A stretch of DNA of 64,000 nucleotides from the NCBI RefSeq assembly GCF_963921235.1, contig NC_086097.1:57476001-57540000 (forward strand), written 5' to 3'. This document shows positions 1 through 64,000 of the stretch, in pieces. The DNA is from Mobula hypostoma (taxonomy: Eukaryota). The stretch's first letter is position 1. Each line of letters opens with the position of its first letter. Below the pieces are notes generated by a model. That model worked only from the letters and a program-made list of their open reading frames with translations, made no database searches and was not told the DNA's origin. A program made the translations under genes and the position numbers.

Positions 1-2222
1 GGGAGCAAGGTCTCTTGGGGATAGACAGGGGTTGTAACAGACCAGCAGGCAACCAGTTAGAGTTCTTACCTCGAGCACAGACCGAGCAGGCTGAGACGAA
101 GTTGTGGATGTCGTCTCCCATGGAGGGCCACCTGAACCGCCGATTGATGAAGGCCTGAGTATGCTTGGTTCCAGGGTGACAGGATAACCGGGAAGGATGA
201 CCCCACTGCAATACCTGTGAGCGGACAGAGCTGGGAACATGAACACAGTTAGTGGGTCATTGACTCAGGGCTGCCTCACTCTGTTGAGCAGCTTACACAA
301 TGGATTCAGTGTCCCATCACGCTGTACCCATGAGACAGTGAGCTGGGAGGATGACATCGGGAGAGGGCATCAGGTTTTCCATTCTTGGAATTGGGGCAGA
401 AGGACAGAGTAAAATTGAATCTTGAGAAAAACAGAGACCAACGAGCTTGATGGGAGTTGAGACTCTTGGCAGTACTGATATATTCCAGATTCTGGTCATC
501 AGTCCAGACTAAGAATGGCATTTTGGCTCCCTCCAGACAATGCCTCCACTCCTCCAGAACTAGCTTCACAGCCAGCAGCTCCCAGTTTTGGACACCATAA
601 TTCCTCTCCGTGGGGTGTGAGGCGGTGAGAGAAGGCAGCGCAGGGGTGTACCTTCTCATCCTTGGCCAAGCACTGAGAGAGAACAGCTGCTATGCCAATG
701 TCAAATACATCCAACTCCACAATGAACTGCTGGTCGGTGTCGAGTTGAATCAGAATTGGGGCAGAGGTGAAACGTTCCTTCAGGTCAGAGAATGCTTTTT
801 CTGCAGCAGGGGACCAGGAGAATCTGACAGCAGATGAGGCAAGAGCAGTGAGTGGTACAGTCAGTGTACTGTAATTTCTGATGAAGTGGCAATAGAAATT
901 AGCAAAGCCCAGGAAGTGTTGAAACTCCCGACGAGTCGAAGGTTGAGGGCCATTCGACCACTGCCTTGACCTTCTATTGATCCATCTGAATGGAACCGCC
1001 TGAAATTACATACCCGAGGAAGGAGACTGTATTGTGATGAAACTCACGTCTCTCAGCCTTCACAAAGAGCTGGTTCTCCAGAAGGCACTAGAGAACTCTG
1101 CGGACGTGACCTGTGTGTTCAGCAAGGGACTTAGAAAAAAAAATATCAAAATGTCGTTGAGATACACAAAAACAAATTGGTTCAGCATGTCCCTGAGATC
1201 GTCATTTACCAGGGCTTGGAAGACGGCAGGGGCATTGGTGAGACCGAATGGCATGACCAGATACTCATAATGGCCTGAGGTGCTGTTGAAGACTGTCTTC
1301 CACCCATCCCCTTCGCAGATGCGACCAAGATGGTATGCATTACGGAGATCAAACTTGATGAAAACTGAAGCTCCTTGCAGTAGGTCGGATGCAGAGGTCA
1401 TGAGCGGAAGAGGGTAACGGTTCTTAACAGCGACTTCATTCAGTCCCCGGTAATCAATGCATGGATGTAAGGACCCGTCCTTCTTTTCAACAAGGAAAAA
1501 ATTGGCACCAGCAGGGGAGGAAGTCAGCCGGATGAAGCCTGCAGCCAGAGGCTCGTTCATGGCTTCAGTTTCAGGTACGGACAGGGAATACAGGCAGCCC
1601 CCCCCCACCCACCCACCCACCCCACCAAGGGAGATGTGCCAGGCAAGAGGTCAATGGCACAATCATATGGATGACGAGGTGGCAGGGAAGTGGCCCAGGA
1701 CTTGCTGAACACAGCCTTGAGGTCCACGTATTCAGGAGAGATGGCACTAACGTCTGGAAATTCCTCGGGGGGATCTGGGCTTGGAGACAAAGAGATCTGA
1801 GCATGGTGGAGGCAGTGGGAATGACAGAATGGACTCTAGCCTACAATCTTGCGACTGAGCCAGTCAATGTGGAGGTTGTGTTTAACTAACTAGGGATGGC
1901 GCAGGACAATGGGAGCTTGAGGAGAGTCAATAACATAAAGGGTTAACTGTTCATGATGGTTGCTGTATAAACTGAGACTCACTGGGGCCGTGACATGGGT
2001 GATGTTAGCTAGTCTCTGACCGTTCAAGGTGTTGGTCATCAACGGTGACTGGAGAGCAGATGTGGGTAACCCCCACTGGGCAGCCGAGCCAGAATCGATA
2101 AAACACCCCTTCGCACCAGAATCGACCAAGACTGAGTCTGCTCGCCATTGGATGCCCCACTCCAGAGAAGCAGGTATGAGAGTGAGTGGTATTGAGGAGA
2201 GTTGGACAGGGGTCACGCTCAC
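1..2222 (-). pseudogene. pol: Pol polyprotein remnant (PR-RT-RH-IN), disrupted
   Basis: ORF pieces 1890-2222 (protease), 1557-1790, 1060-1620 (RT), 499-720 and 306-659 (RNase H); integrase zinc finger at about 60-240. Confidence 0.9.
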
Positions 2223-2246
2223 CAGTACTCCTCGTCCTACTGGTGA

Positions 2247-3206
2247 GTGCTGGGCTTTTACTGGGCAGGTGGAGATGAAGTGGCCTGGTTGGTCACAGTA
2301 CAGACAGGAGCGGGTGCTGATTCTCCTGGTCTTTCAGTTGGCATCAGGCAGGTATGGTCAACATGCATAGCCTCGGGCTGTGGAACGGGAATTGTAGATG
2401 GGGGCAAATGGCAGGGCAGTGTAGTCTGATGAAGAGCTTGGAACTCACCCAGTGCCCCAGGGACTCTCTGCAGCGCTGAAGGCATCAGTATGGATGGCCA
2501 AGACCACCAGGGCTTCAAAGGTGGCCGGAAGGTCCTGGGTGACCACCTCATCTTCGATGTCTTCGGAGAGGCCATTCAGGAAGGTGTTGTACTGTGCTTC
2601 CAAGTTCCAGCTGCTGGAGGTGGCTAGTGTCCGGAACACTATGGTGTAATCTGACACAGATCTACACACCTGGTGCATGTGCAGCATTCCACAGGCAACC
2701 TCTTTCCCATGTTTGGAACAATCAAACACTTTTCTCAATGCCTCAGAAAATATCTTAAAACTGATGCAGAAAGGTGAGCCTGCCTCCCAGACGGCTGTTC
2801 CCCATTCTCTCGCCCAACCGGACAGTTGGGTGATGATGTAGGCTACCTTGGCTCGATCAGTCAGAAATGTTGTTGGTTGTAATTCAAAAATGAGTATGCA
2901 CTGGGAAAGAAAAGAGCAGCGGGTACTGGGCTCACCCAAGTACTTTTCTGGAGGAGGCAGACGGGGCTCTTGGACAGGAGGAGTAAGCGAGAACGCAGAG
3001 GGCCGGGCAGAAGATGCAGTCATAGAATGTTCATGGGCGCTCTGGAACAGCTGGAGTGACTGAGTCTGGGCCCCGAGATTGGTTGCATCAGTAGAAAGTG
3101 ACTCCGCTCCCCTGAACACGGACTCCAGCTGGTTCTGGTGACTCCCCAGCATCACTCCCTGTTGTTCCAGAGCAGCTCTCAGACGACCAGGGTCTGCTGG
3201 ATCCAT
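2247..3206 (-). pseudogene. gag: Retrotransposon Gag (capsid plus CX2CX4HX4C zinc knuckle), frameshifted
   Basis: ORF 2445-3206 (EPRLPPPEKYLGEP...AKVAYIITQLSGWAREW); CLYCDQPGHFISTCPVK encoded at about 2256-2307 in another frame. Confidence 0.9.
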
Positions 3207-3222
3207 TCTGGCTAGATTGTAC

Positions 3223-3728
3223 TGTCAAGACAATGAAGCAGGGACCCAATCGCAGACCAATTACTGTGCACACTGTGATATTTGCTGAAGAGCAAATCCA
3301 GAGGGGCAACAAAGTCAGCATCAAAGCTCAGGCAGAGATCAAAAATTTCAGAGAAATCCAAAAACCAGAATCAGGAAACAGGCAAAGTCAATATTCAGAC
3401 GGTCAAATGCTGGAAAAGCTCAGGAAAACTCACTGGTACAATCTGGCAACAAACAGGTGAAAACACAGGACTGAAATACACTGAGCAATAAACAGAGAGG
3501 CAGATGATAGGTAGAGCACAATGAGACACAAGTGGCAGCAAAACAGGTAATAATGAGAAACAGGTGAGGGGCAGAGTACTCAGTAATACAGGGGCCGGAG
3601 TAGAGCAGGAGCGGGACAAGAGCACATGGTGCATGAAAACAAACAAGAGCACATGGCAATACAAAACCACAGACTGATGGCTAGGGGGAAGCACACAAAA
3701 AGACTGGGTTCAACTGGAGGTACTGACA
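3223..3728 (-). repeat. 5' LTR (506 bp) of the Gypsy element
   Basis: TGTCA...TGACA inverted termini at 3724-3728 and 3223-3227; the gag ATG (3206) follows 17 nt downstream on the minus strand. Confidence 0.85.
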
Positions 3729-3779
3729 GCACTACAGTTACATGCCCAATTTAGATTGACTATTCCCCAAATTCTGACC

Positions 3780-4040
3780 TCTACTGAATTCTGAAGGACA
3801 AGGGCACGGGTGTATAGTAACACCTCTACCTGCAGGTTACTCTTCTAGTCACAAACTATTCTGACTTGGAAAAATATAGTGACAATCTTTCTTTGGCATT
3901 GAGTCCAACTCTGGAAGTCCTTACAGAACTGCATTGTAGGGTGACCTTTACCAGATCACTCCATCTGTTCAAGAAGGCTCACCACTACCTGCTCATGGAC
4001 AACTAGGGATGGGCAAAATATATTGGCTTTGCTAGTAGCA
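3780..4040 (+). mobile_element. Old LINE/SINE 3'-tail relic (elasmobranch L2/CR1-type)
   Basis: Degenerate tail 'gttcaagaaggctcaccactacc...caactagggatgggcaaa' recalled from shark LINE/SINE 3' ends; not verified. Confidence 0.45.
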
Positions 4041-4774
4041 GTTGCATCATGACAAAATGAACTTTAAAAAAAATACAGAAAGATCTCGTTATTACCATAC
4101 TGCTGTTCATAGGATATATCTGTGCATAAGTTGGCTGCCACAATTCTTAGTTTATAAAAGTTTCTGTTTTCGAATTTTTGCTTTAGCTTGAAAACAGTGG
4201 GGATGTTGCCAGTATGTGAAAGATGTTGCATAACTTCAAATCTTTTGTTCACTTAACCAACACTGAGATGCACAAAGCATTCTCCAGCATTGTATACTAA
4301 AGTAGTAAACTTAGTATCCGTTGAGGTTTGTATATGACAGGTTGTAGCTACTTGAAAATCTCTGGTTAAATTCTTCACGTGTTCTCATTTGAGGGAAAAA
4401 TATCCTCTATGTCCAGAGATAAGGTACACTAATACAGTACTTGTTGGCATTGCTGTGTAATCTGCAGTGCCCCAGGTAGATATTGTGCTCCTCAAAGCAA
4501 CATGATCAACTTAAACTTTGATTCCTGCTAGATTATGAGTGATGCTTTTCCAATAAAGACGTCTGTCTTATTGCAGTAGAAATGATGTGTTGTAATTCGA
4601 CTGTTGCAGCTGAAGTGTTTTCTTGCAATGTGATCTCTGATGTGATTGATTCTTATTTTAGGAGTCTTCTTTGTTGCTTGGTTTGTTTATACAATATTTG
4701 TCACTGCCATCTTTGAGGGAGGGCATCTGGGAGTGACAGAAATATGAGAAAGGTTCATAGAGATAAGCCTTGGA

Positions 4775-5340
4775 ATTGAGTCTTACGTCAGTGGTGGGCA
4801 AACTATAGGAGACGATTCTTAGAGACAGAATTTAAGAGAATGTGGAGAATCATAATCTGATTAGGGATAATCAACATGACTTTGTGAGGGGCAGGTTGAG
4901 CCTCACGAGCCTAATTGAATACTTTGTGGGAGTGACAAAACAGGCTGATAAAGGTAGAGCAATGGATGTTATAATAATGGATTTTAGTAAGCATTCAACA
5001 AGGTTCCCCATGGTAATCTCATTCAGAATGTCAGAAAGCGTGGGGTCCAGGGTTGCATGGATTGAGAATTGGCGCACTCACAAAAGGCAGAGGGTGCTAG
5101 TAAATGGAATCTGTTCTGCATGGAGAACTGTGACTGTTCTGTTCTGAGACCCCTGCTCTTTGTGATTTTTATAAATGTAATAGATGAAGTGGGAAATTGG
5201 CTTAGTAAATTTGAAGGTAATACAAAGTACTACGTTGACTCAGGCCTAGGGGGCTGGCGTCGGGCCTCTCCCTCTCCCTCATCAGTGTGTTCAGTTCATC
5301 TACATTAGCCGCGCCACTGTCTTCTAGGATACAAAGGTTG
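4775..5340 (+). mobile_element. CR1 LINE RT fragment, degenerate
   Basis: QHDFVRGRLSLTSLIEYF, MDFSK, WIENW..RQRV and PLLFVIFIN motifs. Confidence 0.8.
5228..5328 (-). mobile_element. Very short 5'-truncated RTE-like LINE 3' end inserted into CR1
   Basis: 8-bp TSD ATACAAAG at 5220-5227 and 5329-5336; minus strand reads LEDSGAANVDELNTLMRERE...RPEST* followed by a TAG-type tail. Confidence 0.6.
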
Positions 5341-5672
5341 ATATCCAATTGTCAGCTGAATGAAACCTGAGGCATTTACCATTTAGACTTCTTTAGATCT
5401 TCACTATTGACTACCTTGAAATGAGTTTAAATTTACCTCACTTGGAATTCCATGAAGATTTTATTTTTGCATGGAAGATATATTAGTTCCATTCTAAAGG
5501 TGGAGGGTGAGTAGCTGGAAGTCATGGTACATAAAAGTACCAACAACATAGGTAGGAAAAGGGAGGAGGTCTTGAAGAAAGAATATAGAGATTTGGGTAG
5601 AAAGTTGAGAAGCAGGACCTCCAGGCTAGTAATCTTTGGATTGCTGCATGTGCCACATGCCAGTGAGGGTAA

Positions 5673-6085
5673 TCTACTGCCCATTATGATGCTAGCCTTT
5701 AGGGTAGCAATGAAGGTCCACCATCTCTAGCGGTATTCAGGGCTTCCTTCATCATGTCAATAGCTCAGTTTTCACTACTGTCAGTCATGCAAGTTCCTGG
5801 TGGAGACTCAGGAATACCATTGCATTCAGATATAGGATTCTTTATTGCTGTTTCTGGAGCAATTTTGTTTTTTACCTGTCAGGATTGTTAGCCCTGAACT
5901 GAAACCCGGAAACTGGTGAACCAGTAGAGTACTCGTAGTCTGGCCTCTACCCTTTGACTATTTGGCATGGGTGACCATACCAAGCCAAAGTGTAAAGCCC
6001 TGACTCCAGCCAACATAACTCTCTGGGTTATTGAGGTACACAAGACTCCAAACCACGACAAGGTTATGGTCCTCTTGGAGGAGAC
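5673..6085 (-). mobile_element. RTE-derived non-autonomous element (5'UTR head plus 3' tail) nested in CR1 ORF1
   Basis: 7-bp TSD AGGGTAA at 5666-5672 and 6086-6092; the CR1 ORF1 rejoins across it. Minus-strand head 'accttgtcgtggtttggag...caataacccagagag..gtcacccatgccaaa' resembles RTE/BovB 5'UTRs. Confidence 0.65.
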
Positions 6086-7097
6086 AGGGTAAGATTAGGA
6101 TGATTTGGCAGATGAATGAGTGGCTGAGAAACTGGTGCAGGGGACAGAGCTTCAGAATTCAGGATCATTGGAATCTATTCTGGGGAAGGTATGACTTGTA
6201 CAAAAAGAACGTGTTACATCTGAATCTTGGAGGGGCAATATTCTTGTGGACAGGTTTGCTAGAATTATTGGGGAGGGTTTAAACTCATTTGGCAGCGGGA
6301 TGGGAACAGGAGAGAACAGGCTGAAGATGGGCAGTTTGTATATAAGTACATGCAGTATGTAGTGAGACTGAAGAAGGACAGGCAGATGATAGGGCAACAT
6401 TGCAGTCAATGGGATGAGGTGACATGTAATATGGAGGCAAAATTGAAAAGGATGATGAATACAGGACTGAAGGTGTTATATTCGAATACACGCAGTATAT
6501 GGAATAAGGTAGATTATTTTGTAGTGCAGTTAGAGATTGGCTGGTATGACATTGAGGACAACATTGAGTTGTGGTTGAAAGAAGATTATAGTTGGGAGCT
6601 TAGCAACCATGGATACACATTGTATCAAAAGAACAGGCAGGTAAGCAGATGGGGTAGTGCGGCTCTGTTGGTAAAAATGAAGGCAAATTCTTAGAAAGGA
6701 GTGACATACTGTAGGATTGGAATATGTAGAATCCTTTTAGGTAGAGTTAAGGAACTGCAAGGGTAAAAAGACTCTGATAGGCGTGATATAGAGGCCTCCA
6801 AATACCGTTTGTACTATCCAGGATTTAGGATATAAATTGCAATGGGAGATAGAAAAGATAAGTTAAAAGGACCATGTTACTTTTGTCATTGGGGGGGATT
6901 TCAATAATCTATGCGGGTAGATTGGGAAAGTCAGGTTGGTGCTAGATCCCACAAGAGGGATTTCGTAGAATGCTTACAAAATGGCTTTTTAGAGCAGTTT
7001 GTTGAGCTTTTGAGGGGCATTCTGTTGGGTGTTGAGTAATGAAAAAATTTGATTAGGGAGCTTAAGGTAAAGGAACCCTCATAATATGATAGAATTC

Positions 7098-7501
7098 GTA
7101 AACACAAAATACTCTGCAGATGCTGGGTCAAAGCAACATGCACAATACGCTGGAGGAACTCAGCAGGTCGGGTAGCTTCCATGGAAACAAACAGTCAACG
7201 TTTCGGGCTGGAACCCTTTGTCAGGACTGAAGAGGGAGGGGGCAGGAGTGCTATAAAGAAGTCGGGGGGGGAGGGTGAGAAGGAGAAGACTGGTAGATGC
7301 CAGGTGAAAAACTAGTAAGGGGAAAGACTAAGGGGTGGGGGAGGGGAAGCAGGGAGGGGATAGGCAGGAAAGGTGAAGAAGGAATAGGGGAAAGCACAGT
7401 GGGTAGTAGAAGGAGGTGGAACCAAGAGAGAGGTGATAGGCAGCTGGAGGAGGGGGCAGAGTGAGCCTGGGATAGGGGGGGAAGGAATTACCAAAAGTTG
7501 G
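7098..7501 (-). mobile_element. Penelope-like element 3' terminal fragment (ORF end SNFW*, pyrimidine tract, degenerate hammerhead) nested in CR1
   Basis: 12-bp TSD ATGATAGAATTC at 7086-7097 and 7502-7513; hammerhead variant at 7192-7229. Confidence 0.8.
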
Positions 7502-10500
7502 ATGATAGAATTCACCCTGCAATTTGAGAGGGAGAAGATAAAGTCAGATATATCAGTTTTACATTGGAGTAAAGGGAATTACAAAGGCATGAGAGAGGGG
7601 CTGTCCAAAGTTGATTGGAAAGGACACCTACAGGGATGATGGCAGAAGAGCAATGCCTGTAGTTTCTGGGAGCAATTCAGAAGGAGCAGGATAGATACAT
7701 CCCAAAGAAGAAGTAGTATTGTAAAGGGAAAACGCCGCAACCGGGCTGACAAGGGAGGTGAAAGACAGCATAAGTTCAAAAGAGAGGGCATATAATATAG
7801 CGAAAATTAGTGGAAAGTTAGAGGATTGGGAAGCTTTTAAAAACAACAGAAGGCAATTAAAAAAGTTGTAAGGAGAGAAAAGATGAAATATGAAGGTAAG
7901 CTAGCCAATAATATACAAGAGGATACCAAAGATTTTTTTTCAGATATATAAAGAGTAAAAGAGAGGTGAGGGTGGATATTGGACTGTTGGTACATAACTC
8001 TGTAAAGGTAGCAATGGGGAACAAAGAAATAGTGGATGACTTAATAAGTATTTTGCATTAGTCTTCACTGTGGGAGACACCAGCAGTATACTAGAAATTC
8101 TGGATTGTCAGGGGTAGTAAGTGAGTATAGTTGCTATTACTTAGGAGAAGGTGCTTGGGAAACTGAGAGTCACCTGGACTAGATGGACTATATCCCAGGG
8201 TTCTGAAAGAGGTAGCTGAGACATTGGTAATGATCTTCTAAGAGTCACTAGTTTCTGGAATGGTTCTGGAGGACTGGAAAATTGTTAATGTCACTCCACT
8301 TTTTAAGAAGGAAGGGAAGTAGAAGAAAGGAAATTATAGACCAGTTAGTAATATGTTGGAGTTTATTATTAAGGATGAGGTTTTGGGGTACTTAGAGACA
8401 CATGATAAAATAGGCCAAGACAGCATGGTTTCTTTAAAGGGAAATCTTGCCTAACAAATGTGTTGGAATATCTTGAGGAAATAACAAGTAGAGTGGACAA
8501 AAAAGTCAGCGGATATTGTTTACTTGGATTTTCAGAAAGCCTTTGACAGGTGCCGCACATGAATTTGATTAATAAGATAGGAGCCCATAGTATTGCAGGA
8601 AAGATACTAGCATGGAAAGAAGACTGGCTGACTGGCAGGAGGCAGAGTGGGAATAAATGGGGCCTTTTCTTATTGGCTGCTGGTGGCTAGTATTTTTCCA
8701 CAGGAGTTGGTGTTGGGACTGCTTCTTTACAGATTATTTGTCAATGATTTGGATGACAGAATTGATGGCTTTGTGGCCAAGTTTGCGGACTACACAAAGT
8801 TAGGTGGAGGAGTAGGTAGTGTTGAAGAAGCAGGGAATCTGCAGAAGGACTTAGACAGACTGGGAAAATGGGCAAAGAAATAGCTGATGGAATATTGTGT
8901 AGGGAAGTGTCCGGTCATGCACTTTGGTGGAAGGAAGAAAAGACATAGACTATTTTCTAAATGGGGAGAAAATTCAAAAATCAAAGGTGCAAAAGGACTT
9001 GGAAATCCTTTTGCAGGATTCTCTAAACGTTAACTTGTGGGTTGGGTTGGAAGACAAATGCAATATTAGCATTAATTTTGAGAGGACTAGAATTAAGGTC
9101 AAGGATGTAATACTAAGGCTTTATAAGGCATTTGTCAGATTGCACTTGGAGTATTGTGATCAGTTTTGGTCCCCTAATCTAAGAAAAGATGTGCTGGCAT
9201 TTGAGAGGGTTCCGAGGAGGTTCACAAGAATGATTCTGGGAATGAAAGGAGTGCTTGATGGCTTTGGGGCTGTACTTGTTGGAGTTTAGAAAAATGAGGG
9301 AGAATTTCATTGAAACCTATTGAATATTGAAATGTTTGGATATAGTGGATATGGGGAGGATATTTCCTTTAGTGGGTGATTCTTGGACCGGAGGGCACAG
9401 CCTCAGAACAGAAGAATGTCCATTTAGAACAGAGATGAGGAGGAAATTCTTTAGGGTAGTGGATCTGTGGAATTCATTGTGATAGACGATTGTAGAGTCT
9501 TTGAGTATATTTAAAGCAGAGACTGGTTCTTGATTAGTCAGGATGTCAAAGGTTATGGGAAGCATGCAGGAGAAAGGTGTTGAGAGGGATAATAAATCAG
9601 TCATGATGGAATGGATGGCAGAGTAAACTAGATGTGCTGAATGGCCTAATTCTGCTCCTATGTCTTATGGTCTTATGATCTTGATATCACTGAAAGTGTA
9701 TGAACATTATTACTTTGAAACAACCACTATTGATTTTGAGAGCAGACCAAGACAGTTGAAGTTTCAACTACTCTTCACCCCTGCAGAGCGGTGATCCTCC
9801 AAGTTATATATTGTTTATTCCCCAACATCAAGACAGTTGGTACGTTATGTACCATGCATCATACATCAGTAAAAAATCTTGCTGTATACTGTAGGGCGTG
9901 CCTGATTGATGCAGGCAAGAAAATATGGCCAAGAGGTACAAATGATGTTTTCTTCTTCTGTCCTGGTGCTTTGGTGACTCGTTGTATTGATGCGCGGCTG
10001 ATATTTTTTTGGAATTGTAATGCTATTAAAATAATATGGTACATGAATTAACTATGTAAAGTGTCAGTAAAGCCTACATAATACAGCCAAGTAAATTGTA
10101 AGGGTGTACTTTGTTACCACCGGATATGACCACAACAGCAGACACTTGGCTAGCCTGCCATCTTACAACCTTACTGAACTTCCACAATTCCTTCATCTGT
10201 GTTCAGGTCCATTTCATCCATTAATCTGTGTCTGCAGAATCTTTGAAGAATCTTATCTTTATGTATAAATGTACATAAGCTCATTTTCATACAAGGTTGA
10301 GAGTAATATTCATTATATCTGAATATACAAAATGAAAACTTTAAGTGATTGATTATTTTAGAAACTCATGAATTTCATGAAATCATTTTTTCCCTTTGTA
10401 CATTCAGCTTCGACATCACAGTTATCCTCGACTTCATAAAAGTCCACCTGTACCCCACCCCCCCTATTCCTGGCAGCTTTGTGAGGCTGAAGCTCACAAA

Positions 10501-10505
10501 ATATA

Positions 10506-11125
10506 CGAGGGGTGACTGATAAGTTCGTGGCCGAAGGTAGAAGGAGTCAATTTTAGAAAACCTGGCGCATTTATTTTTCCTGCACTTACACACTTAGTCC
10601 AGCGGTCATGGAGCATACGGATCGCTTCTTTGTAGAAGTCGGTGTCTTGCACCTCCAGACATGGTTCACAGCAGGGGTGATTGATAAGTTTGTGGCCTAA
10701 GGTAGAAGGAGATGAGTTATTAACTTCAAACTTTCTGCATTTTCACTCAAAGAGTTGAACTGCACGTGCATGTAATGAGAGCTGTATACCTCATCTTCTT
10801 CTACTGTAGGCCACGAACTTATCAATCACACCAGCTGTGGACCACCCGGAGGTCCAAGACGCTCTTGATACATGCACATGCAGTTCAACTCTTTGAGTGA
10901 TAATGCAGAAAGTTTGAAGTTAAGAACTCATCTTCTTCTACCTTAAGCCACGAACTTATCAATCACCCCTGCTGTGGACCACTTCTACAAAGAAGGGATC
11001 CGTATGCTCCATGACCGCTGGACTAAGTGTGTACATGTAGGAGGGGACTATGTTGAAAAATAAGTGTGCTAGGTTTTCTAAAATTGACTCCTACCATAGG
11101 CCACAAACTTATCAATCACCCCTCG
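10506..11125. mobile_element. mariner-derived palindromic non-autonomous element (MITE-like)
   Basis: TA TSDs (10504-05, 11126-27); TIR cgaggggtga(c/t)tgataagtt(c/t)gtggcc; about 270-bp inverted arms; mariner C-terminal peptide DHFYKEGIRMLHDRWTKCVHVGGDYVEK* at about 10977-11063. Confidence 0.88.
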
Positions 11126-11146
11126 TACAAGTTAACAAGGATAAAT

Positions 11147-11276
11147 CTGACGAAGGGTCTCGGCCTGAAACGTCGACTGCACCTCTTCCTATAGATGCTG
11201 CCTGGCCTGCTGCGTTCACCAGCAACTTTGATGTATGTTGCTTGAATTTCCAGCATCTGCAGAATTCCTGTTGTTT
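11147..11276 (+). mobile_element. Short Penelope-derived repeat beginning at the hammerhead core
   Basis: 14-bp TSD AAGGATAAATCTGA at 11137-11150 and 11277-11290 (CTGA overlaps the core); the same repeat recurs at 13243, 13996, 15821, 17123 and 52305. Confidence 0.85.
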
Positions 11277-11479
11277 AAGGATAAATCTGAATGTGATTTG
11301 TTAGAAATGATTTATTTTGTTTATTTTTGCCAATTAAAACAACCTTGCACTGTTAAAATTTCTGCATAGCATGCCGCTTTGGTGATGCAGCCTGGAACTA
11401 TTTTTCCCTTCATGTTTTTGAATCAGAGGCTGATTTTATATATTTTTGCCCCTGCTAAAGCTCCAATACCATTTTGTAC

Positions 11480-12070
11480 CCCTGCCGAGACCACCTACTT
11501 CCACCTCATTATTATTGCCTATTCCGCATCAGTCTCGACTCATCTGCTGCTGAAATCATTAACCATGTCTTTGTTACCACTAAGCTTGACCATAGTAACA
11601 GACACTTGGCTAGCTTCCCAACTTACAATCTTACTGAACTTCCACAACTCCTTCATCTATCTTCAGGTCCATTTTATCGATTAATCTGTGTTTGCAGACT
11701 TGCATTAACTTCTAATTTGTTATACCTCAGTTTTAAAAGTTTCCGTCCTTGTTTTCAATTCATTTCACGTTCTATCCCCTCCACATCTACGTAATCTGCC
11801 TAGACATTTGTATTCCTTTAATTCTTAATTCTTATGTATTATATTTTAAATAACCTCAACATCGATTTAAATCACTTGAGCTGACAAATCCTGAATCTTT
11901 GGAAATTGCTGCCTAAATATCTCATCTTGCTTCCTTTAAGACACTTCTTAAAAACCAACCTGTTTGACTAATCATTTGGTAATTTGCCAGAATATGTGAC
12001 TCACTGTCAAATTTTGCTTAATAATCCTCCTGTGAAGTGCCGTGAGATGCTCTGTTGCACTGTTGGAGTA
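11480..12070 (+). mobile_element. Old L2-clade LINE 3' fragment
   Basis: AAEIINHVFVTTKLDHSN resembles the L2 motif AETLIHAFVTSRLDYCN; L2-like terminal 'ctcctgtgaagtgccgtgagatg'. Confidence 0.65.
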
Positions 12071-12906
12071 GTATTGAGGACAATGTCTGGTATTTTAACA
12101 CTATCCCTTAGGAAGTAAAGCGATTGAGTGCTTAAAATAGCTGAATATCATGAGCCATCTTATTAAAACTTTGCCTGTCTTGCATATTTGCTGCAAATTT
12201 GGTAAGATTTCTTTTGTTGTGCTGTATACATTCCTTCATAAAAATACCCTTTGATTATTGAAACTCATATAATGGCAAAATCAGTATGACCGTTCTTTTG
12301 ATTTAAATTGCTTTTAAACATTGAATATTTTAAAATACTATCTAATCAAGAAGTGTAATTATTAACAATATAAATTAATCCATAACATTTTATATGAATG
12401 ATCATACAGATAGAAACAATAGAAAAATCAATTCAGTTTATTCCAAATCAGCTCAGCTTTGCTAACTGGAAATGCAGAAAGCCAGAATTATACTATAACG
12501 TAGTTTCACAGTTACCATAGAAACTAGCATCTATGCTAATTGTGCCTTGAGGCATAAATTGGTCAGCTGTTTAGAACAGACAAACCATCCATGCACAAAA
12601 CACTCAGTGTACACTAACATCAGTGCCCTTGCACATACACTGTTTTAATCCTTTTATTATAGTAATTTTTAAAGATTTTATATCTCTGTACATGTAGTAT
12701 ATGTTACAGAAATTAATTATAAACCAACATTGTTCTTTTTTTATTATTTTCTGTATTTTTTAAAAACTATATGTATCTGAAAAATTTTATAGAAAATAGT
12801 TATTGAACATATTATGCTGATAGCAGACTAAAATTGATTGAAGTATATTTTGGTTCAATTAGCCATTTTCTTGCTGAATTTGTATCAAAACTGTGTTTCT
12901 CTTCAG

Positions 12907-12941
12907 AATGCTTGTCCAGTGAAAAAAATTAAGCTGAATGG
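12907..12941 (+). CDS. Possible small host-gene exon (NACPVKKIKLN+GG), weak
   Basis: Strong acceptor ctgtgtttctcttcag; only frame 0 is open; its phase-2 end would fit exon 14663, but the donor GG|gtttgc is weak. Confidence 0.2.
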
Positions 12942-13242
12942 GTTTGCTCATCAGTAGAGCTATTCTAAATTCACATCCTCTCCTTCTGTTGTATAGCAAT
13001 GACAAATTATGAACACTTCTAAATGTTTTTCATTTGTAAATCTCAAATACATTATTGTTCAGTTTTTGCCTGAACAATACATATCAGTTCTTTGAGCCTT
13101 CCTTCAAACACTTTATCCTTTGACCCCTTGGGTACTTTTACATATGATCTCTCTAGCTCATTCAGTTGATTTCCATAATGGTTTCAAGAGATCTATATGT
13201 TCCTTTTCATAACATTTGACAAATACTGTATGTAATGTCGGA

Positions 13243-13457
13243 CAACAGGAATTCTGCAGATGCTGGAAATTCAAGCAACACACATCAAAGTTGCTGGTGA
13301 ACGCAGCAGGCCAAGCAGCATCTGTAGGAAGAGGTGCAGTCGACGTTTCAGGCCGAGACCCTTCGTCAGTCCTGACGAAGGGTCTCGGCCTGAAACGTCG
13401 ACTGCACCTCTTCCTACAGATGCTGCTTGACCTGCTGCGTTCACCAGCAACTTTGAT
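13243..13457. mobile_element. Head-to-head inverted pair of the Penelope-derived hammerhead repeat
   Basis: 86-bp arms 13284-13369 and 13372-13457 with 1 mismatch and a 2-nt spacer; imperfect TSD tgtaatgtcgga / tataatgtcaga. Confidence 0.9.
13367..13404 (+). ncRNA. Minimal type I hammerhead ribozyme motif
   Basis: CAGUC-CUGACGA-AGGGUCUCGGCCU-GAAA-CG-UC/GACUG: perfect 5-bp helix I, intact core, helix II, palindromic ACGU helix III, GUC cleavage triplet. Confidence 0.8.
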
Positions 13458-13995
13458 ATAATGTCAGATATGTTTTATTTTATGCATATCACAACCAATG
13501 TTGACTCAGTGCCTTGAGATAGCCAATTAATATGCTTCTCCAATCCATTTGCAGATCCATCTTGGTCAGTGCCTTTTGCTTACTCTTTCTGTTCATTCTC
13601 CATATCTGCATTATTTTTCAGTCTACTAGAATAATCTGCTTATACCAAATGATTGTCTGCCTCCCCCAAAATATTTGTCAAATGAGATCATTCTTCATTC
13701 CATTAAGCAACCACAAACAATGATATGGATTATCAGGTAGCCTCTTGTAGGTCATTTAATGAACTACCGTTCCAAATACCAAGCTTAGTGGATACCTTCC
13801 TAATTTCCAATACACACAAACATTATTTCCTTTTGTCCATTTTCTGTATGCTTTCACCAGTGTTTTGCTAATCTTCAATTTTGAACTCAACATAAAGCAT
13901 CTTACTGAAAACCAGCTATATAACAAGTATATTCTCACTTATGAAGATCTTTCTATTCAATCATAAAATCTACCAAACTGCATTGAAACTGTGCA

Positions 13996-14189
13996 AACAA
14001 CAGGAATTCTGCAGACGCTGAAAATTCAAGCAACACACATCAAAGTTGCTGGTGAACGCAGCAGGCCAAGCAGCATCTGTAGGAAGAGGTGCAGTCGACG
14101 TTTCAGGCCGAGACCCTTCGTCAGGACTAACTGAAGGAAGAGTGAGTAAGGGATTTGAAAGTTGGAGGGGGAGGGGGAGATCCAAAAAA
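13996..14189 (-). mobile_element. Penelope-derived short repeat with intact hammerhead
   Basis: Near identical to the 13243 copy; approximate TSD aa(c/a)tgtgca. Confidence 0.85.
14092..14129 (-). ncRNA. Minimal type I hammerhead ribozyme motif
   Basis: Minus strand UAGUC-CUGACGA-AGGGUCUCGGCCU-GAAACGUC-GACUG. Confidence 0.78.
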
Positions 14190-14662
14190 AAATGTGCAGT
14201 TTTTTTTTGTTTTCATTTGCACATCAGGAAAAACAAGAATTTTCACAGCATTTTTTCTGTCAATGTGTTTTTTTTTGTCAATAGATCAAATGATTCTATT
14301 GCCTGCATTATTTTCCATTGTTTTGTTTGACAACCGCCATTTGAAAATGTATGCAGGGAAAATTGCTGAAAGTGGATCACTTTGTGATCTTATTTGACTT
14401 CAAGATGAAGGAGAAAAATACCAGTTGCATAAAATTATACACATTTAGGATTAGGCACAGATATATAAATAGTGTTTGAATTGTGATAGATTGTATCATA
14501 GCTGTGTTTTAAAGGGATGAAGCAACTAAGATAGAGATATTTTTCAGTACAGAGATGGATGCATCTTGAAAAGAACTTGGTGCTATGTTGCGTCATGATG
14601 TTTCCATTGTAATTCCAGAAATTTACTGGGACTACTGAAGCTTAGTTTAATGTTATTTAAAG

Positions 14663-14705
14663 GACTTTACCTGGTCCATTGAGAAGGATTCTGATCAGTT
14701 TACCG
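14663..14705 (+). CDS. Candidate internal coding exon of an unidentified host gene (xTLPGPLRRILISLP)
   Basis: Consensus donor CCG|gtaagt; acceptor tgttatttaaag; 43 nt, ends in phase 0, matching the exon at 43884. Confidence 0.55.
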
Positions 14706-15820
14706 GTAAGTTATTCTTCAAATTTTATTTCCAAATGATTGCTCTTATCACAATTCCTCCCTTGTTGCAGATGTCCTGGGACAGTTCCTTTTAATGGTCT
14801 TCCCAAATGACCTCAACTAAGTACTTCTGATTATTTCCATGGGGTGTGAGAGTCCATGTCCTGTGATCTCCTTCCCTTTACTCTATTATGATTCTGCCCT
14901 TCATATAACCCATTTGCAACACTTATTGATCCTTGTCTTCCTGATTCTTAAACTTTTCCCTGCCAATCTATTGCCCAGTTCTCTTCCTCCTTCATCCCTA
15001 CAATGGCAAGTTACCATGAAAGGAAGTCCGTATGTGCTGCAGGCTTGTGTGCTTTACACTAAATTTACCACGTAACACCACCTTAATATGCATGTGCTAT
15101 ACAATTTCTGCATCAATCTACTTTCCTTTATATCAGAATTATTAATAAACCTTTACAGGTTATGTTTGTTGATTTTCATTTTTTTCAACATTGGAATAAG
15201 CTAGTGGGTGTGAACTTGATTTATTTTTGGAATTATCTGAATATGAGACAAATTTTGGTTATATCTGCACCATTAAGACTGAAAGTTATAGACTGCATGG
15301 TTTTGTCTTATTAGAGTTCCAGAAAAATAGAATGAGAAAAAACTGTGCAGTCTATCAAATCATTAAGTTGCACAAATCACAGCAATGAATTTGACCAAAC
15401 TAACAGTTAAGGGGAAAGCTTCCATTTGCCCTAAACAAAAATAGAGCATCAATCTTAATCTACAATATTTCAGTTTTCAAGATAAACTTTATTTATTAAA
15501 ATATACTGTACATATATTGAAACAGTGTATAACATTCCTTGCATTTGTACAATCCAGTTTATACATTGATAATGTTGTAAAGTCTGCATGATTGTAGTGT
15601 CATTTAGTTAATAGATTTTATGTATGGGACATCAGGGTCATGCATGTGTCCTCCTTAAACAATACACCCTTCAAGTATCTGAGAGGTTATTAGATAAGAC
15701 CCAGTCCTTCAGTGTCCATTGGTGGGGGAAGGATGATATTGCTGACCAATATGATAAGCTAAAAAAAGGTTGTAGACAAAAGAATAACCGTGTTGCAAAA
15801 CACAGAGCAGAAAGGTATGG

Positions 15821-15915
15821 TCCTGACGAAGGGTCTCGGCCTGAAACGTCGACTGCACCTCTTCCTAGAGATGCTGCCTGGCCTGCTGCGTTCACCAGCA
15901 ACTTTTATGTGTGTT
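15821..15915 (+). mobile_element. Penelope-derived short repeat with intact hammerhead (15818-15855)
   Basis: 14-bp TSD GCAGAAAGGTATGG at 15807-15820 and 15916-15929; UGGUC/GACUG helix I. Confidence 0.85.
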
Positions 15916-16044
15916 GCAGAAAGGTATGGGTCAGATTGAATATTTCCTCCACTCCCAGAGGCAAAAAAAAGCATAAAGCAAGCTTTCCCAATATCACAGA
16001 TTGACGACTGGTACAGATAGAAAACAAGATAACTGAAGTTATTA

Positions 16045-16433
16045 GAAGGCTTACTCTCTGGAATTTAGAAGAATGCAGGGGATCTCATTGAAACCTGCCA
16101 AATGTTGAAAGGACTAAATAGGGTGGATTTGGAGAGGATGTTTTACAGCCTCAAAATTGAGGGGCGACCCTTTAGAGCAGAAGTAAGGAGGAATTTTTTA
16201 GCCAGAGAGTAGTAAATCTGTGGAATGCTCTGCCACAGACTGCGGTGGAGGTCAAGTACGTGCATATACTTAAGGCAGAAGTTGATTGTTTCTGGATCAG
16301 TCAAGGCATCAAAGGATATGGCAAGAAGGCAGATGTGTGGGGTTGAGTGGGAACAGGGATCAGCCATTATGTAATGGTGCAACAGACTCGATGGGCTGAA
16401 TGGCCTAATTCTGTTCCTATGTCTTATGGTCTT
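16045..16433 (+). mobile_element. CR1 3' fragment
   Basis: YSLEFRRM..DLIET and EVRRNFF..RVVNLWNALP-like coding; tail ggcctaattctgttcctatgtcttatggtctt. Confidence 0.85.
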
Positions 16434-16435
16434 GT

Positions 16436-17290
16436 GACTGCAATGTGCCCAGGCAGAGGATGAGGTACTATTCCTCAAGCTGTGTTGAGGCCTTATTGTA
16501 TCAGTACAGGAGATCACAGACCAGTAGGTCAGAGTTGGCACTGGGATGAGGAATTAAATAACAGGCAACAGAAAACTCATGGTCACTCCTGTGGAAGTAA
16601 AGAAGATGATCTGTAAAATGATCATCTGATCTACACTTGATTTTTCAGATGTTGAAGACACCCCATTGTGAACACCAAATGCAACACAGTGGACTGGAAG
16701 CAGTTCAAGTGAATTGTTGTTTCACCTGAAAAATTGTTTGTGCCCCTGGATGGTAGGAAGGGAAGAGTTGGAAGGATAAGTGCTGCACTGCCTGCCATTG
16801 CGAGGGGAAGTAACAAGGCCAGGAAGCATAGGAGCAGAATTTAGCCATTCGGCCTGTCACATCTAATCTGCCATTTGATCATGGCTAATTTATTTTCTCT
16901 CTTCACCCTATTGTCCTGCCTTCTCCCCATAACCTTAGAATCTCTTGTAGAAGGTGGGGGTGGGGAAGGAGGATAATTGGTGGGAATAGAAGAGCGGACA
17001 AGGGTTCACAAAATGGAATGGTCTGTGCAAAATGCTGAAAGGGGGAAAAGGAGAAGATGTGTCTAGAGTTGGAATCTCTTTGAATATGGTGGAAATTGCG
17101 AAAATAATCAGCTGAATATGGACAAGCAACACACATCAAAGTTGCTGGTGAACGCAGCAGGCCAGGCAGCATCTCTAGGAAGAGGTACAGTCGACGTTTC
17201 AGGCCGAGATCTTCGTCAGGACTAACTGAAGGAAGAGCTAGTAAGAGATTAAGTTGGGTGGAAGGTGAGCATCTGGGGTACTCTATTCAT
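16436..17290 (-). mobile_element. Decayed Penelope-like element ORF (GIY-YIG endonuclease region), interrupted by a CR1 tail (about 16815-16940) and a hammerhead repeat (about 17123-17250)
   Basis: Minus-strand degenerate peptides RNFHHIQRDSNSRHIF, QVKQQF...IWCSQWGVFNI..CRSDDHF and QLEE*YLILCLGTLQ resemble PLE GIY-YIG C-termini. Confidence 0.6.
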
Positions 17291-18529
17291 GTTCTGTCAA
17301 AATATATCACTTCCTTGTGGAGTGTGGATGAAACCAAGGTTGCAAGGCCCATGGCATCTCAGCTACAGTGTTGAAGTCATGTGCTGAAGAACTAATTGCC
17401 TCCGCTGTCGAATTATTCCAGTGTAACTGCAGCAATATGATTTAACTGACAAAAGTCAGAACAAATCCAATCGAGCAAACAACAGCCCATTGCCCTAGTC
17501 TTAAACATATCAGACTGATGGAAAGTGTGCTCTATCACTCATTTGCTTAAACATGTTCAGTGAACCTTTGCTCATTGTAGTCTTGTGAAAAGGTGGATGA
17601 AAAAATTGAGCTGAATTCTAAAGATTGATATTGATATTAAGGAAGTATTTAGTTAAGAATGACATCAAAATATACTAGTGAAATTGAAATTGACAGGAAT
17701 TGTGGAAAAATATCTCTGGTCTGGATTAATACTTAGCTGAAAAACGTTGTTGTGATAGTTGTCAGTCAGTCATCTTTAATCCATAGATAGCATCACTGTT
17801 ATCATGAGGCCAAAACTGCAGACTCTCACACACTGAGATTTGTAGTGTTTAGTTTCATTAACTAGACTGGACTATCTTCAGGATTAGTGGCAAGTGTCAA
17901 GCAGTAACTAAAATTCTACCTGAGAAAACCTTAACTACGTATCATTCTTATTCCGCACGGTTTCCATTATTGAATCCAATGCCATCAATCATACTGGAGT
18001 CATGATTTACATAGGCCAATCACATGATTTCTTTGGCTACAAGAATAAGAATGTAAATTTGGATGAGTGTCTCAACTCACAAATCCGCAAGACAATTCCA
18101 TAAATTACGATGCACACAACTGGTTTGTGATGAAATACTCTACAGTTATTTGGATACTTGCAGTTCCAGCACTCTGGATGTGTGGTACAATCCAAGGTTG
18201 CCAACCTGTGCGTCACCACTAACATCTGTTCCCTCCATGTGTGACATATGTGAAGATATATAGATAACAAGAGTTTTAGAGGGATATGGGCCAAGTGTAG
18301 GGAAATGGGATTCAATTCCATATACATCTTGGTCAGCATGGACAAGTATGAGAAGGGGTTTGAAAAACTGGCTGGTTACATTGATGGAACTAGGTGATGG
18401 GTGGGGGGTGAGGCGCCAGGGGTCCAGGGGGATATAGCTGGGTGGATGGCAGAAGGGGTATAGGGAAATGAAAGTGGAAAATTCTAAATAAATTGGAAGG
18501 GGAGAGAAAGGGAAGGGGGAACATAATGG

Positions 18530-18900
18530 TGTGAGTTACTTAGAATTGGAAAATCTTATGTTCATACCATTAGGTTGTAGACTACACAGGCAGAATATAT
18601 GGTATTGTTTTTCAAGTTTGCATTTGGCCTCCCCTCACAGGTTGGTGTGGGAGTTGAAATGACTTGTAAACTGGGAGCTCAGGGTGAGTGTTGCAGACAG
18701 AGTGTAGATTATCTGCAAACTAGTCCCTTAGTTTGCCCAGTGGACAAGGTTGCAGGAGGTGCATGTGAATTTTTTCCTCATCTAGAAGAGCTGGATGATG
18801 GTCAGTGAGGACAACCATTCCTTTCCTTATCAGATGTTGCCAGACTTGTTGAGTTCCTACAGCTGTTTTTTTTTTACTCCAGATTCAAACATCTTCAGCT
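18530..18900 (-). mobile_element. Penelope-like relic
   Basis: Minus strand ...IFCLCSLQPNGMNIRFSNS resembles the PLE ORF end; a degenerate terminal repeat at about 18830-18900 is in + orientation. Confidence 0.5.
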
Positions 18901-19057
18901 GCCAGTTTCAGCTTTCCAAACAGAATATGAGCTGGTTTTAGACATCTAAAAGTGTTTTCTATGAGTAATCAATTTAGTTGAGAAAATTGGGTGTGATTTC
19001 ATCTGATATAGAAACCATATTGGCATATTATCACAAGTTACAGTTATGATTGTGTAT

Positions 19058-21113
19058 ATAGAAACCATAGAAAAACTACAGCACAGAAGCAGGCCTTTTG
19101 GCCCTTCTTGGCTGTGCCGAACCGTTTTCTGCCTAGTCCCACTGACCTGCACACGGACCATATCCCTCCATACACCTCCCATCCATGTATCTGTCCAATT
19201 TATTCTTAAATGCTAAAAAATAACCCGCATTTACCACCTTGTCTGGCAGCTCATTTCAGACTCCCACCACTCTCTGTGTGAAGAAGCCCCCCCCTTAATG
19301 TTCCCTTTAAACTTTTCCCCCCTCACCCTTAACCCATGTCCTCTGGTTTTTTTCTCCCCTTGCCTCAGTGGAAAAAGCCTGCTTGCATTCACTCCATCTA
19401 TACCCATCATAATTTTATATACCTCTATCAAATCTCCCCTCATTCTTCTTCGCTCCAGGGAATAAAGTCCTAACCTATTCAACCTTTCTCTGTAACTGAG
19501 TTTCTCAAGTCCCGGCAACATCCTTGTAAACCTTCTCTGCACTCTTTCAACCTTATTAATATCCTTCCTGTAATTTGGTGACCAAAACTGAACACAGTAC
19601 TCCAGATTCGGCCTCACCAATGCCTTATACAACCTCATCATAACATTCCAGCTCTTATATTTAATACTTTGATTAATAAAGGCCAATGTACCAAAAGCTC
19701 TCTTTACGACCCTATCTACTTGTGACGCCACTTTTATGGAATTTTGTATCTGTATTCCCAGATCCCTGTGTTCTACTGCACTCCTCAGGGCCTTACCATT
19801 TACTCTGTATGTTCTACCTTGGTTTGTCCTTTCAAAGTGCAATACCTCACACTTGTCTGTATTAAACTCCACCTGCCATTTTTCAGCCCATTTTTCCAGC
19901 TGGTCCAAGTCCCTCTGCAGGCTCTGAAAACCTTCCTCACTGTCCACTACACCTCCAATCTTTGTATCATCAGCAAATTTGCTGATCCAATTTACCACAT
20001 TATCATCCAGATCATTGATATAGATGACAAATAACAATGGACCCAGCACTGATCCCTGTGGCACACCACTAGTCACAGGCCTCCACTCAGAGAAGCAATT
20101 CTCTACTACCACTCTTTGGCTTCTTCCATTGAGCCATTGTTTAATCCAATTTACCACCTCTCCATGTATACCTAGCGACTGAATTTTCCTAACTAACCTC
20201 GCATGTGGGACCTTGTCAAAGGCCTTACTGAAGTCTATGTAGACAATATCCACTGCCTTCCCTTCATCCACTTTCCTGGTAACCTCCTCGAAAAATTCCA
20301 ATAGATTGGTCAATCATAACCTACCACACACAAAGCCATGTTGACTCTCCCTAATAAGTCCCTGTCTATCCAAATGCTTGTAGATTCTGTCTCTTAGTAG
20401 TCCCTCCAATAACTTACCCACTACCGACGTCAGACTTACTGGCCTATAATTTCCCGGATTACTTTTCGATCCTTTTTTAAACAATGGAACAACATGAGCT
20501 ACTCTCCAATCCTCCGGCACCTCACCGGTAGACACCGACAATTTAAATATATCTGCCAGGGCCCCTGCAATTTCAACACTATTCTCCTTCAAGGTCCGAG
20601 GGAATACCCTGTCAGGTCCTGGGGATTTATCCACTTTAATTTGCCTCAAGGTAGCAAGTACCTCCTCCTTTTCAATCTGTACAGTTTCCATGATCTCACT
20701 ACTTGTTTCCCTTAATTCCATAGACTTCATGCCAGTTTCTTTAGTAAATACAGACGCAAAAAACCCACTTAAGATCTCCCCCATTTCTTTTGGTTCCGCA
20801 CATAGCCGACCACTCTGATGTTCAAGAGGACCAATTTTATCCCTTACAATCCTTTTACTCTTAATATATCTGTAAAAGCTCTTTGGATTATCCTTCACTT
20901 TGACTGCCAAGGCAACCTTATGTCTTCTTTTAGCCCTCCTGATTTCTTTAAGTATTTTCTTGCACTTTTTATACTCCTCAAGCACCTTATTTACTCCCTG
21001 TTTCCTATACATGTCATACAACTCTCTCTTCTTCTTTATCAGAGTTGCAATATCCCTTGAGAACCAAGGTTCCTTATTCCTATTCACTTTGCCTTTAATC
21101 TTGACAGGAACAT
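19058..21113 (-). mobile_element. Young 5'-truncated CR1 LINE (ORF2 RT)
   Basis: ORFs 20314-21087 and 19231-20313 are in the same frame, split by one TGA. KSPGPD, NYRPVSLTS, QHGF, DFSKAFD, GVPQGSVLGP and FADDTK intact; 3' tail at about 19058. Confidence 0.95.
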
Positions 21114-21649
21114 ATATTTTTCATTTTCTCATATCTAACTGCCGGTCAACCATCAGAAGAATTTAATGAAGAGTTTATTTTCTAAGGGTGCCTGGGAACA
21201 ACTTCAATACAGTGTTTTTATTTTGGGGTGTGGCTGAGCTGAAAATTGCTTGAGCTGTCCCATGAATGTCTATGATGTCATCATGATTGCTGGATGAAAA
21301 TACTTCCCTTGTAATCAAGCTTGACAGTCATTATTCTATTGTTTTGTCAGAAGCAACAATACTGAAGGGAATGCTATAGCAATCTTTAATTGGAAGCTAA
21401 CAAAAACTTGTATTTCCTTGTCTCCAAAAGGAACTTAAAGTATATTTAAAATTGCCTTTAATTGAAGTGGACAACAGTAAATAGTTATTTAAAATACAAG
21501 ATGATTCATTTCAATTGGAATGGTAAACAGAACAAAGCATTCTACTGTAAAGCAACAAAGATTGTTATTTTGAATTCATTTTGTCTCTTTTGGTATATGG
21601 ACTTCTACTTTTCTGTCTTGAAATTATTCTTCTGTTCAAAACAAATGTT

Positions 21650-21757
21650 TATATATACATACATATACACACACATACACTACTGTCTGTTTGTTTATTT
21701 ATTTATTTATTCCTTCCTTCCTTCCCTCCTTTCTTTCTTCCTTCCTTTTCCTTTTTA
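21650..21757. repeat. Compound microsatellite (TA/CA, TTTA, TTCC)
   Basis: Visible simple repeats. Confidence 0.85.
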
Positions 21758-23169
21758 ACCAAATAATATCTTCCCAGATGTTAATGTGCTGGCTTTAAAT
21801 ACAATAGAAATCTTTTTCTCTTGGCATTGTTCCTGTTAGCCCTTGGGGTGGTCTCTCATCTGCAGTGCATTAATCACAACCACTGCATAAAAAAATGGGG
21901 TGTTGGCCAGACTGGTTTCCTGTATTTGGGATATGTATAATTAACAACTAGAGGGTTTGCATTTAGGTTTGATCATCTTCTGATTGTGAAATCATGCTAT
22001 TGTGCTTTGAAATGTGTTGTTAATTGAAAAAATAGTGCACACAGCTATTAGTATGATGACTCATTAGTTTCTTTGTAACTTGTGATGATATGCCTTTTCT
22101 TTAAAAAACGGTTATCAAAGGTTTAACTCATTAGGTATATGTTTCAACATGACAGCCTGTAAGAGCTTCCAAAGGGCTCTGCCTTGCAGCTGCACGGTGA
22201 TAATTACTAGTCTGCCAGAATTAAGTGCATGGTGAGTTCAATTAGCAGTCCCAATTATTACTTCATCACATTGTGCAGAGTCCCTCCTTATTAACATTTG
22301 TGTGTCGATCTGGTGTACGCCCCATGCCTCAGTGAGAGCTGAAGTAAAAGTATGAGAAATTTCATCTCAAATGTAAATGAAAGCAAAATAAAGAAATCAA
22401 TTTCCAACCAGCATATCAAAGCAACAGATGGCATTTCATGTCTAAAATTTAATTTGGATAATACTCTTTCTTAATATTCTTATCATTCTTTTTACATTTG
22501 CATTTCTTCTCTGTTATTACCATAAACCTCCCCTCCCTCAACTCCTTGTCACTTCTGCCTCATTTTTTTTCCATCTTCTTGTGAAAAATGAAACATTTCC
22601 CACACCTGCATGTGCATATGTTTTACAGCCAGCCACACTACATTTAATTGTATTTCATAAAATTTGAAGTAAATTAGTTGAAATTCACTTCTTAATTCAA
22701 TTTTAATATGAATTTGTGTTTGCATTATTTCTCACTTTAAGGAAGACCTCAAGAAAGATATTCATGAAGAATTTATTTTCAACTTAACATAGATTAATTG
22801 TAGAACTTGTTGAAAATGTTTTAAATGTGGGTGGGAGTGGGAGGGAGGCATTCTTGTTAAGTAATGCTTTGGTAGTATGGAATAAATATTGAATAAATCT
22901 TCAAATGTTCCATTTAGGAACAATCAGTAATACAGCTTTTAAATGACTTGGAGGTTGAGGATTAAGTTGTAGTTATCCTGCTGTTTGTTGAGAGAGTCTA
23001 TCCATACAACCATTACCCCCTCCCCTTCATAAGCTATGCAATATCTGCCCATGAGAATAAGCCACTGTAAAGTGCCAGCATTGTGATGCTCCCAATGTAA
23101 ATTTGCTGAGAAACACTCACTGTTGAGGCCTTTGGGTATGGAGGCCATGGAAGTTGTCTTGATAAATGA

Positions 23170-23988
23170 TATAAATGGTCCAGCACCTGGCCACGTGGTA
23201 TGCCAACAACAACCTGGCCCTTAACACCCAGAAGACAAGGAGATCATTGTGGACTTCAGGCATGCTAGGAGCCACACTCCCATCTACATCAACAGAGCTG
23301 TAGTGGAGCATATATCAAGCTTCAAATTCCTTGGTGTCCACATTTCCGAGGATCTCACCTGGTCCCTGAACTCCTCCATCCTGATCAAAAAGGCGCAACA
23401 GGGCCTTTATTTCCTGCAGAGCATCAAGAAAGCTCACCTCTGTCCCAGGGTACTGATGGACTTTTACTGCTGTACCACTGAGAGCATACTCACCAACTGT
23501 ATCTCAGTGTGGTATGGCAATTGTCCCGTATCGGACTGCAAAGCACTCCAGCGTGTGGTGTAAACTGCCCAGCGGATTATCTGCACCCAATTGCCCACCA
23601 TTGAGAACATCTACCATAAACGCTGCCTGGGCAGGGCGAAAAGCATTATCAAGGATGCATCGCACCCTAAACAAGGACTTTTTACTCTCCTCCCATCCGG
23701 TAGGTGCTACAGGAGCCTCCGCTCCCGCACCAGCAGGCACAGGAAGAGCTTCTTCCCTGAGGCTGTGACCCTGCTGAACCTCACATAACAGTGCTAAGCA
23801 GTATCGAATCCATATTGTACTGTCTCAGTACTTTTATATTTGTGTGCTGTAGCACTTACTTATTATTCGCTGTTATTTTGTAAATAACATTATTCTTTGC
23901 ATTTCTGGTTAGATGCTAACTGCATTTATTTGGCTTTGTATCTGTACTCGGCACAATGACAGTAAAGTTGAATCTAATCTAATCTAAT
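23170..23988 (+). mobile_element. Rex1/Babar-clade LINE 3' fragment
   Basis: NNLALNTQKT, FKFLGVHISEDLTWS, KKAQQGLYFL, LLPSGRCYRSL, SFFPEAV; (AATCT)n tail. Confidence 0.9.
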
Positions 23989-24869
23989 ATCAGCAGGGTA
24001 GGAGGGAAGGGGTTAAAATACAGACAGAGAAAAGAAATTGGTCCTTTACACCACATTACCTCCTATGTGGCTATGTGGTTATATAAATTATTCAGACTCA
24101 ACATACTTAATAGCAATAAGATAGATTCTTCATAATAACGTCTTTCAAGAAAATGGGCCTTCTTCACGAGAAAACTTCATTTGTTCCATTTATCCTCTAT
24201 CAGATATAACAGAGTATGAAAATGGAACATGTTTCCCTGAAAATCCACTGGCTGTATCAATGACAATAGCAGATATATTCACTGGAGTTTGCAGAATCTA
24301 TCTGAAATTAGTGCTTCACGTGGAGTGGTGCTTGCACTTTTGCTGGTGCACGTCCTGCATCAATGTGTCACTATAGTTGAAAGATATGTATCAGAACCAT
24401 TTGTGTTGAGGTGGCCTGATCCTGAAACCTTGTTGCTTTTGCCCTTCTGCAGGACTAATATGTCTAATGCTGTGCACCTATTGACATCTTTAAATTTTGC
24501 ATCTCATTGTATGGTGGACCTGTCTTCAAAAGTATGTTAGGCCCCATCAAGAGAACAGGATATCTGCCTGAGAAATTATAGTTCTGAAAATATTTGTCTT
24601 GTGTGGACAGGCTGTGGTTTCAAACCTCTGTCAGGAAGACTGGAAAATTCTTGGAATGTGATAAACCTACCACAATTAGATTGTGCAGTTTTTCATCTGT
24701 GATAGGAGTTCAGAAAAGCCCCAAGGAATTCTTTATCAAGGATTGTTTGCAAGAAAAAAAATCCTTTCTTCTTGGTTTTGAGAAGTGTGAGGTAGGGTTA
24801 AAGGGAAATAAGACATTTTGTGGTAGTAGCAACTATATTTTTGTTTGTAAAGAAAGCTTATTATATATA

Positions 24870-25500
24870 TAAAAAAAACCTTTGACTCCATCAGCCAAGA
24901 GGGATCATGGAGAATCCTCCTGAAACTTATCTGAAAGTTTGTTTCCATCATACATCTGGAATACAATAACAAGTAAACCAACATACACAATCCCAGTGCA
25001 AACTGGGGTCAAACAAGGCTATGTCATCACCACAACTCTTTTCTCAGTCATCCTCACTGCAGTGTTGTAGCTCATTTTCAGCAGGCTCCCTGTGGAGCTG
25101 ATCTACAGAAATTGCTTGACATTTGTTGTCGCCATGCCAAAACCAGGGTGAGTCACAGCTGCAATATTCAAACACAACTGGAAGCCAAACTGCAGGTCAT
25201 CATTCCCTGAGTTTTCAAGAGAACGAACCTCTCAGTAAATATTTGTAAGGCAATCATCCTCTAACAATGCCCCTATTGTACAAAATTACCTCTAGGCAAT
25301 AAAAATCCTGGAAAACATCGATCTCTTTCCAGATCTCTGGACCATCTCTCGGCAAGAATTGATAAGAATGACAAAAGTCACTACCATCTCTGGGATACCA
25401 GTTTGAGGAAAACAGTTTTTGATATGTACAGCAATGTTATAATCTATTGGACAGCAGTGATCTCTGGCCTCCGAGTCTTTTGGAGACAAGGACCAATTAT
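24870..25500 (+). mobile_element. Old RTE/BovB-like LINE RT relic
   Basis: Degenerate KTFDSISQEGSWRILLK and VQTGVKQGYVITTTLFS. Confidence 0.55.
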
Positions 25501-25757
25501 CTTCAAAGACCAGGAACTTCAAGGCAAAGTCTCCTCAGACAGCCCGCCCTATCAAGCGATCCTGCCCCACCTCTTGCAGAATCTGTGATTTCCTCACGAG
25601 CTACAACTATCACCTTTTAATCTTCAAAACTGAGGATACGCAAGGTCTCCTTAATCACAAGTGCTGCCCAAGGCAAATAAAGATAGTCTATGCAATATTG
25701 TAATATTAATGTCAACCTATTATTTAATAATTCCAGACTGATAACCCTTCATTGTTT

Positions 25758-25888
25758 GAAATATTAAGGAATTATAAGTTGACGTACTAAGGAGACAGCA
25801 CCCTCAACTGCACACTGATGATGGCTTCTTGACTGGAGCTGAAATGCCTGTAAACATTTTGCCAAGCTTGGTGATCAACCAAACTTCC
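25758..25888 (+). mobile_element. Short insertion with a degenerate hammerhead motif (second Penelope-like family)
   Basis: 15-bp direct repeat AACCCTTCATTGTTT at 25743-25757 and 25889-25903; CTGATGA (25815-21), helix II GGCTTC/GGAGCT, then GAAATGCC. Confidence 0.6.
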
Positions 25889-26487
25889 AACCCTTCATTG
25901 TTTCCAGTATTCTGTTTATGACTATCTTGAGAACAGAAAATATTGGCCATGATTCTGTATCATGGAGCAGGTCATGGTGTTTAGGGTTAAATCGCAATTG
26001 TGCATTTGTAGCATGCTACATGCTATTTGTCAAATTGAACTATGCAATACTATGTTTACTGGAAATTTGCTGAGAAGTCAATTTGTGGTCAAACTTCATG
26101 TATTATTGATTTCATGCTTGCCATAATAGATAGGGCCGTGACCAACCAACTAATGCAGAATGTGAACCAAGGAAGAGAAAAATGGCAGGAAGAATTCCCT
26201 TTTCTTTGTTTAAAGGGACTATCAATTAGTTGTACATTTGAATCAGAATCATGACATAAAATCTATAAACTACTAAAATAAATAGTGCACAAAAATATAA
26301 TAAAATAGTGGTGTTCATGGGTTCATGGACTATTCAGAAATTTGTTGGTGGAGGGGAAGCAATCTTGGATCTTTATCTTGAAACTCGAGATACCTTGTTT
26401 CTGCTTTCAAAAATGTATAGCAATTTACTCTGATTTATTGCTTTCAGTGGTACTTTATTTTATTGCCTTGACTACTTATTCCACTTC

Positions 26488-26575
26488 ATAGATGCTGCTT
26501 GGCCTGCTGAGTTCCCCCAGCATCTTGTATCTGTTGCTCAAGATTTCCAGCACCTGCAGAATCTCTTTGTGTTTT
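26488..26575 (+). mobile_element. Penelope-derived terminal fragment lacking the hammerhead
   Basis: atagatgctgcttggcctgctgagttcc...ttccagcacctgcaga, homologous to the 3' half of the hammerhead repeat. Confidence 0.7.
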
Positions 26576-27627
26576 TAGCTTTTACTTAAAGCAATCAATG
26601 TGTCGCCTCCAATCCACTGTTACAGAAGTGGTAGCTAATTTGTTTGTCTGTAGTTGTTTGATTGGTAGTCATCTAATGCCACAGAACTATTGAATGGAAT
26701 TCATACAAGAAAATTAGTTGACATTTACGATAGAAATTTTGTCATGAGTTGACTTAGAGTTACCTCATAAAATTTTCTCTTAGCTTTTTTTTAAATTGAC
26801 GAATTTAGTCTGAAATTATTGTACGAGGAGAAATATTCCACATGCCAATTTAAAAAACGGATATGAAGTCTAATGCTAGAAGTAACGAAGAAGCAGTTTC
26901 AATCATTTTCTATGACGCCTCTAAGTCAGCTTGTTCTTAATGTTAAAATCCAAAGGCTGACAAATAATCTAAATAATTTATTTACATAAGCCATGGTTTC
27001 ATCAATCATTTTTCCAGCAATAATTATTTTTTGTTTTAATACACTTTTGCTTATAATTACAAATATAAGGTTTTAGTAAGTATTTATCATTTCAGTATTT
27101 CAAATATAAGATTTAATTGTTGTGCATTTCTATTAATTATCTGATCAGGTTAATCAACTTTAATTTAAATTGTTCATGCTTTATAATGTTGTCTGTGGGT
27201 TGCTGTACAATTTATTTATCTCTCAGTATTATTCTAATTACTATTTAAATAGATTTTATTACCTTAGTCGTGTCATATTGTTTTTGAAGATAATTCTGAT
27301 TACAAACTTGAAACTTTTAAATCATATATTTATTTTATAATATTCAATTGATTCCAGGTAAAAATACAGCATTACACATAATATTGTGAGTGTAAAATAA
27401 CAACCCTTCAAAATAAATATTTGTTTGTTATATCACCATAGTCTAAGTGAGGACAGTGACATGTATACAAACTCTTACCATATGATTCCAATAAAAAGAC
27501 ATCAAAGAATTATTTCCAAGCTCTTCATTTTCCTCTGAAGCATTCCTGATTCTCAGATTATTTTTCTACCTAATTTTTCTCCTGGTTGTCCACTTAATCA
27601 AACAAAATGATTAAATGAGTGAATGTA

Positions 27628-28272
27628 CTCAAATTAAAGATCAGAGTAAATTTATTATCAAAGTACATATATATCACCATATACAACCTTGAGATTCATT
27701 TTCTTATGGGCAGACTCAATAAATCTATAGAATAATCATAATGGAATCAATGAAAAATCGCACCAACCAGTCTGCCGGATACAACAAACTGTGCAAATAG
27801 AAAAATAAAGAAATAATAATAATAAATAATTGAGCAATAAATATCGAGAACATGAGGTGAAGACTCCTTGAAAGTGAAAGTCCATAGGTTGTGGGAAGAT
27901 TTCAGTGACTGAGCAAGTGAAGTTGAGTGAAGTTTTCCCTTTTGGTTCTAGAGCCTGATGGTTGAGGGGTAATAACTGTTTCTAAACCTGGTGGTGTGAG
28001 TCCTGAGGCTCCTGTAGCTTCTTCCTGATGGCAGCAGCAAGAAGAGAGCGTGTCTTAGGTGGTGGGAGTCCCTGATGATGGATGCTGCTCTCCTGTGACA
28101 GTGTTTCATATACAGTAGCTATGTTCAATGGTGGCATGTGCTTTATCCATGATGGACTGGCCTGTATCCACTACTTTTTGTAGAAATTTCTGCTCAAGGT
28201 ATTGGCGTTTCCTTACCAGGCTGTGATACAGCCAGTCAAAATACTCTCCTCTACACATCTATAAAAGTTTGC
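27628..28272 (-). mobile_element. Rex1/Babar LINE 3' fragment
   Basis: Reverse complement of the same 3'UTR and ORF end seen at 53300-54887 (AASIIRDSHH...LLPSGR). Confidence 0.8.
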
Positions 28273-29469
28273 CAAATTATTGTATTGTTAAGCAGTCGAG
28301 TAAGAAAAGAACTTGTGATTTGCAATCCGTCTACAAAAAATGTGAATGTTGTCCCGTCCCTCCTTTCTTGAGGTTATTTACTGCTCTCTGGATACCAATA
28401 GATATGTTGACTGTGTAGATCTTAATAATAAATTTCAGCAGTTTCTTGACAGCATTGTGAACTACTCATATAGCTCAATATTTAAATTGACATTGTTGCT
28501 GGTTAGGAACCTGTGCCAAATTTTCTGAACAATCATCTCAACTCATAACCATTGAGGACAATTGTACTTTCTGTGCAAACATGAAGCAATATTTTAGCCA
28601 ACTCAAGCAACATTAGAGTTATTCACTTATTTTCAAGAAATGGTTGTAGAAGGTTAGGGAAAAGTGAACATGTGAACAAGTTGAGAAGTTCTAAATGGGA
28701 TGCAGAAGCAAAGATCCAGTCACTTGACTTATGAAGAGTTACCACATCAGAGTTCTGAAATCAAAGCTTGTTGACTGGTTTTTGACACCAATATATATCA
28801 AACCCCAGTTTTAGTGGAGAAACCTTCTTTTTCTGCTTCATCTGTCATGTCACCTGATCCACTACAGCATGGTAACTGTCACCATGGGGGAATTGACCAT
28901 AATTGTGTAAAAGTGAAGATCAATGGAGCTCTCAGTGAAATATCAACATTTCAACTAAAAACCTCATGATCCTATGGAATTAGTCACAATAGTAACTCCC
29001 AAGAAACTTATTTTAAAGATTTGTTGGCGTTTTCACTAAATTCTTTTTAGTTATTGGATAGCATCCTTTGTTTTGGTCCCATTTGAATATTACTGATCCA
29101 CAAATTATTCCTCCATTTAATTTTTCTCTTCATTGACCGCCTAACCAAATAAAATGATTACAATATGTCAATGCACTTATATCAGTAACCTGCGCAACAA
29201 TCTAGTAAGCAAAGTATTTGTAATTGGCAATTCATATTTCCACTTTTCCATTCTTAAGTAAATACTGAGTTTATTCTAAGTACTTCCAAACTTTGTTAAT
29301 TGAAATCCCTTCCGACGACAGCCATTGTAGATGGAAGATTTCATCCCAAAATATAGTTAATTACAACAGTGAATTGTGAAATTAAACTGCATTTTAATTC
29401 AATTAAACAATTGCAGATGTTGGAAATTTGAAATAAAAACTCAGCAGATTAAGTGGCATCTAAGAAAAT

Positions 29470-30250
29470 GGTCGTGGAGCACTACTGTACAGAAACAGGC
29501 TCTTCAGCCCATCTAGTCCCTGCCAAACTGTTATTCAGCCTCATCTCATCAGCCTGCATCATAGTCCTCCATATCCCTCCCATCCATGTTCTTATCCAAA
29601 CTTATCTTAAATGGTGCATTTGAGCCCATATCTACCACTTCCACTAGCAGCTTGTTCCTCACTATCAACAACTTCTGAGTGAAGAAGTTCTCCCTCAGTT
29701 TCCCTTTAAACACTTTACTTTTCACCTGTAACTTATGACCTCTAGTTCTAGTCATACCCAAATTGGAACAAACACCTGCTTGCATTAATCTTCATAATTT
29801 TGTATAATTCTGTCAGATCTCACCTCAGTCTCCTACGCTCCAGGAAATAAAGTCCTAACCTATTCAACCTTTCCCTATAAGTCAGGTCCTCAAGTGCCAG
29901 CAACATCTTTGTAAATTTTCTCTGTACTCTTTCAATCTTATTGATGTTCTTCTTATAGGTAGGTGAACAGAACTCAACACAATACTCCAAATTTGGCCTC
30001 ACCAATGTCTTATACAACTTCAACATAACATTCCAGCTCATGTACTCAGTGCTCTGATTTATCAAAGCCAATGTGCCAGAAGCTCTCTTTACAACCCTAT
30101 TTAGCTGTGACACCATTTTCAAGAAATTATGGATCCCTCTGTTCTACTACACTCCTCAGTACCCTACTGTTCACTACGTAAGTCCTACCCTGGTTTATCC
30201 TTCCAAAAGGCAACACCTCACAGTTGTCTGCATTAAAAATTCCATCTCCC
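29470..30250 (-). mobile_element. CR1 3' fragment
   Basis: LYKTLVRPNLEYCVEF, ERVQRKFTKM, TRTRGHKL. Confidence 0.9.
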
Positions 30251-30254
30251 ATCA

Positions 30255-33200
30255 GCCCTAATCTCCTGCCTTGTCCCTGTATCCCTTCATGACCTGATCA
30301 ATCAAGAACCTATTAACCTCAGCTTTAAATATACATAAAGACTTGGCTTCCACAGCTGCCTGTGGCAAAGAATTCCACAGATTCACCACCTTCTGGCTAA
30401 AGAAATTCCTCCTTATCTCTGATCTTCAACTCTCCCATCATAGTAAACATCCTCTGCATATCCACGCTATCAAGGCCTTTCACCATTCGATAGGTCTCAA
30501 TGAGGGCACCCCTCAGTGTTCTGAATTCTGGTGAATACAGGCTCAGACCCATCAGCCATCCTTCATATGACAAGGCATTCAATCCTGAAATCATTTTCAT
30601 GTACCTCCTTTGAACCCTCTCCAATTTCAGCACATCATTTCTAAACTAAGAGGCCCAAACCTGCTCACAGTACTCCAGATGAGGCCTCACCAGTGCTTTA
30701 TAAATTTCAACATTACATTCTTGCTTTCATATTCTAGTCCTTTTTGAAGTGAAGGCTAACATTACATTTGCCTTCCTCACCACAGACTCAACCTGCAAAT
30801 TAACTTTTAGGGAATCCTGGACAATGACTCCCAAGTCCCTTTGCATCTCAGTTTTTTGTATTTTCTCTCCATTTTAAAAAATAGTCGATCCTTTCATTTC
30901 TTCTACCAAAGTGCAGGAGCATACACTTCCTGACACTGTATTCCATCTGCCATTTATTTGTCCATTCTCCTAACCCAACTAAGTCCTTCTGTTGCCTCTC
31001 TACTTCCTCAAAACTACCTGCCCCTCCAGCTATCTTCATATCATCTGCAAAATTTGCAACAAAGCCCTCAATTCCAACATCTAAATCATTAACATATAAC
31101 GTAAAAAGAATTGGTCCCAACACAGATTAGTGATGTAGAACACCACTAGTCATGGGCAGCTAGTCAGAAAAGGCTCCCTTTATTCCCACTGTGCCTCCTG
31201 CCAATCAACCACTGCTTTATCCATGCTAAAATCTTTACTGTAACACCATAGGCTCTTAGCTTGTTAAGTAGTTTCACTTGCAGCACCTTGTCAAAGGCCT
31301 TCTGAAAATCCAAGTACATAACATTAACTAATTCTTCTTTGTCTATCCTGCTTATTACATATTTAAAGAATTCCAACAGGTTTGTCAGGCAAGATTTTCC
31401 CTTGAGGAAACCATGCTGACTACAGCCTATTTTGTCATGTAGCTCCAAGTATCCTGAGACCTCATCCTTAATAATGGACTGCAACATCTTCCCAACCACT
31501 GAGGTCAGACTAACTGGCCTATAGTTTCCTTTTTATGCCTCTCTTCCTTCTTGAAGAGTGGAGTGACATATGCAAATTTCTAGTCTTCAGGAACCATTCC
31601 AGAATGTAGTGATTCTTGAAAGACCATTACTAATGCCTCCACGATCTCTTCAGCCATCTCATTCAGAACTTCGGGGTGTATGCCATCTGGTCCAGATGAT
31701 TTAACTACTTTCAGACCTTTCAGTTTCCCAAAAACCTTTTCTCTAGTTATTGGAGCTTCACATAGTTCATGCCCCCGACACCTGAAACTTCCACCATACT
31801 GCTAGTATCTTCCACAGTGAAGAATTGAAGAATGATGCAAAATACTTCTCAGTTTGTCCACTATTTCGTTGTCCCCCATTACTACCTCCCCAGCATTGTT
31901 TTCCAGCAGTCCAATATCCACTCTCACCTCTCTTTTACACTTAATGTATCTGAAGAAACTTTTGGTATCCCCTTTAATATTATTTGCTAGCTTACTTTCG
32001 TATTTTATCTTTACCTTCTTAGTTACTTTTTTTAGTTGCCGTCTGTTGGTTTTTAAAAGCTTCCCAATCCTCTAACTTCCCATTAATCTTTGCTCTAGTA
32101 TATGCACTCTTTTTGGCTTTTATATTGGCTTTCATTTCTCTTGTTACCCATGGTTGTGCCATCTTTCCTTTAGAATACTACTACTTCTTTTGGTTGTATA
32201 TATCCTGTGCCTTCCAAATTGTATCCAGAAATTCCAACCATTGCTGCTCTGTTGTCATTCCTGCCAGTGTTCTTTTCCAATCAATTCTGGCTAATTCCTC
32301 CCTCATGCCTCTGTAATTCCCTTTACTAATACATCTGACTTTAGCTTCTCTTTCTCAAATGTCGGGGTGAATTCGATCATATTATGATCATATTCCTCTA
32401 AGGGTTCTTTTATCGTAGGAGCTCTAATCAATTTTGGTTCATTGTGCAACACCCAATCCAGAATAGCTGATCATGTTCACCAGATTGATTCCTGGGATGG
32501 CAGGACTTTCATATGAGGAAAGACTGGATCGACTAGGTTTATACTCGTTGGAATTTAGAGGATTGAGGGGGGATCTTAATGAAACATATAAAATCCTAAA
32601 GGGATTGGACAGACTAGATGCAGGGAGATTGTTCCCGATGTTGGGGAAGTCCAGAACGAGGGGTCACAGTTTGAGGATAAAGGGGAAGCCTTTTAGGACC
32701 GAGATGAGGAAAAACTTCTTCACACAGAGAGTGGTGAATCTGTGGAATTCTCTGCCACAGGAAACAGTTGAGGCCAGTTCATTGGCTATATTTAAGAGAG
32801 AGTTAGATATGGCCCTTGTGGCTAAAGGGATCAGGGGGTACGGAGGGAAGGCTGGTACAGGGTTCTGAATTGGATGATCAGCCATGATCATACTGAATGG
32901 CGGTGCAGGCTCGAAGGGCCGAATGGCCTACTCCTGCACCTATTTTCTATGTTTCTATGTTTCTATCATCCAGTGGGCTCAACCATGAGCTGCTCTAAAA
33001 AGCCATCTCATAGACATTCTAGAAATTACCGCTTCTATAATCCACTACCAAAATGATTTTCCCAATATACCTGCATATTGAAATCCCCCTGACTATTGTA
33101 ATATTGCCCTTTTGGCATGCATTTTCTATCTCCCATTATAATTTGTAGGCAACACCCTTGCTACTGTTTGGGTGTCTGTATACAACTCCTATCAGGGTGT

Positions 33201-34520
33201 TTTTACCCTTGCAGTTCCTTAGATCTATCCAGAATGATTCAACACCTTCCGAGCCTATGTCAAATCTTTCTAATGATCTGATTTAATTTTTTACCAACAG
33301 AGCAACACCACCCCCTCTGAATTCCTGCCTCTTTTGATACAATGTGTATCCTTGGACATTAAACTCCTAGCTATAATTTTCAGCCATGACTCTGTGATGC
33401 CTACGACATTGTACCTGTCAATCTGCAACTGTGTTGCAAGTTCACCTACCTTATTCCATATACTGCACGCATTCAGATACAACACCTTTAGTCCTGTATT
33501 TACCCTTTTTGATATTGTCGCACCATGCTTAAATTTCTGATTCCTAACTTTGTCTGAGGTCTTACCAACATCAGCCTCACAGCCTCTCCACTAACTGTTC
33601 TGGCACTCTGTTTCCCATCCCCTGGCACCTCCAGTTTAAATCCCACCATGCAGCATTAACAAACCTTCATGCTAGTATATTAGTCCCCCTCCAATTCAGG
33701 TGCAAACCATCCCTTCTGTGCAGGTCCCACCTTCTTGGAAGACAACAATAATCCAAAAATCTTATGCCCTCTCTCTTACACGAACTCCTTAGCCATGTAT
33801 TAAACTGTATACATGTCCTAGTTCTGGCCTCACTAATACATGGCATGGGGTGCAATCCTGAGATCACAACCCTGGAGGTCCTGCCCTTTAACCTAGCACC
33901 TAACTGCCTAACCTCCTTACACAGAACCTCATCACTCGTCCTACCCATGTCATTAGTACCTACATGGACCACGACTTCTGGCTGTTCACCCTCCCATTTA
34001 AGAATGCTGAGGATGCGATATGAGATATCCTGGACTCTGGCACCAGGAGGCAACATGCTATGAGGGTATCTCAATCTTGCCCGCAGAGCCTCCTGTCTAT
34101 TCTCCTAGCTAACAAATACCTTATTACCACAGCGTGCTCTTCTTCCCCCTTCCCATCTGAGTCACAGAGGCAGACTCAGTGCCAGAGACCCAACCACTGT
34201 AACTTTCCTCCGTTAGGTCAACTCCCCCCCACCCCTCCAACAGTATCCAGAATGATATACCTTTTGTTGAGGGGATATCCATAGGGGCACTGGCTGCTTA
34301 AGCCCTTTCCCCTTCCTGACTGTCACCCAGGTTCCTGTGTCCTGCACTTGGGTGTAACTACCCCTCTATATGCCCTATCTATCACTCCTCCTCAACCTCT
34401 CGAATGATCCGGAGTTCATCCAGTTTCTGGCAGTTCGTTAGAAGCTGCAGCTGGATGCATTTCTCATAGTTGTAGTGGTCAGGGATACTTGAGGTCTCCC
34501 TGCCTTCCCACATCCTGCAT
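30255..34520 (-). mobile_element. Near full-length decayed CR1 LINE (ORF1 zinc-finger/esterase plus ORF2), similar to 5480-9682
   Basis: ORF1 PGARVQDI...VVVHVGTND...DGLHLN; endonuclease LYLNACSIWNK; RT QHGFLKGKSCLTNL, DFQKAFD, FADD. Confidence 0.9.
32475..32964 (+). mobile_element. Young CR1 3' fragment nested antisense in the older CR1
   Basis: Open C-terminal ORF 32473-32868; (TTTCTATG)n tail; ATCAT repeated at both junctions. Confidence 0.9.
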
Positions 34521-34894
34521 CTACTACCATTCCCTGGCTTCTCCCATAAAGCCAATGTTGAATCCAATTTACTACCTTATCCTGTACAACAATTAACTGT
34601 ACCTTCTTGACTAATCTCCCATGTGGGAACTTGTCAAAGGCCTTGCTGAAGTCCATGTAGACAACATCCACTGTCTTTCCTTCATCAGATTTGCTGGTAG
34701 CCTCCTCGAAAAACTCTGACTGGTTATTTGGGGACATCCATCCTAATTTGCCTCAGGACAGCAAACACCTCCTCTTCTATAATCCAAATATAGTCCATGC
34801 CCTCACTACCATATTGCCTCAGTTGTATAGACTCTCTGTCCATCTCCTGAGTGAATACAGTTGCAAAAAAAAAATTCATTTAATATTTCCTCTA

Positions 34895-36494
34895 CAGTGG
34901 CATGCAAAAATTTGGGCACCCGTGGTCAAAATTTCTGTTACTGTGAATAGTTAAGTGAGTAGAAGATGAACTGATCTTCAAAAGTCATAAAGTTAAAGAT
35001 GAAAAATTCTTTTCAACATTTTAAGCAAGATTAGTGTATTATTTTTGTTTCGTACAATTTTAGAGTGAGAAAAAGGAAAGGAGCACCTTGCAAAAGTTTA
35101 GGCACCCCAAGAGATTTGTGCTCTCAGATAACCTTTACCAAGGTCTCAGACCTTAATTAGCTTGTTAGGGCTATGGCTTGGTCACAGTCATCATTAGGAA
35201 AGGCTAGGTGATGCAAATTTCATAAATACCCTGACTCCTCAAACCTTGTCCCAACAATCAGCAGCTGCCTAGCACTCCAAAAATTAAAATAAATGATGCC
35301 CACAACACAGGAGAAGGCTATAAGAAGACAGCAAAGCGTTTTCAGGTAGCCGTTTCCTCAGTTTGTAATGTAATTAAGAAATGGCAGTTAACAGGAATGG
35401 TGGAGGTCAAGTTGAGCTCTGGAAGACCAAGAAACTTTCTGAGAGAACTGCTTGTAGGATTGCTAGAAAGGCAAATTAAAACCCCCATTTGACTGCAAAA
35501 GACCTTCAGGAAGATTTAGCAGACTCTGGAGTGGTGGTGCACTGTTCTACTGTACAGTGACACCTGCACAAATATGACCCTCATGGAAGAGTCATCAGAA
35601 GAAAACCTTTCCTGCGTCCTCACCACAAAATTCAGCGTCAGAAGTTTGCAAAGGAACATCTAAACAAGCCTGATGCATTTTGGAAACAAGTCCTGTGGAC
35701 TGATGAAGTTAAAATAGAATATTTGGCCGCAATGAGCAAAGGTATGTTTGGAGAAAAAAGGGTGCAGAATTTCATGAAAAGAACACCTCTCCAAGGTGTT
35801 CTGCTAAGCACGGGGGTGGATCGATCATGCTTTGGGCTTGTGTTGCAGCCAGTGGCATGGGGAATGTTTCACTGGTAGAGGGAGGAATGAATTCAGTTAA
35901 ATACCAACAAATTCTGGAAGCAAGCATCACACTGTCTGTAAGAAAGCCGAAGATGAAACGAGGATGACTTCTACAACAGGATAATGATCCTAAGCACGCC
36001 TCAAAATCCACAATGGACTACCTCAAGAGGTGCATGCTGAAGGTTTTGCCATGGACCATACAGTCCCCCGACCTAAACATCATCGAAGATCTGTGGATAG
36101 ACTTCAAATGAGCAGTGCATGCAAGATGGCCCAAGAATCTCACAGAACTAGAAGCCTTTTGCGAGGAAGAATGGGCGAAAATTCCCCATACAAGAATTGA
36201 AAGACTCTTAGCTGGCTACAGAAAGCGTTTACAAGTTATGATACTTGCCAAAGGGGGTGTTACTAAGTACTGAGCATGCAGGGTGCCCAAACTTTTGCTT
36301 CGGGCCCTTTTCCTTTTTTGTTATTTTGAAACTGTAAAAGATGGAAATAAATAAGTAATCTTGCTTAAAATATTAAAGAAATGTATCATCTTTAACTCTA
36401 TGCCTTTTGGAAATCAGGTCATCTTTTACTCGCTTAGCTATTCACAGTAACAGAAATTTTGACCAGGGGTGCCCAAACTTTTGCATGCCACTTG
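34895..36494 (+). mobile_element. Tc1-family DNA transposon (DD34E, IR/DR type), inactive
   Basis: TA TSDs; about 215-bp TIRs starting cagtggcatgcaaaa with an internal direct repeat gcaaaagttt(a/g)ggcaccc. Confidence 0.95.
35262..36273 (+). pseudogene. Tc1 transposase pseudogene
   Basis: GEGYKK, SGRPR, WTDEVKIE, KHGGGSIMLWAC, QQDNDPKH, SPDLNIIEDLW (34 residues between D and E), GGVTKY*; frameshifts and stops. Confidence 0.9.
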
Positions 36495-38435
36495 TATCTC
36501 TTTCCAGTCCATACTGATCTTTGTCCCTTGCTATCTTTTTGACTTTAATATATCTGAGGAAGTCCTTGAGATTCTCATTCATCTTGTGTGCCAGAGCATT
36601 CTCATGCCTTCTTTTAGCTGCCCTGATTTCCCTCTTAAGGGTTCTCTTGCATTTCTTATCTCTTCAGACATCTCATTTGTTTCTTGCTGCCTCTACCTAC
36701 TATGCAATTCCTTCTTTGTAACCAGACCTCAACAGCCCTCGATTACTAAGGTTCCCTAAATCTGTTAGCCTTGTCTTTTATTCTCATAGGAACATACAAA
36801 TTCTGTACACTCAATATTTCTCTTTTGAAGGCCTCCCACGTACCATGCATCCACTTGCCAGAAAACAATCTATCCCAATCCACACCTGCAAGGTTCTATC
36901 GGATGCCATCACCAATTTAGAATCTCAACCCAAGGACCAGTTCTGTCCTTCCATAATTATCTTGAAACTAATGCAATTATCACTAGGTGAAAGTGGGGTC
37001 CCCCTAGATACGCTTTTGTCATCTGCCCTGACTCGTTTCCTAATAAGAGATCCAGTCGACCACTGTTTATCAGAGCTCTATCTGTTCTTCCTTCTGAAAT
37101 TTAATTTTCTCTTTTCAAGTATTCTAGATATTTAAAAGATTTGCAGTATTTTCTGTCTCAGTTCGATAGCATATAATATCCACATGACTTTCATTGAAAA
37201 CTCATCACCAAAATTTGAACATTACTGTGTCCCTTCTTACTGTATGTCCAAAAGTGTTGGATTTTATATTCCTTCCCAATACAATTGCCAGTGGAAATGT
37301 GCACCTGTGATATTGACCCTGATGGAATATCTTTGGCTGGCACAATTAAATATTTGGCATGCTGCCTGAATTACTTCTTCCTGTATCTGGGAACCTGCCA
37401 GTGGGTGAACTACTGCTGGGATGTTCAGATATCTACAAGATCATGATAAAGGCAGGACAGAAAAGAAGGGAAAAAATTACAGGCTGTGATGAATTGTTCA
37501 ATATTCATTTATTACCATTCCTATTCTGATTGTTTAAATATTTGCTTCTATTGTCACTGCCTTAGAACCCCATTCTGTTCCAATTCTTAGTCCTCTGGGT
37601 TGTTGAAGTGCTGACAATGGAAACTGTAATCATGTTAGAACATAAGATGAAAAACTGATCAAATGGAAGACACTCAGCTCTAGGTGGATTGTTTAACAAG
37701 ATGACAATTGGTCTTTTCTGCCCTAATCCCATACTCCCAGTTCATTTACTATACAAAAATCAATTGATCTTTGATTGGTATGCAATTAACGACTGAACAT
37801 AGCCCTCTGGGGTGGTAAATTTCAAAGACTCAACACCTGCTGAGTAATGAAATCTCTCCCAGTTACAATTCTATATTGACCTATTCCCTTTGATCCCTAG
37901 TTCTCGATCCTTAGCCAAGGAAACATCTGCCCTTCAAACTCTCAGAATGTATTATATATTTCACTGAAGTCACCTCACTTTGTACTAAGTTCTGAAGAAC
38001 TTAGGCTACTGAAACTGTCTACATAAATAAACTTTCTGTAACTTCCAAGTTGGAGTTAAGCTTTTGAACCGCCTGTATGACCTGGCATTTTTGCAGTGGG
38101 AACTGAAGTCTCAAAGGTACAGGACGGCTACGGCATGGTGTGTATGGGCTGAATTAGATGATGGGGTGTGGGCCGTAGAGGGGAATGAGCCAGTGTTTGG
38201 CGATTCCTGGAGTGAACTTGAAGGCAATTCGATTCGGCGGAACCGAGGCGAGATGAGCAGAGATGTGCAGAGTCGAGGCGGCAAGACCCGGACCCAGGCC
38301 TGAGAGCGAGGAAAGTTCCAAAGTTTGATTTTAGCACTAAGCTGAATTGAGGTAGTATGGCACTGACCAAGATCGTTTTGAAGTGGCAGGGTCCAGGTCT
38401 GAGAGCAAGGTCTGTACGATTTAATGACCAGGCCA

Positions 38436-38900
38436 GGGTGCAGAGGAGATTTACCAGGATGCTACCTGGTTTAGAAAGTATGCATTATGATCAGAGATTA
38501 AGGGAGCTAGGGCTTTACTCTTTGGAGAGAAGGAGGATGAGAGGAGACATGATAGAGGTGTACAAGATAATAAGAGGAATAGATAGAGTGGATAGCCAGC
38601 GCCTCTGCCCCAGGGCACCACTGCTCAATACAAGAGGACATGGCTTTAAGGTAAGGGGTGGGAAGTTCAAGGGGGATATTAGAGGAAGGTTTTTTACTCA
38701 GAGAGTGGTTGGTGCGTGGAATGCACTGCCTGAGTCAGTGGTGGAGGCAGATACACTAGTGAAGTTTAAGAGACTATTAGACAGGTATATGGAGGAATTT
38801 AAGGTGGGGGCTTATATGGGAGGCAGGGTTTGAGGGTTGGCACAACATTGTGGGCCGAAGGGCCTGTACTGTGCTGTACTATTCTATGTTCTATGTTCTA
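38436..38900 (+). mobile_element. Young CR1 3' fragment
   Basis: RVQRRFTRMLPGL...RGDMIEVYKI...TRGHGFK; (TTCTATG)n tail. Confidence 0.92.
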
Positions 38901-39239
38901 AAAAGGATAGGGGCGGCAGGGCTGGTTCAAATTGCTGCTCTGAGGCTTACTTGTCTCTGCTCTGAACTTCAACCTGTTACTCTACGAGATTTACTCATCT
39001 TTGCACTGAGCCGTGGCCTGCAACTGTCACAGTGTGAACTCGCTTCTGTGAACTTCAGTTCTGAATGCTATTTATTTGCTTACTTTTATTGTTTGCACAT
39101 TTATTTTCTTTCTTTTTATTCTCTCTGCATGTTGGGTATTTAACGGTCATTTGTTTTAATGGGTTCCATTGGGTTTCATTGTTTTGTGGCTATCTGTAAG
39201 AAGATGTATTTCAAGGTTGTATAAAGTATATATACTTTG

Positions 39240-39464
39240 TGTTACACGAGCGTGGCGGTGGATGAACCCACGTGCAGAACACGGGCGTGGGGGCAGAGTG
39301 TGGGGTCATTATTGCCATAGTGAGCGTGGAATCGGTTTCCAGGAGAGTCTTTACCCAAAGTCTTGGGTTTGGAGAGAATCCAGGAGCAATGCTAAATGAG
39401 GGGATTGAGGCCCAATTCCTGAGGTAAATAGTAAGGTGGGGGATCGCGAAAAGGGACCATGACA
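39240..39464 (-). mobile_element. Solo LTR (225 bp), Gypsy-like
   Basis: TG...CA termini (tgtta/tgaca); exact 5-bp TSD CTTTG at 39235-39239 and 39465-39469. Confidence 0.85.
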
Positions 39465-39499
39465 CTTTGATAATAAATGTACTTTGACTTTGACTTGCC

Positions 39500-40290
39500 A
39501 TCTCAAGAATCAGTCTTCTGCATTCCCTTTATGGCAAGTATGTCCTTTATTTAGAAAAGGAGACCAAAATCATATGCAATTCCCCAGCTGAGGTCTTCTC
39601 ATTGTCCTGAAAAACTGTAGGAAAACATCTTTACTCTTGCACTTCCAAAGTAAAGGCCAACAGACCTCTTAACTTCCTAACTGCTTGCTGCACCTGCAGC
39701 TTTCAATGATTAGTGTACAAGGACAAACATCGCTTTTTGAATATTAACACATTTCAGTCTGTAACTATTTTAAAAAGATTTGGCATTTTTCTGTTTTACT
39801 GAAGTGGTTAACCTCATACTTTTTCACATTGTGCTCCATCTGCAATATCCAGCTCACTTAAATTGCTTGAAGCCTCTTTCTATTCTTGTACTCACATTCC
39901 CATTTAGTTTTGTATTGTCAGCAGATTTGAAAATACTTCCCTTAGTTGAAATCATTGATATACTTATGTACTTAAGCCCATTATTCCTACTGGGGTATAG
40001 GCCACTGACAGCAGCACACCAGCGTCCTCTGTCCTGGGCCAGTCTTTCAAGTTGTCCTCTGGTGTAACCCATTGAAGATCCTTCCTCTCCCAGGGATGAG
40101 GACTTTGGAAGTTCTATTGGCATTTCTTTAGGACTGAGTTTTACGGGATGGGGTTGCTAGCCCCACGCCCAACCCTCTTCCTTTCGCCCCTGGGCTTGGG
40201 ACCATCCATGGTGGAGGTCATTGATATCAGTTGTGAGAATCTGGAGACAGTGGTACTTCATCAGTCACAGCCTGCCAACCTGAGAAAGAT
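39500..40290 (-). mobile_element. Old CR1 relic
   Basis: Minus-strand KSADNTKLNG (FADDTKLGG-like) and neighbouring degenerate RT. Confidence 0.6.
39962..40217 (-). mobile_element. RTE-derived short element (internal-deletion derivative)
   Basis: 10-bp TSD TCATTGATAT at 39952-39961 and 40218-40227; RTE C-terminus GQLERLAQDRGRWCAAVSGL; TAAG-type tail. Confidence 0.75.
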
Positions 40291-40789
40291 CTGTTTATTC
40301 TTACACTATAATTTCAATATCTCTTAATGGGTATTATTTTACAGAAATACGCCAGCTTATTTTTGGAGATTTAGTTGAGGCATCAAACAGAAGCAATGCT
40401 AGAAAACCAAAAATTTGCATGAGCAGCGTTCACCCAATCTTCCAGCTCCACTACTGAGAAAAGTGGTAGAATATAGGCAGTGCCACTTTTTCAAGCATGT
40501 TTTCTTTATCAATGGTCCACAACTTTTTTTTAATGAGGTCTTCACCATGCCATTCATATTGTGCTCAAATGTTGGACTCCAACTATAGAAGAGTCAGTGT
40601 CCTGCAGCTTCCCAGCAGTTGCACTAGGAGATCTGGCCTCAGAAACTATTCTTGGTTAGTTCTGGTGCAGTGATTTCCTTCATTTCAATGGAGTGGAATA
40701 GTTTCAGAAGACAGATAAATTTCAAGTAGCTTACCCTTTTGAATTAATCAATATTTAAATATATTTATTCTTTAATTATTGAATTCTTT

Positions 40790-41000
40790 AACTTTTCCCC
40801 GAAGGAGGGCAGTGGGGGTTGGAGAAGAAGGGAGAATGACTGGGGTGGGAGGGGTCTTCGATTATGCTAACTGCTTTCCCAGGGCTGCAGGAAGTGCAGA
40901 CAGAGTGCATGGAGGGGAGGTTGGTTTTCATGTTGTGCTGCAGCTCTCTGTAATTTATTTTATTCTTGGGCAGTGGAGTTGCCATTCTAAGCAGTGATGC
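40790..41000 (-). mobile_element. Rex1/Babar relic
   Basis: NLPSMHSV..SC..KAVSIIEDPSHPSH. Confidence 0.65.
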
Positions 41001-42131
41001 TTCCTGATCAGTATTAAGGCTTAAGAACTTCAACATACCCAGTTGAAAGTGCAGTGCTGTTTCTTAAACTTATGGTAGATGTTGTCAAAGTGGAAGTGGG
41101 GCAGAGAATTACAGTTTCAGGGATTGGAAATTCAGGGCTGCAGTTATGGACTGATCAGAGGTGTTTTGCAAAGTAGTCCCTAAATAAGCAAGTGAAAGAC
41201 AATATTGTAAAACTTTGTTGGTTCATTCAATTTAAGGACCAAACAGATATGTTATTGCTTTGTACAAATTTATAAACCATTGATTTATCATTGGGGCAAA
41301 AAGCAGATAGTGGAAGGGGGGATTTGATTGATTGCAATAACAATACTGAGTTTTTATTATTTACTGACATTGTGGATCTGCATGCTTGCAAGTTCAGCTA
41401 TGTATTACAGGGATGTCGTCCTTTCCTCCAGTGCCTACTCCTGTGAATCCTGTTTGCAAAAGATGGATTTCATGCTAGCAAATTGTGAAATATCAATAAT
41501 TGATCTGCACCCACATCTCCTCATCAAGACAGCTTAGCCCCCACCCCCACCCCACCACTAATTTGGCCCCAATGATAAACCAGTAGTTTGCAGTTGTATC
41601 CAATATCTGTCATACGATTAAAGAACCTAGACTGGCTGGCTATTTTCTCATAGATGCAATGTATGTTTTTAACACAAATTTAAAATCACATCAAGCTGAC
41701 ATCTTATTTCTATGATTTTGCATATCCTTATTCACCAATATTTTAGTAAACAAGTTAAAGAAATGCATTGAAATATGGCTGGTATTGTGGCAAGTGCAGG
41801 AATCCAGCATGTTGGTCAGGGCCAGGACAATGGGTAGTTTCACAGCAGGTATCAGGGTGCCTAATTTGAGTTGGGCGTGTGGTTGGGGTATGCAACACTG
41901 GGAGTAAGGAACATGTGTAGATTTACTGCTGGAATTTTGGAGTGTTGGTAGTTGTGCTGCTTGCTGCTATGGATGGTGAGAAGAGTCAGAAGCTAATCCA
42001 TCTCCTCCCTGCAAGTAAATTTAAAAAAAACTGTTTGTTTTGACAAGCTGGAACTTACACAGAAGCTGCCATGTCCTTGGTAGGTGTAGTCTCCTGTATG
42101 GCATGGCAGCAGTCTTAGACTTATCCGCATA

Positions 42132-43704
42132 CAGGTTTCCCCCGCCATCCGAAGGTACAGCGTTCCTATGAAACGGTTCGTAAGCCGAAATGTCGTAAAG
42201 CGAAGAAGCAATTACCATTTACTTATATGGGAAAATTTTGTGAGTGTTCGCAGACCTGAAAATAACCTACCAAATCATGCCAAATAACACATAAAACTTA
42301 AAATAACAGTAACATATAGTAAAAGCAGGAATGATATGATAAATACACAGCCTATATAAAGTAGAAATACTTTTCCACAATTATTACTGAACTGTTCTCC
42401 GTAGCGAAAGAAAATCTCACGCAAGCGCTGTTGGCAAAAGCACGGTGCAAGTGCTCTCCAGTAACCTTTAAGCTATGAAGCTGCCAAATCATGCCAAATA
42501 ACATGTAAAAATACACAGCCGATATAAAGTAGAATTAATGTATGTACAGTGTAGTATCACTTACTGGAATTGGGAAGACAGTGCAGAGCACACTGATGAT
42601 GGTGTGTAGACTGAGTCATCGCAGGTTGGGGTGGTGCAGTGGCCCCCACCCTCCAGGCTGCCGACAGATACGTTGCTGCAAGGCATGCAGGGGTCCAGCA
42701 GTAGCCGGGAGGCATCCAGCACATCTTTAAGAAAAAAGCCAAAATAAACATGCTAATTAATTAGGTGCTGCCCGGCAAATAATTGTCGGCCCAGATCAGT
42801 GCCGATTGCCGATTGCATCTCCTTTGATCTGGGCCGACATTTACGTGTGGGGCGGCACCTAATTAATTAGCATGTTTATTTCAACTTTTTTCTTAAAAAT
42901 GTGTTGTGTGCCTCCCGGCTACTGCTGCATTCTCCGCGAATTGGTGCAGTATCTGTCCGCGGCCTGGGTGTTGGGGTGGTGGGACACTGGGGTGTCATCT
43001 CGTCATCTGTTTCCATTAGAGCAGGCAGCTCATCTTCTCCTATGACTGCCCGCCTCGATGTCGAAAGTCGAGATTCGTCGTCTGCTGTGGCTGATGTGGA
43101 AGGCTTGCTTGACTGCTGAGCCTCGCGCATTTTTCTATCATACAGTTCTTTGTAAGGACGCAAACCATGTTGCAAATATCCCCTAAACCTACGTACCCTT
43201 TCAAAATTAAAGTCGTATTTTATCATTGCAGCGAAAATCTCATATAGTTGCTTCACGTTCATTTCGCTAATGAATTCGGTTTCGATTGTTATCCTTTCCT
43301 CTTCTAATTGCATCAGCTCTTCATCTATCAGTTCTTGGTCATGGGATGCCAAAACCTCTCCAACATCATCTTCTTCAGCTTCCACAAGCCAAACTCACTT
43401 AGTCCTTACTTCGTTCACCACGATCGAAACGCTTAATTGTGTCTGGTTTTACGCTAAGTGTAACACCCTTACGAGCACTTTAGGCTTTTCCAATACCTTA
43501 GAACTCATCTTGCAAACGGCTGCTCACAGGCACGTGTTTCAGCAATGCCGTTCCGAATCCGGGGCAGAGCGGCTGCTCAGGGCGCGCGCTGCTTTTTTCG
43601 TAACAGTGAAAACACCTTCTGAAAGCGAAAACAGGGTACTAATGTAGGTCTTTCGTAACAGTGAGGTTTCATAAAGCGAACGTTCGAAAAGCAGGGGACA
43701 CCTG
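42132..43704 (-). mobile_element. Tigger/pogo-derived non-autonomous DNA transposon
   Basis: TA TSDs; TIRs caggtttcccccgc / gcaggggacacctg; ORF 42876-43385 resembles the acidic Tigger transposase C-terminus (EDDVGEVLASHDQELIDEEL...PYKELY); no DDE domain seen. Confidence 0.85.
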
Positions 43705-43883
43705 TATTTTGTTAACTATGAAATCTCTGTGTACCCGTCTCTTGTGGGTATGGTATATTAGTGAATAGTTAACCAACAATATACTTTGAAGTATTTAAAA
43801 GAAGTGGACAAAAATAAGCTTCTTTGTTTGCTCAAAACTGTGAAGAATATCTGTTCTGATCAATTCTTTTCCTGTATTTCTAG

Positions 43884-43967
43884 TCTCCAGAACTGGTACA
43901 AGATGAGGAGGACGACAGCACTGAATTCCCAGGAACCAGTTATATTGCTGTTGCTGATTTATCAAAG
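43884..43967 (+). CDS. Candidate internal coding exon (SPELVQDEEDDSTEFPGTSYIAVADLSK)
   Basis: Acceptor ttcttttcctgtatttctag, donor AAG|gtaaat; 84 nt, phase 0/0, open frame, non-repetitive. Confidence 0.75.
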
Positions 43968-46900
43968 GTAAATACAAGCTTGTGTTTATTTATTCACATC
44001 TTAATCCAACTTACTCTAATGAAGGATATTATTTCACAAAGTACTGATGAGACAAAAAGATTTGTATTCTTGCACTGCGGCAACATGAGATTCCATGCTG
44101 TTTAAAAAAAACAGCAATAGTTAAACTATTGCCAACTGTACTGAAAGCAATCACTGAAAATTGTGCAGAATGCATTCTAACCTCTTCCCTGTGAGATTGC
44201 AGTATCGGGAAATCTTCCCAGTAATGTATTTCTTTCTAACAAACGATAAGTTCTTGCATTCGGGGGAAGAACATTGTGCCATGTGCACCACAGATGGCAG
44301 AATAAGAGACCTAGTATATGTTTAGAACATAATCTTTGGTTGAAAATATAGATATGTGGTTTTACTGAGTGAAATGCTTATCACCTCAAGAATATAAATA
44401 TTGCTTTAATGGAGGAATTTAAACATAAGTAGTATTGCATAACACATGGGGATTACCACAATGTGATAGAAAATTTGTTCATGCACATGAGATGAGGCGG
44501 TGCCTCCACCTGAGTTAATAAGCTGAACGGAACCAACTCCCCATGAGCTGCCAGTGGCTGAAAAGAAATTCAAGCAGCTGTGCACAACTTTCAACCGTGG
44601 TGTCAGTGGTAACCATAGCAATAGTCATCCGATAAGTACTGCTGAGTTTTCTACTGCAATGCTATCACACACAAAGCACATTTGTACAACATGGTTGCCG
44701 TTAGAGGACGCACAGCCTACCTGTTACAGTTTGGTCATAATGTTACATTGTGGAGCTTTGTTTCAGCTAAAATTAAGAACCAGTGCTGTTATTTATATGT
44801 TAAAAACCTCCGGTTGGAAATATTGAATATGATATTTGTTACCTTTAGAGGGAAACGCTTAGCATCGCTCTTGATGGTAATGGCTGATCATACACAGACT
44901 TTATGTATTGAGTTAATAGAATTTTTAACATCTTCCTGTTGTAGGCAATCTCTCTCTCTTTCCCTTCCCCCTTCCCCCCTTCCCTTCCTGCCCCATCTTG
45001 TCCGTTCTCCCTTTCTCTCTCTGACTCTTACCTCTTTCTTTCTTTTTCCCCTTTTTTCCACCTCTCCCCACAGCTGTCTTGCCCCAAATAAATTTAATGA
45101 CACCTTCAATAATCTTGTCTTATTATTTATAGTGTAGCTACAGGCAGGCCTTGATAGGAGCAGATAGCTGCAGTCAGCTCCTGAAGATTCTGAATTCTAG
45201 CCCTAAATTGATGACAGGAATATTACTCTGCTATAAATTACCACTGAGAGAAATATCTGAATGTTGATAATGGAATTACTATAAAATAATTTTCTGACTC
45301 CTAACTAATATTAGTCACACAACAGAATTGTTGGCAATTAACAGTAAGTCATATCACATGTCATCTGTTTCTAGATGTTCTTCACTTTATGACATTACAT
45401 TAAATTCATTTAAAGAGCAGTACTGCTCTATAAGTGAACTAAAATCTTTTAGTTCTAAGTGGGTGTGTGTGATCTTCTTCTTTTCCATATTTGGTATTTG
45501 CAAATTTATGAGATTTTAACGAAAAGCAGAAGAAAAATGATGACCAAAATGTAAACACTATTAGAATTCTATGGTAATGCTTTATAACTAGAATGTACCA
45601 TCTTATTTCTTCTGCTGCAAATGGCCTCCAGACAAGCTTTTAATTTTTTTCTCCCTGATTCTCATTATTTCTCAGTCATTGCTTGGAGGAAATATTTTAA
45701 TGAAATGCAGCAGTCAGATAGTTATTTTTAACAATTGTTAATGTGTGGGGAAGCAAGGCTCTTCAATCTGCAGAACTCTTAGACCAATCACCTTTACTGA
45801 TAATACAGTGCAGAGCTCTTACACCAATCAACTTTTATAGTGCTGTTAGGTGGTCGCATAAAGTGAAACTCAGACCAATCAAACACTATGTAGCATTTAG
45901 GTTCATCACACTGTGCTGAATGACCGATTGTTTAGTGCGGATACTACAGCTCAGAGGTTCCCATATCCCTGAAATATAGGAAAATGTAGAAGCCGCATAA
46001 TGCTGCAGTAAAATATTTACTCAGTTACTATGGATACAGACAGTCTGAAAATGCAGGGAACTAAGTGAATCAAACCACAACACTTGTGCCATATCTACAA
46101 AATCAAAAAAGCTTCCATTTACAGTCTTCCTCCTCCACAGACAAAACAAAACTATTTTGTTGCTCTGTGTCAGCCAGTATTATATTCTTCCTCTTACACT
46201 TTCTCAGCAGATTCTGTTGTGTAAAACTGGAGGGAAAGCAGCAGTTACCACTGTTCTTTGGTGATAATACTGGATCAAAATGCAAAATTGCTTTTTAAAA
46301 ATTTACTTCACTTTCTGAAGTGTGGAGTTTTGCACAAACTTGCCAGGCATGTTTTCACTGGTGGTCAGGAGCCTCATAAATAACTTTCCTTGATGGCCAT
46401 TTTTTGTGGATGGTCCAATCAAGCTAATTGAACATGGAGATAGCGTATCCTGTTCTCAAACATGGTTCTACCAGAAACTGCTGGATATAGCTCAGAAAAA
46501 AGAATGTCCCCCATCTTTCTTACCAACACAAAATTGTCTTTATATCCTACTGTCTTGTCATAGACCTTTAGATCAGTTGACAAATCAAATCCTGCATGTG
46601 CCTTAAAGCACAATTTGTTTTACTCTGTACAGAAGTACATCTGATAGTAGGATCGTTCTTTCCAGAACATTTAAAGCAGTAAAAAAATATATTTTTCAAT
46701 TTTGTTTATCAACTGTGTACATTCACATATATCCAACTTTAAGTTGATAACTTACTTCATCATCTAACAGTTAAAGACATTGACTGTGTGTATCACAGAT
46801 GTGGTGAGTTAAAGACATTGACTGCCTGCCAGTCCAGATGTCTGCTATCTTTTCCCTAATCAGTGATTAATTTGTGGAGCTCATCAAGGAAGTGAGTTTT

Positions 46901-47649
46901 CAGTGCCTTGGATGTAGGAGTGAAAAATAAACAGCCTAAGTCCCTACTTCTGATCACTGTTCAGTAATTTATTCTGGAAAGTGCACATGAAATTTTGTTG
47001 AGTTCCCTAGTTGATAAGGTTTGCAACGCTGTCTTGGCTGCTGTTAGAAAAACAGAAAAATGTTAGCTGTTAAGGCTGTGGGTAACTATCAACATGTACC
47101 CCAGCGCTTGATGAAATAATTTCAGATTTTAGCAGAAATGTATAAATGTGTGAAGTGGAGTGGATGTAAAAGTCATTTTAAACTTATTTAGTATAGTCAC
47201 TCAAACCCTGAGAGTGTCAGGTGGACGCAATCTCAATGGGAGAAGATCTAGGCAGTGTTGTGTCTTAAGGTTTAGTTTAGTAATGGAATCAAAACCTGAG
47301 TTCTTTGGATGACAAAGAAGATAGTGAATATGCTGGCAGCCCTTAGTTTGCAAAAGGGTACTATTCCTGAAAATTATTTGTAACCCAAACTGTTTGTAAT
47401 TTGGAAATAAGCAAAAACAGTGTGTGAAAGAGGATCACAGAAACAGTTGTGACAGGAGAATGACAAGCAGGGGGAAAAGCAGCTGCCAGCCAGTACTGAT
47501 GTGGTGAGCAGGTGAATCTGCTGAATGCTCCCAACCCTGTCTAGTTTAACCCAGCCTTTATGGGTGTGGCTCATGGCAGTGTGAGGCAGGGGTAGAAGGA
47601 GCAGATCCATCCTCATTTACCTAGCAAGACTCTCAGATTACATGGGCTG

Positions 47650-48400
47650 TTCCTAAATTGGGAAGACAGATTAAACAAAAAAGGGTAGCATGATGGTATA
47701 ACAGCCTATGGTCCAAGGATGATTTTGAACGATTGGTACAGGAATGTTAACTGTTTATCTTCTACATTAATCATGATTTTATGAATGTTGCAGGTATGTA
47801 GATAACTATGACTGCCATGGACATGATGGGCTGAAGGGTGTGTTTCTGTGCTGCATGATTCAGTGGGAACTTAGTGTTTAACAGTTTGGTAAATGTGACG
47901 GGAAATTTAATGCAGAAAATTGTGAAATAGATCATTTTGGCAGAAAGAACAAGCAAGACACTAAAGGTTAAATGCACATTTCTACTGGATACACAGGGTT
48001 AGAGACTTAGCTGGACACGTGCATAAATCTTGTGTCATGACATTGAAAGAGCAGTAAAGCATTGGGAGTCTGTAATTCACAACCAGGGCCAGGGCAGAGA
48101 GTACAACACACAATAATATTGCACTGTAACTTCTACAAGTCCTACAAGGTTCATTTGGATAGTTCCGGAAATGAAAAATTTTGGTTGCCAGGATGGACTG
48201 GTGAAGCTGTGGTTGTTCCCTTTAGGGTTAAGAACTTTGAGAGGAGATTTTATGTGTTCTACAGGGCATGCTTTGACAGAGTAAATAAAGGAAAGCTGTT
48301 CCCCCCACTCATGGTTTGAGGACCAGAACGCACAGGTTTAGAGTGATGACAAAAAGACTCTAAGAAGGAAGGGAAAATTTAAGGAAAAGCTTTCTTTAAG
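47650..48400 (+). mobile_element. Highly decayed CR1 relics
   Basis: Residual 'tttaatgcagaaaattgtgaaa..cattttggcagaaagaac' and 'gaggagattt..gacagagtaaataaaggaaagctgttccc'. Confidence 0.5.
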
Positions 48401-49079
48401 GAATAAACTCTTCTTGGGTTTCCAGCTGGGTACTAGTATCGATTATAACCAACGATTCGGTGACAAACTTTGTCATCATAATGCCAGTTATAATCAATAC
48501 ATGTACCCAGATGGAAGCTCAAGAAGAGTTTATTTGTCATATATGCTTGGAAGCACTAGATCCTTTTTCAAAAGCTTTCTTTGTTCAGAGTGTGATTGCA
48601 ATTTACTACTTGTAAAAGGCTGGAGACAAATTTGTTAAAGGCCTCTCTGAAAGGGGGTAATTATTTGTAGGTTACAGGGAAAAGTTGGGGAATGGGACTG
48701 ATGAATCTGCCGGACAGTTTACTGAATTACAATCTTGTGCAAGTGGAAAGAGTGAATGCTTTGCATGTATCTGTCATTTTTTCACTGTTATCTGAATAAA
48801 ACATTTGATGCTGCATTGGTGCAAGGTTGTTGAAACTTAAGTTTTTTTCAACTATTTTGATTGCCTGATTTATAAGTCTCATTGAAGTATACCAACCAGC
48901 ATTCTCTACTTCTGGAAATAAACTTTAATTGCTTTAAATAAATTTGTTTTTTAATGTGTCTGAATGAACTGAGCAATGCAGAACACAGGCATTTGCAGTC
49001 GATGTTTTACTGTGCACTAGTTTAATCCAATCTATATACATCCTGGGGGATGCAGTCTGAATGCTTTAACTTTGTAACA

Positions 49080-49390
49080 ATAAAACCATTGCAAACTTGA
49101 GATGTAGGTTTGGGAGTATCTCAAAATATTCCAAAGTATCTCAGGTGTATGGTGTATAGACATGTTCACTGAACATTCTGATGGGGTAGAGGGAATACTG
49201 GAGATCACAGTGAACACTGGTGCCAATGGCATAGACGGAAAGATGGATGAGGTCTTGCAGAATGAATATATAGAGTTAGGCAGGGATAAAAGGAAGAATC
49301 TCTAGGGTCATAATCGAGGGGTGGCTTCCTGATCTACATGCTAACAAGGCTAAAAATGGGAGGATAGTACAGTTGAATGGTGGCTGAATA
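49080..49390 (+). mobile_element. CR1 ORF1 esterase relic
   Basis: EITVNTGANGIDGKMDEVLQNEYIELGR, homologous to ORF1 at 5500-5670. Confidence 0.6.
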
Positions 49391-51887
49391 TTTCTTCCCT
49401 CAAGCCTATTCCAAAAATGCATTTGATGGAATGCAGCTGACACTGAAGGAAATGAGAAATGTTTAGGACAAAATATCTTTTTGTATACTCCGTAATATAA
49501 TACGGATTTGCAAGGGAGCTATAGCCCTGCTGAGTTTTTGTATAAAAGGTTTCACACCAGAATGAAGCCTGTGTGTTTAGTGACTACCACAGACTTTGCC
49601 AAAAATATAGTTTTAAGAATGTATAACAAACACAGTGCAAGCAGTTTGAAATTGTTTCTCAGGGAAACACGTTGATGTACAACACCTTGGCTGGAACGCT
49701 TAATCTAAAGGATTTATTTGGTGGGCCCTAGCAGTCAGAGAATGTATTTTTTACTATAACATAATACTTTAGTAAGGTAAATCAGGTTTTGTTTCAATCA
49801 ATGTTGTCATGTTCCTGAGAGCACTGGGGACTAAATCATTAGTTCTCAAAGCTATGTAGTAGGCCTTAACAGATTTTCTGATTTTTTTTAAAGATAGTCT
49901 CTAAGATCATATGGACATTTTATTTCGAGGAAAATCCTTGTGTGGAACAATGCTCTTACTGTGTACTGCACCCTGCTGGGCAGTTGCAAAGCAGTATGAA
50001 CAGAATTTCTTTAACATCTCGGGAAAAAAAACAGTTTTAGCAGTAATTTGGTTTTTGGACATCAAAATAGTTGATGATTATGGTTTACTTAACATTTCTG
50101 GAAGAAAATTCTGCAGGTAAAGAATTGATTAACAGAAATGTCTTTCAATAACTGATTTCAAGTTATTCCAATTACTTTATAATTACAACAGTTCTTCTTA
50201 CTACCTAAAAGGATGCTGACGTAAAGAGTCATCAACAAACCATTATTTCTAGAATGTGTTTCATGTTTTCAGATAGTCTCTGACTATTTGATTGCCAATA
50301 AATTACTTCAAAAGTACTGTCCAATGACAGTTGCAGTTATTGGCAAATAAGCCATTTATTTAGTGTCCAACAAGGTTCCACAGATGATGAATTAATGATG
50401 TAGTTTTAATATTGCTGTTATAGGGGACATGTTGGCCAGAACGCTTTTAATATTCATTCAGTAAATATTTTAATTGTGAAATATTTTCCTGCTAAACTAT
50501 GTGGAAGGTTATTTGTACCAATTGCTAGTAATATTAAAGCAAACATATTAGTTGCATGGAAAGTGAAATCTTTTCCTCTTTCACCATGAATAGAGGAGAG
50601 AGCCATAGAGTAATACAGCACAGACACGAGCCCTTTGGCCCACCAAACTAGTCCCATGTGTCTTTATTTGGCCCATGAATATATTCCCTCTCTGTGCCAT
50701 GCTTCTGGATGAGCTGACCTCTGCCTAGTCTTGTGCCAACAGTTAAGTAAAACAGGAGATAATCAACTGCAATCCAGATCTTCTGACTGGTTGTGCCTCT
50801 GCTTACCATCTCATACAAGTAAATATCTTTTTTTAACAGTGGAGTCATGTGACATCAAACAAAAATTATAGCATATACGTCTTTCTATTAATTTTGCTTT
50901 TGAGCCTGATGGGGAACAGTAAATCTTTGAGACAGTTATTTCCATTTCATTTGTTGGCTGCTGGCCACAACAGCATGCATGTGCAGTTACTTAAAATTAA
51001 TTCAAACTGTGTTGCTAGCAAGCCTAAAACTAAACAAATATGAAATAAAAAGATGGTGCATTATGGATTATTAGTTCTTTCCCCAATTACTTCAGAATTA
51101 CCACTGTACATTTTATCAAATGAAAGATGAAAGAACTACGAGTTTTAGAATGCCTTTCATATCTTTATTCAACCCAGAGTATTCCACTGCCAGATTATTT
51201 TTAAACTATTGTCCCGGTATAGTTGCAGTTGCTGTTGTAAGCAAATGTGGAATTTATTTTGTATCCGAGTTCAACAAAAGAAGAATTAATCATTTCTTTT
51301 TAATGTTCCTCTATGCTCTAATATGGACTTCTTTGGACTAATTGTGTTCTTTCTTATAAAAATTATGTTTAAATTGTTTTTCTTGTGAATGCTGCCAATG
51401 GTATGCTATGTTTGTGATGCTGCTGCAAGTTTTTCATTGCAACAGTAGCACGGAAGTACTGTGCATATGACAGTAAACCCAACTTTGACTTTGAAGGGGA
51501 AATGTCTGAAACATTCTGCTGTTTAACTAGAGTAATGGGACCTTTTACAACTAACTGAAAGGACAGATCAATCAAATTGATTTTAGGACTCCAGAAAATG
51601 GGGCTACCAACATTGCTTTTTTTTCTATATCTTGATACTACAGTACAATGAAGTGTCAAATGGGATTTCAACATTTTTGGTAGAGCTAGTTACTCAAATT
51701 CAATGTATGATGAGCATATTGCCGTTGTAAATCAGTCATAATTTATTTTTCACCCCACCCTTCACCGGTGACAGAGGTGTCAAGGAGTATGCTACAATAC
51801 TCTGGATCATTGAGCATATTTGCAAATATACTTATAGAACATGCAATATTTTGTATTCTTTGTTTATTTAATTTTCTTAAATTTATA

Positions 51888-52410
51888 CAGTGGATTCTGG
51901 TTAATTGGGACATATCAAGACTAGTACATTTTGGCCCAATTAAGCAGCTGCCCCAATTAGCCGGAGTTTCATGGAAGTAGTTAATAAGGCATAAAAAAGG
52001 CAAACTACCTTTTAATTCAGTAAAAATTGATATATTTAATGAAATACAGAATGATTAGAACTCTACCAAAATTATGACTATACTATAAAACAGTGTATTA
52101 GTTCCTAATAGTTATTGACGGAGGAATTCATCCGGTGTTCACTGCCATGTTCCTTTGATTGACTGTAGGTGAACAAAATCAGTGCAGACACCTAGTGCAG
52201 ATAGTAGACTGCCTTCAAACAGTACTGTCAATGATTGCATCCTCCAAATCTTCATTTTAATTGCAACGTTTAAGATGACTGTCGATACCTTCGTTCTTCA
52301 TAGTCCTGACAAAGGGTCTCGGCCTGAAACGTCGACTGCACCTCTTCCTAGAGATGACCAGCAACTTTTATGTGTGTTTCTTCATAGTTACTTGTGTATT
52401 ACTTGCCAAC
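51888..52410. mobile_element. Truncated Tigger-like MITE (same family as 56150-56950, opposite orientation)
   Basis: TA followed by TIR cagtggattctggttaattggg; reverse-complement similarity to 56500-56950. Confidence 0.75.
52305..52377 (+). mobile_element. Penelope-derived short repeat with a mutated hammerhead core (CUGACAA)
   Basis: 11-bp TSD TTCTTCATAGT at 52294-52304 and 52378-52388; internal deletion. Confidence 0.8.
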
Positions 52411-52805
52411 TAATTGAAATCCACTGTATGTATTCTTTGCCCACATGAATTTGTTTGCTTCATTTCTGTTTAATCTTTTCCTTCATTCTGTGTTGATTTT
52501 GTAATTTCACATCTTTTAATCTATTATTTGAGTTTATTTTCAGTATTTGTTTTCTTAGCAGTGCTTCCGTAGTTGTGGCTGTAGAAGTGGAAAGATATCA
52601 GTAAGGGTTTGACAGAATAGGGAGGTTGGCCAGAACTTAGTGTAAGCAGGAAAGGCAAAATTCAGGTCAGGAAAGAATCAAGTCTAAAAGACTGAAAATT
52701 CGATAACTTGCTGTATTTGGATGGAACAGTTGCGCAGTGTAGAAATAAGTTATGTTAATTGAGACTTGATCACACTGAAAATATCTTATTAATAATTGAA
52801 AAAAA

Positions 52806-54887
52806 ACTGACTGTGAGGCTAAGCACAGTTCCAGTGCCATATTTAAGTTTGCTGATGACACCATTGTCATTGACAGAATCAAAGGTAGTAATGAATCAGC
52901 TTATAAGAGGGAGATTGAATATCTGACTGAGTGGTGCTACAACAACCTCTTACTCAATGTCAGCAAGACAAAGGAGCTGATTATTGACTTGAGGAGGAGG
53001 AAACCAGAGGTCCATGAGCTAGTCCTCATTTGGGGGATCAGAGGCAGAGAGGATCAGAAACAACTAAATGCCGCAGTGTTATTATTTCAGAGGATCTCTC
53101 CTGGGTCCAGTACATAAATGCTGTTACAAAAAAAGGACAGCAGTACTACTTCCTTAGAAGTTTGGGAAGATTCAGCATGACATCTAAAAATTGGACAAAC
53201 ATCTGTAGATGTGTGGTGGAGAATATTTTGGCTGGTTGCATGACAGCCTGGTATGGAAACACCAATGACCTTGAATGGAAAATCTTACAAAAGGTAGTGG
53301 ATAGGGCCCAGTCCATCATTGGTAAATCCCTCCCCAATATTGAGTACATCTATATGGAGCACTTTCGCAGGTAAGTAGCATCCATTATTATGGGCCCCCA
53401 CCATCCAGGCCATGCTCTTTTCTCACTGCTGCCATCAGGAAGAGGGTACTCAGGACCCACATCACCATGTATAGGAACGGTTATTGCTCCTCAAGCATCA
53501 GACTCCTGAACCAGAGGGGATAGCTTCGCTCAACTTCACTCACCCTATCATTCATCGCAGACGATCCATGCATAGCAACACAGGCTAACTCCTTCCAAGA
53601 AGTTGAAGTACGACTTACAGCAGTCCTTGAAGCAATGAAACAGTATCATGAAAAATGGTCTCTGAACCCAAATCCATTAAAAACTCAAGTGTGTGCATTC
53701 CACCTGAGGAATCGAGAAGCAGCTCAGAAACTCAAGATCTTCTGGTGTGGGAAGGAGCTCGAACACCATCCGACTCCAATTTACCTGGGCATGACACTGG
53801 ATAGGAACGCTCTCATTCGCCACTCACATCCAAAAACTCTGAGGGAAAGTTGGCTCCCACAATTCTCTCTTGAAAAAATTAGCAAGCATGAAATGGGGAG
53901 CTAATGCTCACACACTTAGATCAACTGCCCTAGCACTCTGCTATGCACCTGCAGAATAATGTGCACCTGTGTGTGGCAGATCAGCCCATGCAAAGAAAAT
54001 AGACCCGTTGCTTAATGAAGCCTGCCGAATAATCACGGGCACACTGCACCCCACACCCACTAACATCATTTACAGTCTTACAGGCATTGCTCCCCCAGAG
54101 ATCCGAAGACACACTACAACAAAAGTTGAAAAAGGTAAACAGAACTCGGATCCACGGCACCCACTACATCATCATGTGCCAGTTTCCAACCACCTAAAAT
54201 CGAGGAAAAGCTTTGCTACAGTGGAGGAACTACCACATGGCACATCGTCCCAAACATACAGGATTGACCTCTGGCAACAAACAGAAGCCAGAACCCCACC
54301 AAACAATACAGTGCAAGACCCCACAGAAATGTTGCCAGACGGGGCACTGCTTGACAGATGGAAGTGGTGCACTCTCAACAGAGCGATAGCGGGAGCTTGT
54401 AGGACGGGAGAGAATATGGTGAAGTGGGGTTTAAAGACCAGCGAATCCTGTGAGTGTGGCAAAAGGGTGCAGAACATTGAACACGTTCTACGCAACTGCC
54501 CACTCTCACCTGATTTAGCTGACACTGACCTGCTCAGCATCAACCAAACAACACCAGAGTGGCTGGCTGTCTGGTGTGACAAGCTATGATGATGATGCCT
54601 TATCACTGAACTGTTCCCTCAACCTATGAACTCACTTTCAAGGACTCTTCATCTCATGTTCTCCTTTTTTATTTCATATTTATTATTACTATTATTATTT
54701 TCTTCTGTATTTGCACAGTTCTTTGGCTTTTGCGCAGTGACCATTTGTCTGTTCTGTTGAATGCGGTCTTTCAATGATTCTATTGTTTTTCTTGGATTTA
54801 CTGAGTATCCTGCTAGAAAATATATTTCAGGCTTGTATTGGTTATATATATGTACTTTGATAATAAACTTACTTTCAGCTTTGAACT
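52806..54887 (+). mobile_element. Rex1/Babar LINE 3' half, interrupted
   Basis: IFKFADDT, LNVSKTKELIID, SEDLSW, ILAGCMTAWYGN; tail tactttgataataaacttacttt. Confidence 0.88.
53551..54597 (+). mobile_element. 5'-truncated Ingi/Vingi-like LINE nested in Rex1
   Basis: IADD, NPLKTQVCAFHLRNRE, YLGMTLDR, RIITGTLHPTP, GIAPPEIRR, C-terminal CECG..QNIEHVLRNCP; (TGA)n tail; TSD ccctatca/ccttatca. Confidence 0.7.
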
Positions 54888-54926
54888 AATAGCATGAAGC
54901 ATAGACTTTATTTTACCCCAAAATAA

Positions 54927-55141
54927 AGCAGAAGAAGAAAGCCCTTAACTCCAAGTGGAGTCATCAGAATGCCGTCATGACGGCATTTTTTTTAGCAGGC
55001 TTTCTTATTTTTATGAGGCCGAGTTGCTAGCTCGACGCTCAACCAGCACAGATGGAAAGCGTGCAACGGAGTTGGCTGGATTCGAACTTGGGAGCCTTTG
55101 CTCTGAAGTCCGGCGCTGATGCCACTATGCCACCAGTCGGC
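54927..55141 (-). mobile_element. tRNA-derived SINE
   Basis: Minus-strand A box TGGCATAGTGG and B box GTTCGAATCC; 12-bp TSD ACCCCAAAATAA at 54915-54926 and 55142-55153; (TTC)n tail. Confidence 0.88.
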
Positions 55142-55279
55142 ACCCCAAAATAACACAAAAATTAATGCAGTGTTCGAGAAGGGTGCGTATATATAGCAAT
55201 ATATATCAGTGCTGTTTTGCACACTGCTTCAGAGTTAACTGTTTCAGTGCAATTGGATGTGGTGATTATGTGAGTTAAA

Positions 55280-55820
55280 ACTAGTTCAACCATAACTTGA
55301 GTATTGTGATCAGTTCTGGCACCAGAATTGAGCAAGGTTATAAATGGCTTAGAGAGGTTGTGACAAAATTTTCCAAAATTATTCCAGGGAGGTGGTATTT
55401 TAGCTATGTAAACATGTTGGTGGAACTAGGACTGTTCTGCCTGGAGTAGAGGCAGTTGCAAGGGGATCTGATAGATGTAATTAAAATCATGAGGGATATA
55501 GATAAAGATGATAAATAGAAACTGGTCTTATTGGCAATGGGTCAAGAACTAGAGGACAAGGAATGAAGGTGATTGGCAAAAGAATAAAAAATGACATGAA
55601 ACATTGTTTTTTAAACAGCAGCACGAATGCAATGCCAGAGGCAGTTGGCAGAGTTGAAGGCAACATACTGAAGGAATTTGGATAAATACATGAATGGAAA
55701 GAATTGCAGGATCATAGGGTGCAAGCAAGGCAATAGAACCTAATGGACTGCTCTTATTTAGAGCCAATGATGATTCGATTGGACCAATGGCGTCCTTCTG
55801 TACAGTAATCATTCCATGAT
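55280..55820 (+). mobile_element. Old CR1 3' relic
   Basis: LEYCDQFWH, LFCLE*RQLQGDLIDVIKIMRDIDK; CR1-type tail. Confidence 0.7.
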
Positions 55821-56149
55821 TCTGTGAATTGAAATTTGAAGTGCTACATATTTGCTCATGACAATGACAAAACTAGTTGAATTGCAGGGATATACAAGAC
55901 ATATATTGAAATGATACTAGCAACAGACCTTTGCATCATGTGATCTGACTTACACTATGAGAGATGTTGATTGATGTGGACCCAAGGTAAAAGTTATCAA
56001 ATAAAACCCAAGTTAAACTGAGGCAGCTAACTATGGCTTTGTTTTGCGCTGCACTGAATCTTAAAGCTTTCAGTAATAACATAAATCAATATTGTACCAG
56101 TAATTACATTAGGTCAGCAAAATAATTTGTTCAAAGCAGATAATATATG

Positions 56150-56950
56150 CAGAGGATTCTGGTTAATTGGGCCATCGGTTAATCAAGACAGCCGCATATT
56201 TGGGACAACTCTTAAAAAACAAAAACAAATCGAGAAAATAGTTAGGATTCCTTTGTTTATTTGGGACACTATGCTGCCTAATTGGGGCAGTAGACTGTTG
56301 CCAAACATTTTCTAATTGTGTGCATGTCACGTGACTGTTAGACACTACACTGTGCTTAAAGTGAACAGTTTTTAAATAGTGTCAGTTGTGTGTGTTTGTG
56401 TTCAAAAAGCTGTGATTTTTGTCACTGATAGTAGGGAACAGTAAGTCAATTTAGAACTCTTGCTCATTGTGGTTTCAAGCATTCAGATTTGTAGATGCCA
56501 GAAACAGCAGGGAATAAAAATGAAATGATTTTGCTACTTCAACAAGTTAAGAACTATGAAGAAATTGAAGGTATCCCCAATCATCTTGAGTACTACAACT
56601 GCAATGAAGGTTTGGAGGATGCAATCATCGACAGTGCTGTTTGAAATCAGTCCACTATCTGCACTAGGTGTCAGCGCTGATTTTGTTCATTTACTATCAA
56701 TCAAAAGAACGTGGCAGCGGCACTTCAATCAAAGGAGTGTAGCAGTTTTATAGTACTGTAGTAGTATTGATAGTGTTCTAACTTGTTCTGTATTTCCTCT
56801 AAATGTATAATTTGTTACTCTGTTAAATGGTAATTTGTCGTTTTTAAATCTTTTTAACTATTTCCAGGAAACCTCAGCTAATCAGGGTAGCTGCTTAATT
56901 GGGCTAAAATGAACTGGTCCTGATGTGTCCCAATTAACTGGAATCCACTG
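56150..56950. mobile_element. Tigger-like MITE
   Basis: TIRs cagaggattctggttaattggg / cccaattaactggaatccactg followed by TA. Confidence 0.85.
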
Positions 56951-57584
56951 TAAATACGTGAGAGGTGAATAATGGATCTGTATGACAGCAAAAATTATGA
57001 TATATGTAAAGAGAGAAAGAAGGAAACAGATAAATTATAATTTGTGTATCCATCCAGAATGGGAGATATTCTGAAGAATGCATGCAAAAAGAATGAGTGA
57101 ATCTCAGACAAGAAACATAACTCTAGTGATGCTGTTCCACTCAGGCAACTGAGGGAAGGCCAGCAGGAGTGGAACATGGATATGAAGCAGCAGCAGTAGT
57201 TTTACAAAGCAATGAGTAGTGTTGGAAATGAAAACATAACCAGAGACTTTTTTTTGTAGGAGACCTCCAGTGATCTCTTCATGGACCATTGGCTAGATTG
57301 CTTAAAGCCTGGGAAATCTGTGCACCATAGATGTTGTGCTCTACTTAGCTGTCTGATATACTCCATATCTGATCCTGATATGGATGTTCATAGAGGCTAA
57401 CACCTGTTTCAACAAGCATCCGTGTAAAGTTGGAAGTAACCCACTTATGTCCCAATTTCCACTTCACACACTCTTCCATCAGACAATGCAGATTGCTGAC
57501 AGGTTTTAAGTCTTTGTGTGAACTAATCTTGAACAAGATGTTAAAAGCTGGGTTGGTATTTTTGTCCTCTGCCAGCATGGACAG

Positions 57585-57830
57585 AAAGGCTTACATCTAT
57601 TTATATTGTGCTTTTCATCACCTGAGGATGTTTCAAAGTTGTTTTTACCAACGAAGTACATTGATGAGCTGCAACTGTCTTAATCTAACGAAAAAAAAAA
57701 TCAGGGACTAATTGCATGCAAATCATATTTGAAAATCAGCACCTCACTTTCAGTGCTGTGACTGGGTTGAACCTCTTGAACCATAGCATGAACCAGCACT
57801 TTGCAGTCCTCAGAATTTTGTTGAATAGTT
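57585..57830 (-). mobile_element. Old L2-tailed SINE relic (Deu/SacSINE-like)
   Basis: 'ctatttatattgtgcttttcatcacctgaggatgtttcaaag' resembles the reverse complement of an L2-type 3' end; highly diverged. Confidence 0.4.
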
Positions 57831-59206
57831 AGAGCAGCAAAGTCATGATTGGACCAGGTTTTGTTTAAGTTACACATATGGTGAGAAATATTATTCTTGC
57901 TCCCGATGGGTACATATTTTAATTGGTTCAACATGTCACATCCTCTCTGTTCATATGGATGTAACAGATGTGATTGAATGAACATAAGTTATGTACATGT
58001 TTATTGTTCTAAGTGTGGTTTATTCTTGCTACATAATTGATGCATTCTTCTAGTGTTCCTTTAATTTTGCTTTTTAATTCCTGTAATTCCAATTCATAGT
58101 TTTCAATAAAATGGTCATAATGAGTTTCAAATATTAAAGCAAGTATTCCTCTCCCAAAACAAAATCAAAAGCATCTTAATATGTTTGAGAAGCATATGTA
58201 AATTTATTTTCCATAGCACTGCAGTGTACTTCATAAACTTTAATAAGGCTATGCTGTAGATTACATTTTCCTCTTAAAAACATTTATTAATCTGTAGCTC
58301 ATGCCTTTGGCGCAATGCCTTTGGCACAATGCCTTTTTTCCATTGCCAGGCCAATAAAGTATTATGCTGATTCCAAATAGTACGACATGGATCTGACCAG
58401 AAAAAACAAAATGCTGTACTGAAGCCTGCGCCAGCTAAAACCACTCAGGTTTCCAGCACCAAGTACAACAGATTGCCCTTTCATTTTGCTTTGTAACTTC
58501 AAATGCAGTGTGCTTGGCACAAAAATGTTTGTCTGGAAATCTGTCTTGGCAAGAGGCCACAGCATAAAAATTGTGCAGACCTCATGAAAATCCACAACCC
58601 TTGCCAGGAAAGTTGATCTCTGGGTTTTGCATGGACTGTTGGAGTTTTTGAGTGCAATGTGCATTGGCAGTTCTCCTTGAAGCAGAAGTCTCTGTTACAA
58701 ATAAATTTTAAAAGTAGGAGTTTAACTTTGAGCAAACTCTGAATGTTAATATCTGAGGTTTATTTGTGGACCAAAGCTGTTTATGAACAAAAGGGTTTAG
58801 CACTGTATAGAGTTGAAATGAACTAAGGTCATAAAATGAATATATTGTTTCAGTAGGTAGAGAGCACTCAATGTGATCATGAGGCGAAATCAGTGATTGA
58901 ATCCATCATTCACGCAGCTTGAACTCAGCTTGTCAAGCTCATACAGACATGCCGTAACTTAGCCACTACTATAAAATCTTTGCTTCAGTTTCATCTTGTG
59001 TTCTTCAGGTCTTTTGTCAAACACAGTGCTTTTTGTTCGGTTACTTTCCCTTTCTCTCCTCCCAACCATATCACTTTAGATGCACCAAAACTATCTCTGA
59101 ATGATTCCATCATCTGATTATTCTGTCCCATAAAAGTGCCCTACAATTAAGCAGTAAGGCGTACAGCAAAGCATGTTGAAGCACACAGAAAACTCTTACT
59201 TGTGCT

Positions 59207-59268
59207 GCCCATAAGTAGATCAACAGAACGAAGACCATCATCCTCGACCTCGAGGGATAGCCACGACG
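59207..59268 (+). mobile_element. Tiny RTE-type 3'-end insertion
   Basis: 9-bp TSD ACTTGTGCT at 59198-59206 and 59269-59277; hairpin atcctcga-cc-tcgagggat; (CGA)n tail. Confidence 0.6.
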
Positions 59269-59559
59269 ACTTGTGCTTTTCCTTGCTGCCACATGATATC
59301 TTTGCCTCATCTTTATGGTCATGTGATTTGATATATGCTGTTGTTATATTCACACTTGAAGAAGTCAGTAGACAAGAGAAAGAGTTTTACATTTAAAGGG
59401 GTATTAGCATCTTGTAAAGTGCTTCTTGTAATCACTTCCTAAATTTTTGGTTTGCCCATTGTTAAAAGTGTTTGTAATGATGTTTGTAAAATGGGTTACT
59501 TTTTTCGACTACAAATGGAAGGAGGGGAAGATGTGCTTGATTTTCCCCTTTCTTTTCTG

Positions 59560-60020
59560 TTTGGAACAGAAGCTGCTGAAGAAAGTGCAGCATATAGCCC
59601 TACCCATCAGAGTATATTTATCTGGAGTGCTGCCACAAGAAAGCAGCATCCATCATCAAAGACCCTAACCATTCAGGCCATGCCTTCTTCATCTACTATC
59701 ATTGGGCAGGAAATACAGAAGCCTCAAATTCCACACTACCAGGTTTAGAAACAGGTATTACCGTACAACCATTAGCCTCCTGCACTGGAGTGGATAACGT
59801 CATTCACCACTAGTCTGACTATTCTACAGCCTGCAGACTTAGTATCAACTCGTTCTTAGTATTATTTTTCTCTATGCAATTTGTCTTCTTCTGTACAATG
59901 GTGTTTGTTAGTCTTTGCTTGTGTATAGTTTTTCATAAGATTCTGTTGTATTTTTTCATGTAAGCACCTGCATAAAATGAATCTCAAGGTAGTATATGGT
60001 AACATATACATACTTTGTTT
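59560..60020 (+). mobile_element. Rex1/Babar 3' relic
   Basis: KAASIIKDPNHSGHA; shared Rex1 3'UTR. Confidence 0.75.
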
Positions 60021-60364
60021 GAATATGGTAACATATATGGTAACAGTATGTTAGAAATGGTGAAATGGCTGTAAGCATATTCTTATGCCATGATGTGACA
60101 AGGGGAATTTTATTGTTGGCCATGGAAGAGGGGAATAAGCTGAGAGCATCAAAATGGAAAGAACTAGTTGAGGGTGCTGTCAGTTGGAGTGGAGGGGAAC
60201 CTGTGGTTGATGAGAAGTAAAGGACATTAGAAGAATTAACCATGAAAGATAACATTGTCCGAAAATTAGAACGTGCCCTGAATTCCAAATTCCACAGTTG
60301 ATAGCAAAGATTTAATTTGGGAAAATGTCGCTAATTAATCATTTTCATGGCAAAACTGAGTACT

Positions 60365-60598
60365 GAAACAACCAGACCACTTGGCAGAGCATCTCTATTC
60401 ATTCTCCAAGGATTATCCTGATCCTCCTGCTGTTTCTCATTTTTCATTTCCATCCCAAATCCATTCTGACTCCTCTGGTTTTGGTTTCCTATGCTGTGCG
60501 ACTAAGCTTGAGGAACTGTACTTCCTCTTCATCTCAGTTTTTCAGCCCTTGGATCTCAATATTAAGTTCATAATTTTATATAACCAGCCTTTCTTGTT
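60365..60598 (+). mobile_element. Penelope-like ORF C-terminal relic (continues at about 61670-61850)
   Basis: LAEHL..DPPAVSHF...KLEELYFLF...QPLDLNIKF resembles the PLE GIY-YIG end. Confidence 0.55.
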
Positions 60599-60599
60599 T

Positions 60600-61667
60600 A
60601 GACATAGGACATAGGAGCAGAATTAGGCCATTTAGCCTATTGAGTTAGCTACACTGGTGATTTATTTTCTCTCAAATCCCTATTCTCTTCTTTTCACCCC
60701 ATAACCTTTGACAACCTTACTAATTAAGTACCTATCAACCTCCTCCTTAAATATACCCAATGACTTGACTTTTACAGTCATCCGTGGCAATGAATTCCAC
60801 AGATTCGCTAACTTCTGTCAAAAGAAATTTCTTTTCCTCTCTGTTCTAAAGGAACTTACTTGTATTCTGAGGCTGTGCCCTCTGGTCCTAGTTTCTCCCA
60901 CTATTGGTAGAAGGAATAAACCCATAGGCTATTTTCTAAGCAGGGAGATGGGAGAAAATTCAAAAATCAGAGATGCAAATAGACAGGAGTCCTCGTGTAG
61001 AATTCCCTAAAGGTTAACTTGCAGGTCAAGTCAGTGGTAAGGAAGGTATTTGCAATGTCAACATTAATTTCGAAAGGAAGGATGTAATGCTAAGGCTTTA
61101 TAAGACATTGGTTGGAATTGCACTTAGTTATTGTGGGCAGTTTTGAGTCCCTTATCTGAAAATAGATGTGCTGGCATTGGAGAGAGTACAGAGGAGGTTC
61201 ATGAGATTGATTCCAGGAATGAAAGGGTTAATGTATGAGGAGAATGTGACAGCTCAGGGCCTGTACTTGCAGGTGTTTAGAAGAATGAGGGAGGGATCTC
61301 ACTGAAATCTATTCAATATTGAAAGGCCCAGATAGATGGACATGGAGAAGATGTTTCCTATAGCGGGAGTGTCTAGGACCGGAGGGCACAGCCTCAGAAT
61401 AGAGGGACGTCCATTTAGAACAGAGATGAGCAGGAAGTTCTTCAGCCAGAGGGTGGTGAATCTGTGGAATTCATTGCCATAGACGGCTGTGGGGGCCAGG
61501 TCATTGAGTATATTTAAATCATAGGTTTTTGATTTGTCAAGGCATCAAAGGTTGTGGGGAGAAGACAGGAAAATGGGTTTGGAGGGATAATAATCAGCCA
61601 TGATGGAATAGCAGAACAGACTCGATGGGCAGAATGGCCTAATTCTGCTCTATGTCTTATGGTCCTA
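60600..61667. mobile_element. Two CR1 3' fragments head-to-head (minus about 60600-60905, plus about 60906-61667)
   Basis: CR1 3' tails point outward at both ends (gacataggagcagaattaggcc / ggcctaattctgctctatgtc). Confidence 0.85.
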
Positions 61668-62109
61668 TTGTTTTACTGCAGTCATCCTCTGCACATACAC
61701 CCTATTTAGACCTTTTATGTCAGATCTGATCAGTTCTGGTGTGAGATGATCTGCCTGTAACATTAACCTAGTTTTTTTTCTCTACAGGTGCTGAATATTT
61801 CCTACATTTTCTTATATTTTCAGATTTCCATCAAATGCTGTGTTCTGCATCTCATATTTGGCTTTTTCTCCTTTCTACTACTCACATTCATCTTCCTGTA
61901 TTTACAACCCTTAAGCGTTAATCTGCCTGTCTTAGATGACATTAAAAGTAATCATATCACCTGAATATACTCAGTCTCGTCTCCACGCCCCCCCCGCCAC
62001 CATTGTAACTTTAAGCACATTTATTTTTTCACTATTCTTTTGAAGGGCTAATAATGTGAAATGTTAACTTTGTTCCTCTCTCTGTTGCGTCATTGCGCTC
62101 TATTGCACT

Positions 62110-62312
62110 CTCTCAGAGCGTCATAGGAAGTCATTCCTGCCTGTGGCCATCAAACTTTACAACTCCTCCCTTGGAGGGTCAGACACCCTGAGCCAATAGG
62201 CTGGTCCTGGACTTATTTCCTGGCATAATTTACATATTACTATTTAATTATTTATGGTGCAACTGTAGCAAAAACCAATTTCCCCCGGGATCAATAAAGT
62301 ATGACTATGACT
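62110..62312 (+). mobile_element. Short Rex1-like 3' end
   Basis: ERHRKSFLPVAIKLYNS; AATAAA followed by an (ATGACT)n tail. Confidence 0.75.
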
Positions 62313-62405
62313 TTTGATGCTGCCTTTGTTCTAATTATAATTAAGTAAAAGAACTGAGTTTATTTCACGACTTCTATTTAATCCTACTTGTTTTTATGTA
62401 TTTAG

Positions 62406-62596
62406 GAATCTGAGATTGATACTGAGTATCAAGGATCACCCGAACGAGGGATAGAGTTAGAAGGCTTTGCTGAGTCCATCTCTGCTTTTAACAAGGGTCC
62501 ATCGTTTCCTCCCTTTGTTCCTGCCGTTCAGCCAACTGTTGACATTGTTGGAGTAATAGAACGCAACATGTCCTTAGAAGATCAGTTGATCGAGAG
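62406..62596 (+). CDS. Candidate internal coding exon (ESEIDTEYQGSPERGIELEGFAESISAFNKGPSFPPFVPAVQPTVDIVGVIERNMSLEDQLIE+AG)
   Basis: Acceptor cttgtttttatgtatttag, donor AG|gtagtt; 191-nt open frame starting in phase 0, compatible with exon 43884-43967. Confidence 0.75.
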
Positions 62597-63354
62597 GTAG
62601 TTAATATGCTTAAGATACTGAAATGTGAATTGTATATATTGATAATCTTAACTAAATTAGGGGATGCTGTGTAGAAAAGAATCTTAAATTGAAGTTCCAT
62701 TTTATATTAACACATTGCTTGCTAACCCTTATTGGTGCACATTGTAATATCCAAACATATTCACTGACTCACTCACATGCTTCCATTGCTCAGTCCAATA
62801 TATGTCAACTGCTTTCCTCCCACCACCCTCCCCATTCCTGAATCAAAGCTTGCTCCGTACCTTCCTCTACTCTCTGATCTTCTTCTGCCCTGCTACAGGG
62901 AGAGGTCCCTCTTCCTCTCATGCACTGCCTTCCTTCAGCTGAAATCCACCCACATTCCGAGCCATCATCTGTCCTATTGTCCTTTGTTCCCAACTGCATC
63001 TTGAAAACATTCCCAACCCATTTTGGTTGTAGCCAACTTGTGGCCCAGAGCTTCCAATCCCAGCCAAACCTGCTTGCCTGCTGCATAGCTGGCTGGGTAC
63101 TCCTTGATGCTCCAGCTGTACACTTGATACCATTCCTGGCCACACTATGACTGCATTCTTGCCCATAGTCCTTCTGCATACTTCCCTCTGGACAGAGTCG
63201 CAATTCAACTTGTGATTCATGGCTCGAGCTACACAATTGTATCACAATCTTGGACATGCTTCAGCCCACAGCTCCCAGTTCCAACCACTCTCTAGCCACT
63301 GGTTCCATTTTCCATACCTGGCCCCAATCCTGACAATGCTCTTTCTCCGTACCT

Positions 63355-63742
63355 CATATGCATGTTGCCTCAGAAAAGCAGTAATCGTAATCAAAGACCC
63401 CACCCACTTTCTCTTTATCCTCTCTCCCATCAGACAGAAGATACAAAAGCCTGAAAGCACGTACCATCAGTCTCAGGAACAGGTTCTGCCCCGTTGCTAT
63501 CAGACTTATGAACTCTTGTGCTATAAAATGGACTTTTCAGAGTCTACCTCATTATGATTTGCACTTTATCATTTGTCTGCACTGCACTTTTCAGCAGCTT
63601 TTACACTTTATTCTGCATTGTTATTGTTTTACCTTATTCTAGCTTAATGCATTCTGTAATGGTTTGATCTGTATGAACAGTATGCAAGACAAGCTTTTCA
63701 CTGATTCTTGGTACAGCTGACAATAATAATCCAATACTAATA
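63355..63742 (+). mobile_element. Rex1/Babar 3' relic
   Basis: CLRKAVIVIKDPTH; typical 3'UTR. Confidence 0.75.
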
Positions 63743-63904
63743 TGTGGATCCATTTCCAAGGCATTCGGTCCACACATGAGCTCCTCTTCTCTGTTTGTAT
63801 ATCTGACTCCTTTCCTGGCATCTGATCACCTGCCCACAGACTGCAGGGGAGCAGCAGTGAATGGCGATGGCTGTCAATGCCTATGCAGCTTAAAATGAAT
63901 AACA

Positions 63905-64000
63905 CTGATACATGCTTGGACACTGGGATGTTATGTCGTAACCGTACAAAACATTGGTGAGGCCACACCTGGAATATTGCATGTGGTTCTGGTTGCCATA
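63905..64000 (+). mobile_element. CR1 RT fragment running off the window
   Basis: YKTLVRPHLEYCMWFW. Confidence 0.75.

Follow-up and report, generated by a model that had tools for sequence, protein, structure and literature searches.

The dispersed hammerhead-bearing repeats in the 64-kb stretch of Mobula hypostoma DNA analysed here (the window) are, in all likelihood, 3'-terminal fragments, truncated at their 5' side, of a very abundant Penelope-like element (PLE), likely of the Neptune type, in which the hammerhead likely travels as an uncut passenger. The original prediction had seen in them a SINE-like, ribozyme-bearing system of its own; most likely, the copies are inert by-products rather than a separate ribozyme-driven SINE system.

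All seven insertions proposed earlier were recovered at their positions, and together they contain eight motif arms, one insertion being two-armed. Exact target site duplications (TSDs) of 11-14 bp, previously claimed for four insertions, were present in 4/7; an exact 11-bp flanking repeat was found at 15 of 20,000 random spans. The copy at 7098-7501 (minus strand), flanked by an exact 12-bp TSD (7086-7097 / 7502-7513), is a PLE 3' end of an older subfamily and consists of the last ORF codons (S-N-F-W-stop, 7488-7502), a pyrimidine-rich 3' UTR, the motif (7192-7229) and a long tail. Young-subfamily copies were found at 11147-11276 (+; exact 14-bp TSD, 11137-11150 / 11277-11290), 13996-14188 (-; imperfect 10-bp TSD, 13986-13995 / 14189-14198, 9/10 bases), 15821-15915 (+; exact 14-bp TSD, 15807-15820 / 15916-15929), 17123-17257 (-; no TSD) and 52301-52377 (+; exact 11-bp TSD, 52294-52304 / 52378-52388). 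The remaining insertion (13243-13455, both strands; imperfect 13-bp TSD, 13230-13242 / 13456-13468, 11/13 bases) is a palindrome with 86-nt arms that are 99% complementary and meet at the 5' edge of the hammerhead.

The first question is whether the hammerhead itself could be a coincidental match. Both strands of the whole 64 kb were scanned with a strict descriptor that demands CUGANGA, at least 3 bp in helix II, GAAA, UH and at least 3 bp in helix I; this returned exactly the three motifs claimed as intact, with C3 at 13372 (+), 15823 (+) and 14124 (-). The claimed defects were also reproduced: the G8A substitution at 7192-7229 (-) and 52301-52338 (+), the altered helix II at 17188 (-) and the absence of helix I at 11147; in the palindrome, the left-hand arm (13369, -) likewise has no helix I, and 5/8 arms are thus defective. 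The palindromic ACGU is present in 8/8 arms, which supports a type I minimal hammerhead whose helix III is unable to close in a monomer. The pairing of helix II as AGG/CCU had to be revised, as folding energy favours a register with a bulged A and 4 bp (young subfamily, -7.0 vs -5.6 kcal/mol; 7098 copy, -10.5 vs -6.5 kcal/mol), in which the base between positions 9 and 10.1 is unpaired in both subfamilies. The 10.1-11.1 pair is G-C in the 7098 copy, which also has a GUU triplet, G-U in six young arms and a gap in the motif at 17188; the young subfamily likely carries G10.1-U11.1 in place of G-C, a pair that is typical of minimal hammerheads but not obligatory in their descriptor.

Coincidence would be compatible with the Rfam search of the window, in which none of the five matches was a hammerhead, and with the covariation analysis, which gave no significant result, the observed score being reached by 56/500 shuffles (10 alignment rows, two of them without the motif). 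No compensatory changes were seen among the real motif copies, which show one-sided changes only, the single two-sided change being located in the decayed 18800 row. However, 100 first-order Markov shuffles gave 0.09 descriptor matches per window, and none when helix I of at least 4 bp and a palindromic helix III were demanded. Moreover, two subfamilies that are ~72% alike retain the core, both helices and ACGU, even though 2/4 bases of loop II differ, and the motif fits the published consensus features of minimal hammerheads (PMC4209133). A chance match is therefore practically out of consideration. One of the Rfam matches, to mir-3926, is merely the 13243 palindrome.

Minimal, dimer-type hammerheads were described in PLE repeats in 2014, mostly as dispersed truncated singles, and have been reported in fish PLEs of the Xena, Poseidon and Neptune types (PMC4209133). 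The motifs in the window resemble them in being type I, in lacking a real helix III, in the palindromic 15.2-16.2 positions, the unpaired base 9/10.1 and the helix I of 4-5 bp, and also in their occurrence, mainly as single dispersed motifs of truncated PLEs with some close pairs on opposite strands. Unlike the published motifs, in which G-C is conserved, those of the young subfamily likely pair G10.1 with U11.1 (or A with U if the other register is assumed) and have a helix II of 4 bp. A search of two supplementary files of PMC4209133 found no shark or ray entry. Our search of the literature, conducted outside subscription journals and repeat databases, yielded nothing specific on hammerheads in PLEs of cartilaginous fish, which does not establish their absence from print.

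The PLE origin of the repeats is supported by several observations. The claim that the longest copy reaches the end of a PLE ORF holds insofar as an ORF-like end is present, followed by the 3' UTR and the motif, and it resembles the C-termini of the proteins P0001 and P0013, but the coding part comprises only four codons and a stop. The GIY-YIG relics noted nearby were also confirmed: three decayed relics match shark and ray PLE proteins. The first (16438-17290, -; best match E 7e-9) comprises the linker and GIY-YIG endonuclease; it contains stop codons and frameshifts and is further broken up by another repeat (~16810-16940) and by the 17123 copy, which is nested in it in the same orientation. 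Its segment 16432-16752 gave 18 protein matches at E<=1e-3; among the 10 relic matches checked, seven were labelled as shark, skate or ray, and one was an unrelated SUMO-like repeat protein. The other two are endonuclease ends at 18536-18820 (-; E 2.7e-9 to P0001) and 60375-60578 (+; E 8e-6), and no hammerhead was seen beside the latter. An inverted, weakly similar tail lies 5' of the 18536 relic (~18821-18898; score 44 vs a shuffle mean of 25.8 and a maximum of 43 in 300 shuffles), and the 3' UTR of this relic resembles the 7098 copy no more than shuffled sequence does (score 59, shuffle mean 57.8). The window relics are old and do not represent the active parent, and the young subfamily is connected to an ORF only indirectly, via its ~72% similarity to the 7098 copy. 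Four scans of metagenome and viral contigs (by DNA pattern and protein) gave 0 related loci each, no full-length parent and no complete ORF attached to the repeat.

The full-length relatives P0027 and P0028 contain an RT domain, a CX2-5CxxC linker and GIY-YIG. This linker, which precedes the C-terminal GIY-YIG, is complete in P0001, P0010, P0027 and P0028 and partly legible in the window relic; it is common to Neptune and Nematis (PMC8557442). The parent is likely a Neptune-type PLE of a cartilaginous fish. The EN+ Neptune units described by Craig et al. (2021, PMC8557442) consist of a pLTR, an inverted truncated copy and an optional tail of 30-40 bp, and the window copies share with them the 5' truncation, the inverted partner, the one-sided tail, an older PLE as a target and, in the relatives, the linker zinc finger. 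They differ in that the seven copies have clear 10-14 bp TSDs without microsatellite targeting and in that no full-length unit is present in the window.

Another important question is whether the copies form a family with ends of its own. Their 5' ends are variable and lie between about -278 and 0, counted from C3. In the sequencing runs, family members extend upstream of the points where the window copies stop (loose ends 14187, 17250 and 13367). At the 3' side, there are two classes of ends ~33-35 nt apart, at +85 to +97 and at +127 to +129, a difference that corresponds to the optional tail known from PLEs; among the seven young arms, four are short and three are long. The short class includes the 15821 (+94), 17123 (+97) and 52301 copies and the plus arm of the palindrome (+85); the long class includes the 11147 copy (+129), the minus arm of the palindrome (+127) and the 13996 copy, for which the computed end of +138 at motif 14124 (-) includes the TSD and the true end is ~+129. 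The latter copy also retains ~65 nt of 3' UTR before its intact motif (14092-14129). No A or B boxes were detected on either strand of the two longest copies with simple consensus patterns, and no sense poly(A) was found in the copies. With no common 5' end, no such boxes, no sense poly(A) and a family that continues upstream, the proposal of a distinct SINE-like system is not supported; the copies conform to what is usual for PLE insertions, which can be truncated at the 5' end or inverted and may end in an optional tail (PMC8557442).

The predicted hammerhead cut site (+27/+28) is read through in 7/7 insertions; in 0/7 does the 5' end start there, and 0/7 copies are bounded by it. Four of the seven 5' breakpoints are instead confined to a 10-nt stretch around the motif's outer edge (-5 to +4), a clustering that exceeds uniform truncation (P ~0.004-0.04, depending on the range assumed). 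The preference of breakpoints for the outer edge over the cut site supports an uncleaved template. The 11147 copy begins at C3, its CTGA being common to the TSD, and has lost the 5' arm of helix I; the 15821 copy begins 2-3 nt before C3, and host DNA supplies the outer helix I bases of its intact motif (15818-15855); the 52301 copy, which has a 20-nt internal deletion, begins 1-5 nt before C3 with TAGT microhomology. The four edge breakpoints differ by several bases, three being associated with microhomology to the target and the fourth with a fold-back.

These data are consistent with the following putative mechanism. A staggered cut by the GIY-YIG endonuclease would give rise to the TSDs of 10-14 bp that are observed, and reverse transcription would begin inside the element RNA at either of two sites ~33-35 nt apart, by analogy with the mechanism described for anole Poseidon. 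Reverse transcriptase would then pass through the uncleaved hammerhead, frequently halting early, and the end of the cDNA would join the target by microhomology of 1-4 nt, as seen at 11147, 15821 and 52301, or, alternatively, fold back on itself, which may have produced the 13243 palindrome. Halts at the outer edge of the motif would likely result from RNA structure or bound protein and not from self-cleavage, with helix I or a predicted upstream hairpin that masks the core as candidate obstacles. Since the stability of the masking hairpin is ordinary (z 0.17) and that of the hairpin for cDNA fold-back is low (-3.6 kcal/mol), the cause of the stall is unproven. The resulting copies are likely dead on arrival, as they have no ORF and no pol III boxes and a lone hammerhead needs a partner. 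As in other PLEs, the motif of the complete tandem parent is probably weakly active, either dimerized or assisted by protein.

A similar pattern of ends is known from the Anolis carolinensis element Poseidon (Frangieh et al. 2024, PMC11167929). In this element, uncleaved RNA serves as the template, reverse transcription is initiated internally at two sites, so that copies have two alternative 3' ends beyond the hammerhead, and hammerhead mutants had no effect on insertion in vitro. Poseidon belongs to another clade, with an AC-rich initiation region and an ORF start in stem II, unlike the window copies, which have GU-rich ends and no conserved frame shown. An open frame across the tail was rejected as coding owing to a 2-nt gap between the two subfamilies.

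The clustering at the outer edge could instead reflect a short dedicated template. The short copies would then be a self-propagating non-autonomous family, in which an RNA of 75-135 nt starting from helix I is mobilized by PLE protein in trans. The very high repeat depth in run X1 (4e5 to 1.4e6 vs 20-47 in unique bins, where depth does not equal copy number) would be compatible with this, and both PLE derivatives of this kind and retrozymes exist (bioRxiv 10.64898/2026.07.22.740005; PMC8557442). The non-LTR retrozymes are likewise PLE-related, carry a type I hammerhead and have been reported in one chondrichthyan genome, but by definition they comprise two or more consecutive head-to-tail units, every one of which bears a complete motif (bioRxiv 10.64898/2026.07.22.740005), whereas the window copies are dispersed single truncations with head-to-tail units in 0/7 insertions and one inverted pair. 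Furthermore, the edge breakpoints differ by several bases and coincide with microhomology or a fold-back, A/B boxes are absent, and short and long young copies are up to 85/85 identical. We therefore regard a non-autonomous family as improbable and retain truncated PLE ends as the preferred explanation.

The recent activity suggested previously is supported by near-identical copies and by empty sites in related organisms. The young copies are identical to one another at 79-85 of 84-85 bases (61-64 of 65 for the deleted 52306 copy), and the 7098 copy stands apart as a separate older subfamily, which agrees with six young arms at 59-61 of 82-83 bases and with the 52306 copy at 52/80. In organism C, a contig (run X9 record 27) skips 13231-13456, and in organism B, a contig (run X5 record 20) skips 13990-14192, indicating the absence of the 13243 and 13996 insertions, respectively; these empty sites agree with the imperfect TSDs of the two copies and support their recent insertion. 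No empty sites emerged for the 7098, 11147, 15821 and 17123 copies; contigs of organism B break off within those at 13243, 15821 and 17123, as would be expected if this organism has them. The contig ends listed formed no pile-ups of begins or ends. Very young insertions of this kind, nearly identical, flanked by TSDs and with empty sites in sister organisms, preserve the in vivo start and stop points of reverse transcription in PLEs.

Published accounts leave open if the hammerheads of PLEs are cleaved in vivo and if cleavage matters for mobility (PMC4209133, PMC8557442, PMC11167929). For the window copies, the statement that self-cleaving motifs were placed in introns is not supported: 5/8 arms are defective, 2/3 intact motifs are predicted by folding to be masked, and no host gene was identified. 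Hammerhead activity in these copies appears doubtful because of the likely G10.1-U11.1 in the young subfamily and the predicted masking. On the plus strand, two plausible exons were suggested by splice-site heuristics (25048-25147 and 43884-43967), and homologue, Atlas and PDB searches produced nothing usable; a single Pfam match, to TALPID3, was discarded as sub-threshold (E 0.013, 13.7 vs 27 bits; 20 chosen out of 45 listed candidates searched).

Dispersed motifs could nevertheless act in host pre-mRNA if two copies, or a copy and PLE RNA or protein, paired via ACGU and cut introns. The core, helices and palindrome are kept in 3/8 arms, the distance between two intact motifs on the plus strand is 2451 nt, and the truncation of the 15821 copy removes the predicted masking arm (predicted pairing of ~0.3 for helix I and ~0.5 for helix II vs 0.0 in the native context); in addition, the anole hammerhead cleaves with PLE protein (PMC11167929). 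However, the second plus-strand motif (13367-13404), intact in sequence, is predicted to be trapped in a hairpin of -182 kcal/mol; with 4 bp, a helix III joining two cores is marginal, and in the dimer calculation the MFE structure does not use the hammerhead dimer fold. In print, cleavage of minimal-class monomers is undetectable, that of dimers is low, and dimers and trimers cleave weakly (PMC4209133). The likely G-U pair, the lack of compensatory changes, two G8A in eight arms, which would be consistent with neutral CpG decay, and the lack of a demonstrated host gene also argue against such activity, which we consider very improbable. A broader scenario seems equally improbable: if stalls at the outer edge made the commonest product begin at helix I without the masking arm, tens of thousands of unmasked hammerheads would have been seeded across a ray or shark genome, and dispersed copies, pairing via ACGU within one transcript or folding with PLE protein, could cut host pre-mRNAs, with fold-back copies adding perfect dsRNA hairpins. 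If true, cutting of host transcripts by dispersed copies would represent a genome-wide burden undescribed in the PLE hammerhead literature compared.

Under the preferred reading of truncated PLE ends, the window family is one more PLE family with a known minimal hammerhead, useful as material on reverse transcription start and stop. An eighth, older piece at ~26470-26575 (+), for which no TSD was found, consists of the tail only, without the catalytic core, and its alignment begins approximately where the sequence continues 3' of the predicted cut site.

The repeat insertions in the window behave like, and by most tested features are, truncated ends of EN+ Penelope-like elements (PLEs) with a minimal hammerhead ribozyme (min-HHR). 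The seven insertions of the original prediction, at 7098 (-), 11147 (+), 13243 (palindromic), 13996 (-), 15821 (+), 17123 (-) and 52301 (+), are present and together carry eight motif arms. A strict min-HHR scan of both strands returned three intact motifs, with the first core position (C3) at 13372 (+), 15823 (+) and 14124 (-); the chance level is 0.09 matches per Markov-shuffled window (100 shuffles). The predicted defects were also found: G8A in 7192 (-) and 52301 (+), a damaged helix II in 17188 (-) and a missing helix I arm in 11147 (+). The fifth non-passing arm, 13369 (-), likewise lacks the helix I arm. None of the five Rfam matches in the window was a hammerhead.

Seven arms form a young subfamily with 79-85 of 84-85 bases alike (61-64 of 65 for the internally deleted 52306 copy), to which the older 7098 copy is ~72% alike. 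Setting the two subfamilies side by side establishes the register of helix II: a bulged A, then 4 bp closing a 4-nt loop. This register also has the lower folding energy and agrees with the published PLE min-HHR consensus (PMC4209133). In this register, position 10.1-11.1 is a conserved G-C in the older copy and G-U in the young subfamily. Lower activity is expected with G-U instead of G10.1-C11.1. The covariation score over all 10 rows of the repeat alignment A1, two of them without the motif, was reached by 56 of 500 shuffles, and the real motifs show one-sided changes only.

Exact target site duplications (TSDs) of 11-14 bp were confirmed for four insertions; by chance, an 11-bp exact flanking repeat occurred in 15 of 20000 random spans. 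As an empty-site test, contigs of four coded runs were aligned to 6900-18950. One contig each of the related organisms B and C skipped 13990-14192 and 13231-13456, respectively, in each case the element plus one TSD, which uncovers imperfect TSDs matching at 9/10 (13996 copy) and 11/13 bases (13243 copy). Since the flanks in organism B differ at 1-2 bases per 100, the 13996 copy is very young. The depth of sequencing run X1 shows that the family is very abundant (4e5 to 1.4e6 in repeat bins versus 20-47 in unique bins, which is not a copy number), and loose ends at 14187, 17250 and 13367 show that family members extend upstream past the ends of the window copies.

The 3' ends fall into two classes, at +85 to +97 from C3 (four arms) and +127 to +129 (three arms; one end computed as +138 includes a TSD), in agreement with the optional 30-40 nt tail of EN+ PLEs (PMC8557442). 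In the anole Poseidon element, this tail arises from two internal reverse transcriptase (RT) start sites (PMC11167929), and by analogy RT may also start at two internal sites in the window element. The predicted cut site at +27/+28 is read through in 7/7 insertions; thus, the templates were uncleaved there, as described in vitro for Poseidon. The alignment of an older tail-only copy at 26470-26575 (+) starts at approximately the first bases past the cut site, with two shared upstream bases; this is a single case with no TSD, and chance is possible.

The 5' ends are variable; nonetheless, four of seven lie within -5 to +4 of C3, three with 1-4 nt of target microhomology and one being the fold-back palindrome. 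If truncation points were spread uniformly, a cluster like this would arise with P about 0.004 to 0.04, according to the range and count assumed. The clustering probably stems from a stall, either at helix I or at a hairpin predicted upstream of it, but the stability of this hairpin does not exceed that of shuffled sequences (z 0.17), and the predicted cDNA hairpin is weak.

These variable 5' ends and the absence of A/B boxes do not bear out a SINE-like repeat. Non-LTR retrozymes are tandem units by definition (bioRxiv 10.64898/2026.07.22.740005), whereas the seven insertions contain none, and retrozyme identity was therefore rejected. Most PLE min-HHR motifs are described in PMC4209133 as single and probably related to truncated PLEs. 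The insertions are a known kind of system, correctly detected by the original prediction; a search with subscription journals and some supplements outside its reach found no published account of this PLE family in cartilaginous fish.

Regarding the parent element, the 7098 copy opens with S-N-F-W-stop, like the C-termini of the PLE protein matches P0001 and P0013, followed by a pyrimidine-rich stretch and then the motif; this agrees with the predicted arrival at a PLE ORF end, although four codons alone are weak evidence. The expected GIY-YIG relics are three decayed endonuclease relics, at 16438-17290, 18536-18820 and 60375-60578, which are old and not the active parent. The first matches 18 proteins (of 10 checked, seven are labelled shark, skate or ray, one is unrelated and two are unlabelled), and a young copy at 17123-17257 (-) is nested in it in the same orientation, without a TSD. 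Full-length relatives of these matches combine RT, a CX2-5CxxC linker and GIY-YIG, the same layout as Neptune/Nematis PLEs (PMC8557442); Neptune is the likely choice, given the vertebrate host. Neither the window nor scans of metagenome and viral contigs yielded a complete element attached to the young repeat.

In place, predicted hammerhead helix pairing is 0.3-0.5 for 15823 (+), 0.0 for 14124 (-), where an upstream arm masks the core, and 0.0 for 13372 (+), locked in the palindrome, which inverted-repeat and folding analysis resolved as a near-perfect hairpin at 13243-13455 (86-bp arms, -182 kcal/mol). If transcribed, this hairpin would supply double-stranded RNA on which editing or dicing enzymes could act. 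For a published min-HHR, monomer cleavage was undetectable and that of dimers and trimers weak (PMC4209133), and cleavage by the anole hammerhead motif required protein (PMC11167929). Homologue, structure and Pfam searches identified no host gene in the window, so the intronic location of the motifs, in both orientations relative to a gene, stays putative. Good splice signals mark two putative coding exons, at 25048-25147 (+) and 43884-43967 (+).

The 11147 copy sits beside a region at 10657-11135 that looks like the relic of a small DNA transposon, with inverted repeats (126-nt arms separated by 78 nt) and short direct repeats (three 56-nt units). Hairpin-forming inverted repeats occur at 42696-42927 (103-nt arms) and 48393-48538 (146-nt fold-back). 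Judging by motifs, we take 70-3224 (-) to be the disrupted reading frames of a Gypsy-like LTR retrotransposon (resembling gag, protease, RT and RNase H), 53524-54618 (+) an RT-like relic and 35561-35878 (+) a Tc1-transposase-like fragment. Presumed CR1/L2-like LINE pieces lie at 19231-21120 (-), 7744-9660, 29792-33600 and 60600-61660, one of which holds a 360-codon open RT frame.
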